From positions 1 through 64,000 of the forward strand of contig QPGO01000297.1 of NCBI GenBank assembly GCA_008632985.1: a stretch of 64,000 bases of DNA, in the 5' to 3' direction. The stretch comes from Psammoneis japonica. Taxonomy: Eukaryota. Every line of letters starts with the position of its first letter. Within the stretch, counting starts at the first letter, position 1. Of the stretch, positions 1 through 64,000 are shown in pieces. The position numbers were made by a program, and so were the translations under genes. The notes under the pieces were generated by a model. It was not told the origin of the DNA, ran no database searches, and saw only the letters and a list, made by a program, of their open reading frames with translations.

Positions 1-362
1 CGCCAGAGCACCATTGAGACTTTGGTCTTTGGTGCTGAGTTTGTGACCATGAAGCAGGGCATGGAAGCCTTGCATGGTCTGAGGTGCCAAGTGCGAATGA
101 TGGGCACACCATTGTCTGGTCTGTCCCACATCTGTGGTGACAACATCATGTCCATTGTTCACAACACGCAGAACCCTGAGTCTGCTCTGAGAAGAAGTCA
201 AACTTGATTTGCTGCCATGCCATTGGAGAGTCGGTGGCAATGGGTGAATCCCTTGCTGGACACATCCAATTGGAACGCATTCCGGCAGACATTGCCACCA
301 AGATCATGTGTGGTGGCGTGAAATGAGACAGACTTTTGAACATGGTGCTTCATGATTTGTAA
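1..362 (+). mobile_element. Decayed Ty1/copia (CoDi-like) retrotransposon, RNase H C-terminal region
   Basis: Translates as FGAEFVTMKQGMEALHGLR..RMMG..HICGDN.SIVHNTQNPES..ICCHA..ESVAMGE..ADIATK, matching the copia RNase H pattern (FGAEF..MK..RY.LRMMG..YIYGDN..ICYHA.RESVA). It has frameshifts and Tyr replaced by Cys/His. Confidence 0.85.
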
Positions 363-493
363 GGTCCTGAAACTGGTTCCCTCACCCCACTGGGATTGTT
401 GCAGGTTGTTGGGGTTTCCTGTTGCCTTTTGTGCAGCCAAATGTGACCGGACTGCAAATTGAGTCAAGCCGACTCTGTGTCTGCCTCATCGAC

Positions 494-502
494 TTGAGGG
501 GG
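494..502 (+). other. Probable polypurine tract of the copia element, followed by a TG that may start the 3' LTR
   Basis: ttgaggggg followed by ctgaac, about 130 bp after the end of pol. The LTR end could not be delimited. Confidence 0.4.
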
Positions 503-2720
503 CTGAACAATTTACCATGTTGATTGGTTGCAGAGGAACTTGCATGTTGAACATAGAATTCAGCGACAATGCAAGATAATGTGGATTCGATGTGTGTGCC
601 GGGATGAGCTCACTTCTTGAAAACAGCACGGCAGGACTCCCACTGCTCGATTGTGGGTGAACCTGAGTGATTCGAAAAACCGTTGACGGCCGTCACCATG
701 TAATTTGGCAGTGCAGCATTTTGGTGCTCTACACACGAGGGATTTATGTAGAAATTACGTGTGCACAATTAACAGGGGAAGCGAGCGTGGTGAAGAAACG
801 ACGCGAGCGAAGAGACCGACAATGATGCAAGAGCCGCAGAGAGACGCAACGACAGCAATCAAACGATGTTGCAAGAGGGCGGCAAAAGAGAGAAAGGTCC
901 ATTTGAGTTAGTGCCATGTGTTCAATAAAAAAGAACAAAGCAAGACAACATTGGCATGCACAAACACTTGCACAGAGAANGCACAGCACCAGCGCCTGAA
1001 AAATGACCACATCTGCGGCGACATGGAACAAAACAAGGAGGCGAGAACACACTTTTCTACAAGTGCAATGAAACAACGAGCAAATAACTATAGAAACTCA
1101 CCAGTTGGAAAAAAACTTGGGGTGCCTGGATCGTCAACGGCGGGCAGGGAGGACAGATGGAAGAGAGGCAGTCCAGCGGCTCCACGGAGCAGGACGACAA
1201 AAGCAGGCAGCAAATCGGCATGAGCAATGGTAGAAAGTCGGCGCTTGGGCTCGAGTGACTCGTCCAGTCCACAAAAATCGCGGCAGTAGCTTGGAGAACG
1301 GAGGCAGCGCCATGGTGGGACGGCTTGGACCGGGGAGAGAAGAAGTGCCGCGGCGGAACGGCATGGAACAGGGACGGAGCCAAAAACGGTGACGGCGACG
1401 GTGTAGACCCATGGACTTAGATGTCCCCATCTTCGAGTCCTGTAGATCAAGATACGGGACAAGGAGGTTCAAGGTGAGCGCCATTGCGAACGAGAAAGGG
1501 GAAGACGAGACTTGATTGCGCGAGAATCAGAACTCACCACATTTTGAGTCATTCTGACCCATTCTAGAGACGGGGCTCACTCACATAGCACGACCAAATG
1601 GATTGTAACACTAGCAAGCAAGGTAGGGGTCGGGAGGCGGTGTCGTACCGGTCAAATCGGCCAAAAGCGCCATTGTCGGAGGGAGCGGCGGTTGTTGATC
1701 GGCCGCTCGAAAAAATTATGAGCCATCAACTCGATCGCGCACCGTTCGGAGTCGCACAAGATCTCTTGGTACAAGATGTACACAAATGTACGTCTGTATA
1801 AAAATCTTGTAGAATTTTCGTAGGTAGAACCGTACTGTCTCTCTTTAGCTTACGAGGATTCTGCCGTTAAATCATACCACTACCCATAATTCTACGTGGT
1901 CGATTTGAATCAATCCCAACAACGTTTTTAAATTTTGATCGTAATAACGGTTTTAGGTAATCAAATGCATATAGATATAAGTTTGAATTTAAATTTCATA
2001 TAAACCGTTTTGAATATTTAATTATTACGCGACTGCCAGTCGGCACCAAAAACCGTCGCCTCTAAGTAAATCTGCAGGCAGTACAAAAGTACTCTTTTTG
2101 CAGTACCGGTACTACGGTTCTTGAGTCTTGCACATGAAAGCTCTCCTAAGTAATTAACGGTCAAAGTATACATATAAAATCCTCACAGCGGGAGACCCTA
2201 TATACGCTCCCTGTGCACTCAACGCGCCTCGGTTCCGACCTTCTCGTTGGGTTGCAAGCCCTCCTCGTCGTCCACCCTCCTCGCTGGGGTCGTTCTCGCC
2301 ATTGTGCAACCCGCCTCGTCGGTCTCCACCTCGTTGCTTGGACCCTTCTCGTCGGGCTCCATAAGTGCACAGGGCGCGTACCTACAGCACGATGTTACAG
2401 CTTTTCTTTTAGTAAGACTATTCCCTAGTGTACGCCTTCACAGGGTATTTTATTCTCGACGTGTCAGCGACGACTAATTACGGTGGATGAGATTCTCTCT
2501 ACCATAGAGCGACAACAAGGATGCTAGAGGTCGTTTTTCTTAAGGTAAATCATTAGCATTATGATGTGTCTTTTTACCGGAGGTGCATTGAAAGCAATTC
2601 CTGTTGTTGTTAGCGTGTTGGTGTATGAATTGCTGAAATTTTTGAATGTACATTTTTTGCTTGTGTTGACAAGGCAGCATCTCAATGTCATTGCAAGGTC
2701 TCAGAGATCAGCCGATCTGT

Positions 2721-4094
2721 TCATGCCAACAGTGACCCGACATCTCGTGATAGCTCTTCCAAGACAAATGCCCCCGACGCGGTCCCCAGTAGCGCCAGCA
2801 GTCGGCGGTCCATTTGGTTTCGTGCCAAATAGACGGGAATGGCGCCGTACAACAGTGGTGAACCATACGATCCAGCCCACTTGAGTGCATCGGTAAAGTC
2901 GTCCAGACACAATCCCGCCATGAGCGGCACACCCACGGCCAGAGCGACACATGGTAATGAAAAGAGATTGTTGTTGCTTGTTTTTGAATCATTTTTTGCC
3001 ACAAAATAGGATTCCACTTCTTCGGATACAGACATGACACAGGCAATGGAGGACCCAGTCACGGTGGAGAGGCTAAAGAGTTGCATGAGCGGTCCGTCTG
3101 TCGAAACACCACCACCCAGTGCCGCAAAACACCACGCCCACATGATGAGCATGGGAAGAAGCGAGCCCAGCGTGACGGCAAGAGCCGTGCTGGTGCGATC
3201 GTAGTTGCAGTGCTTGGTGACAGATGGAACAATGTTTTGATAGACGAGTGATGTCAGTATGATGGGAGCTGCTTGAGATGCTGCCAACCACGTTTCAGAC
3301 GACGTGCCGGGTTCCAGCAGTGTTGCTAGTGGATGTTGCATGGACGCCAATCCGGGCAAGAGCAGGCCACCGAGGGTACAAAAGAGTCCCGCTACCGCGA
3401 CACTTGCAACGTGGGACAATTGTTTGCTTTCCAGCGTGCTGGACAGCACAAACAAGGCACCGGCAAAGCCAATTGTGACGACTTCTGCGTTGATTCCAGG
3501 AAAGACCTGTCCCATGCGCACCAAATTAAACGCCAACACGCAGGCATTGATGAAAACCGATGTACCCGCCACCACGTGCGCCGCCAAGTCACTATCGTCT
3601 TGCACAAACTCCTTGAAAGAACTGCTCCCCTCGCCAGAAGCTTCATAGCGTGATATGGAGACATTGGCAATGGCCAGACCCGAAATTAGATTGATACAAA
3701 ACATTCCGATAAAAATCGCAGACGAAACTCCCATGCCCGGTACAGCGGCTACTTGTGGAAGTACCAGAGTTGAAGCGCCGACCGTATTGCCTGTGATGAG
3801 CATGGCGGCCGACAGTATGGAACCAAAAAATGACATGAATGAAGCATCGTCGTCGCGTTCCAATATGGAATCTGCCACGGCGACTGCTGAGAGTTGTGTT
3901 GGCTTTTTCTTTTTTTTCTTCTTTTTGATGGAAGGTTCATCGGCAAATGACGAAAACAGAGACGTTGATGATGCTGACGTCGTGTGTACAAAGAGCGGTC
4001 TTGTTGTTCTTGTTGTTGTAGTAAAGCATGTTATTGGTAAGACACAACATGATGCCAGTATGATAGCAATAAGGGTGGAATAGCGAGACATCAT
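2721..4094 (-). CDS. Aromatic amino acid (Tyr/Trp) permease family transporter, probably plastid-targeted
   Basis: Intact ORF. Likely start is MMSRYSTLIAIILASCCVLPITC|F (signal peptide + F + Thr/Ser-rich transit-like region). It has the LITGNTVGASTLVLP TM1 motif typical of TyrP/Mtr, a YQNIVPSV motif and about 11 hydrophobic segments. Confidence 0.75.
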   Translation of the reverse strand: MMSRYSTLIAIILASCCVLPITCFTTTTRTTRPLFVHTTSASSTSLFSSFADEPSIKKKKKKKKPTQLSAVAVADSILERDDDASFMSFFGSILSAAMLITGNTVGASTLVLPQVAAVPGMGVSSAIFIGMFCINLISGLAIANVSISRYEASGEGSSSFKEFVQDDSDLAAHVVAGTSVFINACVLAFNLVRMGQVFPGINAEVVTIGFAGALFVLSSTLESKQLSHVASVAVAGLFCTLGGLLLPGLASMQHPLATLLEPGTSSETWLAASQAAPIILTSLVYQNIVPSVTKHCNYDRTSTALAVTLGSLLPMLIMWAWCFAALGGGVSTDGPLMQLFSLSTVTGSSIACVMSVSEEVESYFVAKNDSKTSNNNLFSLPCVALAVGVPLMAGLCLDDFTDALKWAGSYGSPLLYGAIPVYLARNQMDRRLLALLGTASGAFVLEELSRDVGSLLA

Positions 4095-4597
4095 GGTATG
4101 GGTTGTGCAGTATTCAAAGTGAGTGAGAATTCTCGTTGTGTGAGAATAATTCTGCGGGTGAGAATTCTCAATGCGCCCCAAAATTCTCGAAGTTCGCGCT
4201 ATGATGCGAAATTCGTGTGGCCAACTGCTTCGTCGTATGTAGACTTGTACCAGATCGGAACTTTTCGAATGTTCGAATGTCAGCCAATCAGAATGCTTCT
4301 TTTGCGAACTGTCAGCCACGTTGCCCATGTCGCACTTGAAGTCGTATCTGGTATAGATGTACATACGTGGAATAGTGGGCAATAGTTACGTAACAAAAGG
4401 CCGATAATAATATGACGTTGTGTGACATTTTGTGCGTGTCATTTTTTTTTAAATTCGAAATCTCCACGTGGAATGAATCAAATTCAAAATACAGTAATGT
4501 CAACCTTTGTCGGTCCGTCCATCCGCCCCGTCGTGCATGATGCTCTGCGGTGCGCGGTGCGATCGATGATGCGGCTGTCGATTGTTGATCAAAAAAC

Positions 4598-5671
4598 ATG
4601 GCGATGGATGCCTTTACGTGGCGTCTCGTCATGCATTGGCTTCATGCCAGGGACATTGGTTCTGTATCGAGAGTGTGCAAGTCCTGGAACAAAATGTTGT
4701 TGTCTGACGAAGATGGAGGAGACTTGTGGAAGCAAATCTGTGCCAACACCCATTCAGAGCGCACAGTCCAAAGCTTTCTCTCTGTAGCATCGAATTGGGA
4801 CTTTCATCGTTTGACCAATTCGCTCGCATTGAAAAAGCCCATGGAAGAATCGCCAAGTGTTCCGCTTGGCCCCACCCTGCCGTTAAGCAAAATCTTTGCT
4901 TTTGTTGAACTCTACCACGTCGAAAAATCCACCACCGGCAACAAGCGCCGCCGAAGTGTCATTGCTTCGTGGGTGCATGATCGGGTTCAGCACCAGCACA
5001 CACCGCCGGGGTTACATCCAGAAGGTGGGCTGTTATTTACGCCTGACACCGGGGTGGTGCTCACGGTGGAAAATCCGTATGCATCATCAGCCCTTCAAAA
5101 CAGATTCGATGAAGCGTTCGAGGGGGCTTTAGAAATCAAGAACATCGAAGATTATATTATGTGGGATGCCTTGCTCAATGCTCCGAAGCCCCCTGATTAC
5201 GATTATCCTTGCTGCCTCAGGGTGACTCTTTTCAGGCGGGACAACATGAAGTCAGTCTGCATCATGGATCAGGAAGCTTATGATTTTGTTTATTGTGAAG
5301 GGGAGAGAGGCACATGTATTTCCTTCACGTTCAAGCAGAGTGAAATCCGGGAGGATAATACTGAGGAGGGACGAAGGGCTTCCATGGTGCAGATGGAGCA
5401 TGGAGAAGATGGAACAGACATGCTTCAAAGCAGAGCCTGGCTCGACACAAACGTCTTGGAAGAGGAGGAATTCCCTTGGATCTCAGAGCTGAAAGACTGT
5501 ACAGACGAGAAGGTCGCTCGCCGTATCCTATCCAAAGTGCCTGCCTTTAAGGTTCAGATTGGTTATTTTTCAGTGGAATTGCAATGTGTAGATTGTGCTA
5601 CATGGGATGAGCATGATTTTCAAAGTGAAAACGACCTTGCTGTCGTATTGGAAGGCTTGCGTTGGCGTTGA
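4598..5671 (+). CDS. F-box-like domain protein
   Basis: 357-aa intact ORF. The N-terminus DAFTWRLVMHWLHARDIGSVSRVCKSWNK..LWKQIC resembles an F-box. Confidence 0.65.
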   Translation: MAMDAFTWRLVMHWLHARDIGSVSRVCKSWNKMLLSDEDGGDLWKQICANTHSERTVQSFLSVASNWDFHRLTNSLALKKPMEESPSVPLGPTLPLSKIFAFVELYHVEKSTTGNKRRRSVIASWVHDRVQHQHTPPGLHPEGGLLFTPDTGVVLTVENPYASSALQNRFDEAFEGALEIKNIEDYIMWDALLNAPKPPDYDYPCCLRVTLFRRDNMKSVCIMDQEAYDFVYCEGERGTCISFTFKQSEIREDNTEEGRRASMVQMEHGEDGTDMLQSRAWLDTNVLEEEEFPWISELKDCTDEKVARRILSKVPAFKVQIGYFSVELQCVDCATWDEHDFQSENDLAVVLEGLRWR

Positions 5672-5888
5672 GCGAGAGAGTAAGCAAGCCTCTGCTTCGG
5701 AGCACGGTTCCCAGTACTTGTGGATGCTCGGACTCTTTACTAGCTAGCAGATAACTTCTGTTATAGATTCATACATTTCAATCCCTCGTTCGTACTATAT
5801 GTGAAGGGATGTAGTTTGGTAGCCCATGTGCTTAAGTCCTACAGGTAACCTCAAAGACAAAAAGGACGGACTACCTTACGATGTGAAA

Positions 5889-8327
5889 CTAAGATATCGG
5901 AGCGCCCACGAGACTAACACAAGAGCATGGACCCGCGGATGAAAGAATAACCTTGTTTTCCCACATGGCCACACCACTCTCGCTGGTCTTGAGTTGTTTC
6001 GACACGGCATCCCACGTTTTGCGCTTTTTCACTTGTGTAGAGGAAAGTGGCTCTCCAGTCAAGCCCTCAATAAAGACGCGCTCTCCAACGACGGCGCCAT
6101 CGGGCGGGGTCACCAATTCCACCTTTTCGTCCGTCTTGGCGGCAAGAACCATCCCGTTACTGCTGAAGCCAAGAATCTTGGAGGCTTTCAAATTACACGC
6201 CACCAAGACAAGTTTGTCTTTCATCTCATCCAACTCGTAGTGACCTCGCAAACCAGACGCAATCTGGCGAGGACCCGTTTCTTCCCCAACATCAATTTCT
6301 TCACAGAAAAGCTTGTCGGCTTCGGGGTGGTTCCAGACCTTTGTGATTTTTCCAACGCGAATATCCATTTTGGTAAATTCTGCTTGATCACTTTGACCAG
6401 CCTTGCTAGCGGCAATGGCCTTGGCTTTCTTTTCCTTTTTCTTTTTTTGCGCTTCCGCAAGAGACAAGGCCTTCTTCTTGGCGGCTTGTTCAGCATCCAG
6501 ACGTTCTTCTTCTGAAAGGAGCTTTGTATAAAGCACATCACCGACCTGAACCTTGGTTCCCACCACCAAATTACGCTGTCCCTGCAACTCAGCCAAGCTC
6601 ACAGGAGCCGTGCCTAATTTACGGAATATCTCGCTTGCGCCCGTTGGCACAAACGGCAAGAGCAAATGGGTGAGCGCATAAATTGCTTCGAGTGTGGCTC
6701 GCACCACGATACGACGCGCCTCGGCATGTTCATCACCCTTTTTCAACCACGGAGCTTCCTTGGTAAGATAGCCATTAACATCCCGAAAGCTCTGAATGGC
6801 AATCGTGGCACCCGCCTCGAGTTCAAAATTGTCCATTTTGTGACTATACAACTCAATCACGGCACCCAAGTCGACGGGCAATTCTTGCGGAGCAGGCACG
6901 TCGGGAACGAGGCCGTCGCAATACTTGTTGCAAAGGTTGGTTGCCCGGTGAACCAAGTTGCCAAGTGTATCGCAAAGATCCGAATTGTGCATGTCACGCA
7001 GCGAATCCTCGTTAAAGGATAATTCTCCGCCATACGGAGCTTCCTTACACAAGTACCTGATTGGAAACTGTTTGAGTATAACAAAATAGTAAGGCAAGCA
7101 ATAATACACCAATAGCAGTTCCCTACTTACCACCGAAAGATATCCACAGGATACTTATCCAGCATGTCGTGAGGATCCACAACATTGCCCAAACTCTTGG
7201 ACATTTTCTTTCCCTCGCGGTCATTGACGAATCCGTGCGCAAACACCGTCTTGGGTAGCGGGACACCCGCCGACATTAACAGACACGGCCAAATAACGGT
7301 ATGGAACCAAAGGATATCCTTTCCAATAATGTGCACATTGGCGGGCCAAAACCTCTTCAAATCGACTCCCTCCTCCAATCCAAAGTGATCGACACCGGTC
7401 AGATAGTTGGAGAGAGCATCCACCCACACGTACATGACGTGATTATCATCAAAGCCCTCCGGAACAGGGATGCCCCATTCAAAACTCGTTCTTGAAATAC
7501 TCAAATCGCGAAGCTCATCTTGAGCGAGACGGGACAAGATGTGGTTTCGATGGGTCTGAGGACGAATAAAGTCCGGATTGGCTTCAATGTACTCGACCAA
7601 ACGATCATGATAGGCTGACATTTTGAAAAAGTAACTCTCTTCTTCCACTTGTTTGAGCGGCGCTCCCGATGTTTTGTCCTTGTAATCCGAGAGCTGTGCT
7701 TCCGAATCCGTGACAAAGGTTTCTTCACGGACATTGTACCAACCCTTGTAGTGATGGAGGTAAATGTCGCCCTTGTCCGCCACACGTTTCCACAATTCCT
7801 TGGCGGTGCGCTTGTGACGATCCGACGTGGTGCGGATGTAATCATCGTTGGAAATCAAAATGCGTTGATTCAAACACTGAAAGCCAGCCACGTACTGAGA
7901 ATATGAAATTCAAGAATATTCAAGTCAGAATCACAGCGCTCAAAGCATTCAACGAACACAATCACAACAGAGCATCAAAACATACCTTGTTACAGAGATC
8001 AATAGGTTCCTTTCCTTCTCCGGCAGCCGTGTTGGCAATCTTTTGTCCGTGCTCATCGGAACCCGTTACAAAGTACGTGCCGTTGGTACCCTTGAGACGT
8101 GCAAAACGGGCCAAGGCATCGGTCGTGGCGGCTTCATAAGCATGACCCATGTGCGCGGGACCATTGGTGTAGTTGATGGCTGTGGTAATGTAAAAGGTAT
8201 CTTCACTACCATCAGGCTGCTTGCCACCCGTCTTGGCGCCATAGCCATAATCAACCGTCTCCTCGTCCTTGACGGACCAACGATCGTAAGGTTCTGTTTT
8301 CTCTTCTGCTGCTGTGTTATTACTCAT
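5889..8327 (-). CDS. MARS: Methionyl-tRNA synthetase with C-terminal EMAPII-like tRNA-binding domain; exons 8327-7986, 7894-7131, 7056-5889
   Basis: YITTAINYTNGPAHMGH (HIGH), IGKDILWFH, KMSKS and a C-terminal DIRVGKI..HPEADKL..RQIASGL OB fold. GT-AG introns 7985-7895 and 7130-7057 join the three ORFs in frame. Confidence 0.95.
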
Positions 8328-8532
8328 GGTTCTTGCTTATTAATATGCTCTCTCTCTCACTTTCCCACTCTTGGAAAATTTATATGTTTCGTTTCCGACT
8401 CAGAATATGAGACGTGCGTCAACTCGTGGTTCACAAACGGAAGCAACCAGTGGCTTGAGACGGGTCTGAACCTGACTGAGAGGCGAACGCTGACCGCAAA
8501 AGTGACAATGGGATGAGAGATGTGTGAGGTTT

Positions 8533-8741
8533 GGGGGAAGTCTCCAGCCAGCCAGCTGCTGGCTGAAAAAAGTCTGCTCGTCAGTGCGTTTGGGGGTTTT
8601 GCAAGTGCAATTTTTACGTACGCAAAAGAAGACGAGTCTGTCCAGCGTTCACCAAAACCCCCAACGCACAGATTGACAGACTCTTTCAGTACATTTTCTA
8701 CACAAATTTCTTCAGCCAGCAGCTGGCTGGAGACTTCCCCC
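8533..8741. mobile_element. MITE (~209 bp) with ~30-bp terminal inverted repeats
   Basis: Left end gggggaagtctccagccagccagctgctggctgaa; right end ttcagccagcagctggctggagacttccccc (reverse complement apart from a 4-bp indel). Flanks aggttt / aggttg form an imperfect TSD. Confidence 0.75.
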
Positions 8742-9148
8742 AGGTTGGAGGGAGTTTCTCTCGTCGCGTCGTGCGCTCGGCTCATCATCTTGCGCGTGCT
8801 CGGGTGCGCGTCTGAAACGCATGTCACAAGAACGAGCGCGCGGCGGACTAATAAGGACGAACGATGATGCTGATTCACGTTGAAATTTATGCTATTATTG
8901 AAATCATAAATTATCTATTAGAAATAGATATCGTTATTGTCTCGTACATCAATTACATCAACGGAAATTTATGCCAGAAAGCTTTGAATGTTCAAAGTTC
9001 GGACATGAGGAAGCTATAATATTTTTAAAATTTTGTTCACGGGTCAACCTCTTCCCACAAATCTCGACACAAGATACATCATCCTTCTTTTTCGTTTCAA
9101 AAAGACAAAGTTGCTGTTGTTGTCGTTGTTTGTGTCGTCCAAAAGATA

Positions 9149-11623
9149 ATGTCATCCATATTGAGTGGTGGCGAAAGCTATCTGCAGTCCGATGATGAGC
9201 CACCGTTGTCGGAATTGGCATCCCGTGATGGGATGAGCAGTTATGATCCAGGCGATTTGATTTCGTCGTGGATGGTGTCAGATAACGATCCCGAAGAACA
9301 AGCTACTGGTGTCGTTCGGGATAAAGGCAACACCAAGAGTGAAAAGGCCATGACGTGGTCCAAACGTCCGTCTCGAAAGAAGATTTTAATCGTTGGAACC
9401 ATGGGAGTTGCTCTCGGTATCGTGGCACTTGTGGTGGGTATCATTTCGGCGACTGGGAGCCGGGGAAGCCCCAACCCATCGTCCTCATCACCGCCTATTG
9501 TTTTTGTCAGGCCCACAGCGACACCAACTAGTTCTCCGTCAACTACACCACTCAATCCGGAAGAAAAGAAGTTATTCGACTTTCTTTCAAGTGTATCGTT
9601 TGATTCGGGCACTGCCTTGAAGAACTCCCTGTCGCCGCAATTCCAAGCGGCCATGTGGTTGTTGGAAAACAAAAATCTTCAAGACTATTCCGATGAGCGC
9701 AAGATTCAGCGCTACGTTTTGGCAACCCTCTATTACAGCACCCACGGTGAGCTGTGGTCCGACAGGAGCGGCTGGCTTTCTGACGAGCACGAGTGTGAGT
9801 GGGGCTTTGGAAAGTGGGGCAACGGTCCCTGCGGGTCCACCGGAGACACTCTTGTGGATGTGCAACTCACAAACAACCAGTTGAGTGGTACCTTGCCACC
9901 CGAAATTGGCTTGCTGAGTGACAATCTCTTGTATCTTGATCTCGGAAATAATTTGTTGAGTGGATCCATCCCAACCGAGCTAGGGTCGCTCCACAATATC
10001 AAGCTGATGAATCTCCAGCAAAATTCGGTTTCCGGTCCTTTACCTAGTGAAATTGGTGAAATGACGAGTTTGACCGAAATGCTCGCCGACAAGAACCGCA
10101 TGTCGGGACCGCTGCCAGACACGCTTTGGCAGCTTTCCAATATGGAGCAACTCAAGCTTGGTGAGAACCAATTCAAGGGCACCCTTGCCACCGAGATTGG
10201 GCTTTTGAAGAATTTGACAATGCTTTCAGCCAACGACAATAACTTTAAAGGAACCGTTCCTACCGAGTTGGGATTATTGAGTTCGCTCGAGGAACTTGAT
10301 CTTTCCAACAATCCCTTGAATGGAATCTTCCCAAACACTGTTTGTGATCTTAGCCTGGATGCTATTGGGCTGACGTGTACAAGCATCTTTTGCAGTTGCT
10401 GCAATGACTTGTGCCTGCAAGAATTTCTGGCTGGCGCATCTCCTGACGGCGGCATAAGCCTATCAAAAAATTCCTCCTCTCAATACATGGCATATGAATG
10501 GTTGTCTTTGGATCCAAATTTGGAAGAGTATGGGACTGTTCAGTTACTTCAACGATTTGCTCTCGCTACCCTGTACTACAGCACGGAAGGAGACGATTGG
10601 GATGACGATTATAATTATTTGGATTACGACTCGAACGAATGCGAATGGGGCGTGCAGCCGGATTCTTCGCCGTCCAGACTCACCATCAAGAGTGCTTGGG
10701 CCTCATCGGTCCAAGGTGACGAGCATCGAGAAAAATTTGCCATTGACAACAACGACAATACGCGTTGGGCAAGTGACAAGAACGACGAAGAATGGATTGC
10801 CGTCGATTTGGGTGAAATCTATGCCTTGTCTTCGATTCGGCTAGAGTGGGAGGCTGCATCGGCCGAGAAATACGAGATTCAAGTTTCAGACAACAAGAAT
10901 GATTGGAAAACGGCATTTACCGAAGACAATGGTGGCGGAGATACCGAAACGATTGATCTCGATGGTTACAGTGGCCGTTACGTCCGCATGTATGGAATGG
11001 CACGAAACACAGAGTGGGGTTACTCGCTGTACGAAATCACCGTCCGGTAAGTTTTCCTTGTTAACATTGTTTTTCACATGTTCCAGCTTTCTTATGAATC
11101 TGTGCTTTTTGTAACTTCACATTCAAGTGGCTCGACAATCGCGGATGCTCCATGTGATGAAAACTTGAACATCCAGCAAATTGTGCTGAACAACAATGGA
11201 CTTCAAGGATCACTTCCACCAGAGCTTTCATTGCTCTCGAACAGCTTGGAAACACTCATTCTATCGGAAAACTCCATGTTGGGTTCGATCGCTTCCGAGA
11301 TTGGTTTGTTGACTAGCCTCAAGAAGCTGGATTTGACGTCAAATGATTTCACGGGCGTCATTCCCCCCGAGATGGGAAATTTAGAAAACCTCAATACTCT
11401 TATGTTGGGGGGTAATAATTTAGGGCAAGCGGTGCCACCCGAGCTTGAGAACCTGACGAATCTGAAAGTGTTGGCATTGGAAGATAACGACTTGACGGGG
11501 ACTGTCCCGGCAGGCTTGTGCAACAACTTGACAACGACGCTGATCGATGTAGTTGTGGACTGCTTAGAAGTGGATTGTCGCTGCTGTGAATTGTGCACTG
11601 GTCGATTGAACGGTGGGAATTAG
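9149..11623 (+). CDS. Type II membrane LRR protein with internal F5/8 type C (discoidin/CBM32-like) domain; probable intron 11047-11127
   Basis: N-terminal TM (ILIVGTMGVALGIVALVVGII), QRYVLATLYYST LRR N-cap, 24-aa plant-type LRRs (LxLxxNxLSGxIPTELGxL) and Cys caps. The discoidin domain reads RWASD..WIAVDLG..WEAA..GRYVRMYG..GYSLYEI. A phase-compatible gtaag..aag intron joins ORF 9149-11050 to ORF 11078-11623. Confidence 0.85.
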
Positions 11624-11816
11624 GAAGCTAGAGAGAAAGAGAGATAAGTAGAGAGGTGAGGTTTAGATTAGGTTATTTGATTTGTGTTGACAACTTTTAT
11701 TCTGAAAGAACTGTAACGCGGCGAAAGGATGTGAAACGTGATAGAACCTCCAATGCAGAGCTGCTCTAGTAAAAAGAATGGTGTTCATACAGTGGGATAG
11801 GGCACTAACACTAGAT

Positions 11817-12100
11817 GGTAGGGCGAGAGCTACTACTAGCTAGAGAGTAGAGCTTCCAAGATCTTATGATAGCTCTCTAGAGGGCTAGCTACTACTCTAG
11901 CTAACTAGTAGCGAACTCTCTACTCTAGAGAGCTACTCTACTCTCTAGGGCCCTAGCTAGAGAGAGACTAGAGCTCGCTCAAGAGTCGTCTCGATCGTCG
12001 TCGTCCACGGTAGTACAGTAGGGGCCCTATGATGGCCGACTGCGAACCAGAACGGGCGCTTACTACTACTTACTGTACAAGTATGGTACAGTACTGTACT
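11817..12100. repeat. Low-complexity CTAG/AGCT/TACTAC/TACAGTA-rich intergenic tract
   Basis: Built largely from agagct, ctag, ctactact and tactgtac words. Confidence 0.6.
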
Positions 12101-12440
12101 TGGCACATAATAGATCACATTCATTCATATGACTTTGAATAAATCAATATGATACTGAGGCAATTGATTTTCGATACAGAACAGTCACGACTAGTCACTG
12201 TATTGGACTTTGAGAGTGAACAGTTTTCTGATTTAGACAATGTAAACAATTGCCCCTCGTTTTTTCAGTCGTGTTCCGCCACAATGCCAAAAGTCACCCA
12301 TGACTTGAGGCAAGAGATAGATGAGGTGAAAGTTGAGAAGGCGCTATTGGATTGTGTTCTTTCATCACAATCGAGAGTCATTCAGCCTCTAGTTGGGAGA
12401 TACAATGCATCATTAAAAACAACACAATCACTAAAACATC

Positions 12441-14738
12441 ATGTCATCAAGTGCGAGCAGTTTGAGCGAGGATCCGTGGGACAATAGTATTGTCAGTCGA
12501 CCCCAGCAAGAAGATGGGATTGATCATTACAATCCTCACGACCTGGTATGGTCGTGGACCATTGAGGGTCTTGTAGACGACAGAGGAAAAAGTGAAGCCC
12601 CAATGGCTGCTTCCACAGAATCGTCAAGCAACAAGGAGAGAACGAATATTGTCTTCAGTAGGCGACTGATATGGGCCTCCGTCGCTGCGCTCGTGATTGT
12701 CATTATTGTCATGGTTACAATCATCGTTGTGTTTATGGGTGGGAGCGACAATAGCAAAGATAAAGATCCTTTTAAAGATCCTCCAACGCCGGATCAAATC
12801 CAGGTGTTGGAGTTTCTAAAATCTATTTCATTCGATTCGGGAAAAGCCTTGACAAACCAGTCATCGCCACAATACGCCGCATTCCGGTGGCTTGCTTCGG
12901 ATTCGTCCTTGACCCAATACTCTAATGTGCGTAAAACACAACGATACGTTTTAGCGACACTGTACGAGAGTCTAGGGGGAAATGATTGGTTTTCTAACGA
13001 GGACTGGCTCTCAGGAAAGCACGAGTGTCAATGGGAATTCATGGAATGCAGCTCTCTGCAGAATGGAACACTGGATTCGGTTGGCCTTGCCGCCAACAAT
13101 TTGATTGGGTCCAGGTTACCACCCGAGCTAGGCCTTCTCGATTTGTTGCATCTTGATTTGAGTAACAACAATGTAAAGGGAACGCTCCTTTCGGAGCTGG
13201 GACGCTTGACGACTCTCACTACGCTTGATCTCAGTGACAACAGCTTGACGGGCTCTCTCTTCACCGAATTGGGATCATTGACTGGTCTCGTGATGCTCAA
13301 CTTCAGTAACAACTATTTGACGGGGACTCTTGCCACCGAATTAGGATTGTTGAAGGATCTCACTATACTTGATCTCAGTGAGAACACTCTAACGGGCAAT
13401 CTGACTACCGAATTGGGTATATTGGCATCATTGGAGACTCTTGATACATCAAAGAATCGCTTGTCGGGCTCCCTCAGTTCAGAACTGGGACTATTGACGG
13501 ACCTCGCAACACTGGACGTGAGCTCGAACAACTTGACGGGCACTCTCTTTGCCGAGCTGGAACTCTTAACGTCACTTGAAATTCTCGATATATCACACAA
13601 TCGATTGTCGGGTTCCATTATAACGGAATTGGGACTCTTGAAGGATCTCACCACTCTTGATTTGTCTCAGAATGACATTGTTGGCACCGTGCCAGTTGAA
13701 ATTTGCCTATTGAAGAATGTTTCTCTTCAAGTAGACTGCACCAGTCAAGAGGTTCTTTGCAGCTGCTGTGGCGATTCGTGTTTACTCGAATCTCTATTAT
13801 CCGTCACGTTTGAAGCAACGCCATTGCAAACAAAAAATCAGTCTTCGCCGCAATATCAAGCCTTTAATTGGCTCAAGACCAACAATTCATCACGACAACT
13901 ACGACATAATTTTGAACGAATCCTACAACGCTACGTCTTGGCCGTCCTGTACTATAGCACGGGAGGTCCGGAATGGACGCTCCAAGATGAATACTTTATA
14001 ACGGGCGATGACCAAGATGAGTGTTTCTTACAGCCAACAGCAGGCAAAGTCCAGCCATTGCAAGACGCTAGTGCGTCGGCGTCATCGAGTCGTACTCCGG
14101 CGACTGCAGCCGTGGATGGAAGTTTCGAAACAAGTTGGACGAGTGCTTCTTCCTTTATCGACACTCCCCAGTGGCTCGAGTTGAATCTTCATCAAACATT
14201 TCGTTTTCATAATGTAAGCATAACTTGGGGAGATGAGGCGTACGCCACTACGTATCGGGTCGAGGTGGTAGCGACCAATGGTGAAACGACAAGGGCAGTC
14301 ACGGTGAGGCTCTTTGGAAATTTCAGAACGGAGACCGTGGAATTCAATGGTGCGCTTGGGCAGTATCTACGTGTCGTTTTGATCACTTCGAATCTGGATC
14401 ACTATTCCATTGCAGAGGTTTCCGCTTGGGGAAATGCACCTGTCTTGCTGGAGTGCAACAAGGACGACAAAATTTCCATAATTGCACTCGGACAAAACAA
14501 TTTGGAAGGAACAATACCAAAGGAGCTGGGACTCTTATCAAGCTCACTCGAGGAACTGAATCTGAGTGGCAATAGATTGGTTGGTCACGTCCCGACAGAG
14601 CTGAGCTTGTTGACAGGGTTGCAAACATTCAACATTGAATCGAACCGGTTATCAGGAACGCTGCCGTTTTGCCGAGTTCCAAATGTGTTCTTGGATTGTG
14701 ATGAGATCGAATGCACTTGTTGTGACGAGTGTAAATGA
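12441..14738 (+). CDS. Second type II membrane LRR + F5/8 type C protein (tandem paralog of 9149-11623)
   Basis: 765-aa intact ORF with the same architecture: TM, QRYVLATLY cap, about 9 LRRs with 72-bp periodicity (accgaattggg), CSCC cap, second cap, discoidin-like AAVDG..W..QWLELNL..GQYLRV..YSIAEV, then LRRs and CTCC. Confidence 0.85.
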   Translation: MSSSASSLSEDPWDNSIVSRPQQEDGIDHYNPHDLVWSWTIEGLVDDRGKSEAPMAASTESSSNKERTNIVFSRRLIWASVAALVIVIIVMVTIIVVFMGGSDNSKDKDPFKDPPTPDQIQVLEFLKSISFDSGKALTNQSSPQYAAFRWLASDSSLTQYSNVRKTQRYVLATLYESLGGNDWFSNEDWLSGKHECQWEFMECSSLQNGTLDSVGLAANNLIGSRLPPELGLLDLLHLDLSNNNVKGTLLSELGRLTTLTTLDLSDNSLTGSLFTELGSLTGLVMLNFSNNYLTGTLATELGLLKDLTILDLSENTLTGNLTTELGILASLETLDTSKNRLSGSLSSELGLLTDLATLDVSSNNLTGTLFAELELLTSLEILDISHNRLSGSIITELGLLKDLTTLDLSQNDIVGTVPVEICLLKNVSLQVDCTSQEVLCSCCGDSCLLESLLSVTFEATPLQTKNQSSPQYQAFNWLKTNNSSRQLRHNFERILQRYVLAVLYYSTGGPEWTLQDEYFITGDDQDECFLQPTAGKVQPLQDASASASSSRTPATAAVDGSFETSWTSASSFIDTPQWLELNLHQTFRFHNVSITWGDEAYATTYRVEVVATNGETTRAVTVRLFGNFRTETVEFNGALGQYLRVVLITSNLDHYSIAEVSAWGNAPVLLECNKDDKISIIALGQNNLEGTIPKELGLLSSSLEELNLSGNRLVGHVPTELSLLTGLQTFNIESNRLSGTLPFCRVPNVFLDCDEIECTCCDECK

Positions 14739-15591
14739 ACGGGTGTGCTTGGGACTCAAAGACTATCCTTGTGTGTGCTTTTTCCAATAAGAAAGGAATT
14801 CCATGCTATTTTTGGAGGCGTGTGGCGTCCGTACGTGACGGATTCTTCGATACGTGCCCACCAAACAGCGTCACGTCAGTGAGCTTGACCAATGTCAAAT
14901 CTCGCGGCTTTCTTAGTGTTCTAAAGTTTCTTCCTTTAGGATTTGAGTCGCTTTTTGGTTGCTAGATTAGTCTCCTTCTTAACGTCTGCATGTCCACAGT
15001 TGTCATTCTTCGACTTCGGAAAGAACTCGCCGGGTTGGAGGTCCATGGATAACACGTTGGGAATTGACTTGAGACGGAATCACATTTGGAATGAACTCAA
15101 AACAACTTGGAACGCTGCCATGGCATTCGCAGGTCTGACTTGTTCTGCGCATCCCACCTGAAACGAGCAGGAAGAAATAATAAACCGCCACTAAGTTCAC
15201 TGGACGGTTTGACACTAGCAGCAGCACGACGGTATGACGCTTGATGCTAGGGCCGCAGTGAGTCTCTGGCCGGGAGGTTGGGGAGCTTCAGACCATCGAG
15301 TATGAGTATTACAAAAAACTTTGTTATGCTGTAATGAATAGAGCCCGATTGTGCTTCTCAGATACCAGGTAAGACCTACCGTGCACCGTGCATTCTGCAT
15401 TCTACTATAGACCGACTTTTTTCTCTGCCGCCGACAGCATCGTCGCGCCCGACACAAATACTCTACCTGGTGCGTGGTCAATCGGGCCACGCTTTACACC
15501 TTTTCACCCTTCACCTCCTACTGTCTCCATTCTCTATGCTCTCACTCTCCCTCAATGTACAATATGTTCTGTTCGCACATTCTCTACACTC

Positions 15592-16010
15592 GGGCGCGCT
15601 GATGGGCGCAACCTTCGCGGTGAAGGGGGGGGGGAATCGTAAAATCACGTGTTATTCTGTAAAACACGTGCTTTGTCGTGTAAAACACACATTTTGGCTC
15701 ATTACCCTATATCTTACGTAGGATCCTACGTAGCAGGCTTTTTCGAGCATTCGTCGGTCTGTCGTCGGTCATTTTTGATGGCGAACCCAAACCAGAAGGA
15801 GCCCGGAAGTTAACATTCACTGTCAGTTCGCGCGATTTGAATGCAAAAACTGCTCGACTCGACTGTCGAAAGCACCATGACGACCCAAGCCGCTGCTTGT
15901 TGCTAGTTAGGGCGTTTTACAAAACAGGGGTGTTTTACACATTTTGACAATCTGGGGTGAAAGTGGGGTCAGGGGCACCGCCCAATGCGTGAGATTAATT
16001 CAGTGCGCCC
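15592..16010. mobile_element. PIF/Harbinger-like MITE (419 bp)
   Basis: TIRs gggcgcgctga / tcagtgcgccc, perfect 3-bp TSD ctc (15589-15591 and 16011-16013), inverted subterminal tgtaaaacac motifs, and an internal 18-bp palindrome at 15715-15732. Confidence 0.65.
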
Positions 16011-16099
16011 CTCGCAATGAATCTTGCTGGGTGGAGGTCTGCAGCAGCTGCGCGCGCTTTTCAGTTGGTTCCGCATTTTCGCACAGGCTGCGAACCCGT

Positions 16100-17727
16100 A
16101 TACCCCGCTTGAACAAAGAGAAAGCATGTGATCTAGATCTTTTTCTTTCCTTTCTTTCGGCATGGGACATGCCATCCAGCTCAGTGAGCACATCTCAAAG
16201 CGCGTTGGCAATCATCAGCGAACAGGCTCCGCTCACAATGTTGAGAGACACAGTGCTGCAGTGGCAAGTTCTGGCAAGCTATGTATTTTTCCCACGAGTT
16301 TCTACAACTGTCGTTTCTGCTGCAAAAAAAAAAACAGAACAGGCTTGCCCGACACAAACTCTGCCTGCCTTTCAGAAACATTCCGACCCTTCTGCTGTCC
16401 GACACTGCGAACATTTGCTTGTCCTCCTGGCACAAATCTGTCAGGCCTCTTCCTTTTCCTGCAATTTTTGAAACCAAAAAGGTCCAGCTTGTTAGATGGC
16501 AAAGAGCACACCACAGCAAACCTTGTGGGATTCGTGGTGTTTTTGCCGATTTTGGCCAGCGCATGGGCCCACATGTCTGGGTGCAGGTCATTGCGAGCCA
16601 ACAGTCGCTGACTGTGATGATCCAACAAGACTTTGGTGGTGGGTTGGCTCATCCTGAAAGCAACGTCCAACGGCGTATCTTCTGCATCGCTCAATGCGTT
16701 TGCATCGTCCCCATTCTCCAAAGACGCGCTCCAGGTCCAGGTGGGACCTCGCACTGCTGAACTGTGACATCGACAGTTTTTTGAATCACGTCGTGTGTCG
16801 CACACGTAGATTTCTACGTGATTTTTTCGACATTTTGTGTCATTTTACGGTGCACTTGTTGAGCGATCCATCCAACAACTTTTGACATTTTTTGTTACAG
16901 CGCGATTCTACAATGTCTTGAGAATCGCGTGGGGCAGGCGCACTTGCAAAAACGTCGAGTGGCAAGAGGCACAATTGCACCACAAACTTGGCAGTTCATT
17001 TGATGTTGAAGACAAATGTGTCCATCAATTAAATTCTCGCACTGCGGAGCTCGCATGCAGAATTCTGCGGGCCCAATGTCACACGGAGTCCCACCCAGGA
17101 CTGGAACCCGTCCAAAAGCAGTTTCAAGATTTTGATGCCAACCGCGTTTGTGTGTTGCGCAGCACAGTGCAGAGGCGTGATGCCACATTTGTCCGCGAAA
17201 TTGACAACAGCACCGTTCTCCAAGAGAAGTCGCGCAACGTCCAATCGAGTCTCGTAGTCCATGGTCTCAAAAATCCCCCCCACAGCCCAGGAAAGAGGTG
17301 CCTGGCCACGACGATCTTTCGCATTCACGTCAGCGTTGTTTTGCAGCAGAAGCATGCACATTTCCCTTGAACCAGCCAGATGCAATGGTGCAGTTCCATC
17401 AGAAGAACAACTGAAATTGACTGGAGCGCCACGTGACAGCAGCATTTGTGCAGCAGGCACATTGTCAAATTCGTGTGCAAGTTTGAATGGTGACATGTGT
17501 TCATCGTCAAGGCTTGCCGCCGTTGCACTTGCCCCTGTGTCAAGCAACAGCTGGACTTTGTGACCGGATGAGTCAGCCACAATCGCCCACCCTGGGATGC
17601 GGCAACCATTCACAACTGCACTCGCGTCAGCGCCACGCTGCAGCAAATTTTCTAGCTGCTCGGCGGTGCCACTGGTGATGGTTTCATAGAGCTGACGAGC
17701 TGTGTCATCATCAGCCTGCACGTCCAT
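16100..17727 (-). pseudogene. Ankyrin-repeat gene relic, interrupted by a MITE
   Basis: Ankyrin motifs GTAPLHLA, GQAPLSWA, GITPLHCAA and DTPLDVA. The KLLL|ENG repeat is split by the 16725-17110 insertion. TpA is depleted. Confidence 0.75.
16725..17110. mobile_element. ~386-bp MITE family, copy 1
   Basis: Imperfect ~25-bp TIRs (cgcgctccaggtccaggtgggacctc / gagtcccacccaggactggaacccg) and flanks tccaaaga / tccaaaag. Homologous to 46728-47114 and 47810-48191. Confidence 0.8.
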
Positions 17728-18799
17728 TTTTTCTGCTCCAGATCAAAACTGTGCACAAACGCAGCCCTGCGTTCAATCAATCAACGACAGCAGTTCCAAG
17801 GGGTTGGAGACGCATGATCACATGATGCGTGATGCTGTGGGTTGATGGGGATGATGGGGATGATGCGGTGCTGCGGCGCATTGCTCTTTGGATCTCACAG
17901 AGTCTAGCCAGTGCGGTGCCCAACCCTGCGCAGTGAACAGCCTCCGTGCTGGCTTGGCGCGGCGGCGCGCTCCAAAAAATGAGCACACAGACCATCATCT
18001 CATCATTTTTTAGTTGTCACAAAAAGCAGAAATCAATTTTGCAGCCTGCTCTCTTGCTCAGCATGAAGAAACTCACTGCGTAAGAAGGGGCTCTCTAGTG
18101 CCAACGTTGGCTGCTCCCACTCACGTGCAGCAAAGAACCTCCTGCTGCTGCCACTGAAGCTGTCATCGTCGCTGAGCAACGCTTGCCAAATGCCTGCAAT
18201 TTCAGCCACAAAAAAGCGGGTTGTGCTCCTCCTGCCCGGGCCTCCTCAGCACCCCAGGAAAAAAACTGAAGAAGGGCCATTGGCACCAGACAAGTGACAA
18301 GCAACACAGCTTGCAGAGAAAGAAAAGCCCAGCATGTGCAAGCTGAGCACGCAGCACACTTTAGCACTCCTGGAGTGTGTGGTGTGAAAAGTGGCTGCTC
18401 TCCCTGCAAAACTCCCAGCATTTCATTCATTGACAAAATGTTTTGTGCACCACTGGCTGGGGGGGGGGGTGATGCTCCATGGCCAAGCAACAGAGCTCAA
18501 GGCATGATTTTGTGCATCATGCAAACTCACAAAAATGAGAGCTCAGGAGGATTGCATCACAAGGGCTGTTGAGCTCAGCAGCTCCTCAAGAAGTTTTCCT
18601 GCAGCTCTTCAGCCCAATGCAAGGTTGTTTGGACTTTCTTCTTCTTCTTCTTCTTCAGCTCATGAGCAGCCACCTCTCCATCCACCAGGTTCTGCCAAGT
18701 GGCCAAGAGGCCACATCACAATGGGGCACAGACACCTCCTGGCACGTGTGGTGCTTGATGTTGCAAATGCCCTTGATCTGGCCATCTGCCATCTCATCT

Positions 18800-18915
18800 G
18801 CACCACCCAACACAAGAGACTGGCTCTCCTTGGCATCATGAAACAAAGCCCATCACTGCATCTGGATGGTGTCCCCTTTCTTCTGCCGGCAACAAAGCCT
18901 GTTTTTCAGCCTTGA
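18800..18915. repeat. Decayed repeat similar to 22125-22205
   Basis: The two sites share ggcatcatgaa..gccc..ctggatgg..caaagcctgtttttcagccttg. Identity of the element is unknown. Confidence 0.5.
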
Positions 18916-20099
18916 CCACTTGCAAGAACACTCCCTCTCTGACCTTGCCATCCATGAGTTGATTAGACCTTCAAGATTGCCTGGTCAGAGAGCAGAGCTC
19001 ACCTTTTGTTGCAGGGAGTTTCAGCCATGGATCCTTCTTTTTCCACTCCAATGGCGTGCACACACACATTTTGTGCTCTGGCCTGGGTTGTGACTCCAAG
19101 AGCATCCCCATGGCTGTGGGGCAGCCAGGAGCCAGGGGTGGGTGTGGTTGACCATTGACTGGATTCAGGGTTAACCCACATGGTGGCAACCACACAAACG
19201 GGTGCATTTTTGTGAGGTTTGTGCCCTCAAAGCATGGGTGTGGAGAGTGGCAGCATGATCAGGAAACATTTCACTCCCCGGCCCATGTGGGACAATGCCT
19301 CTGCAGCTCAGTGTGCAAAGCTCCATCCAGATGTGTCTGCCAGCAAGAGAGCCTTTGTCGCTGGTTTTAAAGAGGGAGTCAAGTCAAATTGAGCCAGCTG
19401 TGCTGAGTGCATGCAATGGACTGATCAATCAAAAATGAGAGAGCCTTTGCTTGGTGGGTCCCACAAACCTTCAAAGTGCATCAACAGGTCATGGCTGCAG
19501 CAAACAAGTGCTGTCCCAAGCAGATGCACAAGTGCACAATGATCCCCACAACAAGGCTGTCAAAGTTCTTGACAAAGCCAAGAATGGCAACTGTCCATGG
19601 CAAGGCTCAGTCAGTTGACAAGGAAATGAGCATTGCAAAAACAAGGCATTTGGGGTCAGCATGGGAAGCAGCGTGCCTCTGGCAGGGTGCCAGTGCACCA
19701 AACAATGTCACCTGGTCTTTGGTGCAACACTCAGGACTTCAGGTGCAAGGCATGCCACATTGCAGGGGTCAATGCTGCCAAACCTCCAGCAACCTTGACA
19801 TGCACAAGTCCTGCATCATGTGAGAGTGTGAGAATTTCCTCCACTCTTGCAGCACTCAACAATTGGGAGGTGAAGGAAGGAAGCAGCAACAAGTCACATC
19901 TCAGCTGCCAAGGTGTGCTGTTCTCATCAATCTGCTTTTCATTCATTTTTCTCACTTGACATCAAAATGACAAAGTCAGCGCACAGTCAATCACTCTGCT
20001 GCAGGTTGTTCTTTCAAGGGTCAAGGGTGGGTTTTCAAGTTTGAAGTTTGGGCGGGCATGTGGTTTTTGGTTTTCTCACACTGCAAGATTGCTGCAAGT

Positions 20100-21310
20100 G
20101 AGGAATCATTGTCACATCATCAAAGCGCATGTGTTGCCCCATGGCATTGCATCAATCACCACCACCATGCCATGCATCATCATGTCTCCAACCACTTGAA
20201 ACTCCTGGCATTGAGTTGTTGAGCGTGCACTGCTTTTGTGCGCAGCTTTGATCTGGGGCAGAAGAAATGTGCAGGCTGACAACAAGAACAATGAAGCTTG
20301 TTGGCTCTTGCTGCAAGCTGTCCACAGTGGCCAAGGAGGTTGAAAATTTTTGCTGCAAAGTGATGGCCAGCACCAATGGGAGTGCATTGGTGGGTGGTGA
20401 CATTTCCTGTGCTGGGTGATTGTGAGATTCTTCACAACTGCCAACCACTTTTGCAAAGAGACCAGCTGTTGCTTGTTGGAGCAGGGACAAGCACAATGGC
20501 AACTCAAAGTGGCAGCACACCACTGCACACCTTTTTGGCCATAAGCAAGCATGTTGCACAAATGCCGGCACCACATGGTGATCCAGCCAACAAGGGGAGC
20601 CATGTTGCTGGAGCTGTGCTGAGCAGGAAAGATCATTGTGGGCAAGCACCTCTTTGCCAGGCTGCCACAGCAAAGCACATGAAGGTTGCATGAGCTCTCT
20701 CAGAGAAGTGCACTTCCAAGCCACAAACCTCTGCACATTTGGCATTGTTGAAGCCTGAGAGGAAGAGTGCTGCCAGACTCTTGAAGCTGCTCTTGAAGAA
20801 TGGGGGACCACAATTTACATGCACTGAGTTTCAATGGCAAAAACACCTTTAGATGCTGCTTTCAGGAAGAGCCAGTCTGCTGCTGAATTTTGTTGGAGCA
20901 TCTCAGTCAGCCACTCTTGGCTCCTTGCAATGACTTGCACCCAGGTGTGCTGCCAGTGCTCTGACCAAAGTTGGCAATCTTTGCTTTGCAGCAAGCTGGG
21001 CCTTTCTGGTTTCAAGAGTTGCAGGAAAAGGATGAGGTCCAACAGGTTTGAAGTGGGCAGACAAGCAATTTGCAGCATCAGGCAGCAGAAGGGATGTCAT
21101 TTTTGTGCAAGGCTGGCAGAGCTGGTGTGTTGGGCAACATTGGCCTGTGCTGGTTTTGGTGGCAGAAATGACATGTGTGGAGATGTGTGAAAAAATGCAC
21201 GGCTCTGTCTCTCAGCACAATGGACCCCATTCTGTGGCAGTGACAAGGTGGCATGTCACGCAAAAGAGAAAAAGCCACCCAGGTCATGTTGCTTTGTCCA
21301 AGCCAAGTTG
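20100..21310 (+). pseudogene. More heavily mutated, inverted copy of the ankyrin gene, without the MITE
   Basis: GSTPLHT, GQAPLCQA and KTPLDAAFRKSQ motifs. 20990-21300 aligns in reverse with 16110-16495. The KLLLKNG site is uninterrupted. Confidence 0.7.
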
Positions 21311-22439
21311 GTGGTCAGCTGTGAGCCTTGAATGTGGTGTCATTGCTGGATCATTTTGGCAACCAGCCAATTTTGTTGTGTCATTCAGTGCTCCTGCAAT
21401 GGCCACATTCCAGACACACGCACAAACTGCGCACATGCATCTCATGACATTCGGAACCCATGATTGAATGTCTTCTCTCACAAAAGACAAATGATGAGCA
21501 AGGCATTCAAAACACACAAGAATTTGCACATGGCAGCAGGGTGGCACAATGGTGCTGCCAGCTGGGCTTTAGCACACAACATCAAATGCAACACCCAATG
21601 CCTTCTGTTCCAAAACAGTCTCAGATGCACACAAGATTTGTTCTGGGACAGTTCCCAGGACAAAAAATGTGCATTGCTGGTGGGCTGAACTCCCAGCAGA
21701 AAATGAAGGATCTTGCCACATTTTCCATCTGGCACCCAGTTGCAGAAGTTGCAGCTGTTGCTGCATGGAGTGCTTGGCACTGCTCCAGCAGTGCTGGCAC
21801 CCACTTTTACACTCCTGCTGCCTGTCATGGTTCTCACCCAGCAACAAACCAACAGTTTTGAGCATGTCTTGGGTGCTGTGAGGATGTGCTCACTGTGCAC
21901 TCAGAGTCAGCACTCTTGATGTTTGTTGTGTCTGGACATTTCTTGTTTTTCTGGAGCCAGAGCCAGGCAGCCTTTTCAGCAAAGGCTGCAAAAGCCAAAA
22001 CAAGGGGATTTGCAATGACAGTGGAGTCCAAGGGCACACTTGCCAAAGCAAGGGAGTTTGCAGCAGCAATGGAGTCTAAAGACTTGCTTCTCATGGCCAC
22101 CCCACAAAAGATGTTGAGGATCCCTGGCATCATGAACAAATGCCCATTGCTTCTGGATGGGCCCCTTCCTTCCACCAGGGACAAAGCCTGTTTTTCAGCC
22201 TTGGCTGCTTGCAACAATGCTCCTCTGACCTTGTCAGTTGTGAATTGACCTGACTTTCAAGGGCAGCCAAGGAGTGAGGTGCTTGTTGAAAGCAGTGCAA
22301 GAGGCTGAGTTTGTGTTGGCCAACAACATTTCCCATGTCAGCTGCCAAGTGGAGATGACTGGTTGATGATGACAGATGTGAGAGGAAATGATGACCTTGT
22401 GGAGGCATGACTCAGAGAGCAAGCACAGCTGACAGACTG

Positions 22440-23630
22440 TCAAGACTGAAGAAGTTCCAAAATCAGCATGTGCGTGACTGTTGTCCATGCCTCAATGCAA
22501 GTGGCTGGCTCATGTTCCTTGACCTGGGGCTGGGAACTTGGGTTTCTTGGGACTTTCATGTGGCAAAGGTTTGCCTTCAACTGCTTCAAGCATTGGAGCA
22601 TCCCAATCATCCACAGACACTTTGGCAATGCCTTTGTGGCACCATTCAGCAGAAAAGGTGTCACACAGGGCAACCCAGTTGGGGCATGGCAGCTCATGGA
22701 CTGGGACTTCTCCCACCAGTCCAGGAGACAAGGGAGCCAGTGTTTGCAACACACACACTCCCCACCCCTTGGTGTGCTGACAACTCTGCTGCAGTGGAAA
22801 ATTGTTTGATCCTGCAGGAATTTTCCTTGATTCTTTGAGCTGAAGGCCCCAAGCATGAATGCTTCCCTGCTTGCAACTCCAAGAATGTCCCGGCAGTCCC
22901 ACCAAGCACAACCTGGAGAATGCCAAGGCTTGTTTTTTAAAGACCTTGGCTTCACTTTCACCTCAGGTTGCCACCACCACCTTGGAGGCTTTGTTGGAGA
23001 GAAGGGTGTGCACAGCCAATGGCAGGTGGACAAAGCCAAGCAAAAACTGGCCAAGATGACCATCTGCCACCCACAAACCACCTGAGCTGGTCCAAAAAAG
23101 TCACCACAATGCCAGCTGCAGTGTGCACAAGATGCAGTCAAGGAGTGCTGCGGTGAGTGGTTTGAGGAAGCAGAGCACGTGATCCAGCATCAATTTCTTC
23201 CAGTGCCAATTGGTGAGACCTTTGCTGATGACAGTCCAAGACTGTTCCCATCTGCTCTCAAAATCAAATTTGCGAGACTGTCCATTCCTCATCCAATGGA
23301 GTCTGTGACCAAAGCCATGAAGCAAGCACTCTCACACATGCACACATGTGACAGACTCACTTTGTGGCTGCTCCAATTTCTCTTCAGCAGTCCACAAGGA
23401 CACTGTGCATTGAGTGAAAAGTGAGGCAGCTGAGAGGAAATCCAAGTCACATGAGAGCATGGCTGTCAGTGCACCCGTTGATGCTGAATGGTGCACGGAA
23501 CTCTCGTGTGTGCACACCGCGGAGCTCCATGATGTGCTCTGTCTGCGGTGTGGTGGTTCTCCTTGAGACCTGCAAATTTTCCACCAACCATGCTCTTCAG
23601 TGCAAGAAGGGAGAGCCAGTCATCTTACAA
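22440..23630 (+). mobile_element. Decayed CRE-like non-LTR retrotransposon (RT to zinc knuckle)
   Basis: FSRKGVTQGNP (GVxQGDP), WCADN (YADD), HHLGGFVG (RYLGGFIG) and NHALQCKKG. Many frameshifts. Confidence 0.75.
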
Positions 23631-24205
23631 TGAACCCCTTGTCAACCCTGCTGGTCACACCTCAGGAAGCCCAAGCAACTCTGCATTGTTGGTTGCCCCC
23701 CACAGATGCTCCCAGACACTGTGGGGGCGGTGCTGGTCTGTCCCTTTGAAGATGCTGAATGATCTTGCTCAAGCGGGCTCCACTCATCAAGACAAATCAC
23801 TGACCCCTTGCCCTCAGACACTGTTGATGACAAGCTTCCAAGATGACCAAAATCCCACCCAACGCTGTGGTGCTGGCGGTGCCAGAATGCAGTCTCGAAT
23901 GTCGCGCACACAGACACTAAAAAGGCACACGACAACTGCCCCTCATTCGTGCGACTGTGATGCATTGACGCATCATGCAGTGCTCATTTTCCAATTTTCT
24001 TATTCATGCCACACTTGTGGGAATTCTCTTGTTCATAGCCTTGGGCGTGTTCGTTTAGCGCGGAAATGATTTGCGCCGCGCAAATCATTTTGCCGCGCAA
24101 ATGTTGGCCCAACTGGGCAGGTGACAACACACAGCACACAATGCTCAATGCGCCGCGGCTGCACACTGCACACTGCACACAGCACACAGCGAACAGCGAC
24201 AGACC

Positions 24206-25371
24206 ATGGGCAAGAAAAGCAGACGCAACAGGGCGAGAGGCCAGGGGAAATCTACCGGCACTTGCAAACGCGTTCCACTCGAAGAAGTCGATGATGACAC
24301 TTTGAGGCGCATGACGGAGCTCCTTGTCGTCCTGAAATCAACGACCGATCAAATGAGTTTGTTGGCAGCAGTGAATGGCATTTATTCTGCCACTCATGTT
24401 GGCAACGAAGGCACTCCCACCTCAGAGATCTGCGCGGGTGACACTGAAGGCGATCGCGCATCACGGGCTCTTGTCAAAGTCGGCGGTGTTGAGGCGATTA
24501 TCTCCTTCATGCATGAAAATCAACGCACTGCATTGGCAGGCTTGTTTGGTTCGTGTTGCTGCATCCTCAGCCGTGTTTCTGTTTCGGCTCGTGAGGAGTG
24601 CAGCCGAGCAATTGTCCAATCCGGTGGGATTCCGATTGTGCTCGGCACTTTTCGCATCTTCATTAAGAAGTTCAGGGGGGAGGATGGGGGCGTGTATACT
24701 TGCAGATCGGCAATCTCAACAAATCACGCGCTCGACATTTTGTGCAGAGATTGGCTGAACAGCACGTGACTGAAATCCTGCAGGCCGATGGGATCAAAGC
24801 TGTTCTTTCGGTTCTCAAGAACATTTGGCCCGCCGAAAACGCCCCACTAGTATGGTGCCAGGCGATGAAGGTGTTATATCACATTGTCGTGTCAAGTTTC
24901 AAAAATGAAAATGCTCAGCTCCCTTCCATAGCGTCGCAAAAAATCGCGGCCTGCGGCGGCATCCCCACCATTGTGGCACGCATGAAGGATTGCCCCGATT
25001 CTGAAACAATGCAGGGTAGTGGAAGGTACTTGGTAACAGTGTTATGCGATGTTTCAGTTGGTGGTGACCCGTCCGCAGTTCTTGCTGCCGGTGGGGACGA
25101 GGTCATTCGTATGGCCCTCGAGCGCAATGAACAAGAGGCGGCCCCAAGTCCTTCTCTCCGGGAAAGCCTTGCAACTGCGATTGGGTTCATGAACGATGTT
25201 GTTCCTCAGTGTCGCAACTGCGGTAGGCAATCTAAAGACATGATGGTGTGTGACCGTTGCAACACTGCTTGGTACTGCAACAAAAAATGCTTTGAGAGTG
25301 ATTGGCAGAATCACAAGGCTGCGTGTAAGGCTGCAAGGTGGAAGCCGAAGGCTATCGTTGAGGTGGATTGA
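24206..25371 (+). pseudogene. ARM-like repeat + C-terminal MYND zinc-finger protein, frameshifted near 24745
   Basis: MYND motif CRNC..MMVCDRCNTAWYCNKKCFESDWQNHKAAC, and GGIPIVL / GGIPTIV ARM-like repeats. Two overlapping ORFs join if a 'ga' in tgcagagattgg is removed. Could be an assembly error. Confidence 0.65.
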
Positions 25372-26148
25372 TTCATGGTATGTCAGAGGAAAAGTTGTGT
25401 TTGTGATGATTTGTCTTCCCCATGTGGAATGGCGCGATGGTGAAGGAAGAATCGATGTGTTGAGACGTCCCGGCACGAATTGTAGAATCGTTTCATTTGC
25501 TTGGAGCTCGTGACTCGTCGGAAAAGCCGAGCTGAGGAGATGTCAAAAAGAGAATTTACTTGGGTTTGTTTCTATCGGTGAGCTCGGTGTCATATCGCTT
25601 TCATGCTTCGAGCTAGTGTAGATATCTAGAAAGAAACGCACCAAAGCTATCTTCTTTTTCTCTTGTCATACAAGCCATCCTAGATTCTTTACTTGCACTT
25701 AGTTATTTGGAAGTAATCTGCTACCTGTACAGTAGAATCCGGTTCGAATCGAAACCGGAAGAGGTTCACGTCCACCTGTTTGTCTTCCTTTTAGGACTTT
25801 GCCACATCGTACGGTGTCGTTATGTAATGTCTTCTCTCTACTTTTTCATAACATTTAACTTTTCACTGTTGTTTTTACAATTTTGAAGCGACAACCTCGC
25901 CTCACATGAGAGAAAACTCTTTGAGCAGGTGTCGACCATGTTGCTCTCCGATGCAAAACGGAACCAGATAGGCCTGAACCCTGAACGATTCGTTGGAGAA
26001 TGCAGAAGCTGCAAATAATGGCTGCTTGGCTGCGGGCATTGGCCGCCATCCTTTAACTATTCAAGTTATACGTCAAACCAAGCAGCACCGAAACGTCTTG
26101 TTCGGTGTGGATTGACACTTTAGTTCTTTCTATTTTAAATGTCATTAT

Positions 26149-27970
26149 CTATTGCAGTGCATTCATTTCCTTAAGCTCCTTCATTAACGACAGCTGTAAT
26201 GTGACGGGCGCATTCGTGTTGGCGGCAATGGTTCCGCTGGCCGCGACACCTGGGAGTCCGATACCCGGGAAAGAGCTATCCCCACAAGCATAGATATTTT
26301 CAATTGGAGTCATTGCACCTGCCAGTTGCCAAGCGTCCTTACCAGGATTGACTCCCGAATAGTTCCCTTGTAGCGCTGGTTGTACCTTCGATGTGTCAAG
26401 GCAGCACCAATCAATGACTACGACACTACCTGGTTGCTTCGCTCGTTCTCGAACATCGGGAATGACGCACTCAACAGCTTTCCATGATGCCTCGGCCTTC
26501 TGAGCCTTGAGTTCTTCACAACCTTCTTTCTTGTTGCAGGCTTGAGAAGTGCCAGAGTTTGGACTGGAGCCAACTTTTCCAGTCTCGTCCTGAAACTGCA
26601 CCCAGCAGGCATGTGCAATGTGACAGCCTCTGGGAGCGAGACTTTCGTCGACGACTGTTGGAATGGAAATGATGGACATGTTTTGTTCATCAGTCACAGG
26701 ATGGTCAAAATTCAAAACCGAATGGTGGCATTCCAGTTCTGGCAGCCCTTTGCTGGGAATGCCCAGGTGCAGATGTGAACAAAGATCTCGTGCAGCTCAT
26801 TTCATCCACTTGTGTTTCTGAATTTTGTGGCGCACCTTTGTTGTCGGGTTCTCAGCACCATCTAGATTGACTGAGTCTTTTAGAATTCATTCACAACTCC
26901 GAAGAGGTGCATTGCTGACAACTCCATGCTTGGCCTTGATCTTGGTGCCGTCCGACAACATCACTCCAATGCAACTTGGTTTCTCTGATTCTTCATCAAA
27001 CAAGAATCACTCAACTCTGCCATTTGTGCGCAGCTCCCCACCATGATTCTTCACTCCCTTGACAAGTGCTTGCATGAGAGAATCCATTCCACCCATGGGA
27101 TGGTCCAAAATGGCACCCCGCTTGTGCAGGCCGGACATCATGCATGCGACTGGAGCTCCTTGTGTGTTGGAAGCATCCACTCCAGAGAGGGCAAGGCCAA
27201 GCAGTTGAACCATTTGCAAAGAAAGGGGTCCTTAAGATCACATGGGTCAGCCACATTTGCAAACAGGCCAGTGAGAAGCAAACCCTTGGTTTTCAATGCT
27301 CGTCAATTTGAGCGGGCACTGAAACATGGAAATCACAGCTCCAATCCCCCCCCACGAAGAGCAAAAGGAGGAATGTAAGCAAACACTTGAGCCAGCCCAC
27401 CCTCTCCCAACATTTCATTTCTGAACTTTTCAAATGCCTTTTGAGGCTCCGGTCCTGCCTCTTCTTCAACGGCATTTTCAAAGTCACCACTGTCTCCTGC
27501 TGTCATCTTAAATGCCTTGCTGTCTGCACAGTGGCAGGTCAACCAGCCATCACATTGTTTCTGGTCAACATCATTCATGGCTCCAATTGCATCCAGCACC
27601 TGTTGCAAAGGGTTTGTGCTCTTGGGTGACAATCCAGTGATCAGCGACAGGCCAGAATCAAAATGAAACAGAACATTGTTCTGGAAGTGGTGCTGCACAT
27701 GGAAAAGGAATGAGCTGCACCACTGGGTGTGTTGTGTGCCCAGAAGCAGACAGCTTCAAAGCCACACTTGGATGTCAGAGCACCACAATGCAACCCACTG
27801 AAACCAGCATCAACCACAATTGCATCCACCACCTCTTCATCCAGGCTCTCATTTGATGCAGAAAGCCAAGATGGAAATGAGTGGCTCCACCTTTGTTTTG
27901 GCAGCACAAACTCCTTGACAGAAAGAACAGCCAGCACAAACCCCAGACACCTCTGCAATGTTGTCAACAT
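26149..27970 (-). pseudogene. Carotenoid isomerase / phytoene-desaturase-like FAD oxidoreductase, copy 1 (3' end normal in composition, 5' part hypermutated)
   Basis: VDAIVVDAGFSGLHCG (degenerate GxGxxG), HNTPSGAAHSF, FDSGLSL, PMGGMDSLMQAL and YACGDSSFPGIGLPGVAASG, plus a signal-peptide-like N-terminus. Has stops and frameshifts. Confidence 0.8.
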
Positions 27971-30153
27971 TCCTTTCCTTTGACAAGAAAGATGCAGATG
28001 TTCGTGTGTCCTTTTTGTGATCAATCCGTCTGTGTGGTGCGATGCTGGCAAAAGACTTTGTTGTTTTTCTTTTTAAAAAGGAGACAGGAGAGAAAAAAAG
28101 AGTGACATCTTTGTCATTCATTTGTGTGCTGGCTGCAACTGAAGAAACCAATTGTTCAGCCTGGTGTTGGTGTGACATCTAGACCCACAAGCCAAGAACA
28201 TTTTTGCAACACCATGTGGCTCAGATTTGCACCATGACCTGTCCACACCATGCAAATGCAGCCAAGTGCTGTTCACCAAATGACACTTCAATTGATTTCC
28301 CAAGAAGTTGACAATCAAACACAAGTTGACAGACAGACTGACAACAATTGTTTGTGGTGCTCTCCTGTGCAACCTCTGTGCAACAACTCTGAGAGCCACA
28401 ATGATTGCCAACCCTCACCCCAACAATCATCGTGAATGTCTTGGCTGCAAGTCTTCCTCAACAAGCAACACATTTCAGATGCAATTTGCCTTTGAGCCAA
28501 CAGCAACATCCAGAGGAACTGAGCTCTTTTGTGTTGTTCCCACTGCAGTGGCTGCTGTCAGGGCCTTTGTTGGGGGGGCCTTTTCTCACTGAAAAGGAGT
28601 GCCAAACTCCATTCTGTGGCATCTGTCCGCTGTGTGACCCCTGAAGTTTCAACATGCAGAGACTTCACATCCAGCAATGCAAGTTGAAACTGTCAAACAA
28701 GATTCTTTGCCTGTGGATGATCTCATTGGATTCTTGTCCACATTGGAGGCATTCCATTTCATGGTCTCCTTGTGTGCACCATTGTTTTGCCCTTGGCAAG
28801 TTTCATTCTGGCCTTCTGCTTTCTTTCCTTGGCATTTCCAGATGGCAGTGGAAAATTGTGAATGAGTTTCACTCTGGTCTTTGTGACCTGCATGGTTGCG
28901 GCCCAAGTGACCAGCAAGTGGTTCTTGCCAACAGAAGATGGGCAGGGTTGTCCTCTTTTTCTGGTTTGACTCATCTTTGTTCATTGACAGTGGCCAGTCT
29001 GTTGGTTTGACGAAAGCTGCAATCGTGCCACCTGAATTCACAACACTTCTGGCAGGTGTCTTTGTTGTCTTGCTCAGGCAGCATGCTGCAGTGCCACTTT
29101 TCAACCTTCTCATCTTTTTAAAACATGGCAGGTTTGTGCCATTTTGTTTTTGCACTGTGTCTGTCAGAGGAACATTTTTGTGTTGCAGCATTTCTTCCCA
29201 CACAAAGTTGTTTGGAGGAAGACACAAAGCACGCTGGCAACAACAGATGTGTTTTCATCCTGGGTGAGAAACTTTTGGACACATCACGAGGTTTTCTACG
29301 TGTTTCTACATGAGACGTACATTTAGCACCAAAAATCTTAGTAAAAAACGAGCTCCATGACAGCAAAAATATATTTTTCCATGTCTCGAACCACAAACCA
29401 CAATTCGCGCAAACCGAAAATGGCACCATGCCGTCGCCATGAACTCGTCCATTCTTACACCAACGGATGTTGTGACTGAGAAGGTGAGAATGCCGAGACA
29501 GGTCAATGAGACAACGCTCAGTGCGATGATGTGGTTGAAAATTTGATCTTTGTTTTTTGTTGTGCCTCATGGATGGCCTTTTGACTCATGACATTTTTGA
29601 TGCCTCTTTCTCTCTTCCTCAGCTTGCGAAGTAGGATTCTCATCAACGCGCTGCTCCATCTGCTTGACACCGGACACTGACAACAAAGAATGTTTCTATG
29701 ACACGTTGCTGTGATTCTTATGGTGCATCGTCCGCACTTTGAGTCGTCATGGACGATGCTTTTGGGTCGCGCGACAACATCAGATTTCGCTGCCGACAAG
29801 AGAATCGTTGTGTGTTCGGTTTTGAGGGTGTGTGAGGATAAAGAATCTCAGATGCAAGTGTGATAGTTTCATTGTTGTAAAGCAGAACAATGCCATTAGC
29901 GACATCTTAGTGTTGCAGCCATTTCATTTTATTCTAAGACAGAACTGGTCATTTTGAGCGGTGAAATTTTGTCAACATTTCATCTTTAACTCTGCTTGGG
30001 CATGTCAAATCACACAATGACCAGACACACATTGAACTTTGATGCTGCCATTTCAATCCCATTGTTTCACTCACTCAAGCATCCCACACAGGTCGACAAA
30101 TCAGTCGATCTTTGAAATGGCCGATCGCGCAAAAAAATCACGTGCGAAGTCAG

Positions 30154-30458
30154 TTCCCCCGATTTTTCTTGTGCAAACAATGGAGTTAGAACGCCGTTCT
30201 TTTTTGGTGTGAGCTCTTTGTACAATGAACAATGCACACATTCTTTCAAAGCAGTCAGATTCGGTGAAAGAAACAGTGGAACAGTCTCTCAAATGCACCA
30301 GAATGACAACAACGAGCAGACAGCTGTCAGTTTCACTCCAAAAAATGCCGCTTTTGAGACAGCGCTTTTCTTGCACGCACCCTTCAACCAATGAGAATGA
30401 CGGCTGGCTTTTCAAAATAAACATGTCTGTGGAAAGAAGAAACAAAAAATCGGGGGAA
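30154..30458. mobile_element. Possible MITE bounded by a 14-bp perfect inverted repeat
   Basis: ttcccccgattttt (30154-30167) and aaaaatcgggggaa (30445-30458). No clear TSD. Confidence 0.4.
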
Positions 30459-30903
30459 AGTCCAGTCAGATTTGCTCGCACAAAAAGCACGGCGATGGAA
30501 AAGGGACAGACGAAACGTCTCACCTCCGTGTGCGCGTTTCTCACCTGGGATGAAAACACATCAACATGACTTGTTTGAAAGACAGTCATTTGCAGCCCCA
30601 ACTTGGCATGAGCCAAAAAGTCTGGCCTGAAGAAGTGCCCACAGTGCCGCAGCCTCAGGGCACTGCCTTTCAACAGGGTCTCACCAGCTGGGGCAGATGA
30701 TGGCACGGCTTGTTCTCTTCTGTTCATTTTGCAGATCTTTGTTGTCAAATTTGAAACAAACCAAGGAACAGTGCACAGTTCCATTGAAGTTGTCTGGCCC
30801 AAAAAGGAAAAAAGTCCAAATGATTGACTCTCTCTGGCATGTGGTGAGCCACGGCAACTGTGCACCACAATGTGGCAAATTTGTTGGAGAGAGGTGAGAA
30901 AGG

Positions 30904-31960
30904 GTGACAGCCATCAGTGGGATGAGGGAATCCATGGGTTGCAACCAGACTCAATGCTGCCACAATGGGGCTTGCCTCCTTGGGGCCATGGGCATCCCCA
31001 CAGCCAACAAAAGGTTTGCTGCACACCTTTTGAGTGCAAGAGGGGATCCCATTCATTTGCAACCAAATGGAGCACAAGACCATCAGATGTCTCATCTGCC
31101 AGTCAGACACATTGACACTGGAGTGTTGGTTCCAACAGCTGTTGGGGGCATCCAGCTGGGCAGTCTGAAAACAGAAGGTGATGCACTGACAGCTTGCAGC
31201 CCAGCCATCTCATCTCACTCTCCTCTTTCCCAATCAAGACAAGTGCCTGCAATCCAAGCACCCCCTGGACTCTTTCAATCAACTGCAGTCCACTTGCAAT
31301 CCCAAATGTCCCCTCCAATGTCTTTGCCCTGTGGGCTGGTCACCACCAATGGAGCAACAACAACAAAAACAACCAACCCTCACCTTCCCCCCCCTGCGAA
31401 TGCATTCCATCCTCCAATCTGGGTGTCGCCACTTGCAACAAGAATTGCAGCGGCGGTCTGTCTGTGCAGTTGTTTCTGTGCATGTTTTGTGCTTTCATCT
31501 GTCCCACTCTGTGGCCTTGCAACTGTTGAGGCTTTCAACACCAAGGCACTCTGTCATGGGGACATCAAGCCTGAGAACATGATGCTTGCAACAGGTGAGA
31601 AAAGGTTGGTCATTGCAATTGATTTTGGATCATCAGCCAAATGTGGGAATGCCTTGACATCCACAACACTGGGCTTTGGCTCAGATCTTCCCCCCAAGGC
31701 TTCACTTTCCTGTGATTTGGCATGCCTTGTGACAGGGTGGAATCTGCCACCAATGGTGCTTGACTTGTGACAACAAATTGCGGGGATGCCGTCCCTGTCC
31801 CCAGCCCTGCATGTTGCAAATCTTTGCCTGTCAAACCACAATGACATCAATTTGATCTGGAGAAATGCAACAACTTCTTTGGAAGGTGTTCAAGATGGCA
31901 ACATTGATGGCTCCCTGCTCGTTGCGCATGAGTCCTTGCAGCCAGTCAGGGAACAACAGG
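30904..31960 (+). pseudogene. Decayed protein kinase gene
   Basis: HGDIKPENMML catalytic loop and IDFGSS. The 288-aa ORF has no Tyr and lies in a TpA/CpG-depleted domain. Confidence 0.6.
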
Positions 31961-32493
31961 GGTGAGAGATGGGTGCATGCCGGTGCCAGTGAGTTGTGGA
32001 CAGGCAGTCAGTGACAACACTGTTGATGAACAAAAGCTTGTTTCACACGGGTCTGTTGTGCTGTGTCATTGGAAAGAATGAATGACTCAATGCTTCAGTG
32101 GCTTGCAGTCCATCTGCCTGAGCGGGCTTTGACGATGCCTGCAGCAACAGCTGGAGCACATTGCACCAAGCAGTTGCCAAGAATGACAATGAAGACTGCA
32201 TCAGCAACTCACTGCCCAAGCATGCCCAGGGAGCTTGGAGCAGAGTGTCTCACCCCTGTTGGAGCCATGTGTGCAATCCTGTGTGCAGAGTGTGGTTTTC
32301 CGTGGCTTGTGGCTGTTGTGCGATGTGCCAATGACCAAAGCTGCTTTTTCTTGTCATCTCTTTATTTCTTCTTTTGCTGAAGATCTTTTCTTGGGACTTT
32401 TTTTTTTAGTTGGAGTTGTGCATTCAAACAGTGTTGAGGTGAAACAAAAGAGAAGAGCACCAAGGAGAACAAGAAAGAAGCACTCCATCATTG

Positions 32494-34860
32494 TCTGTTG
32501 AAGTGCACTCATTTTCTTGAGCTCTTTCATTGGCGACAGCTGTTGCAATGGTGTTGGTGGCAATGGCTCCACTGGCCGCAACACCTGGGAGTCCATGACA
32601 CCTGGGAGTCCACGACACCTGGGAGTCCACGACACCTGGGAAAGAGCTGTCCCACAAGCACAAAGATTTGCAACTGGACTCGTTGCACCTGTCAGTTCCC
32701 AAATGTCCTTGCCAGGATTGACTCCCAGACTGCAGGTTCCCTTGTGTCACTGGTTGTGCCTTTGATGTGTCAAGGGAGTGCCAATCAATTCGACACTGCC
32801 TTGTCACTTTGCTTGTTCTCAAACATCAGGAATGACACACAGAGTTTGGGCTGGAGCCAACTTTTCCAATCTTGTCCTGAAACTGCACCCACTCGTCAAA
32901 GCCATCACTGGCAGCCATGTGGGCAAATGCAATGTGACAGCCTTTGGGCGAGACTTTTGTCAAAATTTGTCAGAATGGAGACAATGGACATGTTTTGCTT
33001 GTCATTCATGGGGTGGTCAAAATTCAAAACTGAGCTGTGGCATTCCAGCTCTGGCAGCCCTTCTTTGGGAATGCCCAGGTGCAGATGCACACAAAGCTTC
33101 TCTTGCAGCTCATTTCATCTGCTTGTTTCTGAATTTTGTGGCACGCCTTTGTTGTTGGGTTCTCAGCATTGTCCAGATTGACCAGGTCTTTCAAAATCCA
33201 TGTGCAGCTCCAAAGAGGGGAATTGCTGACAAGGCTGACAACTCCATTCTTGGCCTTGAGCTTGGCACTGTCCAACAACTCCACTCCAATGCAACCTGGT
33301 TTCTTTGATTGTTCGTCAAAGCAACAATGACCTTTTGGCTCTGCCATTTTCATGCAGCTCCCTGCTGTGATTCTCCATTCCCTTGACAAGTGCTTGCATG
33401 AGAGCATCCATTCCACCCATTGGACAGTCCAAAACCATCCCCAGCTTGTGCAGATTTGACACATCATTTGCGCAACCAGAGCTCCTTGTGTGTTGGAAGC
33501 ATCCACTCACAAGAGAGGGCAAAGGCCAAGCCATTGAAAATCATTTGCAACAAAAGGGGTCATCCTTGTGTTCATGCAGGTGCATTGCATTTTTAACAGG
33601 GCCAGTTAGAAGCAGACCCTTGGCTCCAATGCTCGTCAATTTGAGTGGGTGCTGAAACACGGAAATCACAGCTCTAACCACCCACTGAGAGCAAAAGGAG
33701 GGATGCAAGCCAACACTTGATGCAGTCCACCCTCTCCCAACATTTCATTTCCAAACCTTTCAAATGCGGCCCTTCAAGATTCCGGCCCTGCTTTTTGTTT
33801 TCATTGGCCTTTTCAAAGTCACCGCCATCTCCTGCTGTCATTTTAAATGATGTGTTGCTGTCTGCACAGTTGCAGATCAACCAGCTTGCATCATTTCCTG
33901 TTGACATTGTTTGCAGCTCCAACTGCATCCAGCACATGATGCAACAGAGCATCCTTGGAAGCGGTGCTGAGTCTGGAAAGGGCCCATCCTTTTTTCCAAA
34001 ATGTCCTTTTTTTTTGCTGTTGGCAAGCCCAATGTTTGCATGTGGACATTGACGTGTGTCACATTTGGCAACCAATGTCAATGCATCATGCATTCATGCC
34101 ATTGCAACAATTGGAAAATGTGTGTTGTTTGTGTGTGCATGGGAGCAGTTTGATGATGACAACTCAAATTCTTTTCCACTGCTTGTCAAAACACAATGAC
34201 AGCGGCGACCGCAAATGCAATGCGCTCCATCAACAACCACAACCTCAACATCACACTGACATGTGTCAACATTTTGCAATCAGTTTCATGTGCACATGCC
34301 TTGCTGTGCTTTGAAATTGATTGATCGCATTGAAAACAGCTGAAACATTCAATTTTTTGCCCGTCGCTTTTTGACTGCACACAAGGCTGCAGCAGTGCAC
34401 CAACAGCAAGCTTCTTGCACTGAAACTGAGTCATGCTTCAGTGGCAGGGCCGGCAGCAAATAAAAAGGTGATTTGGCAGAAAAAAAACAACTCTCAGTGG
34501 AAAGGGGGTGAGGAGCTGTGCCACTGGGTGCATCACATGCTTTGTGATGGTGTGACAAAATCACTGGTCAATCTCATGTTGCATGAGGCACCAGCTCTGT
34601 CAAAGACAGGAAGCACGGTGCACCTCTTTTTGCTCCTGTTTTCATTGCCAAGCCGACAGTCTTAAAGCCACACTTGATTGAACATGAGGACAGCGCCACA
34701 AGACAAAAAACCATCAAAACTGGCACCAATCACAATCACATCCACCGCCTCCTCCTCCTTGCTCTTGTCTGGTGCAGAAAGCTGAGATGGAGACGAGCGG
34801 CTCCACTTTTGCTTGGGCAGTGCAAACTCCTTGACAGAAAGCACAGCACCAATGCAAACC
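32494..34860 (-). pseudogene. Carotenoid isomerase-like gene, copy 2, fully hypermutated, with an insertion at ~33950-34430; its 5' end and upstream region are displaced to ~37305-37490
   Basis: Collinear alignment with 26149-27940. 37305-37490 aligns with 27945-28130. Confidence 0.8.
32581..32641. repeat. 17-bp tandem repeat, about 3.6 copies (acacctgggagtccayg)
   Basis: Read directly. Copy 1 of the gene has a single unit at ~26246-26270. Confidence 0.85.
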
Positions 34861-35702
34861 CCACAGTCACATCAGAGCATGCATTGCAGTGGTTTCCACT
34901 TTCCTTTGTAAATTTTTTAATGTGGGTTGTAAAAATTGTCAACAGTGAGAATTTAAAAAATGCTGGCAAAAGTGCTCAACAAAATGCAGCTGTTTTGTGC
35001 ATTTCATTTGATGTCTCATCAACTTTTCTTGCATGAGCTTCAATCAAATGCGTGCAATGTTTGATTTAACAGGGATCGAAAACCACATTTTGTGATGCGT
35101 GGTGTGGTTTCCTTTTGATTGCAATCGATTTCAACTTGGTTCAAACTTTGTCCTCCTCACTCACGTGCGCGTGTCTTTGCACATGTGCAGTCTGCTGGAC
35201 ATGCAGTGCTTCATGCACACACGTGACCCACCTTCATTTTTCTTCGTTTCCCAGATTTGCACAGCCCGTTGGTCTGCGGCATTTTCAGCACATTTTTTAC
35301 ATGCGCATTTTTCTACACACTTCATGACAGTGCATCCTCTCCCCAAAATTTGAAAAACAAGAGCATGCACTGTTGTGACACACGTGGATCCTGCGTGTTG
35401 TTGCAAATCTGCAAATCAACAACCGGCCATGGCGGTGAAAGACATCACCCCATTGGCCGACAACGGCGGCTCAACATGTGGTGAAACCTGCTGTCCTTCT
35501 GGTTGGTCAAGATGGATTTTGATTCGGGCGCTGCTTGAGTTTCATGGTTGCAAGTGTGCTGTCACGAATCTGCTGCATCCAGAACACTGAGCTGCTGGCA
35601 TGTTGTTTTGTGCACGCACGTCACAAACTCACTTTTCTGCAGTGCTGGTGCAATTGTGCATGTCAGAGTTTTGCATCCAGAATCATCACAAGTTGCCACA
35701 AA

Positions 35703-36950
35703 TGACACTCTTCAAACAAGGCATGTGCAGAAAGAGGTTCATTGGTTTTTAATGCATTCACTGACAACGCATCTGTCTTCTCCAATTTCTACATCAACAT
35801 CCAGAAATGCTGCAGGTGGTGCTTGTTCCTGCAGCTCTCAGAATCACGCGCATGAAAAGTTCTTTGCTGTGTGTGACACTCTTCAAAAAAGGCATGCACA
35901 AAAAGAGCTTCATTTGTTTTTTATGTGTTCACTCATGTTGCACCCGTCTTCTCCAATTTCCACTTCCAGATCCAGAAAGACTGCCACCTTTGTGGCTTCA
36001 ATGGAACTTTCCAACATGGCATTCTGACCATTGCTGTCTTTTGCGCTTGCTGCTGTCATCTCCAAATTCAGACGTCTGGCTCGGCAATTGCTTCGGCTGT
36101 TTGTTCTCAAGAAGAAGCAACATTGCAAGTGCTGAAGGTGTGAACTGCACTTGATCACCAAATCAACAGCTCTGACACATGCTCTTGTTTCATCGTTGCC
36201 ATGTGAGTCAATGTTGGCTTGGTCTTGTCCATCCACTCCCCATTCAAGCTTCATTTCAGGAAGTTGACTCTTTGTGGCTGTGGTCTTTTGTGATTTGTGA
36301 CAGCAACAGGAGCCCCCGACACTGGAGACATTCTTCTGCTGTTGTCATCTTTTGCAGTGAGACGTGAGCTGTTGAGGTGTTCTTCTTCTCTGCATGTTTG
36401 AACAAAGCACGTCATTGCACTCAAGAACAGGCAACATTGCAAGCAGCCTTGTGAAGCAAGGCAAACTTGGTCATTGCAGCATGACGTCTTACACCGTGCA
36501 CCAGCATCCACATTGCTCCGGAATCAGCGGTGCCGGATGCACCGATGCACCGGCAAGTCTGTGTTGCGGTTCATGTCAGTTCATCTGCCTTGTGCTCTCA
36601 CAATGTGCTCCACACTTTTTGGCAATGAACAAGGTTGATGTCAGAGCAACAGCACTTCTGCTGCAAACTCGCCTGCTCCAGAATCAGCGGCGTCGGATGC
36701 ACTGGCAAGTCCATGTTGCCGCTCCTGTGTTCCACTCTTTTTGGCAATGAATGAGGTGGAACAGAGCAACGGCAATTCAAACAACATGGAACAGCAGCTC
36801 CTGCCACAAATTGGCCTACTCCAGAATCAGCAGCATGGGATTCACCGGTGAGTCTATGTTGCGGTTCCTGTTGGCAGTGTTGGTTCATCTGCACTGCACT
36901 CTCACAACACATTCTGCACTTTTTTGGAAATGAACAAAGTGGCTGCCAGC
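35703..36950. repeat. Decayed repeat-protein relic: two 171-bp-spaced units (35703, 35874) and three ~150-bp units (36518, 36677, 36821)
   Basis: tgacactcttcaaa..gtcttctccaattt..atccagaaa occurs twice, and cc(g/a)gaatcagc..ctttttgg(c/a)aatgaa occurs three times. Confidence 0.55.
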
Positions 36951-37785
36951 AGTGGCACTCCAAGAAAGCAAGCTGCAACTGCTGCTGCAAACTTTAGGGT
37001 GTTGTCTCTGTCAGTGTCATTTAATTTAAATGCAAACAACAAAATAGAATGTTCATGGCACAATGCAAATGATTTTAATTTGCAAGTTTTGCAGGGACAG
37101 AGGGCTGGCACTCTCACAGGGAAAACGTGTCCCTGTTTCATGGTGAAACAGGGGGTCCCATGGCATAAAATGTTCATCTATCATAGTTGACATGTGATTG
37201 CCAGCTACACAACTATCAAGGTTTGAAACAATGGAATTTTGTGCTGCAACAGCTGAAAACATTGCTGTGAGAAAGGTGCTCTGTGTCACTGCAATTCGCG
37301 CTCTGATGCACCTCTGCACTGTGGCTCAAGATCCCTTTCCTCAGATGAGAAACATGCAGATGTCGATGCATGCTTCTTGCGATCAATCAGTCTTGTAGTG
37401 CTCCAACATGCCATGCAGACAAAAGCCTTTGTTGTTTTTCGAAAAAAGAGACGGAGAGAAATGAGTGACGTCTTTGTCGTGTTCATTCGCGCGCCATAGC
37501 CGCAACTAAAAAACCGAAAAAGATGGGGTGGGTGACGTCCAGACGTTGAGATCTTTTTGTTTTTTGCGTTGCGGGTTGCGGGCTTCAGGCTGTTTCACGA
37601 TGTGCCAATGAAGTGCATCAAATGAAAGATAGTTGAAAAGTCGTCGCATGGATCGATTCAAACGAGTTATAAGACGCGAGGTGTGGAACAGCACAGTGGT
37701 AAGCGGTGGAAGAACGAATAATAGAGAGCCCTTACACCTTACAGTCAGTAGAAAAAGAGAGCGAATCAGCAGAGTTGTTTGAGAA

Positions 37786-38748
37786 ATGACAAACTGCAAG
37801 GAAAACGAGCTGCTTGGCCTTCCCCACGAGATATTCTCTCATGTTTCCGGCTATCTGCCAGGTCGTTCTTTATCCACGTTCGCCCTTGCCGTTGTACCAT
37901 GTAATCAAAAAGATGCCAACACGGTTGTCTACAAGATGATGGTTCAAGCTTACCAGCACTGTACAACCTATCTCGAGGACGACGCCCCATCAGAGCTTCT
38001 CGCTTGTTGGAAGCTCTTGTCGAGCGATTTGTTCGCTCAGGGAGAAAACTTGCTTATTAATATGCGAACGCTATCTGAATGGTGCGCGGTGTACGACTAC
38101 TGTATTGGTTGCCCACGTATTCTGTCCGAATTTTATCAGGAGGAATTCAACAATAACGCTACTCCCGAGAGAAAGTGTTGGTTGTTGGGCGGGGGCAACG
38201 TATCAACGGTAGGCCTTGATGGTGCTCCTCCTGCTGATAATGAACAAAGGCGTCCGACAAGTCAAGCTGTCTTTTCAAGTCCCAATTGGCGACCCGAGCT
38301 GTTGCGGTTTGCAGAGCAGTGGTTTACCCCAAACATGCATCATGTGCAGAGTGCTTTTCCTCTGTGGCCACAGACCTTGATTGAAGACGGGTCCGCAGTT
38401 GGTTTTGTGTCCTGGAAAGATGGAGCAGCTTTAGAAAGTGCACACTCGAAGGTTGACATTGCTGCTGGCATGGTAGTGTGGCAGCGTTTTAGTCGAAACA
38501 TGGTTTCAGATCTTGTGTGGATACCGCGAGCAACGCGCCAGATTCATGGCAGAGCATTAACGGCGGCTATTGACTCTGCCGGACTTGCGTGGATGTCAAA
38601 GATTGCAGCTTATGACAAACACATGCTTTGTTCGTGTGAGGTGGAGGAGGAAGCAAATGAGACTATCGCGCCAGGCGACTTTGTAGATAGTGGGCAGTTT
38701 GTGCAGCATTTGATGAAGCTTCTTCGAATGCTAGAGAATTTGTGGTAA
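37786..38748 (+). CDS. F-box-like protein
   Basis: 320-aa intact ORF with N-terminal LLGLPHEIFSHVSGYL. Confidence 0.6.
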   Translation: MTNCKENELLGLPHEIFSHVSGYLPGRSLSTFALAVVPCNQKDANTVVYKMMVQAYQHCTTYLEDDAPSELLACWKLLSSDLFAQGENLLINMRTLSEWCAVYDYCIGCPRILSEFYQEEFNNNATPERKCWLLGGGNVSTVGLDGAPPADNEQRRPTSQAVFSSPNWRPELLRFAEQWFTPNMHHVQSAFPLWPQTLIEDGSAVGFVSWKDGAALESAHSKVDIAAGMVVWQRFSRNMVSDLVWIPRATRQIHGRALTAAIDSAGLAWMSKIAAYDKHMLCSCEVEEEANETIAPGDFVDSGQFVQHLMKLLRMLENLW

Positions 38749-39499
38749 ATTGCTTCGGCCGGCTATTGGATTGGTGTGTGCTTCTTAATCAGTTGTCGCA
38801 GACTGTGCAGGTTGCATTGGAAACGAGGCTTTTCTTCTGCTGGTATCACGCTCGTAATAACTTGTGAACGAAATAAACTATTTCTACATCATGCCCCCCC
38901 CCCCCCCCGAGCCATTGATGAGAAGGAGTTTTACCTGATTATTCTAATACGAGTTGAAAATGTAATTTCGATTTCACCGCGTAATTCTTGGCAACATTCA
39001 ACCTCACGTACTTGGTGCCCAATTGGAATGAAATTTGTGCCTTGTTGCGGGGAAAAAAGAGAGTGCATGGCAAGACACATGAATCTCTGCAATTGCCATG
39101 GATGGAATTCACCCGGAAAAGATTGTGCGTTAGACAGCAATGAAATTCCCATCATGTTGCTCCCTGTTACAGAGTGGAACAACAGACGTTTCACTCAGCT
39201 TCTTCATCATGGCCCAAACGGCCACCTCACACTTGGTGACGACACCGCCAATCTTCCACGGCATGGCATTCTTCTTGGCAGCACCTGCCAACATGGTTTC
39301 ATGCAGGTGCCTCCATGAGAACCCCTGTCTCTCTGACCAAGAAGTTGTCCACAAGACCAACGATTCAGGTTGTCACAAAATTGCCTGTGTGCATCATTCA
39401 CAAATTGTCAAGGATGAGGCTGTTGAATTTTGTCTCAAGCAAGTGACTCCAGCAGGGAGGCCACCGCGAAAAAAAACATCAACAGCAGTGTCCCATCAT

Positions 39500-40100
39500 G
39501 CGTCGAGTGTGGCGAGCATGCAGCACCCAGCCTGGAGCCTTGGCAAGGTCATCGCTGGGGTTGACAATGCCAGGAATGTGTCTTGTGACAATCTTGCCCA
39601 TTTCCTTCTATTCTTGGATCACAAAAAACTGGATCTCAACATGTCGAGAGCGCTCAGTCGGAATCAAATGATTGGTGATCTTGATTGCCGATTCATTGTC
39701 AAAGCACAACGGGGTTGGCTTCATCTGAGAGAAACCCAGGTCATGCAGGATGTGATGAAGGCAAAGGACGTGCTTGTCAGCAGTGCCAGCAGCATGGAAT
39801 TCTGCTTCCATTGAACTCACAGCAGTCACCGACTGGGTCTTGCATCAAAAAGACACAGCAGCACCGGCCAACATGCAAGCATGCCCGGTCGTAGATCATT
39901 GGTTGCGGAGATTGTTGCCATGTGCGGCATCCAAAAAAGCAATGAGTTGGTGATCACATTCAGGGAAAGGGAGCGATGGGAGAGTCGAGTCCGGAGTGTG
40001 GAACCATTTTTGGTCGTGCACGCACAGAGATCTGGCGTGTTTCTACGGCCGTGAAAAATGCTGGGAAAGCGAGTCAAAAAGTTGTTGGATCAGACAATGA
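39500..40100 (-). mobile_element. Decayed Ty1/copia RNase H region
   Basis: SSMEAEFHAA..LHDLGFSQMKPTPLCFDNESAIKI..TERSRHVEIQFFVIQE matches SSxEAEY..DNxSA..RxKHI. Confidence 0.8.
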
Positions 40101-41257
40101 GGCTCGCTCGATCGGCTCACAAAACAAATGAATCGAAATGGAAAGCTTGGCGCAGAGGTCTGCGGCACAGCGCAAAGCCATGACCTGACAGAATGCCGAA
40201 GGCAAGAGGTGATGGAGGTGTGAAAGACTCCCTGAGCACTGGGACTGTGATGACACGAGTGCTGGTAAGAAAAGAGTGAGAGGCAGATCTCAGAGAGATC
40301 TGCTCGTCCATCTAAAAAGGTCCGGTCATCATCCGCATCCAGTCTGTCCATCGTACGACATGCAGATGGGTGGACTGACACCACCTGCACATGCAAATGC
40401 AACAAAAGGACAGCCTCTTCAAAATGCTCCATGCAGGTTGCTCTTTCTGCAGAGTGATCAAGGCAGTGCTCAAAGCCATTTTCCTTTCGCAGACATCAAA
40501 ATGATCATCTCAGAATTGACGGCCCCAGCCCTCCAGCCCAGAATGAGCAAGTTTGCTTTTGTGCTCAGCACACGTGCAGTCTCCACAGAAGCTCAGATGC
40601 TCATGATGCTGAAAATGCTTGCTGGCGCTGACAGAGCAGACCTTGGATTCCATTCCACAGGCATTTTTCCTTGAGATTCATTGTCCTCCTCCTCTCTTTG
40701 CAGTGCCCATGATTGCACAGCAGACAACCCTCCTGCGGAGCACCAATGCATGCTTTGTTGCCTGCAGGAGCTTCTGGGCAAAAACCTCAGTCAAGCATGA
40801 TCTGGTGCATTGTTGCTTGTTTATCTTGGAGCAGGATGGATGGAACAATGCAAGGAGTTTCCTGTCAGCACCTGCAGGCAAATGAGCAATGCGGCAATGT
40901 TAAAGCAGCATGGACAACAACCCACCGTATCATTTGACTTTGGCCCGCACAATCCCTTGGCATAATGTGCCCCTGCTCTCAATTGCATTATCTCCTGTCT
41001 GATTTGAGTTTGCGTTTCAATGGCTTTCTGAGCAACACACAACATGATGTACCGGTATGTGCTTTGACGCTTATTGTACTCTCAATCACCCCGTCTACAT
41101 CACGTATTTTGACTCGAGCCTTGCTGCAATTGCCGTCGTGACGAAAAAAAAAGAGCAATGCCTAGAGAAAAAAAAAGACAAAGTGACGGTTGACTCACAA
41201 CTCAACTTCTCCTAAAACAGGCACTATAGATGCAACTCTACTACGTAAAACAACTCT

Positions 41258-42148
41258 CTAGTTTCCCCACTGTAATCCGCCAAAAGGTCCTTGCTGCTGC
41301 TGTTGCTGACTGTTGTAGGCATTGCCCGAATGAGGAGGACGAGCAACACTATTCTGCTGCTGTGGGTACCCACCATAGGATTGCTGCTGAGGCGTCTGCT
41401 GATGATGATAGTGACTGTTATTGCTTGAAGCATGGTGGTGCTGCTGCGGAGTGCTCGTCATTCCCAAAAAGTCGGCATGATGAGAATTGTTGGAAGCCGT
41501 AGCAGCAGTTGTTGTCGAAACAGGAGTTTCCATATCCAGCAAGCTTCCACCCGAACTGGGTGCGGAAGGGACATTTAGTAGATTGGCAGAAGCAGCAGCA
41601 ACAGGCTTGGAATGATTGGAAGACTCAAAGACATCCAAAAGAGGCGCAGCTGCCGGAGTTGGAGCAGGCGGAGCTTGACGAGGTGGAGCTGCTGCAGGAG
41701 TTGAATGGACTGCAGTCGCAGCAGCCGCTGGACGCACAAAATCTTCATCGTCACTATCCTCCTCGGGCTCCATGGAAAGCCTCGTCACCTTGCAAACAAT
41801 TGTATTTTTATACGTGCTTACGGGCGCGTTTTCATTCTGCGGCGGATCCATCCAAACCGCCATACCCTTATCCACGCCCGGAATGAGAGGAGCCTTAAAT
41901 CGAAAGTGGTAACTCCCCTCCAGGGGAAAGGCGTTGCGTACTTGAGCCAGCGTGGGTGGTTCTCCGTGATTGCGCGATTTCGGAGCTAAAAAGACATTGG
42001 GATACGCCTCGTCATCGCCGTCTTCGGGAAGAAAGTAACTGTATAGAGGAGATTATTGTAAGAGAGAGAGAGAAAATGAGAATTAGAGCTTTGTGAAAAA
42101 CAGCAGAATAGTAACAACAGATAGAAGAACGCACCGGATCGTCGTCAT
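41258..42148 (-). CDS. DIX-like domain protein with low-complexity Pro/Ala/Gln tail; exons 42148-42135 and 42038-41258
   Basis: Spliced translation MTTIRYFLPEDGDDEAYPNVF..TLAQVRNAFPLEGSYHFRFK..VWMD resembles DIX domains. A GT-AG intron 42134-42039 keeps the frame. Confidence 0.7.
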
Positions 42149-42433
42149 GGTCGTTGCCGCTGCTGCGTGTATGCGCTTTGTGTTCACGCTCACACGCGTC
42201 TCTGCATGCAGCGCGTGTGCTGACGACGGCTGAGCCGACAATGACCAGTTCTACGTAAATCCTGGTATTGTTTCTACGCTAATGACGATTCAACGGATAA
42301 ATTGGAATCATTCATCGATGACGGTTAGGTGTCTGATCTGTACGGTGTCTCCTCTTTAGCGCGCGCAGTGCGCATCGAGCTGGTTACCCGCTTCAAAAAT
42401 CCAAAATGTCAGAATGTCAAATTCATTTCAACC

Positions 42434-43618
42434 ATGATGTTCTTCAACCTGCTGTTATCCGTGTTGCTCTGCAGCATACGGCGGACTGTTGTTGCTAAAT
42501 ATGCGGTAACGATATCCCCAATTGAGGATCCCATTAACATTTGGAATTCGGTGGAAACGTTGCACAAATGCAATGGCCTCATTGATGTTCCGGATATTCC
42601 CGTGCGTGTCTTTTTCAGAAATAAAACAGTTCACATGGTGGAGGGATCCACCGCTTACCGACACATGAATGGGCCGTCGGTATTCAACGTAACGAGATCT
42701 TGTCACGTGGCTTGGAACATGACTGGCAATGGCAATCCTTGCATGTTTGCCGGTAATGAATTTCTGGATTCAACGTGGAGTTTTGAGAATGGGACAGTGG
42801 TTTCCTTGATTCATACAGAATTTCCGGGAGATCGATACAATTATGATTGCAATTCGACGTACCCACATTGTTGGACAGTCACAATTGGATTGGGTGTTTC
42901 TTACAATTTTGGAAAGACGTGGCAGCATGTCAAGGCACCACCCAATCACTTGGTTGCGGCTGTGCCGTATCCTTACAATCAGAGTCAACCAGCCTTTGGA
43001 TGGGGAGATCCGAGCAATATTGTCTTTTGGAATGGATACTACTACTTTGCCATGTGGAATCGTAATCAAATTGGTTTGCAGGCTCCCGGGATTTGCATGG
43101 TGCAAACGCCCTCCCTGTTGGATCCATCCAGCTATCGGGGTTGGAACGGAACATCGTTCAGCGCCATTTTGAATTCGTCACCCTATCATCCCATTCACGA
43201 CATGGAGCGGCATATTTGCACTGTTGTCAATCTTCCTACCAACTGTGCGGCTCTAGGTCTTGCCTGGAGTGCCTACTTGGAAACCTTTGTCACAACACTG
43301 AGTTGCAGCGGAGGGGACTTTGTGTTTTCCACAAGCGACAATCTCATTGAGTGGAGCGAGCCTCAGCCATTTTATTCACGGCACGACTTGCCACCAGATG
43401 TGCTTCGAAACGTTTCTTCTATTGCCTACCCAACCTTTGTGGATCCAACGGCACCAGACGTGTACAACGATTCCAACTACTTTACAATGGGTCAAACACC
43501 ATACCTTTTTTGGGCGAGTTTGGGTCATAGTCCTTATACGGATGGGAGGAGCTTGTGGGCTACGAAAATGAAATTTACAAAGGAAAAAGACAAGACAACA
43601 TTGACGGAGGCGGCGTAA
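42434..43618 (+). CDS. Secreted protein, possibly a beta-propeller glycoside hydrolase-like fold
   Basis: Signal peptide MMFFNLLLSVLLC, Asp-box-like SYNFGKTW and STSDNLIEWS, GDPSNIV..YYYF, and many NxS/T sites. Confidence 0.55.
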   Translation: MMFFNLLLSVLLCSIRRTVVAKYAVTISPIEDPINIWNSVETLHKCNGLIDVPDIPVRVFFRNKTVHMVEGSTAYRHMNGPSVFNVTRSCHVAWNMTGNGNPCMFAGNEFLDSTWSFENGTVVSLIHTEFPGDRYNYDCNSTYPHCWTVTIGLGVSYNFGKTWQHVKAPPNHLVAAVPYPYNQSQPAFGWGDPSNIVFWNGYYYFAMWNRNQIGLQAPGICMVQTPSLLDPSSYRGWNGTSFSAILNSSPYHPIHDMERHICTVVNLPTNCAALGLAWSAYLETFVTTLSCSGGDFVFSTSDNLIEWSEPQPFYSRHDLPPDVLRNVSSIAYPTFVDPTAPDVYNDSNYFTMGQTPYLFWASLGHSPYTDGRSLWATKMKFTKEKDKTTLTEAA

Positions 43619-43708
43619 CTTCGAATTGATTCTGGACAGCAACAGAACAAAGAAAGGAGGGAAAGCAGCGAAACACATTATATCGTCGTCGTTGTTTATG
43701 AATTTCTG

Positions 43709-44656
43709 CTATACAATTGGGGGTGAAAATTTGGGCTTGAGGACCATGATTCCGTAGATTGCGGTCACAAAGACACATGACACCACGTTGCTAAATTTGC
43801 GAAACTGTAATATCCCTGGAACGTCTATGCTCTCGGAATCATTTCTTCGTCGTGTCCAGTCTTGAATCGCCTCCTTTGCCGCACCTTGAGTGGTGAGATC
43901 GGTGACTGCCCACCAAACTGCAAACGCCAGCAAGGTAGCTATAGCTCCAACCACGTGAAATGGTGCTTGGCCGAGACTGCCGTAGTGATCAACACTGAGG
44001 CCAACTCCCGAAAGAATCAAAACAGTCAAGGCAGGCAGTACGACTAACGAATCAAGAGCTGGAACTTTATCAAAGTAAAAGTTCAAAACAGACTTGTCCT
44101 TTGAATCGGTCGCCAACCATTCAATCAGAGTGGTAAGTACAATGCCACCACCAAACATCATGGCCGACAGCGCATGGGCTAATCCATAGAATTTTACTGG
44201 AATTGCCTTCAGCAACGCTGCTGGCCATGGGCCGACATAATTATTCACCAATAAGAAACTAGACAGCCCCGACATAAATATACCCAATGCTGCAAACTCA
44301 ATGTATTTGCCTTGATCCTTATTGTTCGGCGCGGTTGTCAGGTTAGCCACAAATGCCCCTTGGTAGTACGGTGGTCCATCGTCGTCACTGCTTGATGCGG
44401 CAGGCAAACCAAAAATTTTCCTTAGCTCGAAAAAGTCCCTTGCGCTCCGATGCATTTCGAACGTACTTTCTTTGGCCGACGACGGATCTTTGCCTTGCTT
44501 TGCATAATGAGGCTGTTTAGACGTTGTTTCTTGCATGTCTTCCAGAGTGGCGGTATTATTATTTGAAAAAGCAGCTTGTATTGGTGGCGAAACTCGCATG
44601 GACAACCGTCCGCCTGTTGTTGCTGCTGCTCCCATTACAGTGGGGAGGATTCTCAT
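43709..44656 (-). CDS. DUF2269-like integral membrane protein with N-terminal extension (start uncertain)
   Basis: HALSAMMFGGG, LVVLPALTVLILSGVGL and terminal IMVLKP are typical of DUF2269. Confidence 0.6.
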   Translation of the reverse strand: MRILPTVMGAAATTGGRLSMRVSPPIQAAFSNNNTATLEDMQETTSKQPHYAKQGKDPSSAKESTFEMHRSARDFFELRKIFGLPAASSSDDDGPPYYQGAFVANLTTAPNNKDQGKYIEFAALGIFMSGLSSFLLVNNYVGPWPAALLKAIPVKFYGLAHALSAMMFGGGIVLTTLIEWLATDSKDKSVLNFYFDKVPALDSLVVLPALTVLILSGVGLSVDHYGSLGQAPFHVVGAIATLLAFAVWWAVTDLTTQGAAKEAIQDWTRRRNDSESIDVPGILQFRKFSNVVSCVFVTAIYGIMVLKPKFSPPIV

Positions 44657-46189
44657 GACACGCAGCAATCTTTCTCTCATTTTTTCGTGGGTTTTGTGAC
44701 CGCGCCGCGGCGCTCTTTTATGTCGTGCCATGTGCCATGGCGGGCGGGTTGATGCGGGTCTCTGCATCGCACGGAGCGCGCCTCGACTTCATTTTCAGCG
44801 CCGACGGTCCGCGGTCTCGAGCTCGGTGAACCACCCTTGTCCATGGCTTAATTTGCTCCGTGAAGCAGACACAACGGGCCTTGCACTGCTTGGTGATGGT
44901 GCAACCACCAAGAGAATGCCCTGAATCAACAAGCTTTGTTGTTTTGAAGGGGATTGGAGTGAGCTGTGATGCTGAGCACCTTTGTGGGAAAAGAAAGAGC
45001 TGCTCACACTTTGTGTGCCTGCCGCTTCCAGGGTGATCTGTTGGTGACAGATCCAGTCAAGTTGCTTTTCAATTTGGTGTTCTTTGACAGGGCCAAGAGT
45101 GTGCATCCTTCAATGTCACTGCCATGATGTGAGCATGCTGCGTCGCTGCTGCTCTTGCTTTGTGCTGGCACGCAAAGGCAAGCACTGCAAGATGCTGAGT
45201 TTGTGGTGCCCTGCTGCACTGCTGTGCATCATGTCTGCACGATCCCAGCAGAGACTTTTGCACACTCTCACTTGAGCATCTCATCTGCAAACACATGGCA
45301 ACAGTGTCAACAACATGCAAAGCTTGCTGCAACTGCCACATTTCTGATTGTGAAATGTCCACTGAGAGGTGCTGGTTGCAGAGACAATGTTCAGCAACCA
45401 CAGCTGACCACAACCAGTCAAAGCCAACCACGATGGGCCCCACCACTGGCTGACTGCAACAGCTGGTGACAGCCAACCACAACCAATCAAAACCAACCAC
45501 AGCTGATCATGACCAATCACAGCCAACAAAGACAAAATGAGTGTCTGTGGACATGCTGACAAGGCACAAGGCAACGACCTTCCAAATGTGACCCCACTGC
45601 CTCCTCTGTTCAAACAAGTGGCATCATTGACAAAAATCAGCTTTGTCAGTTCTTCAACCAAAACCACCCAACAAAACAAAATTTGAAGCCAACCATGGCA
45701 GCTGTTCTCTTGCCACAGGCTTTTCTTGGTTTGTGCCTTGACTCTGTTGGTTTCAAGGGGAGGCAAACTATTTTTGTTGTGGTGGTGAGCATGGTTTTGC
45801 ATCTGGGGCTTTGCTTGTTGCATGTTGTGTGCATGAAAAAAAGCAAAAAAAATGTCACATGCATGGCAGCACTGATTGCACAGCATCGCATGCATGGGGG
45901 AACCAGCTGCATTGCATGACACTCAAGCATGGCATGAGAAAATGGGCATGGTGAAGCCAATGCAGTCATGTGAGCGAGGGGTGGTTTGCACATGCAAGTT
46001 TCGCTGTCTGTGCACATGAAATTTGAGTGCATTTTGGCACTGCAGTTCGTGTTTTTGGATGGTGTCATTGTCTTGTCAGCAGCACAGTGGCAGTCTCCAC
46101 AGACAGCAGGTCAGCATTTTGTCCAAATGAGTGTAATCTTTTGGGAGTGAGGCCCTTCTTCAGTGCTTGCAAAGGGGGACAGACCTGCA

Positions 46190-47440
46190 CCATCCTCCGA
46201 ATGCATGATCACCTGAGGCAACGGTGGGTCACCCAAACTGTGGTGAGGCTCATTCTTGCATTGACACAGCCACATGCTTCAGAACATGTCTTTTGCCACT
46301 CATCTGACAGCTTCGATGTGATCTTGCACAGCATCACCTTGGCTTCCTTGCCAAGAAGCACTGGCCCATCACATGACACAACAAAGGGAGTGAAATGACG
46401 GTGTTGTTCAAGACAGGGCTTGAGGTGCTTGCACTTTTTCTCATGTTTGTGGTTTGCTGGGACTTCTTCGTCTGGTGTTTTGGACACCAGGTGTGACTTC
46501 GCATCCGCATCAGGGGTTCGAACATCCGTCACCATGTCTGTCCTTCCATCCCAGAATCTCATGCAGAGAAGGTCTCCACAATCACCATCGTTGGACTTGC
46601 TGGAGTTTGTGTTTCCTGGGGAACTGTTGGGGGTGCTTGTGCTTCCTGAGATGTGTTCTGTGGGATTGACAAGGTTCGTCGCATGTGCAGGAAGGTTTGC
46701 AAGCCTTGCCCGTTGGGTCACCCAGGATGAGCTCAAGCTCTGCCAGGTGGGACCTCGCACTGCTGAACTGTGACATTGACAGGTTTTTTGGATCATGCCG
46801 TGTGTTGCACATGTGAATGGCTGCATGACTTTTGTGGAATTGTGCATCCTTTTGTGGCACAATTGTTGTGCCATCCATTCAACAACTTTCAATGTTTTTG
46901 TTCTGCGCCATTCTTAAATGTCTTGAGAATGGTGCAGGGCAGGTGGATTTTCCAAAACTGAGAGTGCAGACAGGCATGAATGTGCTGCAAAATTGGTCAT
47001 TTGATGTTGAAGATGAGTGCACCTGCAAATTAAATTCTTGCACTGTGGAGCTTGCACGCAGAATTCTGCTTGCCCAATGTCACACGAGCCCCACCCAGGC
47101 AGGAATGGAACCCATCCCAGGTTGTCACACACTTCATGATGTCGTGAGATGAACAGGCCACCCTTCTTGCACTGAAGGGCATGGTTCATGAAGAATTTGC
47201 ATCCACATCCATCACAGTGCTCCGAGAGGTCCGATGGAGTGCTGCCACACCGCAGGAAGAGTGCGCCACAGAACTCTTGGCACGAGAGTTCTGTGCCGTT
47301 CAAGTGTCGAAGGGCATGCTGACACCCACGCTCCAGTCTTGGTTCTGCACTTGACAGCTCTGGCCTGGAGGTCAGGTGGGGTCCTGAAGATTGTTTTGAG
47401 GGTCTCCTCCTGCACTTTAACCTTTTGTCAGCTGCTTCAT
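46190..47440 (-). mobile_element. Decayed CRE-like non-LTR retrotransposon 3' region (zinc knuckle + restriction-like endonuclease), split by a MITE
   Basis: CDGCG..NHALQCKKGG..RHHEV, then GDLL..FWD..DVRTPDADAKS..HEKK.KHL.PCLEQ.RHFTPFVVSCDG..GKEA..NARMS. Confidence 0.8.
46728..47114. mobile_element. ~386-bp MITE family, copy 2
   Basis: Aligns with 16725-17110. Flanks acccagga / tcccaggt. It interrupts the DNLG-D motif of the CRE element. Confidence 0.75.
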
Positions 47441-47809
47441 GTTTCACTTCATGTGTGGTGCCCTTGACTTCTTGTTCCAGACTCAGGTGCGCACTCACAC
47501 AAAAAATGCCCCTTTTTGCATGAAACGTGCAGTCCAAACTTACGGTGCAATTTTCAATGGTTAAAATGTCATGATCTTCAAATGTGTTGTCATGGGCACA
47601 TGCAGAAAGATCTCTCATGTGTGTGCCCATGTGCAAGAAACTGAGGATGGACTAAGTTGTTGATCACTGAATTGCACCGTAAGATGAGAGCTCCTTTTTC
47701 CAATGAGCAATTTACAACTGCACCCATGTGTTTGTAAACAACATCAATCATTGTTCCAATGCAACAACATGCTCTCAAATGTGACACAAATGATGTTTTG
47801 TCTGTTTGG

Positions 47810-48191
47810 TGGGTTCCAGTCCTGGGCGGCACTCCGTGTGACATTTGCCCCGCAGAATTCTACGTGCAAGCTCTGCAGTTCACACTCTGGGCAATGCACA
47901 TGTTTGTCTTCAACACAAAACAAATGACCAAGTTTGTGGCACACATGTCCCTGTTCCCACTCAAAGTTTTGGAATTTGCCTGCCCTGCACCATTGTTGAG
48001 ACATTTAAGAATGGTGCAGAAGAAAAAACATTGAAAGTTGTTGAATGGATCGCCCAACAATTGCAGCATAAAATGACACAAAATGTTGCCAAAATCACGC
48101 AGAAATGTGCGTGCGCGACATGCGACATGATTCAAAAAACTGTCAATGTCACAGTTCAGCAGTGCAAGGTCCCACCCAGACCTGGAACACA
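47810..48191. mobile_element. ~386-bp MITE family, copy 3 (inverted)
   Basis: tgggttccagtcctggg...cagtgcaaggtcccacccagacctggaacaca is the reverse complement of copy 1. Confidence 0.75.
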
Positions 48192-48699
48192 TTGTTCATT
48201 TGAGTGCTTGATGAGTTTCCAAACACGTGAGAAGAAGTGAAGCTCAGCGCACAATGGTGTTGACTTCAGCCCTTTTTCACTGTTGAGGAAACATGCATGG
48301 AAATGGAAAAGAAGTGCACCTCAGAGGCAAATTGTGAGTGAGTTGGGGCTCAATTGTTGGTGCTGACAAATTGAGTCTTCTTGTGCCATGCTGCAGCCTG
48401 CATCAAGCATTTTCATTGTTGTGGTGGATGCCACAGACTGTGTTGAATGTTGCGGTCTTCATCATGACATTCAATTTTCCATGAGGTTGAAAAAAGCGGG
48501 CCGTCATGGTCACTGAAAGCCATGGCCGTTTTGGCTGTTTGTTGGCTCAAATTTGCTCTGTTCATTTTTTACTTGGAAGCTGCTGTCAATGTGATCATTT
48601 AAATGAAATGTTGACGATGTTGCACAAAGCACAAAATGTTCATTTTTTGTGCGAAAATGGGCATGAGCGCACCACCTGAGTCTAGAACAAGTCCCTTGT

Positions 48700-49240
48700 G
48701 GGCTGCGGAACAGAGCTGGGAGCGGCCGTAGAGTGAGTCGATCATGTGAGAGCATGTGAGGGCACTTGCTTCAAAGTCATGAGCTGCAGACTTTGTTGGA
48801 TGAGGGATGGATGGCACCGAAAATTTGATTGGGAGGGCAGGCGGGGCCAGTCTTGGGTCGTCATCAGCCAGGATCTGTTGCGCGTTCTGTTGGCAAACGA
48901 CTCACCACAGTCCTTGACCACACACTGAACATGCTGCCACTGGTGTTGCAGAGACTTCTGCAAACTGGCGCAGGCAGTCTGGGGGCAGTGAGTCGCAATC
49001 TTGGCAAGTCCTTGGACAACCGAGGTCCAAAACTCGGCTTTCATTGACTGCTCAGCAGTTGGCAATTGCAAACTTTTTCATGTCGGGCAGTTGGTCGGGC
49101 AGTCCGTCTGAACTCAAGATTGTCCCTTGGATTTTGGAACGGCATGGTGGGTTGTTCAGTGCAAATGAACTGCTCGTGTTCGCACAGTGATCATTGGGAA
49201 CATTGGAGGTTGTGGGGAAATCCCAAAAAATCGACATGTT
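48700..49240 (-). mobile_element. CRE-like RT fragment, upstream part of the 46190-47440 element
   Basis: WTSVVQGLAKIA..PQTACASLQKSLQHQWQHVQCVV matches PQxAYAxLQKSLQxEWQxxQRV. Confidence 0.65.
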
Positions 49241-49897
49241 CCCTGTGACGGGTGGTGGAACTGTTTTTCAGAAGAGCTCGAAAGTGCTGCAAAATTAGGA
49301 TTGCCGGCGTGGCATGTTGAAAAATGTACAGAGCTTTGAGTGCAGAGAATTAATCGTGAATTGTACAGTGCACGAAACAGTCACATGTTTGAAAAAACAC
49401 GTCGAACAATAAGTGAGTTTGTGCGATGCGCTATTTTGGCGATAAATTTTGGAAACAAAAGAGTGTCCGTGCACCTCGCTACAGCCCCAAAAATGGCATG
49501 CTACTGTACAGTAGCCAACGCAACGGGCGGTCGCGAGCGTAGACGGACATAAATAGACACATTCGGCCAGTACGACTGAATAGTACTCCTACGCGTGTGC
49601 CAGTAATTATTTATGGATACTCGAAGTCGTAAACAAGAAATAATAATATTAAAACCTGAATAAAATTAATATTCTGTAGATTTGTCCGAAGAACTCATGG
49701 GTCGCATCTCGGGACTAACCTCACCACAAAACAAATATTATGATGGGCGGTGTGGATCATTCTCATCAAAGCTTCGCGTTTCATCTCTGCGATTTTGATT
49801 TCTCCGTTGCTGAACACAGCGACCATACGCGTCGATACCTGCATCCTCAATGATCAACACCGTAAGCAAAGAAAATCCCATCAAATGAATAGGCGCA

Positions 49898-52295
49898 ATG
49901 TTTGAATTACTTCCAGGGTACAATGTCACGCCCATGACAGACTTAGCTATGACGCTCCCAATGTTTTCTCACGGATCTCCGCATGCACCGGACTGGAACG
50001 ACGACGGAAATCTTGATTTGTGGCATCATAATCACTACTCATTCAGCGGGGATGAACAACGATGGTCAGATCCAAGTACGGATAGAAAGGGTCCAGATAG
50101 TACACCTGGCGGATGCATGGTGGATTGGGACGCTGTACTGCGAGACCCTGAGAGTGGGACGTACTATGCGCAGCCCCATGGTTTCATTGCGTGGAGTGAT
50201 AGTGTGAGGGACTGGTGTGTGAGTCCATTTCCGTCATTTCGGTGACTACGTCGAAACTGATTATATATTGTATGTGTTCATATCTCACACAATTTCTTTG
50301 ACATTATTCAGTTCGATGCGCATTCGAGTGCCTTTCTTGACATTGATAACGACGGGGTGAAAGACCTATTTGTGACTACGGGAGGCGGTAAAGGCTACGG
50401 AAACTCTTTTCGATACAACAATTTGCTCTTCTGGGGAGAGAAAACAAATTCAAAGGTTGGACTGCGATTGAGGGGTGGCAGAAGAGCGGCAAAGAAGGCG
50501 GGATTAGACGGCCGAAATCACAGAGGGAACGAGAGAGGTCGTCACCAATACTGGATGGATGCCAATGGCGATGGATTTTTGGATGTTGTTACACTCACAG
50601 AAGAGAATAAGGCGAACTCGATAGTGCCGGGAAAGCTCTATCAAAGCCTAAACGGAAGAAAGTTTGAGGAGGTTGATGTTCTTGGTGGAAAAGATTTCGC
50701 AGAATTCGCCGAAATGGCAATGTACGTTTCGCATTTCGTGAAGTTTGAGTCGTGTGTAACTCGTTACTTTGCCCATTTGCTGTACTACACGCGGTTTGTT
50801 TCCAAGTCTTCTTACGCTTTTCTCTTCCTTTTTCACAAAAAGACTCACAGACATTGATGGCGATGGCTACGCTCGTGAGTAGCCCTTTTGTTCTGCAGCT
50901 GCATCTTGGAAAGCCTTCTGCAAGGTTGATCCATAGGCATCCGTCACAAACAAGACTCGCTCAACCTTTCCATTGCCCCTTTTTCGTTCTTTTCGTTTCG
51001 TTCAGGCGAGTTCCTCGTGCCTTCACACTGCAATCCGCGTCACAATAAGCACGCCTCTCATCGCCCAAACTACGTTTGTAAAAGGGCTCCTCGCGGAAGC
51101 ATAAGTGTGTACAAAATGCACCCTAAAAAATCCTTAACAAGAATGGCAACTATTCCACCTCTCAGACCTTATGACTACATCAGGTCGATCGCCACGGGGG
51201 ATTGGGATAAAGATGGAATTGCTGATATTGCGATCCTGTGGTTTAAGGAAGTTCATTTTCATCTATCAACAACAAGGCTTAAAAGATGTCGACGCTCAGA
51301 GAAAGACAGAGATCGCAGAAAATGCGCTTTCATTTTGGGCACACCGAATGACATTGTCAATCTCAGCACCGTGTGTGGTAATGAAGGGGCAGCGGGCATC
51401 CGTTTCGCTGACTTCAATCTAGACGGAAAGGAGGACATGCTTGTGTACGTTAACATACGTGAAGCTTTTCCATTTCTTCTTTTCTTTTCATTTGTGCTCA
51501 CCCAATCGATCAATTCATTCTCGCAGTATCTGCAAGAAGCCTGGTCTTCACCGCGTATACGAGCAGATCTCAAAGCGCAGCTGGAAAGTGCTGAAGGATG
51601 ACACTGGAGAGAAAGCTGATTTTGGTGATCTAAACAATCCAAAGTTGACCACGGGTGGACCAAAGTTCTGCGACGGCGTTCCGATCTCAGTTAACAACAC
51701 AGCAGAGCGTTGTAAGCCACCATTTTATGGCTCGGAAGAATGTAAAGACGTGCGATACCACCACCAGTTCGTGATCTGCAACATGAGAGCCAAGGATAAC
51801 AGAAGATCCGTTGCCAGAGCTTTCAGTCCAACAGTTGCTGACATTGATAACGATGGATATGCTGACATTATCCTTGGGTACAAATTTGGGAGTACAGTGA
51901 TAGTGCGAAACACGTTGGGAGAGGTGGAACCAAATAGATTCTTTTTGGTCCGGTTGGACAGAACGGCTGGAGCAGCGGCGTCCATTGGGGCCGTAGTAAC
52001 AGTACACTGCTACCGGATGGGCCCATACAGCAATGAGACGAAGACACAAATGCGTGTCCTCTCCTCCCTCAGCCATGGAACCGATGCCGAAGGCGGTGCC
52101 GAGGATAGATTGATCTTTGGACTCGGAAAGCATGGAAGGGTTTTTAAACTCACAGTGCATTGGCCACACTGTTGCGAACCAACAGAGATTTTTCACCACA
52201 ACAACACAAAGCTCCTTACTTGGAATACTTCAAGCATGATGGAGCCCTTTGAGGTATATCTACCTGAGAATTGTGATGGTAGTTGCTGGTTATAA
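49898..52295 (+). CDS. FG-GAP repeat / ASPIC-UnbV (CRTAC1-like) protein; multi-exon, true start not resolved
   Basis: Repeated D(W/I/A/F)(N/D)xDGxxD motifs across four ORFs separated by intron-like pyrimidine-rich gaps. C-terminal IGAVVTV..LIFGLG..LTVHWP. Confidence 0.75.
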
Positions 52296-53019
52296 CGAAT
52301 TCAGTCACTTGAAGAGGGCAAATATGCAAGAACGACCGCTTCAGTCACCGTCGTTTCGAGGGGCATAAGCAGGAGCTCTACACACAGTGCTGCGGGTCCG
52401 CTCTTTCTGTAAAAAATGCGCAAGGAGTGCAGTGAAATACTTTCGCAAGATAACGGAAATGCCGCATTCAACCCCAGCTGTCATTTCCCGTGTGAGAGAG
52501 GTCACAGGTTTGCATTGTGCATTACCTTTCGTCGTCTCGTTGGCAGGACGAATCCGCTCGCGTTGAATACTCAACATAAAATGTAAATTAAAAAAGTGGA
52601 AAATAATGAGTGTAGGTGTTCTGAGATTTGTCGACAGCAAGAAATTCTTGATGCTGTATTGCTGCGCATTGCCGTGTGCAAGAAGAATAATTACATCCAC
52701 TGGCACAAGCCTGTCTCCTCCCAACCTCTGGAATGTTGTCCGGTGCAGTTGCGGCTGGTGGAACGGGCGATCGCTGTTGGTGCCCAATGGAAGAAATGTT
52801 TGATGTTGACATTCCCGCAGCATGCACATGTTTCCGATGCAGCAGCATAGAATCTATGTTTGCATGTAAACAATCTAATGAGCCAATGCAAGTGTCGCTA
52901 CATAGACTGTCTCCACCTATCGTCGAATCGACACTTGTCATTGGTCGTATCTACCGTCATTTTCGGACCCCATGCACCAGCGAAAGCTACGGTTAGAATT
53001 GCGGGTCGTGACATAAAAT

Positions 53020-53211
53020 CCCCTTGCATCATTCTTCATGCCGACAGACATATAATCACAAACAAATGCTGATCCACTGAAACTCTCACCATTCAGAAGG
53101 GTCATAGAAAACTGCGGGTCGCCCCGTGCATCATTCTTCGCGCAGCAGACATACAATCACAAACAAACAATAATGATCGACTGAAACTCTCACCATTCAG
53201 AAGGGTCATAG
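53020..53211. repeat. ~100-bp tandem duplication covering the stop codon and 3' flank of the 53190 gene
   Basis: gcatcattcttc..cagacata(t/c)aatcacaaacaaa..actgaaactctcaccattcagaagggtcatag occurs twice. Confidence 0.8.
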
Positions 53212-54172
53212 TCGTCTTCGAAGACTGGCATCCACTCGAGCGGGAAAATGTCGGGGAGGCGAGGAATCATGGAATCGCGTGCCTTGTGCATAAAGTTAAT
53301 GCGGTTCGCCAACTGTTCTCCAAGCACCTGATCGGCCACCAAATCACGCTTGTTGAGCATTCCCTTGATGACATCCTCCAGATGATTGAATTGTGATTTG
53401 TACCAACGTTCGCTTTTTATTTGCTGATCGCATCGAAAACTTCGTATCAAAACTGCGCTCACCCGCTTCATGGGGAGCATCGTTGAGCGTTTTTTAACAT
53501 CATGTCGAGAAAATAATCAGAGCACAGGGAGCAACCCCAAACGTAAGATAAACATTCTCTGCCATTGAAGGCAGAATCAAACAAGAAAAAGTTTTGTGTG
53601 TTTTGCGCCAAGTCGAACTCGGCCAAGCGGAGCTCGATGAGGCCCGTGAAGAGACAGTGGGCCTTTGGATTGTACTCGTCAAGACTTTTCATGCCACAGA
53701 AATCTTCGGTCCAACTCCAGGGGGCGCAGAGCGATTCCTTGACAGAGAGGTCTTCTCCATAAAATGACAGGAGGTTGGAAACACACCCTGCATGGAATGG
53801 ATGCAATCGTCTCGCCTTTTCAAAGTTGGAAAGCGAATTGAAAGAATCTTGACAGCGCGGATCCTTCTCCTTGAGAGCTTTGTCATCTTGCCACATTCGG
53901 GAACCACACCGCTTTCCACATTCGCTGCACAGCTTCCCGCAATGTGTGCAAATGTTGAAGGCATTGAGCTTGCCAATGTGCTTGACAAGTTGTTCAAAGC
54001 ATGGTGCATTGTTCAACACCGTCAAAATGGCCTCGTTCCAACCTTTTGAAATGATGCGGCACTCATCATTCAACTCATGCCATGGAAAGCATCCACCTCC
54101 AATGACAAGCTCAAACACAGTGCTTGAGGAGTCTACGCAAAGGCTCTTGGCAGAAGCCGGTGGGTTCGACAT
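53190..54172 (-). pseudogene. Unknown protein with an F-box-like N-terminus, frameshifted at a T-run near 53490; 5' half TpA-depleted
   Basis: ORFs 53468-54238 and 53190-53480 overlap. FPWHEL..CRIISKGWNEA motif. Confidence 0.45.
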
Positions 54173-54432
54173 GGTGATGACAGGAAAAACATCTGCTTCG
54201 AATCTCTCCACACTGTGAACACGACACGCAGCACACACCGTGGGTATTTTTTTTTAGCGCAGCAACAAATGATTTAGCCTTGCATGGCCCGGAGTGCTTC
54301 AGCATTGTTCACAGTTGCACCAAAACATGCAAAAATCTGCTGAACAGATCAGAAGCCTGTTCTCTGCAGCTCTTCTTTAAGTTTTCCTTTTTTGGGTTGA
54401 GATTGTGACATTCTCCCCGCTGTTTCCTTGTT

Positions 54433-56490
54433 GTGTCTTCTCTCTGCTGCCTTCTCTTCTGTGTGTGTGTGGCACCAAGGGCTGGAATTTGTGTCTTTGA
54501 AAGCTTTTGGTTGGGCAGATCCAAGGAGAAACAACGGGTGCTGCTCAAATTCCCCGAGCAGCATGCTTTTGTTCTCGATCTTCGAGTCGTGCATTTTTGG
54601 GTTGCTTCCTTCCGCAAAACTGTTGGGTCATGGTTTGGCTTGCCACGATCTGTCCTCACAAGCATCTTTGTTGCAACTGTTGGATGTCCACGGAACTTTG
54701 GGCAGAGTGCCTCCGCAATGATGTCAAACTTGGTTTCACATGTGATGGCATGTTTGCACTGCAGTGGGCAGAGAGACAAAGATGAGCTCTGCAAAAATGT
54801 GGCTGGACTTTCAAACATTGCAACAGAAAACAATGCTGTTGCCAATGGCATGCATTGGCACAAGACTGAGTGCAGCTGCAAGCCTGCTGGAGATCCCAGT
54901 CAGTTTCGCTGTCTGCCAACAACAACAAATGTTGAAGGTCTAGAAGAAAATGGGCAGAGGTTTGGTGTGACGAGAGCAGAAATTCTGGCAGAGTTTTTGG
55001 AAACAGCCCCCCACATTCAGAGTGCAGAAAAGGCTCAGCGAGCCAAGAAGAGACAATGCATTGAAAGTGAAAATGATGGGAACAATGTTTCTTTGGAAGA
55101 GTTGGAGACTGCAAGGCAACAAAATGCCCCCTGCACTTCAACTGCTGGGATTCAATGCAAGCAGCACACAATGCATCTTCACGCTGATGTTGGTTTGCCC
55201 CGCAGATGTGGATGTCAAGTTGGTTGTGCAAAACAGGGCCAATGTTCTTTCTGCCATTGTCAATCATCTTCAAGGGTTCAAATCTGTTTTGCCCAACCAG
55301 GGTGACAAGAAACTTGCCATTGAGTTTGAAAAAGTGGCCACTCATCACTGTGCACTCTGCATCATGGTGTCCATTCAGTGGCAGCCCTTGGCAATCTCAA
55401 GGGTGAAAGAAGGGAGATTGAAAATGACATGAACCAGGCTCAGTGCTGTCAACACATGATTCTAGACCAAAAAAAAAGATGGTGTCACATGACACAAATT
55501 GGCAGGTGGTGCAGCAGAGACAGGTGGCTGCTCTCCTCAGCACTGGAGCCAACAAGATGAGTCAAAACTGATGCCCTTCTTTGTTTGGAATCATTGGGTG
55601 AAAAATGCTTTTGTTCAATGTGAAATCAAGAGCTGGGGGGCTTTCTGTTTGGTTGATGTGTGAAAGTGTTCACAACAAAATCATGCTGATGCTGCTGTGT
55701 CACTGAATGCAAAGAAGATGTTGTGGCGGAAGATGATGATGACTTTGAGAAAGCAATGGAGTCATTGGGCAAATCTCAAGAACTCTCAGGTCACTTTTTC
55801 TGCATTGACGGCAGCCCATTGGATGTGTTTCTTGGGAGTCAAGTGCACACATGCATGGGCTGAAAGGCTTTTGTGTTGATGGTGGTCTGTTGCAAGAAGC
55901 CTGCCATGAAGTTACATCATGAGAAGCTTTCCAAAGAATGTCTTGAGTTTGAGAAGCGCTGCTGCAGGCAAACTCAAATGCCCTTTTGGAAGAGGCAGCT
56001 GATCTCATGAACTCAGTTGCTTGTTCCAGCCAACTCGCAGTCAGAAGTCAGAACTCTGTGTTCTCTCAAGATGGGAATGTGCTCATGAAGTTTTGCACAG
56101 ATCATGACTGGGCCAGCTTTCATGATGAGATTCTTGCACAATCCAGCCATCCAAGCTGTCAGCTTCCTGCCTTTTTGCAATGAAAAGCCGGGGTCATTGC
56201 ATGAGACCGCCATTGTTTGGAAGGACGAAGGTCTTGGAGTCATGCTCTTGCTTTTCACACATTGTGAGCTTGGCTTGCTCCAAGTGCTTGATGAAAAGTC
56301 GTCCAAGTGAGTCAACAACTGCGGGGAAAGAGCCAAGTGGTGCAGAGCAATGAAAAAAAAGCAGCAAAAGAGGCCCGAAGATCAGCCACCAAGAAAGATT
56401 TGGAAACAAACCCCACCTTCATGGTCAACTTCGAGTGCCACCAGGACAACAATTACAACCACGTGGTGACACAGCCACAATCACGGTAAT
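54433..56490 (+). pseudogene. Hypermutated relic of an unidentified gene or transposon
   Basis: Long protein-like stretches (AEILAEFLETAPHIQ, EDDDDFEKAMESL). The 290-aa ORF has no Tyr. TpA and CpG are depleted. Confidence 0.35.
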
Positions 56491-56972
56491 TCGTCCTCAC
56501 GCTGCTTGCTCAACGAAAAACACTGCAGCACCGGAAAGTGAGAAAATGTGATGACTGATGACAGACGAGTGGATGACTTTGGTCAAAAGATTCGAACTGC
56601 CCTACTTAAGGAATGATATCTTCGAAAACATTATTGTCACTTTTAATAGAAGACCAATGGTATGACCTTTCTGTTGAATGTACAATGATTTTTATTGCCC
56701 TCACAGTCTTTAATGACTTGTTCTGATGTTTGGATATTGCATTTACTTAATTGGAGACAACATTTTTGTCCTTTATAAATGTTCGGATAAATGTTTGGAT
56801 CACATAACAAAGCACAAACAGAATGACCGCCTCACCGTGTGACCGCGATTGTAGTGACCGCCAATCAAGTCTCGTTCACTTTCAAATTCATTCCTGTGTC
56901 TCACAAAAACGGAAAATTCCTCGCGACGATCAAAGCGCACAGAGAGCGAAAAAAAAGTGAGAAGAGAGAACC

Positions 56973-58302
56973 ATGCGTGTCCTAGCCCTGGCTTTCCTTT
57001 TGGCCGCTTGCGCCGTCGGTGTCCGTGGGTCAAGCACGGAGGACAGTAGCACCGAGGTAAGTGATCCTGTGTTGCTTTCTCTGTGCGTCGAATCCGTTCT
57101 TTCCTCTCGTCGCACGTTGCGTAAGGCATTCTGCGTTTCTCATATTTTTCTTTCTTACTCCTCTCTCTCAGTTGCTGCATGAAGACAAAAATTTAGGAGA
57201 TCTTGTGCAAGAAGAAAAAGGAAACGATTTTTATATAGAAGATGAAGATAGTCAACGTTCCTTACGTAGGCGACCCATCATTGACGAAAGGTTGCCCCCA
57301 GACGTCCGCGCCACGAAACGCCGAGGCACTACTACCTATACTCTAAACATTCGCATCTGGTATTGGCTGAGGCAAAAAGACTTGTGCTTTGATCCTTTAG
57401 AATGGTGCACAAGCTACATCGCCGATGAGTTTGAGTCGGCGGATTTGGAAAACAAAGCTACGGTTTTGGCTTATGCAGCAGCTTGGGGTAACTGCTGGGC
57501 GACAGCTCGGGCCACTTCGAGAGTGAGCGCCCTTGTTGATGCCGAAGCCGTACTCTCCGTCAAGCAACGAGGACGGATTGGAGCTGTAAAGGAAGTCAAT
57601 TTCAACTCTCGATTGGATAAGTGTCAGCTGTCGGTTGCATACAGCCGATCTGCCGCCGAAACCTCGCTAGACTCTGAAGGGCAAGCTCTTGCGATCACTG
57701 ACCTGAATGAGGTTTGCACAAAAATGAGCCCGATACACCCGCACTACTTCGCGCTCTGCGCTGACGGTGTTGGAGACGCAGAAGCATTTGGCTATGCTAA
57801 TGCGGACTCTACCGCTTCCGGTTTCTCCCGAGCGTTGGCAGAGTCACACACGTCACAGACAGTAAGCGTCAAATCCGAGGGCAGAAGCATCGAAAGCTTC
57901 CATGCCGTCGTAATTGGTGGGGCATCCAGCTTTACTCAGGCCGGCACTAGAACTATTGCTAATGCATACGCCAATGTTGCCACCATTGCGGTTGCTGAAT
58001 CTTGGATCAGTCATTGTTTGGAGTGGTATGGTTGGTACTGCGCTAGGAATAAAAATTCCTTTTGCTATGAGGACTGGGGCTACACTTGCATTGAGGCGTG
58101 GTCTATTGCGGAAACCGGAGCCAACGCTTTTGCCGATGCATTTTCAAAAGCTGTGGCGAGATCCACGGCCGACCTTGAAGTTACAGTTGCAGTGAGAGCG
58201 TTGTTTGCTCGTGATCGGGCGACTGGCAAAGTTTCCATGGGCTTGGAGGCAGACACCGAGTTTTCTGCAGGTGCAGTCGCTACCTGTAGGGCCAAGACAT
58301 AA
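56973..58302 (+). CDS. Secreted Ala/Ser-rich, Cys-containing protein; intron 57057-57171
   Basis: Signal peptide MRVLALAFLLAACAVG, in-frame gtaag..ctcag intron, acidic prosegment ending RSLRRR, and alternating-Ala stretches. Confidence 0.7.
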
Positions 58303-59350
58303 AGAAGTAATTTGGGATGTGTAAGCAAATGAGTGGCAAGGGTGATGAGCTCATCTTATTGCTGACTGTTGGGAAGTGCTTGTTTATTAGGGATCGGGCA
58401 ACACAAGAATAGAATGCAAGGCGACAGGAAAGGGCGACTTTGGAGCGGCCGTTTATGTTCTGATGTTGTGGTGGCTACTCGTACGATTACAAAGCAGACA
58501 CTAACTATTGATAGCATTTGGATACAATTTCGTGTCAGCAACTTTCAAAGTTTAGTGCGGAAACGGATCGAAACCAACGCGTCTTCCATAAAGGGTGGTT
58601 GAGAAAAAGCTTGCACCGCAACTAAAATGCTTGACTTGTCTTCACACCACGTTTGCTGTTGGAAGCTTTTGGTAAAAAGGACAAAAAAGGAAGCAACAAA
58701 AGTCGCTTCCAAGCCATTCGCGTTCCCAACAGATCCTCTAGGTACGAAACTATTACTCCGCGCCGAGGGCCGGGGTTGGCAATCAGCATACCCAACCTCA
58801 TCGACAACGACCAATAACCTCCAAATCAAGACAGATGATATGGGCCATTCGATGAGATTCTTCCTTTTCAACATTGCGACGTGATTGGTTTCCTTTTTGT
58901 GGCTGTGTTCGACGTGCAATGCAAGTGTGATACAAAACGTGGTTCAAAGAGTTCGTCGCATTCGACTACATATCTGACCCCGAGGACAAGTTGCTCAAGC
59001 ACCTCCCGCAACAGCTGACCTTCTGGTCTACTTGCGCATCTACGTGATGATATTCGAAAGGACGAAGAATGGCCATGACTGCGAAGCGTGGAGGTTTTGC
59101 AACTGCAACTCTTGCGAGTTATAAGCGTATTTTTTAACGATATGCAACTTACCTTGCGCCTATTCTACAATACATATAGCGTAAAGAACCTTCCATTAAA
59201 AGCTATCAATCAGCGAAATTCCTGACGGGGTCTAATTCCCCTAAAGTACCTAAAGGAAGTTATATCACTTTCAGCAGAAAGACTGCACGTGCATGCAAAG
59301 CTACCATACTCTACCGGTACCTCACCACTCGCCAGCGATTCCAATTCCAA

Positions 59351-60613
59351 TCAATAGTCTTCATAGTCTCCGTCATCATCTTCACCTTTCTCCCTATGAA
59401 AATGCTCATCTTGAAAGCGGAACTGCTCGTATCGTCTGCTTAGATCGTCCAGTATCACCGGCCCAAGATTACCCGTGTTGAAAAGCTTCAAAAAGTTGGT
59501 GCAACGTTTCAACGTCAGTTGATCTTCTGGGAGTCTCTCGGCGTATTTGTTGGCAAATCTGACCAACACGTCGTGTACATTCTCCGTGGGCGCCTCAAGA
59601 CCAATCTTTTTAACATAGCAAAAGTTCTTGTCGCGATTGAGACAAAAGAGCAAGTACTCACAAAAGGCGGTTTGTAGTGCCGGATCCGCCTTCATATTTT
59701 TGGACATTGGCAAGAGATTGGCGACACCATAACCGTACCAAGCCCCTGGACGCTCTCGAAAAAAAAATTGGGGAGGTGTCACTCCAGGTACATCGAGAAA
59801 GAATGCTCGAGGCTTTTCGCGAATCATGTATTCCGTGAGAACTCGTGTTTTGCCGGGTGTATCCTCAATCGCCGGACCACCCGACTTTTTGAGATTTTTC
59901 TTCTTCTCCCCCACCTTTACCTTGACTTGCTTCTTGATAAGTCCTCTTGCTTTAGCATTACGGAGCAAACATTGCAACAAGCTGCTCTTGCCCGTGTTGG
60001 CAACACCAACAGTCAGTGCCGTGTTGATCCCACCCTTTGTTTCCACGTGATGCAGGAGACCATCATAGACTACATCAAAAGCTTCCGCTTCGGATCGGTT
60101 TTGTCTCGTGTCTACAAAAATACTTCTCGAGTCTGGCCAGTTTTTATCGGTCCATCGCTCGACGCGATCTCTCGTCTTGGCATCAATCATGTCAGCGTGA
60201 GTGTAGCAGATCAAATGAAGACGGTGTTTGGCGAGACGAGTAAAAGACGGATGATGGGAGGATCCTGGTAAACGAACATCCCGAATCTCCAGCAGGACGT
60301 TGGCCTGATAGGACTTTTTGTGGATGGACTCTAGAGCTTCAAATTCATACTTGGGCGAAGAATGCAAGTATTGTTCAAACGCGGCTCCATTCCATTGCGT
60401 AGACCAGTTTCTAGTCATGGATTCCCATTTCTTTTGTTCTTTGGCCTCAACAGTCGAACGTGACAGGGCTCGTCCTATATGATACTTGTCTTCACATTCG
60501 ATCCGGGTACTAAACAGCCGAGAATATGCCGAGCGTTTCTTGAGACACCACGCGACAGGAGCTACCCGCCGCCACGCACCTCCATTCATGATGCCGCTTG
60601 ATCTGAAGATCAT
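59351..60613 (-). CDS. Circularly permuted YlqF/RbgA/MTG1-family GTPase, probably mitochondrial
   Basis: Order is LEIRDVRLPGSS, then G4-position THAD, G1 GVANTGKSS, G2 PGKTR and G3 DVPG. Basic N-terminal presequence and C-terminal GNLG. Confidence 0.85.
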   Translation of the reverse strand: MIFRSSGIMNGGAWRRVAPVAWCLKKRSAYSRLFSTRIECEDKYHIGRALSRSTVEAKEQKKWESMTRNWSTQWNGAAFEQYLHSSPKYEFEALESIHKKSYQANVLLEIRDVRLPGSSHHPSFTRLAKHRLHLICYTHADMIDAKTRDRVERWTDKNWPDSRSIFVDTRQNRSEAEAFDVVYDGLLHHVETKGGINTALTVGVANTGKSSLLQCLLRNAKARGLIKKQVKVKVGEKKKNLKKSGGPAIEDTPGKTRVLTEYMIREKPRAFFLDVPGVTPPQFFFRERPGAWYGYGVANLLPMSKNMKADPALQTAFCEYLLFCLNRDKNFCYVKKIGLEAPTENVHDVLVRFANKYAERLPEDQLTLKRCTNFLKLFNTGNLGPVILDDLSRRYEQFRFQDEHFHREKGEDDDGDYEDY

Positions 60614-60675
60614 CGCATATCATATGGTCCAATTGGTTCTATTGTGTCGTACGGTATGAGCTAAATGATGAAAGA

Positions 60676-60738
60676 TGAATGAATGAATGAATGAATGACA
60701 ACAATAGAACGATACCTGTCACCTGTCACTTGTCACCT
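60676..60738. repeat. (TGAA)n microsatellite and acctgtc heptamer repeats upstream of the GTPase
   Basis: Read directly. Confidence 0.7.
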
Positions 60739-61754
60739 AACACATTTTGGAAAATTTGATTTCTGCAAAATTCCAAAAATTGGGGGATCTTTCATGCAAT
60801 CATGACGTCAGCAGGACCTCACATTTTTAAAGTCTGTCTGTCTCCCCTCACTCCGGCTTGCTTTCTCGACTTCCTTGCACCTTGCTTGCAATCCTTGCGG
60901 TCACAACCGCACCTTTCAAATTTTCTAATGTTAGTGAGAACACCCAAGCTCAGTTGAAAGTTGTAAGAGCTCCCATCCACAAACCCAGCAACATGCTCAA
61001 ACTCCTGCGACTCAAAGCAGTGGGGCCGTGCACGGGCGCACACATCAAAATCAAGAAGAAAACCTCCGCCCTTGGCGTTGTTGACATGGCAACAAGTGAC
61101 GTGTCTGGACCAGCAGCCCAAACCAGTTGTCACTGTCACACATTTTGGGAACCATCTCCAGCAAAACCTTGCACTTTGAGTGCAGCTGTCTTCATCTGCT
61201 TCGGCGATGTCAAGCGGAACCTGGGCGCTTTGTTGCCCCCCGCCACACTGCTCCTCTGTTCACATGCTGTTGTGCTCTCCCCCCTTTGCCATCAGAGTGA
61301 CAGCTCATCACCAGCGCAGGCACCCCTTGTTCGAAAACCGTGATCTTTTCTAAACTTGACAGCTGCAGATGCTCAGTTTGGTGTTGCTGCTGTCACACCA
61401 CGTCACTGCGCTTCGTTTGCTCGTTGCTCGGTTGCTCGTTGCTTGCTTTGTGTTTGAGTTGTGTGCCATGTGGGCACTGCATGGCATGAAGAAAGTGACG
61501 AAAGCACTGCGAATACGGACGTTGAAAAAAATTGCATGCATTGCTTCAGTCTGTTTTGACAAAACAGGAAATCCAATCGTTGAAAAAATTTGCATGCATT
61601 GCACTTCGGAGTCTATTGTGCTTGACAAAAAAGGAAATCCAATGTCTGTCTGTCTCCCCTCACTGACTCAGCGCCTCGTCACTCGTCACCGTACCATGTG
61701 CCATCTCGCATCTCGCACAAAAAAAATCAAATTTCGACAAGATTTCGATTGACC

Positions 61755-62459
61755 ATGGTGTCGTTTACTCCCTTGCACCCGTCAATAGCACTCCTTGCAG
61801 TCACAACCACCTTCTTGGGTGTCGCTCATGGTTGGTCCCACCAACCACCACGAACGGCACATTCTCGGAGAGACTTTTTCCAAGGAGGTGCCGCATTTCT
61901 CGTTGCAGCATCAACCACACTACCGCTTGCTGCCGTGGCGGCCGCAACGCCATCTGCCCAAGAGCTTGAAAAGCTTCAAAAAGGCCATGCTCGCGTTCAG
62001 TACTTGTTGGATCATTGGGATGAAGTGACACAAGTGTGTGGCACAGCCGTTATGAGTGATACGGAACGACGACAAGTCGTGCGAACCGAGGGTGGTGGAG
62101 GAACGACGGGATGTACCAAGACGCCGCTGCGAGTTCAGGAATTTATGGGTTTCAAGAGTACAGAGGATCCTCTCTTCAAGGCGGACAAGCTCATGGTTCG
62201 GGCGACGCCACTAGTGGATCCGGATGATCTAGATGGGTACTTGGATGCTGTTGAGAAGTACAAGGAAAAAGCGGACAACACGGCTCTCATGGCGTATACA
62301 TCCTCTTGGGGAGAGGCAAATCCCAATGGAGGAAAAGAAGTAATTGATGATTATCTTGAGCGAACAAAGGCGGATGTGATTGACTCGGAAGCGTCGTTGA
62401 GGAGTGTGTTAAAGTATCTCAACCTGACGCCCTTGCCACCCATTCAAGGAAAGCTGTAG
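61755..62459 (+). CDS. Plastid thylakoid-lumen protein (tripartite presequence)
   Basis: Signal peptide ..GVAHG|W, then transit peptide, twin-Arg SRRDFF and hydrophobic stretch ending AVA. Mature region has SSWGEANP. Confidence 0.7.
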   Translation: MVSFTPLHPSIALLAVTTTFLGVAHGWSHQPPRTAHSRRDFFQGGAAFLVAASTTLPLAAVAAATPSAQELEKLQKGHARVQYLLDHWDEVTQVCGTAVMSDTERRQVVRTEGGGGTTGCTKTPLRVQEFMGFKSTEDPLFKADKLMVRATPLVDPDDLDGYLDAVEKYKEKADNTALMAYTSSWGEANPNGGKEVIDDYLERTKADVIDSEASLRSVLKYLNLTPLPPIQGKL

Positions 62460-62957
62460 CTCGACCGCTACATACGGTATTATAATACCTCCTATGCTAC
62501 AGTACACATGAATGTTCCCCAGTGTGATCATTATTCTACTTTCCATGACACCTTCACTGACCCGGCGCTGTCAAGTTTGAACGAGTAGGCAAGGAGCAGG
62601 TCGCTCATTTAAAATTGTCAGTCCGTTGTTACGAAGTATCCTTGCTCGTATTTTGTTCCTCAGCACACGGTGCATTGTGAGATCACTGCGCAGTCATGTT
62701 CAATCGCTGTAAAGTCCTAAAGCATGGGTCGAGGTTCGAGAGATGTATTCGCTGTCTTTCACTGGTGTGTCTCTCTCTATCTCTCTCTGGTAATCCTAAT
62801 TGTGTCGTTCCGTCCGATGCCTTCTCTTCACTCCTCGTTTCCGCACTTATCAAAATCTTATTTTGGGAGCCTTGCATGTTTTGGGAGCCTTGCAGGTTTT
62901 AAATATGTGTACGTTTAGAGAGAAAACCACCCTTGCTTTCTTCTTTTCAGCCACAAA

Positions 62958-64000
62958 TCATGGATCCAAGCCACCTGCTTTGGGGTGGTGAATGACGAAA
63001 TGGTTGCAAACGACCTCCAACTTGTACCCCAAATCGCTGTGCATTTCCATAAACCAACTCGTCTCGTTGTATTCGAATCCACGTCGTGACCAGTTGTACT
63101 GTGGTAAACCGTGTCGATAGGCCACCACCACGTGGGGCGGTTCCAAAAAGCCTTCTTCTAGTATTGGATACGAGAACTCGACAGTATCAAGTCGGTACCA
63201 GTTTTTGGCAAAATGATTGCCGGCACCATGATGGCCTCCGACCGCGTGAAACGGAGCCGCTTCATCCTTTTGAACAAGTGCCAACAATTCTTGTTTGGAA
63301 ATGGGCATGATGGATTGTTTTGCAAGGGCATTACCTTTTCTTGTGGACGACGTGAATGGACTCAATCGCTCAAAAGCAGGCAGCATATAGAGTGTCTTGT
63401 GTATCAGACCGTCTCGAAAGTCATGGGTGTCAAGAGCAGCCTTGAGTGAGACATATGCTGCGGCATCCGGAACAAACTCGACATTATTAACGAACAACAG
63501 CAAGTAGTCGCTCTCGATGGAATTCATGGCCAGGTTTCTCAACTGATTCGTCGGATAGTAATCGAGGTTTGCCTCCCAAAAAGAATATGAATAGACGTTT
63601 TTGTCAATTTTTCGCCATGACTTGTTACAAAGGATTCCAGTGCTGAGATGTGATGCATGCTTTGAATAAGAATGGCACACGAGACGGGGCCTCCCCACTG
63701 TTTGATTAGATACAAGAGATTGTCGAGATTGTCCGTTGAAGCGTGTGTGACCAAAGTAATGTCGTGTTTTTGTACCGGTCTTTTACTCGGAAAGGCGTTC
63801 GACAATTCAAGAGAAGAAGAACCTTTATCAGCAAGAGTACGAAGCATAATTTGCAGTGGCGCTCTCATTTCTCTGGGATGGACGGATCGAGACACAGGGA
63901 AAAACGTTCTCAGAATGAGCAAAAATGATATAACAGCAAGAAGCAACAGTGTGCATGCTCCTTTTGCTATTCGAAATACTTTTGATTTGTCATTTCTTTT
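62958..64000 (-). pseudogene. GT49 (LARGE/B4GAT1-like) glycosyltransferase, frameshifted near 63580; start at or beyond the window end
   Basis: N-terminal TM and DITLVTH..WGGPVSCAI in one frame; YPTNQLRNLA, LPAFE and FVIHHP in another. The DxD position reads NVE. Confidence 0.65.

Follow-up and report, generated by a model that had tools for sequence, protein, structure and literature searches.

In RIP, as it operates in Neurospora and other ascomycetes, C>T changes at CpA create TpA and drive the affected DNA to become AT-rich. Deamination of 5-methylcytosine (5mC) is unable to remove TpA. The natural target of TadA/ADAT2, A34, is preceded by U33, and A>G errors of a Pol-eta-like polymerase at WA motifs make up phase 2 of antibody somatic hypermutation. 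In diatoms, DNMT5-dependent CpG methylation of transposons has been documented (PMC9998398). The closest described system is found in Bigelowiella natans, for which a 2026 preprint (Mettrop et al., bioRxiv 10.64898/2026.01.13.699255) reports TpA>TpG/CpA hypermutation of integrated viruses in mutation-accumulation lines, with the mutation rate in the hypermutated regions raised about 1000-fold. According to the preprint, two viral regions received 231 of the 302 new mutations, with all GC-biased ones at TpA; reverse-transcriptase and transposase domains are overrepresented among TpA-poor coding sequences; and ADAT2, which in amphioxus and Trypanosoma is reported, in work cited there, to act on DNA, is proposed as a candidate. 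The main text of the preprint mentions neither diatoms nor CpG. In the literature, we found no diatom report of TpA-targeted hypermutation, which has so far been described only in B. natans; an earlier, sequence-only reading of the present locus made no firm claim that such a process was unreported, and with the preprint it no longer is.

The window analyzed here, a 64,000-base stretch of DNA from a pennate diatom close to Bacillariaceae, resembles the B. natans case as the preprint presents it. The dinucleotide flow is the same, A:T>G:C changes turning TpA into TpG or CpA on either strand; it is confined to discrete regions, in our case at least partly of selfish origin, while the remainder is normal; and the long-term footprint consists of TpA-poor tracts rich in CpA and TpG. 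Almost half of our stretch appears to consist of dead transposons and pseudogenes, with nearly all TA and the majority of CG steps turned into TG or CA. The two cases differ in host (a rhizarian, chlorarachniophyte there, a stramenopile here), in degree (a TpA observed/expected ratio [o/e] of about 0.05, near saturation, here versus 0.45 in their NCLDV region), in identified targets (retroelement relics and pseudogene duplicates here, with no viral genes among them, integrated viruses there) and in the nature of the rate, which was measured there but is deduced from the footprint here. Moreover, a G:C>A:T component is absent from the hypermutated regions of B. natans, in which one of 211 changes was not A:T>G:C and no C>T component was seen, whereas CpG decay is strong here.

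Composition of the depleted domains

A two-state segmentation on TA counts identified eight kb-scale TpA-depleted segments covering 28,800 of the 64,000 bases. Multi-kb domains poor in TpA and CpG and rich in TG/CA, previously noticed at 16000–37500, are thus borne out and reach far beyond that interval. TpA o/e is 0.03–0.12 in the eight domains versus 0.34–0.58 in the seven other segments (0.57 as background across the whole window), about ten-fold lower inside, and CpG o/e is 0.21–0.77 versus 0.76–1.00. Across 16000–37500, 1-kb windows show TpA o/e of 0.00–0.09, CpG o/e as low as 0.03 and TG/CA o/e of 1.6–2.1. The domains contain 115 TA compared to 1113 expected at the background rate, with 200 mononucleotide shuffles averaging 1869 and never falling below 1778, and 626 CG compared to 1521 expected (Poisson P ~1e-149); the depletion of both dinucleotides is confirmed as genuine and far beyond chance. 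If background composition is taken as the ancestral state of the domains, the missing 998 TA and 895 CG (1893 together) are mirrored by a surplus of 1917 TG+CA. TA o/e is distributed bimodally, and the domains are discrete kb-scale regions with edges about 100–200 bp wide.

RIP, too, mutates its targets densely by transitions, inactivating transposons and duplicated genes and leaving its mark on dinucleotide frequencies. Its signature of TpA creation and AT enrichment is not seen in the window, where TpA is destroyed and G+C (0.47–0.51 in the domains, 0.43–0.48 outside) is unchanged.

Among 128 windows of 500 bp, 44 combine TpA o/e below 0.2 with CpG o/e below 0.5, 12 have equally low TpA with CpG at 0.5 or above, and none (0/128) is CpG-poor with TpA o/e of at least 0.2. 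At this scale, CpG loss is nested, occurring only within TpA-depleted DNA, and the two losses are correlated (Spearman rho 0.80). Because 12 of the 56 TpA-depleted windows retain CpG, five of them at CpG o/e of at least 0.8, we read the CpG component as a separate, superimposed process. As in 5mC decay, CpG gives way to TpG/CpA within transposon-derived DNA, but here this loss is the lesser, nested component.

Contents of the domains

The depleted segment at the window edge (1–500) contains a single TA (o/e 0.03; CpG o/e 0.31). The motifs HICGDN (127) and ICCHA (207), previously read as copia motifs with Tyr replaced, are indeed present, but neither of the two frames here has any Pfam family, and copia is a putative assignment from motif reading.

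The largest domain (16301–24600; 35 TA, o/e 0.07; CpG o/e 0.34) retains CpG in its leftmost 1.7 kb (o/e ~0.8), while its core, 18001–23300, has lost TA and CG alike. Word depth and self-BLAST identify a very high-copy repeat at 16671–17338, a piece of a retroelement 3' region, with 75–80% identical copies at 46743–47117 and, inverted, 47811–48186. Its summed word depth is 44,352–128,153 versus ~60 in the flanks, and it occurs in 1395 contigs that were built independently from a public sequencing run (X1). The TA-poor repeat matches more than 1000 contigs at 95% identity or more, and in this young subfamily some of the depletion may predate amplification. An open ankyrin-repeat ORF (17032–17742, minus strand; Pfam Ank E 6.6e-19) has 3 TA in 237 codons, two of them in its two Tyr codons, and 40 CG, as seen in a codon analysis set against nine other ORFs; the DNA around it is TpA-depleted and CpG-normal. 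A PLHC motif (17175) had been taken as a mutated PLHY. The motif is present, but the Tyr>Cys direction is unsupported, as no close homologue was found and the nearest has only 37% identity.

At 22567–23596 (plus strand), tblastn queries taken from metagenome loci with intact ORFs revealed a relic of the reverse transcriptase of a retroelement whose ORF, when intact, has ~1170 residues. Comparison with an intact relative (QPWYADDAG versus TPWCADNSA) upholds the earlier interpretation of CADN (22773) as a mutated YADD active site. TpA o/e exceeds 0.4 in 59 of 61 environmental loci related to this element, and the family is therefore not inherently TpA-free, which also answers the concern that the element consensus itself might lack TpA. 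Two of these loci (L058 and L060) show CpG decay alone (CpG o/e 0.02–0.05, TpA o/e 0.54–0.59).

The domain 26501–29300 (9 TA, o/e 0.05; CpG o/e 0.21) contains most of a carotenoid-isomerase/phytoene-dehydrogenase-like pseudogene (copy A; 26152–27958, minus strand) with at least one frameshift and two in-frame stops. A second copy of the same gene, mutated throughout (copy B; 32498–34863, minus strand), lies in the domain 30001–36800 (22 TA, o/e 0.05; CpG o/e 0.32). Beyond the latter, window 37000–37249 is CpG-poor with normal TA, an exception to the nesting of CpG loss at the 250-bp scale. Retroelement relics recur in the domain 44601–49300, at 46200–47573 and 48662–49041 (both minus strand), with an inverted copy at 47810–48192. 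No content was assigned to the domains 39201–40900 (7 TA; CpG o/e 0.48) and 53601–56600 (12 TA; CpG o/e 0.39), the latter with a Tyr-free open frame of 298 residues; a short segment at 61001–62000 is TpA-depleted (o/e 0.12) and CpG-retaining (o/e 0.77).

Hence, retroelement relics occur in two domains, the pseudogene pair in two more and copia-like motifs, by motif reading, in another; the identified targets are retroelement relics, the two carotenoid-isomerase-like copies and diverged repeats. In purine/pyrimidine space, 27 of 33 repeat segments link two domains, and in four others one of the partners is inside a domain. Intact genes are situated between the domains: of 13 long ORFs assigned to a Pfam family, 11 are found outside them, and 141 of 143 ORFs within the domains have no such assignment. 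The proposed association with repeats and transposons is supported within the 64-kb window; the supposed destruction of duplicated genes is represented by a single pseudogene pair.

The reading frames carry the same imprint. Tyr accounts for 0.18% of residues in 228 domain ORFs (of at least 70 residues) versus 2.05% in 195 other ORFs, and Cys, His and Gln are elevated; three ORFs singled out earlier as Tyr-free (22440–23141, 30904–31770 and 54433–55305) indeed contain none. Where Tyr is conserved in intact relatives (found in no fewer than 8 of 10, or 75% or more, of them), it is retained at 1 of 37 positions, 21 of which now read Cys or His. The 14 such positions of copy A within the domain include 10 Cys, 1 His and 1 Tyr, and the 15 of copy B 4 Cys, 2 His and no Tyr. 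In the retroelement relics, 0 of 8 conserved Tyr remain, alongside 6/6 Cys, 7/7 His, 13/14 Gln and 10/24 Arg, the Arg replacements including 3 Cys, 3 His, 1 Trp and 1 Gln. Among the best 150 retroelement-domain representatives, 12 are Tyr-free (3.2 expected), with Cys or His at diagnostic Tyr positions; these derive from JGI/IMG, ENA and Logan records. Loss of TpA by itself yields no new stop, although CpG decay can (CGA>TGA). As TpA loss removes the stop codons TAA and TAG, relics keep long Tyr-free open frames, which can pass for genes.

Mutation in place by two context-specific transitions

The direction of change was read from the one pseudogene pair, whose copies are 77% identical over 1115 aligned columns. 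Copy A is crossed by a domain edge, the transition occurring within ~50–100 bp; its 3' end (~26142–26470, ~330 bp) lies outside the domain and is unmutated, while the remainder lies within. All 11 informative TA of copy A outside the domain are changed in copy B (9 TG, 2 CA), and 14 of 18 CG read TG (7) or CA (7). Conversely, none of copy B's TA and only one of its CG stand opposite TG/CA of copy A. Elsewhere in the 313 aligned bases, ~25 scattered differences are seen, so that the A>G (T>C) changes are tied to TpA, as had been surmised. In addition, one copy has TG where the other has CA at 31 sites over 1046 bases. These discordant sites, together with the domain edge cutting copy A, argue that mutation took place in situ after duplication.

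The X1 contigs match 17087–24328 with six other letters and three indels, at a depth of 60.6 versus 60.1 in the flanks, which speaks against errors of assembly or base calling; run and assembly share one sample, and the run is thus not fully independent. Within 16301–24600, 9 of 11 differences between window and contigs are CG<->TG (6) or TA<->TG/CA (3), and both mutation processes are therefore possibly still active.

Taken together, these data show that the identified domains are relics (retroelements, pseudogene duplicates and diverged repeats) mutated within the chromosome by two context-specific transitions. The claim of a second, locally targeted TpA>TpG/CpA process beside CpG decay, opposite in direction to RIP, is thereby supported, and the three conditions named with it as refuting were each decided in its favor.

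Readings of the TpA process

We consider it probable that silenced DNA is subject to an in-situ, TpA-specific A:T>G:C process, overlaid by ordinary 5mC decay. The first process gives TpG on one strand and CpA on the other, near saturation and about equally on both strands, and is presumably the phenomenon observed live in B. natans. The second, CpG>TpG/CpA, is less complete and may represent ordinary 5mC deamination on methylated transposons. The most likely candidate step is enzymatic conversion of adenine to hypoxanthine at 5'-TA in DNA, by a putative TadA/ADAT2-type nucleic-acid deaminase or a different enzyme sharing that fold, which might be targeted by a silent chromatin state and not by homology sensing.

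The same chemistry could instead be set off when duplicated DNA is recognized, perhaps before meiosis, as in RIP. The concentration of repeats in the domains and the mutation of both pseudogene copies would fit such a trigger, as would the DNMT4 enzymes grouping with fungal RID that are described for some diatoms (PMC9998398). However, the 330 bp of copy A that escaped are part of the duplicated unit and homologous to copy B, depletion runs continuously over unrelated pieces (repeat, ankyrin ORF and reverse-transcriptase relic), and the main B. natans target is single-copy according to the preprint (10.64898/2026.01.13.699255). Tandem LRR/F5-8C paralogues (9149–11050 and 12441–14738) are likewise unaffected, but their divergence is too high for a fair test of duplication. 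We regard homology sensing as unlikely.

The co-occurrence of TpA and CpG loss could also arise if 5mC deamination left T:G or U:G mismatches that recruited mismatch repair and a Pol-eta-like polymerase, TA being the hottest WA motif. Such a process should erode ApA too, yet AA o/e is 1.1–1.35 in the domains; moreover, TpA loss is close to total, and 12 of the 56 TpA-depleted windows kept their CpG. Error-prone repair thus appears improbable. Slightly more doubtful still is a modified T at TpA (5hmU- or J-like, laid down by a TET/JBP-type enzyme) that is mispaired or misrepaired to give T>C. As TpA is its own reverse complement, the sequence cannot tell damage to T from damage to A; to our knowledge, no such modification is known in diatoms, and nothing in the window speaks for it.

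Very unlikely, in our view, is an RNA-level route in which element transcripts underwent A-to-I hyperediting and were then reverse-transcribed and inserted as already-edited copies. ADAR-, ADAT2- and TadA-type deaminases do convert A to I (read as G) next to a 5' U/T, a preference shared by ADAR-type and ADAT-derived editing (PMC10661471), and Tyr>Cys, a sense-strand A>G, exceeds Tyr>His by 15:6. Their substrate, however, is RNA and, in special cases, DNA, whereas here both chromosomal strands are changed in place. An effect limited to the sense strand of retrotransposed copies fails on the overall equality of strands (3118 TG and 3167 CA in the domains) and on the antisense bias of the polarized changes in copy B (9/11). 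Furthermore, domain edges do not follow element edges, DNA between recognized relics is depleted too, and TA<->TG/CA variants occur in place relative to the X1 contigs. That no mutational process was involved, and that a sequencing or assembly artefact, oddly composed foreign DNA or selection against TA and CG accounts for the pattern, is scarcely credible: although the sole run containing the stretch comes from the same sample, 7.2 kb of domain were reproduced at flank-equal depth, the affected sequences are homologous to a host gene and a retroelement family of normal composition, and the polarity and TG/CA discordance between the copies are as mutation predicts.

Beyond the in-situ process on silenced DNA, we tentatively raise the less probable idea that diatoms share with B. 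natans an old genome defense, a 'reverse RIP' widespread across at least the SAR lineages, in which silenced chromatin would be targeted, independently of cytosine methylation, by a DNA adenine deaminase that possibly prefers a 3' pyrimidine. If so, transposons and dead gene copies would be erased without stop codons ever being created, and protein catalogues would be seeded with Tyr-free pseudo-proteins.

Evidence for a 3' neighbor preference is mixed. Among the remaining TA, TAT is rarer (9% versus 27%) and TAA more frequent (44% versus 24%; chi-square p 1.5e-14), although surviving TA could be back-mutations, and at polarized sites the strand with a 3' pyrimidine was changed in six of seven cases; the ratio of Tyr>Cys to Tyr>His is independent of the alternative strand's neighbor (8:3 versus 7:3). 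TG/CA skew at p<0.01 is found in 1 of 60 domain windows versus 3 of 60 background windows. The surplus of Tyr>Cys, which reaches 10:1 in copy A, hints at a local strand bias.

Extent and signature of the depleted domains

The G+C content is 0.48 throughout the window, yet its dinucleotides occur in two states. Segmenting the TA counts of 100-bp bins into two states delimited eight TpA-depleted segments (1–500, 16301–24600, 26501–29300, 30001–36800, 39201–40900, 44601–49300, 53601–56600 and 61001–62000), hereafter domains, which sum to 28,800 of the 64,000 bases. Inside the domains, observed/expected ratios (o/e) are 0.03–0.12 for TpA, 0.21–0.77 for CpG and 1.5–1.9 for TG/CA, compared to 0.34–0.58, 0.76–1.00 and 1.1–1.5, respectively, in the rest of the window (background). 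The sequence-only reading had described loss of TpA and CpG at 16000–37500, as well as three ORFs devoid of Tyr. The depletion is confirmed and each of these ORFs indeed contains 0 Tyr; however, the phenomenon is not limited to that range, as the mosaic spans the entire window.

The domains contain 115 TA, while 1113 would be expected at the background rate and at least 1778 were found in mononucleotide shuffles of the domains (n = 200). Likewise, 626 CG compare with 1521 expected. If the ancestral composition is assumed to equal the background, 998 TA and 895 CG (1893 in total) are missing, next to a surplus of 1917 TG plus CA. At the protein level, Tyr amounts to 0.18% in 228 domain ORFs versus 2.05% in 195 other ORFs, and Cys, His and Gln are increased in the former. 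On both strands together, the stop triplets TGA, TAA and TAG number 1408, 102 and 57 in the domains versus 1359, 644 and 564 in the background. Because TAA and TAG disappear, relics retain long open frames.

Contigs built independently from the public sequencing run X1 span 17087–24328 in one 7245-base piece with six other letters and three indels, and depth is 60.6 for the X1 contig in the domain and 60.1 for a flanking single-copy contig. As X1 and the assembly share one sample, this agreement excludes assembler and base-caller artefacts, not everything. Across 16301–24600, the window and the X1 contigs differ at 11 positions, comprising six CG↔TG and three TA↔TG/CA exchanges, one other transition and one transversion; about half would be of the first two kinds if transitions were random. 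These small numbers hint that the TpA and CpG processes are both recent or ongoing. Coverage by a second run, X2, is restricted to the flanks (15001–16010 and 24483–25000), with nothing inside the 16.3–24.6 kb domain, which would mean that the domain is silent if X2 were RNA.

Direction of change and content of the domains

An open 215-aa frame at 26152–26796 (minus strand) shows up to 74% identity to phytoene-dehydrogenase/carotenoid-isomerase-like proteins, with named matches in Bacillariaceae sp., Nitzschia inconspicua, Seminavis robusta and other diatoms; the organism was accordingly read as a raphid pennate diatom close to Bacillariaceae. It lies in a pseudogene (copy A; 26152–27958, minus strand) with at least one frameshift and two in-frame stops. 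A second pseudogene copy (copy B; 32498–34863, minus strand) has decayed further. Relative to copy A, copy B carries an inserted 17-bp tandem repeat at 32581–32641 (3.6 copies, 97% matches), and a long spurious frame runs antisense to it at 32438–33178 (plus strand).

The 3' end of copy A (26142–26470) lies outside a domain and its counterpart in copy B inside one, so that the pair can be polarised over 313 aligned bases. All 11 informative TA of copy A are converted in copy B, nine to TG and two to CA, and the 18 aligned CG of copy A appear in copy B as CG (four), TG (seven) or CA (seven). In the reverse direction, only one CG and no TA of copy B stand opposite TG/CA of copy A. These data support the core proposal of the sequence-only reading, namely a second process that turns TpA into TpG/CpA. 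Of the Tyr positions shared by eight or more of 10 intact orthologues, 14 lie in the mutated part of copy A and are now 10 Cys, one His, one Tyr and two others, and the 15 in copy B are four Cys, two His, no Tyr and nine others.

Where both copies are depleted (1046 aligned bases), they differ by 147 transitions versus 51 transversions; copy A retains 5 TA and 16 CG, copy B 3 TA and 8 CG. At 31 sites, one copy has TG and the other CA, as expected if ancestral TA and CG changed independently, and on different strands, in the already separated copies.

The window's retroelement, with an intact ORF of ~1170 aa, is present as relics at 22567–23596 (plus strand), 46200–47573 and 48662–49041 (both minus strand). 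A change of the reverse transcriptase motif YADD to CADN, already suspected from the window alone, is apparent upon comparison with an intact metagenomic relative, L016 (TPWCADNSA in the window versus QPWYADDAG). In the relics, eight conserved Tyr have been reduced to none, and residues whose codons contain TG or CA persist (Cys 6/6, His 7/7, Gln 13/14). Ten of 24 conserved Arg remain; among the 14 changed ones, eight have become Cys, His, Trp or Gln. A low TpA content is not an inherent trait of the family, since TA o/e exceeds 0.4 in 59 of 61 related metagenome loci; CG o/e exceeds 0.5 in 59 of the 61.

A piece of the retroelement's 3' region (16671–17338) is a high-copy repeat, with a summed word depth of 44,352–128,153 versus ~60 in the flanks and 1395 X1 contigs matching at ≥95% identity. 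Its copy in the window is CpG-normal and already TA-poor (~7 TA in 443 bp), and a partly mutated element may have been amplified. After collapsing transitions, we found 33 repeat segments, of which 27 link domain to domain, four link the unmutated end of copy A to a domain and two lie in normal DNA. Two adjacent paralogues (LRR plus F5/8 type C; 9149–11050 and 12441–14738, plus strand) reside in unaffected DNA, with neither TpA nor CpG depleted, but have diverged too far at the DNA level to serve as a test of homology triggering.

A Pfam family was assigned to 13 of 28 ORFs of ≥200 aa, 11 of the 13 being outside the domains. The remaining two, an ankyrin ORF and a sub-threshold kinase (Pkinase) match, lie within domains, and the same two families account for the only hits among 143 domain ORFs of ≥85 aa, 141 of which matched no family. 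Pfam did not recognise the copia-like frames at 1–320, the relic ORFs at 46917–48195 or the intact 1167-aa ORF of L016; a further locus, L004, gave a sub-threshold RVT_1 match (18.4 bits; cut-off 29.6). Scans for tRNAs, Rfam families and tandem repeats yielded nothing relevant.

The ankyrin ORF (17032–17742, minus strand) is open within TpA-depleted, CpG-normal DNA. Its 237 codons contain three TA. Both of its Tyr codons account for one each, and no TA spans two codons; normal ORFs of the window have 17–49 TA-containing codons and 11–34 cross-codon TA. Either selection maintains it as a gene within a mutated domain, or it is a copy that was mutated only recently; its openness is poor proof, because TpA loss alone creates no new stops. 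Searches with this ORF retrieved only distant ankyrin proteins (≤37% identity), which are of no use for polarising its PLHC motif.

TpA conversion and CpG decay

Among 128 windows of 500 bp, 44 combine TA o/e <0.2 with CG o/e <0.5, 12 are low in TA alone (five of these with CG o/e ≥0.8) and none is low in CG alone. TpA conversion is more complete than CpG conversion. At a 250-bp scale, 37000–37249 (one CG, nine TA) is the only CpG-poor, TpA-normal place seen.

Environmental relatives of the retroelement display the components individually. L058 and L060 have CG o/e of 0.02–0.05 with near-normal TA o/e (0.54–0.59), which is CpG decay without the TpA process, presumably in another organism; in L061, the ratios are 0.11 for TA and 1.0 for CG. 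As each component is seen alone, TpA loss in the window and CpG loss in L058 and L060, and as TpA conversion is more complete, the two are separable and we read the CpG loss as separate decay of methylated CpG. Ordinary decay of this kind would be superimposed on a distinct, faster or wider TpA process. DNMT5-dependent CpG methylation of transposons is documented in diatoms (PMC9998398).

A word-seeded search with the mutated retroelement ORF returned four relatives only; when the mutated relic ORF was searched exhaustively, 936 were obtained. Twelve of the best 150 cluster representatives are Tyr-free, versus 3.2 expected from their lengths; they stem from JGI/IMG, ENA and Logan records, and their diagnostic Tyr positions (in KKKYL, KPYS and GYV) are Cys or His. 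In L061 (1–3500), the RT ORF at 260–2377 is a 706-aa open frame (RVT_1, E 8.7e-8) with no Tyr and the active site FIDD. Its sense strand is 70% A+C (T 15%, G 16%), with TA o/e of 0.00–0.14 and normal CpG, as if T>C and G>A hypermutation had been strand-specific, with A and C deaminated on the complementary strand. In another environmental contig, a repeat-rich stretch downstream of a retroelement ORF (L003:1501–3000) carries the window's signature in partial form, with TA o/e of 0.10–0.25 and CG o/e of 0.43–0.72.

Precedents, mechanism and targeting

The closest known case is TpA hypermutation in Bigelowiella natans. A preprint reports that in 15 mutation-accumulation lines an integrated NCLDV and a virophage region received 231 of the 302 nuclear point mutations, that 230 of these 231 were A>G or T>C, all at TpA, and that the rate was ~6e-7 per site per generation (10.64898/2026.01.13.699255). 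It also describes TpA-poor, CpA+TpG-rich tracts in that genome, whose CDS are enriched in reverse transcriptase and transposase domains. The dinucleotide flow is the same as in the window, but the lineage differs, TpA o/e is ~0.05 (near saturation) in the diatom window versus 0.45 in the NCLDV region and, unlike in B. natans, retroelement relics and pseudogenes make up the identified targets and CpG decay is superimposed. The words "diatom", "CpG" and "trinucleotide" have 0 occurrences in the preprint's main text. RIP, which converts CpA to TpA and enriches AT, is the mirror image and fails as a family assignment.

TG and CA are balanced (3118 versus 3167 in all), and TG-versus-CA strand skew in 500-bp windows gave no signal (p<0.01 in 1 of 60 domain and 3 of 60 background windows). 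The discordant TG/CA sites of copies A and B, a domain edge within copy A, the X1 variants and the involvement of both strands argue for mutation in place on the chromosome rather than for insertion of pre-edited retrocopies. The window has undergone TpA-specific A:T>G:C conversion, in place and on both strands, in discrete domains largely of dead repeats.

We infer that this conversion reflects enzymatic deamination of adenine in DNA. Adenine at 5'-TA would be deaminated by an enzyme, and the resulting hypoxanthine would pair with C. In the natural TadA/ADAT2 target, A34 is preceded by U33. Besides the pairing of hypoxanthine, a 5' U preference of TadA/ADAT2- and ADAR-type adenosine deaminases (PMC10661471) and the ADAT2 homologue proposed in the B. 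natans preprint (10.64898/2026.01.13.699255) point in this direction. We rejected GC-biased gene conversion, which lacks TpA specificity and with which the opposite shift of CpG does not agree, the UV TA photoproduct, which gives the wrong type of substitution, and 6mA-based mechanisms, as eukaryotic 6mA is located at ApT.

The 115 surviving TA differ in context from the background, with TAT at 9% versus 27%, TAC at 22% versus 28% and TAA at 44% versus 24% (chi-square p 1.5e-14); ATAT is absent and TTAA occurs 23 times. At polarised sites with a 3' pyrimidine on one strand and a purine on the other, the pyrimidine strand was mutated in six of seven cases. Tyr>Cys and Tyr>His changes stand at 15:6, without dependence on the preceding base (8:3 versus 7:3 by the alternative strand's neighbour). 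As surviving TA may be back-mutations and polarised samples are small, a 3'-neighbour preference is tentative.

The domain edge crosses copy A within ~50–100 bp, and other edges are 100–200 bp wide. The final 330 bp of copy A (26142–26470) are unmutated despite their homology to copy B, and the edge falls where an 82-bp stretch absent from copy B ends. This may be due to a chromatin boundary beside a MYND-finger gene (24700–25371, plus strand) or to gene conversion, with an intact copy located elsewhere as donor. Given that a duplicated unit is partly spared, that depletion is continuous across unrelated pieces and that the main B. natans target is single-copy (10.64898/2026.01.13.699255), we infer that targeting by silent chromatin is favoured over homology sensing. 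The TpA process would then be directed to silent chromatin.

For site-specific A:T>G:C hypermutation of chromosomal DNA, the literature searched yielded one 2026 preprint on one alga, and full-text searches, with most subscription-journal papers outside their reach, found no diatom report of TpA-directed hypermutation. The diatom case joins a kind described only in 2026, in one other alga, and adds a CpG component; its saturated footprint widens the range of the process to two major lineages. Diatoms carry great ecological weight, and genetic tools exist in some species. TA o/e set against TG/CA o/e, together with Tyr-free ORFs, provides a genome-wide marker for mapping targets and for finding the enzyme by comparative genomics. 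The signature also matters for annotation, as long open frames of relics are already in public protein sets.

Follow-up and report, generated by a model that had tools for sequence, protein, structure and literature searches.

The stretch of Psammoneis japonica DNA that we analysed (contig QPGO01000297.1, 64,000 nucleotides, hereafter the window) is very probably the record of a process that acts on DNA in place, is restricted to particular regions and turns TA and CG into TG or CA, and that has left two dead duplicates of a carotenoid-isomerase-like (CRTISO-like) gene within one affected block. On this reading, the window is diatom nuclear DNA, Bacillariaceae-like in character, in which normal gene-bearing stretches would alternate with gene-free mutated blocks, the conversion of TA would be almost complete and that of CG less complete, and each gene copy would have been mutated where it lies, independently of the other, after duplication.

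The signal is visible in the composition of the window as a whole, with observed/expected values of 0.34 for TA, 0.67 for CG, 1.45 for TG and 1.46 for CA, and becomes extreme locally, some 500-bp windows holding only 0-2 TA with TG/CA at 1.7-2.1, while GC stays at 0.45-0.51. Seven such blocks lie within the 64 kb, and TA steps roughly 10-fold between blocks and flanks (e.g., a ~10-fold drop at the change-points 26430, 44720 and 53550). The block studied here, of 10.8 kb (10,810 bp counted), holds 62 TA and 196 CG against 2,356 TG+CA. Its features, and those at its edges, are the following.

26142-27945, minus strand: copy 1, a CRTISO-like (phytoene dehydrogenase-like) diatom gene, now a pseudogene (tblastn)
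26149-26430, minus strand: 3' end of copy 1, TA and CG retained, outside the depleted block (counts, change-points)
about 26430-37250, no strand: TA/CG-depleted block; encloses all of copy 2, the greater part of copy 1, repeats and the kinase-like remnant (composition)
27948-28149, plus strand: mutated copy of the gene's upstream segment (self-blast, 73.6% identity to 37309-37515)
29246-30562, no strand: high-copy element with 27-nt terminal inverted repeats (arms 93% complementary)
30898-31767, plus strand: decayed protein-kinase-like remnant, unique in the reads at depth ~60 (Pfam Pkinase)
32488-34863, minus strand: copy 2, fully depleted pseudogene (blastn, codon fates, alignment A1)
32581-32641: 17-bp unit in 3.6 tandem copies, within copy 2 (Tandem Repeats Finder, 97% matches)
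33945-34649: insertion of ~700 bp that copy 2 has and copy 1 lacks (gap between blastn pieces)
34114-37151, no strand: high-copy repeats between copy 2 and the former upstream segment (depth 1,000-5,600)
37309-37515, plus strand: upstream segment of the gene in unmutated form, at the block's right edge (self-blast)

Two dead copies of a CRTISO-like gene

By similarity, both copies belong to the diatom CRTISO-like or phytoene dehydrogenase-like FAD oxidoreductases. The protein P0001 (608 aa) aligns by tblastn with copy 1 in three different frames (64% identity over 410 aa, E = 9e-166), and residues 31-608 of its 608 are covered, so that the family similarity of the gene copies is full-length. 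A database search with the copy 1 ORF at 26149-26796 returned 160 protein matches, the best at 74% identity (E = 2e-94), and the best-match names were carotenoid isomerase (Nitzschia inconspicua) and prolycopene isomerase (Seminavis robusta). Orthologs are annotated with PF01593 and PF13450 (amino-oxidase / NAD(P)-binding); the ORF fragments in the window fall below every Pfam threshold.

Neither copy retains an intact reading frame, and both are dead duplicates. In copy 1, in addition to the three-frame reading, two further frameshifts occur at 26361-26444, in the 3' end that retains TA and CG, where the frame-0 stretch LIGAALTHRRYNQRYKGT is flanked by frame-2 stretches. Copy 2 matches copy 1 in three colinear pieces at 74-77% identity (blastn; about 76% overall) and carries TGA stops at Arg171 and Arg509, a deletion and an insertion, and no stop codon at its proper end, where the TAG is now CAG. 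The insertion is partly repeated in the genome, at a read depth of 159-1,063 in bins 33680-34547.

We are confident in the letters themselves. The k-mer contigs assembled from sequencing run X1, a single sample that may be the window's own source, differ from the depleted DNA by 0-4 letters per ~1-kb contig at a depth of ~60, so that an artefact of assembly can be dismissed. Likewise rejected, for now, is the idea that modified bases were miscalled in a long-read assembly, as these same-sample contigs give identical letters. A further run, X2, covers the region patchily, and its library type is not on record.

Internal controls and the direction of change

The first-pass annotation, made from the letters alone, had drawn attention to the 3' end of copy 1 as keeping TA and CG that copy 2 has lost, and the counts bear this out: 14 TA and 15 CG in the 292 bp of 26149-26440, as against 0 TA and 6 CG in the 347 bp of 32494-32840. 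The nine changes quoted as examples are all present where they were placed, five at TA (ttaagc/ttgagc, agctat/agctgt, gcatag/gcacaa, ccttacc/ccttgcc and tgtacc/tgtgcc) and four at CG (ttcgat/tttgat, ggcggc/ggtggc, ccgctg/ccactg and gcgac/gcaac). When this 3' stretch is aligned (MAFFT, alignment A1), 306 sites carry 52 substitutions. None of copy 1's 11 aligned TA is kept in copy 2 (8 are CA, 2 TG and 1 other), and its 18 aligned CG have become TG (7), CA (7) or another dinucleotide (1), with 3 kept; TA or CG has thus given TG or CA at 24 of 29 places. The contextual enrichment that had been proposed as a check is strong, with 26/29 TA/CG dinucleotides changed versus 68/271 of the other 14 dinucleotides (Fisher p = 8.5e-12), and it persists when counted per site (28/63 inside TA/CG versus 24/243 elsewhere, p = 2.9e-9). 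The claim that TA and CG alike end up as TG/CA is upheld as well (10/11 TA and 14/18 CG), and we find this on either strand.

A comparison of two copies is silent on which of them changed, and we therefore polarised the substitutions against 12 orthologous proteins (alignment A2) and a third homolog. The direction is supported as TA to TG/CA and CG to TG/CA, because tyrosine codons have become cysteine or histidine, Arg CGA has become CAA or TGA, and the stop TAG has become CAG. Among the 23 informative codons for invariant tyrosines in depleted DNA (q237 and q250 being left out as unalignable), 16 are now TGY and 6 CAN, with a single one kept; Tyr530 and Tyr534, in the undepleted part of copy 1, are retained. 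The third homolog was found in reads of the same sample, is apparently intact and is about 88-90% identical to copy 1. At sites that it has in common with copy 1, among the differences listed and hence from an incomplete set, at least 6 TA and at least 7 of 10 CG were converted only in copy 2. The members of the P0001 cluster were ruled out as being this homolog. The opposite polarity, with TG/CA ancestral and TA gained by copy 1, fails against the 22/23 converted tyrosines and the TA and CG that the third homolog retains. At three places, however, it probably does apply: for the TA at 26277, 26340 and 26295 of copy 1, the third homolog and copy 2 agree on TG or GA, which suggests that copy 1 gained TA there. 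These include 26277 and 26340, which were quoted earlier as two of five TA losses and are probably G-to-A changes in copy 1. In other diatoms the orthologous loci show ordinary values for TA (0.55-0.72) and CG (0.44-1.04); a metagenome scan with alignment A2 yielded 15 orthologous loci, which were used solely for composition, and one with P0001 alone returned 0 loci.

A second control comes from the upstream segment of the gene. Relative to its partner at the right edge of the block, the copy at 27948-28149 has its 8 CG turned into TG (5), CA (1) or other dinucleotides (2), and its sole TA into TG. The segment at 37309-37515 probably once formed the promoter side of copy 2, from which repeats now separate it; together with the 3' end of copy 1, it preserves the unmutated state just outside the block.

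The mutated block and the mode of mutation

The process is regional and in situ, because the block edges cut through repeat units: the outer ends of the units are spared and their partners mutated (26149-26430 versus 32494-32840, and 37309-37515 versus 27948-28149). The TA and CG components are only loosely linked, because at 5 of the 12 block edges the CG step does not lie inside the TA step, and because 36901-37200 contains 8 TA but 1 CG. At the left edge of the block studied here, the change-point for TA is at 26430 and that for CG at 26660.

The block is repeat-rich and gene-free, and mutated DNA across the window comprises retroelement remnants, high-copy repeats, host-gene pseudogenes and unique DNA. 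Full depletion extends to a tract that the reads show to be unique (30642-33679, depth ~60); this tract includes the kinase-like remnant, whose Pkinase match (E = 3.4e-4) is below the family cut-off, with HGDIKPEN...DFG visible in the translation. The element at 29246-30562 has been inserted into the block and carries fewer mutations than the DNA around it (23 TA and 58 CG in 1,317 bp), and its summed contig depth reaches 8,000-10,000 versus ~59 for unique DNA. At 35461-2 and 35585-6 the window has CA versus TG in the read contigs. Retroelement remnants related to a reverse-transcriptase (RT) protein lie in two blocks (22567-23612 and 46200-49041), the RT-bearing protein being reached only by a database search with the ORF at 46212-46913. 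Pfam detected no transposon or viral domains in the depleted blocks, among 150 of the 153 window ORFs of >=110 aa and 120 block ORFs of 70-109 aa. The repeat at 16730-17113 had been considered an ankyrin-ORF pseudogene; it is instead a dispersed repeat of ~380 bp that merely abuts the ORF, and other copies of it sit inside a retroelement remnant. Homology searches fail on the depleted blocks and, since TA-free DNA lacks TAA and TAG, gene finders will be misled into calling long spurious ORFs in them (125 of >=50 aa in 9.5 kb).

These contents bear on what is being targeted. The first-pass annotation took the gene copies to mean that the process strikes a host metabolic gene and is not limited to transposons. 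The host-gene origin stands, in the sense that the sequence is not a transposon, but the two targets are dead duplicates that lie within an island of repeats. A functional host gene as target is a different matter, and here the claim is not supported: an apparently intact third homolog exists in the same sample, and anything within the block has been mutated, including upstream non-coding and unique DNA. Because a bounded block hits non-coding and unique DNA alike, the data show block-wide mutation and not the targeting of functional host genes. The mutated unit would be a chromatin-like domain, not a repeat, with duplicated host genes destroyed as bystanders.

Survival of TA depends on the flanking bases, from 0.33 at TTAA, 0.17 at CTAA/TTAG and 0.15 at CTAG down to 0.021 at GTAC, 0.014 at ATAT and 0.013 at ATAC/GTAT (chi-square p = 3e-12). 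The baseline for these values consists of normal windows, most of them coding, and the contexts expected from it could be shifted as a result. Loss is quickest at RTAY and slowest at YTAR, pointing to a change of A to G at 5'-TAY on either strand; the corresponding outcome rule (YTAY to TG, RTAR to CA) gave the predicted product in 12 of 15 unambiguous contexts, a sample of 15 sites only. The preference for RTAY over YTAR would constrain any candidate enzyme. CG loss follows a different rule from the purine/pyrimidine one at TA, being faster with A/T flanks than with G/C flanks. The changes are symmetric between strands. A single strand hit per patch, with runs of TG or of CA, was considered and dropped, as the difference TG minus CA, taken over windows of 300 bp, shows no over-dispersion (its z has a variance of 1.2 in depleted versus 1.4 in normal windows). 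The two copies were mutated independently and after duplication, because 38 TG/CA doublets differ between them in 1,248 aligned depleted sites, the next commonest doublet occurring 10 times; of 8 doubly converted tyrosine codons, 4 differ in outcome from one copy to the other. Changes of A:T to G:C account for about half of those that are context-specific.

Explanations and known systems

How the conversion comes about is a more delicate question. We infer silencing, cytosine methylation (5mC) and deamination, and tentatively propose that the TA component may be enzymatic adenine deamination of DNA (A to I, read as G) in silenced chromatin, a step modelled on the proposal for TpA hypermutation in the alga Bigelowiella natans; the CG component would be ordinary 5mC deamination in the same silenced domains. 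More broadly, it is a serious possibility, short of an expectation, that diatoms have a chromatin-domain-restricted editor deaminating adenine in 5'-TAY-3' on either strand, a form of the TpA hypermutation reported for B. natans. It would then be a conserved or convergent defence of SAR algae, erasing whatever lies in a silenced island, duplicated host genes included. Such an editor would be saturating in this species and, combined with CpG decay, would shape gene-family turnover.

Several other explanations have to be weighed against an in-place, region-restricted process of this kind. A homology-triggered mechanism of the RIP type, which would recognise duplicates, mutate both and leak between linked repeats, could draw on the CRTISO-like copies, retroelement remnants, ~380-bp dispersed repeat and high-copy repeats present in the mutated DNA, and the accessible part of one study places RID-related DNMT4 genes in diatoms (PMC9998398). 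We nevertheless regard it as unlikely: each of the two repeat units has an unmutated outer end whose partner is mutated, unique DNA is fully depleted, the third homolog retains TA/CG at the shared sites listed despite its closeness to copy 1, and the A:T to G:C half of the changes is beyond a cytosine methyltransferase or deaminase. We give little credence to passive decay without a dedicated enzyme, i.e., 5mC deamination and intrinsic TpA mutability in silenced, poorly repaired chromatin. The A/T-flank dependence of CG loss fits spontaneous deamination, and the blocks are gene-free and old enough for protein similarity to be lost; yet no TA out of 11 survives in the first control against a background divergence of ~10%, and the block's 62 TA per 2,356 TG+CA imply that the forward rate exceeds that of the reverse transition by a factor of tens to hundreds. 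Sharp edges and a 25-fold range of survival with flanks also argue against it, as does B. natans, where the signature is reported to have arisen in a subset of lines only, in the course of hundreds of generations.

Chemistry directed at thymine, in which a modified T (e.g., 5-hydroxymethyluracil) at R-T-A mispairs with G and yields T to C, is in our view rather improbable, even though on sequence alone A to G at TAY is the same as T to C at RTA. In its favour we count that 5-hydroxymethyluracil in dinoflagellate DNA is enriched at TpA. Finally, there may have been no mutation in situ at all, the blocks being foreign or selected DNA with a native avoidance of CpG and UpA, or a product of sequencing or assembly. 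Many viruses and mRNAs are short of CpG and UpA alike, which speaks for native avoidance, but this account is already contradicted and we think it very improbable: pseudogenes and upstream DNA are converted site by site relative to orthologs and paralogs, the depletion goes far beyond what selection gives, and k-mer contigs reproduce the sequence.

The in-place process thus favoured shares with RIP in Neurospora and other fungi its silenced blocks, context-dependent transitions that destroy genes, some spread to adjacent DNA and the logic of a defence. RIP, however, makes only C:G to T:A changes, mainly CpA to TpA, so that it creates TpA and lowers GC, whereas here TpA is destroyed; the window thus differs from fungal RIP in substitution type, and its mutated tract does not match the duplicated sequence. 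To our knowledge, RIP-like mutational defences are textbook matter for fungi only, and are cytosine-directed. Methylation-driven CpG decay, as in vertebrates, plants and DNMT5-methylated diatom elements, has in common with the window the change of CG to TG/CA (14/18 in the first control and 6/8 in the second), a setting in repeat-rich, gene-free DNA and faster loss at A/T flanks; it spares TpA, whereas here TA loss is stronger and sharper-edged than CG loss. Hyper-editing of double-stranded RNA by ADAR is similar in changing A to G with a preference for 5' U/T, but it acts on RNA and favours a 3' G, whereas here promoter and intergenic DNA is changed in place and a 3' pyrimidine is favoured. 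In E. coli, very-short-patch repair drives the CTAG palindrome to CA/TG through a DNA-level bias; that depletion is a side effect of mismatch repair, has a tetranucleotide context and is modest in magnitude, and differs from the window in these respects.

In a limited literature search we found no report of this signature in diatoms, and the sole relevant paper was a preprint on B. natans (Mettrop et al., bioRxiv 2026); within the literature searched, a TpA-directed A:T to G:C hypermutation has previously been described only in that unrelated alga. According to the available text of the preprint, TpA changes to TpG/CpA at ~1000-fold the normal rate in integrated viral regions of mutation-accumulation lines, and coding sequences low in TpA are enriched for RT and DDE domains, the affected regions losing annotation (doi 10.64898/2026.01.13.699255). 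B. natans is a chlorarachniophyte (Rhizaria) and not a diatom, and its targets, as described there, are single-copy NCLDV and virophage inserts. Its depletion is mild (Rho TpA 0.45 in an NCLDV region) compared with about 0-0.1 here, and the accessible text describes neither a CpG component nor a flanking-base rule nor host-gene duplicates, all three of which occur in the window. For B. natans, the same source gives direct mutation-rate data, whereas here the process is known from its footprint. The two systems have in common, as far as that text goes, the change of TpA to TpG/CpA on both strands, seen here at 10/11 TA and 22/23 tyrosine codons, and discrete regions low in TpA and high in CpA+TpG, and the saturated footprint in a diatom would extend TpA hypermutation to an ecologically dominant algal group.

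Depleted blocks and the two gene copies

Averages over the whole window (observed/expected TA 0.34, CG 0.67, TG 1.45 and CA 1.46) mask two states, which a 500-bp profile separates into normal DNA (TA 0.4-1.1, CG 0.7-1.4) and depleted blocks (0-2 TA per 500 bp, CG 0-0.4, TG/CA 1.7-2.1). The window holds one N, at 980.

Depleted blocks, gene copies and retroelement remnants
~1-500, depleted block
~16300-24700, depleted block
~26430-37000, depleted block containing copy 2 and most of copy 1
~39000-40900, depleted block
~44700-49300, depleted block
~53550-56600, depleted block
~61000-62000, depleted block
26142-27945, minus strand, copy 1 of the CRTISO-like gene
32488-34863, minus strand, copy 2 of the CRTISO-like gene
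46200-49041, minus strand, decayed retroelement remnant, P0125-related family
22567-23612, plus strand, decayed retroelement remnant, P0125-related family

ORFs in normal DNA have clear Pfam domains (permease, methionyl-tRNA synthetase, LRR/F5-8C proteins, MYND finger, DUF2269, FG-GAP, GTPase, GT49), and a Pfam search of 150 ORFs of the window plus 120 ORFs from depleted blocks found a transposon or viral domain in no depleted block. Because TAA and TAG are impossible in TA-free DNA, TGA is the sole codon closing frames there, ORFs are many, and gene callers would over-predict in the blocks; over the 9.5 kb of window 26000-35500, the six frames yielded 125 ORFs that run from stop to stop for 50 aa or more. 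The retroelement remnants, one recognised from a match of ORF 46212-46913 to the C-terminus of P0125 (1,051 aa, bearing a reverse-transcriptase domain), were missed by Pfam because they carry so many mutations; on visual inspection, Cys stands in them where the relative has Tyr.

ORF 26149-26796 (minus strand) has 160 relatives in a database search, the best being diatom proteins named at source as phytoene dehydrogenase-like, carotenoid isomerase (Nitzschia inconspicua) and prolycopene isomerase (Seminavis robusta), with a 608-aa diatom ortholog, P0001, as the top match (74% identity, E = 2e-94). The two copies share 74-77% identity over three colinear pieces; copy 2 lacks the equivalent of 26470-26553, has an insertion of ~700 bp relative to copy 1 at 33945-34649, and carries 3.6 repeats of a 17-bp unit at 32581-32641. 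Both copies are pseudogenes: the alignment of P0001 to copy 1 runs across three frames, two more frameshifts fall at 26361-26444, where TA and CG are retained, and in copy 2 Arg171 and Arg509 read TGA and the stop codon is replaced by CAG. The first-pass annotation had named a host metabolic gene as the target, which is right as to CRTISO-like origin and overstated in that neither copy is functional. The segment immediately upstream of copy 1 (27948-28149) is duplicated at 37309-37515, 2.4 kb past copy 2 and beyond high-copy repeats, and the likely history is tandem duplication of the gene with its upstream segment, followed by repeat insertions.

Other elements share these blocks. A kinase-like remnant at 30898-31767 (plus strand; HGDIKPEN...DFG), unique in the reads, is probably another host-gene pseudogene. 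The element at 29246-30562 (1,317 bp, with 27-nt terminal inverted repeats that are 93% complementary) has a summed read-contig depth of 8,000-10,000 against ~59 in unique DNA, suggesting a copy number on the order of 150, and it looks younger than the mutation of the surrounding block since it retains 23 TA and 58 CG. An ankyrin-repeat ORF at 17032-17742 (minus strand; Pfam Ank, E = 7e-19; 2 Tyr in 237 aa) sits in a shoulder, 16300-18240, of depleted TA (2-6 per 500 bp) and normal CG; it may be either a recent pseudogene or a functioning gene lightly touched by the TA process.

Context and direction of the substitutions

The 3' end of copy 1 (26149-26440) holds 14 TA and 15 CG, and the corresponding part of copy 2 has 0 and 6. 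Their alignment contains 52 substitutions in 306 sites, among them all nine changes, five at TA and four at CG, that had been quoted as converging on TG/CA. Eleven aligned TA of copy 1 became CA (8), TG (2) or another dinucleotide (1) in copy 2, and 18 aligned CG became TG (7), CA (7) or another (1), with 3 kept. The contextual enrichment implied by those examples is borne out: TA and CG changed in 26/29 cases vs 68/271 for the remaining dinucleotides (Fisher p = 8.5e-12), and by site 28/63 positions inside TA/CG changed vs 24/243 elsewhere (p = 2.9e-9). In a second internal control, the unmutated 37309-37515 (8 CG, 1 TA) compared with 27948-28149, five CG became TG, one CG became CA and the TA became TG. 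A third, for CG, is a dispersed repeat of ~380 bp with copies at 16730-17113, 46743-47117 and 47811-48186, the latter two lying inside a retroelement remnant. The first, in a zone of low TA and normal CG, has 21-23 CG, of which 7 are kept in 47811-48186 and 4 in 46743-47117, the remainder being mostly TG or CA.

Polarity was assessed on an alignment of 12 orthologous proteins by tracking residues invariant in 12/12 (q numbers). The depleted part of copy 1 covers 13 invariant Tyr codons, of which 9 are TGY, 1 is CAT and 1 is still TAC (27377), two having been dropped as unplaceable owing to local frameshifts; in its undepleted part Tyr530 and Tyr534 remain TAC. All 12 alignable invariant Tyr codons of copy 2 are converted (7 TGY, 5 CAN). 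Invariant Arg q509 and q511 are CGA in copy 1 and TGA or CAA in copy 2, q171 is CAA in copy 1 and TGA in copy 2, and the AGA at q312 is unchanged in both. Where the ortholog proteins all terminate in Leu-Gln, the same position is TAG in copy 1 and CAG in copy 2. In metagenomes, the orthologous loci show ordinary values of both TA (0.55-0.72) and CG (0.44-1.04).

Contigs from three sequencing runs of one sample, compared with window 25000-38000, contain a further homolog of copy 1, placed by the reads at 25000-27740, that includes its 3' flank (25441-25637) and has the depth of unique DNA (45-58 in run X1). No other form occurs in run X2, whose coverage is patchy and in which the homolog is a contig of 1,952 nt carrying 109 differences across 26139-27236. 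As unique genic DNA at 37280-38000 has depth 59 and no variants, this third homolog is better explained as a paralogous locus than as a second allele; it looks intact over the part that can be judged. The bin 25000-25433, with the MYND-finger gene, has depth ~160, suggesting a segmental duplication. Over 26179-26373 the third homolog differs from the window at at least 20 positions and shares the copy 2 state at 11 of the 20 listed. Taking positions absent from the listed differences as identical to the window, six TA (26150, 26172, 26185, 26262, 26291, 26371) and 7/10 shared CG changed in copy 2 only, and among the same differences the TA at 26277, 26340 and 26295 are specific to copy 1. These three are probably gains in copy 1, so the reverse direction would hold at three sites and fails elsewhere. 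The direction and convergence originally proposed are thus largely right on the evidence of invariant codons, orthologs and third homolog, with two of the nine examples (26277, 26340) probably polarised wrongly.

Extent, flank dependence and rate

The process acted after duplication, on each copy separately. The depleted parts of copies 1 and 2 differ by 243 substitutions in 1,248 aligned sites, with 38 TG<->CA doublets (next, AT<->GC, 10), and Tyr codons converted in both copies differ in outcome at 4/8. At 35461-2 and 35585-6, TG<->CA doublets also distinguish the window from most contigs of the high-copy repeats. Strands are symmetric at the 300-bp scale. Its limits are set by region, not homology: each repeat unit has its outer end spared and the partner of that end mutated, and 30642-33679, unique in reads, is fully depleted. 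The change-points in TA are sharp, with a drop of ~10-fold; CG changes less abruptly, and at 7/12 edges its step is interior to the TA edge. Windows of low TA and normal CG occur (e.g., 16501-18000, 30001, 61501), and the reverse (8 TA, 1 CG) occurs once only in the window, at 36901-37200, the right block edge adjoining the unmutated upstream segment.

TA survival by flank, in TA-depleted relative to normal windows (normal baseline mostly coding)
YTAR: TTAA 0.33; CTAA/TTAG 0.17; CTAG 0.15
Mixed: 0.10 to 0.035
RTAY: GTAC 0.021; ATAT 0.014; ATAC/GTAT 0.013

The three classes differ (chi-square p = 3e-12), in the order expected for A->G at 5'-TAY-3' on either strand, because RTAY offers two targets and YTAR none; the outcome rule YTAY->TG, RTAR->CA agrees in 12/15 unambiguous cases. 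CG survival follows a rule unlike that of TA (best GCGC 0.82 and CCGC/GCGG 0.71, worst TCGA 0.27), which fits spontaneous deamination dependent on local melting. Rates are extreme: 0/11 TA are kept at the 3' end of copy 2 while non-TA/CG sites diverge ~10%, and TA/(TG+CA) in the block from ~26430 is 62/2356.

Explanations and known systems

The best reading is DNA-level hypermutation restricted to presumably silenced, repeat-rich domains, in which a TpA component would convert A:T to G:C at TAY, with CpG decay of the ordinary kind running alongside. As editor we favour, only tentatively, a putative enzyme deaminating adenine in DNA; an identical footprint would result from modification of thymine at RTA. 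Edge structure, rate ratio and reads count against each of the alternatives, namely a homology-triggered process of the RIP type, passive decay, a native composition of this kind and an artefact. The reads reproduce the depleted sequence in contigs of ~1 kb at k-mer depth ~60 with 0-4 differing letters and, since they may come from the very source of the window, exclude an assembly artefact and leave room for a peculiarity of the sample.

No account of this signature in diatoms turned up in the literature searched. DNMT4 enzymes, related to fungal RID and of unknown function, occur in many diatoms; the accessible portion of that report describes no mutational process (Hoguin et al. 2023, PMC9998398). 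A closer parallel is Bigelowiella natans, in whose mutation-accumulation lines 231/302 nuclear point mutations fell in two integrated viral regions, nearly all A->G or T->C, all at TpA and at ~1000-fold the normal rate, in some lines only, with an ADAT2-like protein as the proposed editor (Mettrop et al., bioRxiv 2026, doi 10.64898/2026.01.13.699255); diatoms, CpG and flanking bases are not mentioned in the accessible portion. As far as that portion allows comparison, the window shares with B. natans the defining signature and regional confinement, but is set apart by its lineage, its saturation, the added CpG loss and the fact that duplicated host genes have demonstrably been lost. Two observations are new here, the flank rule and the way the process behaves by domain.
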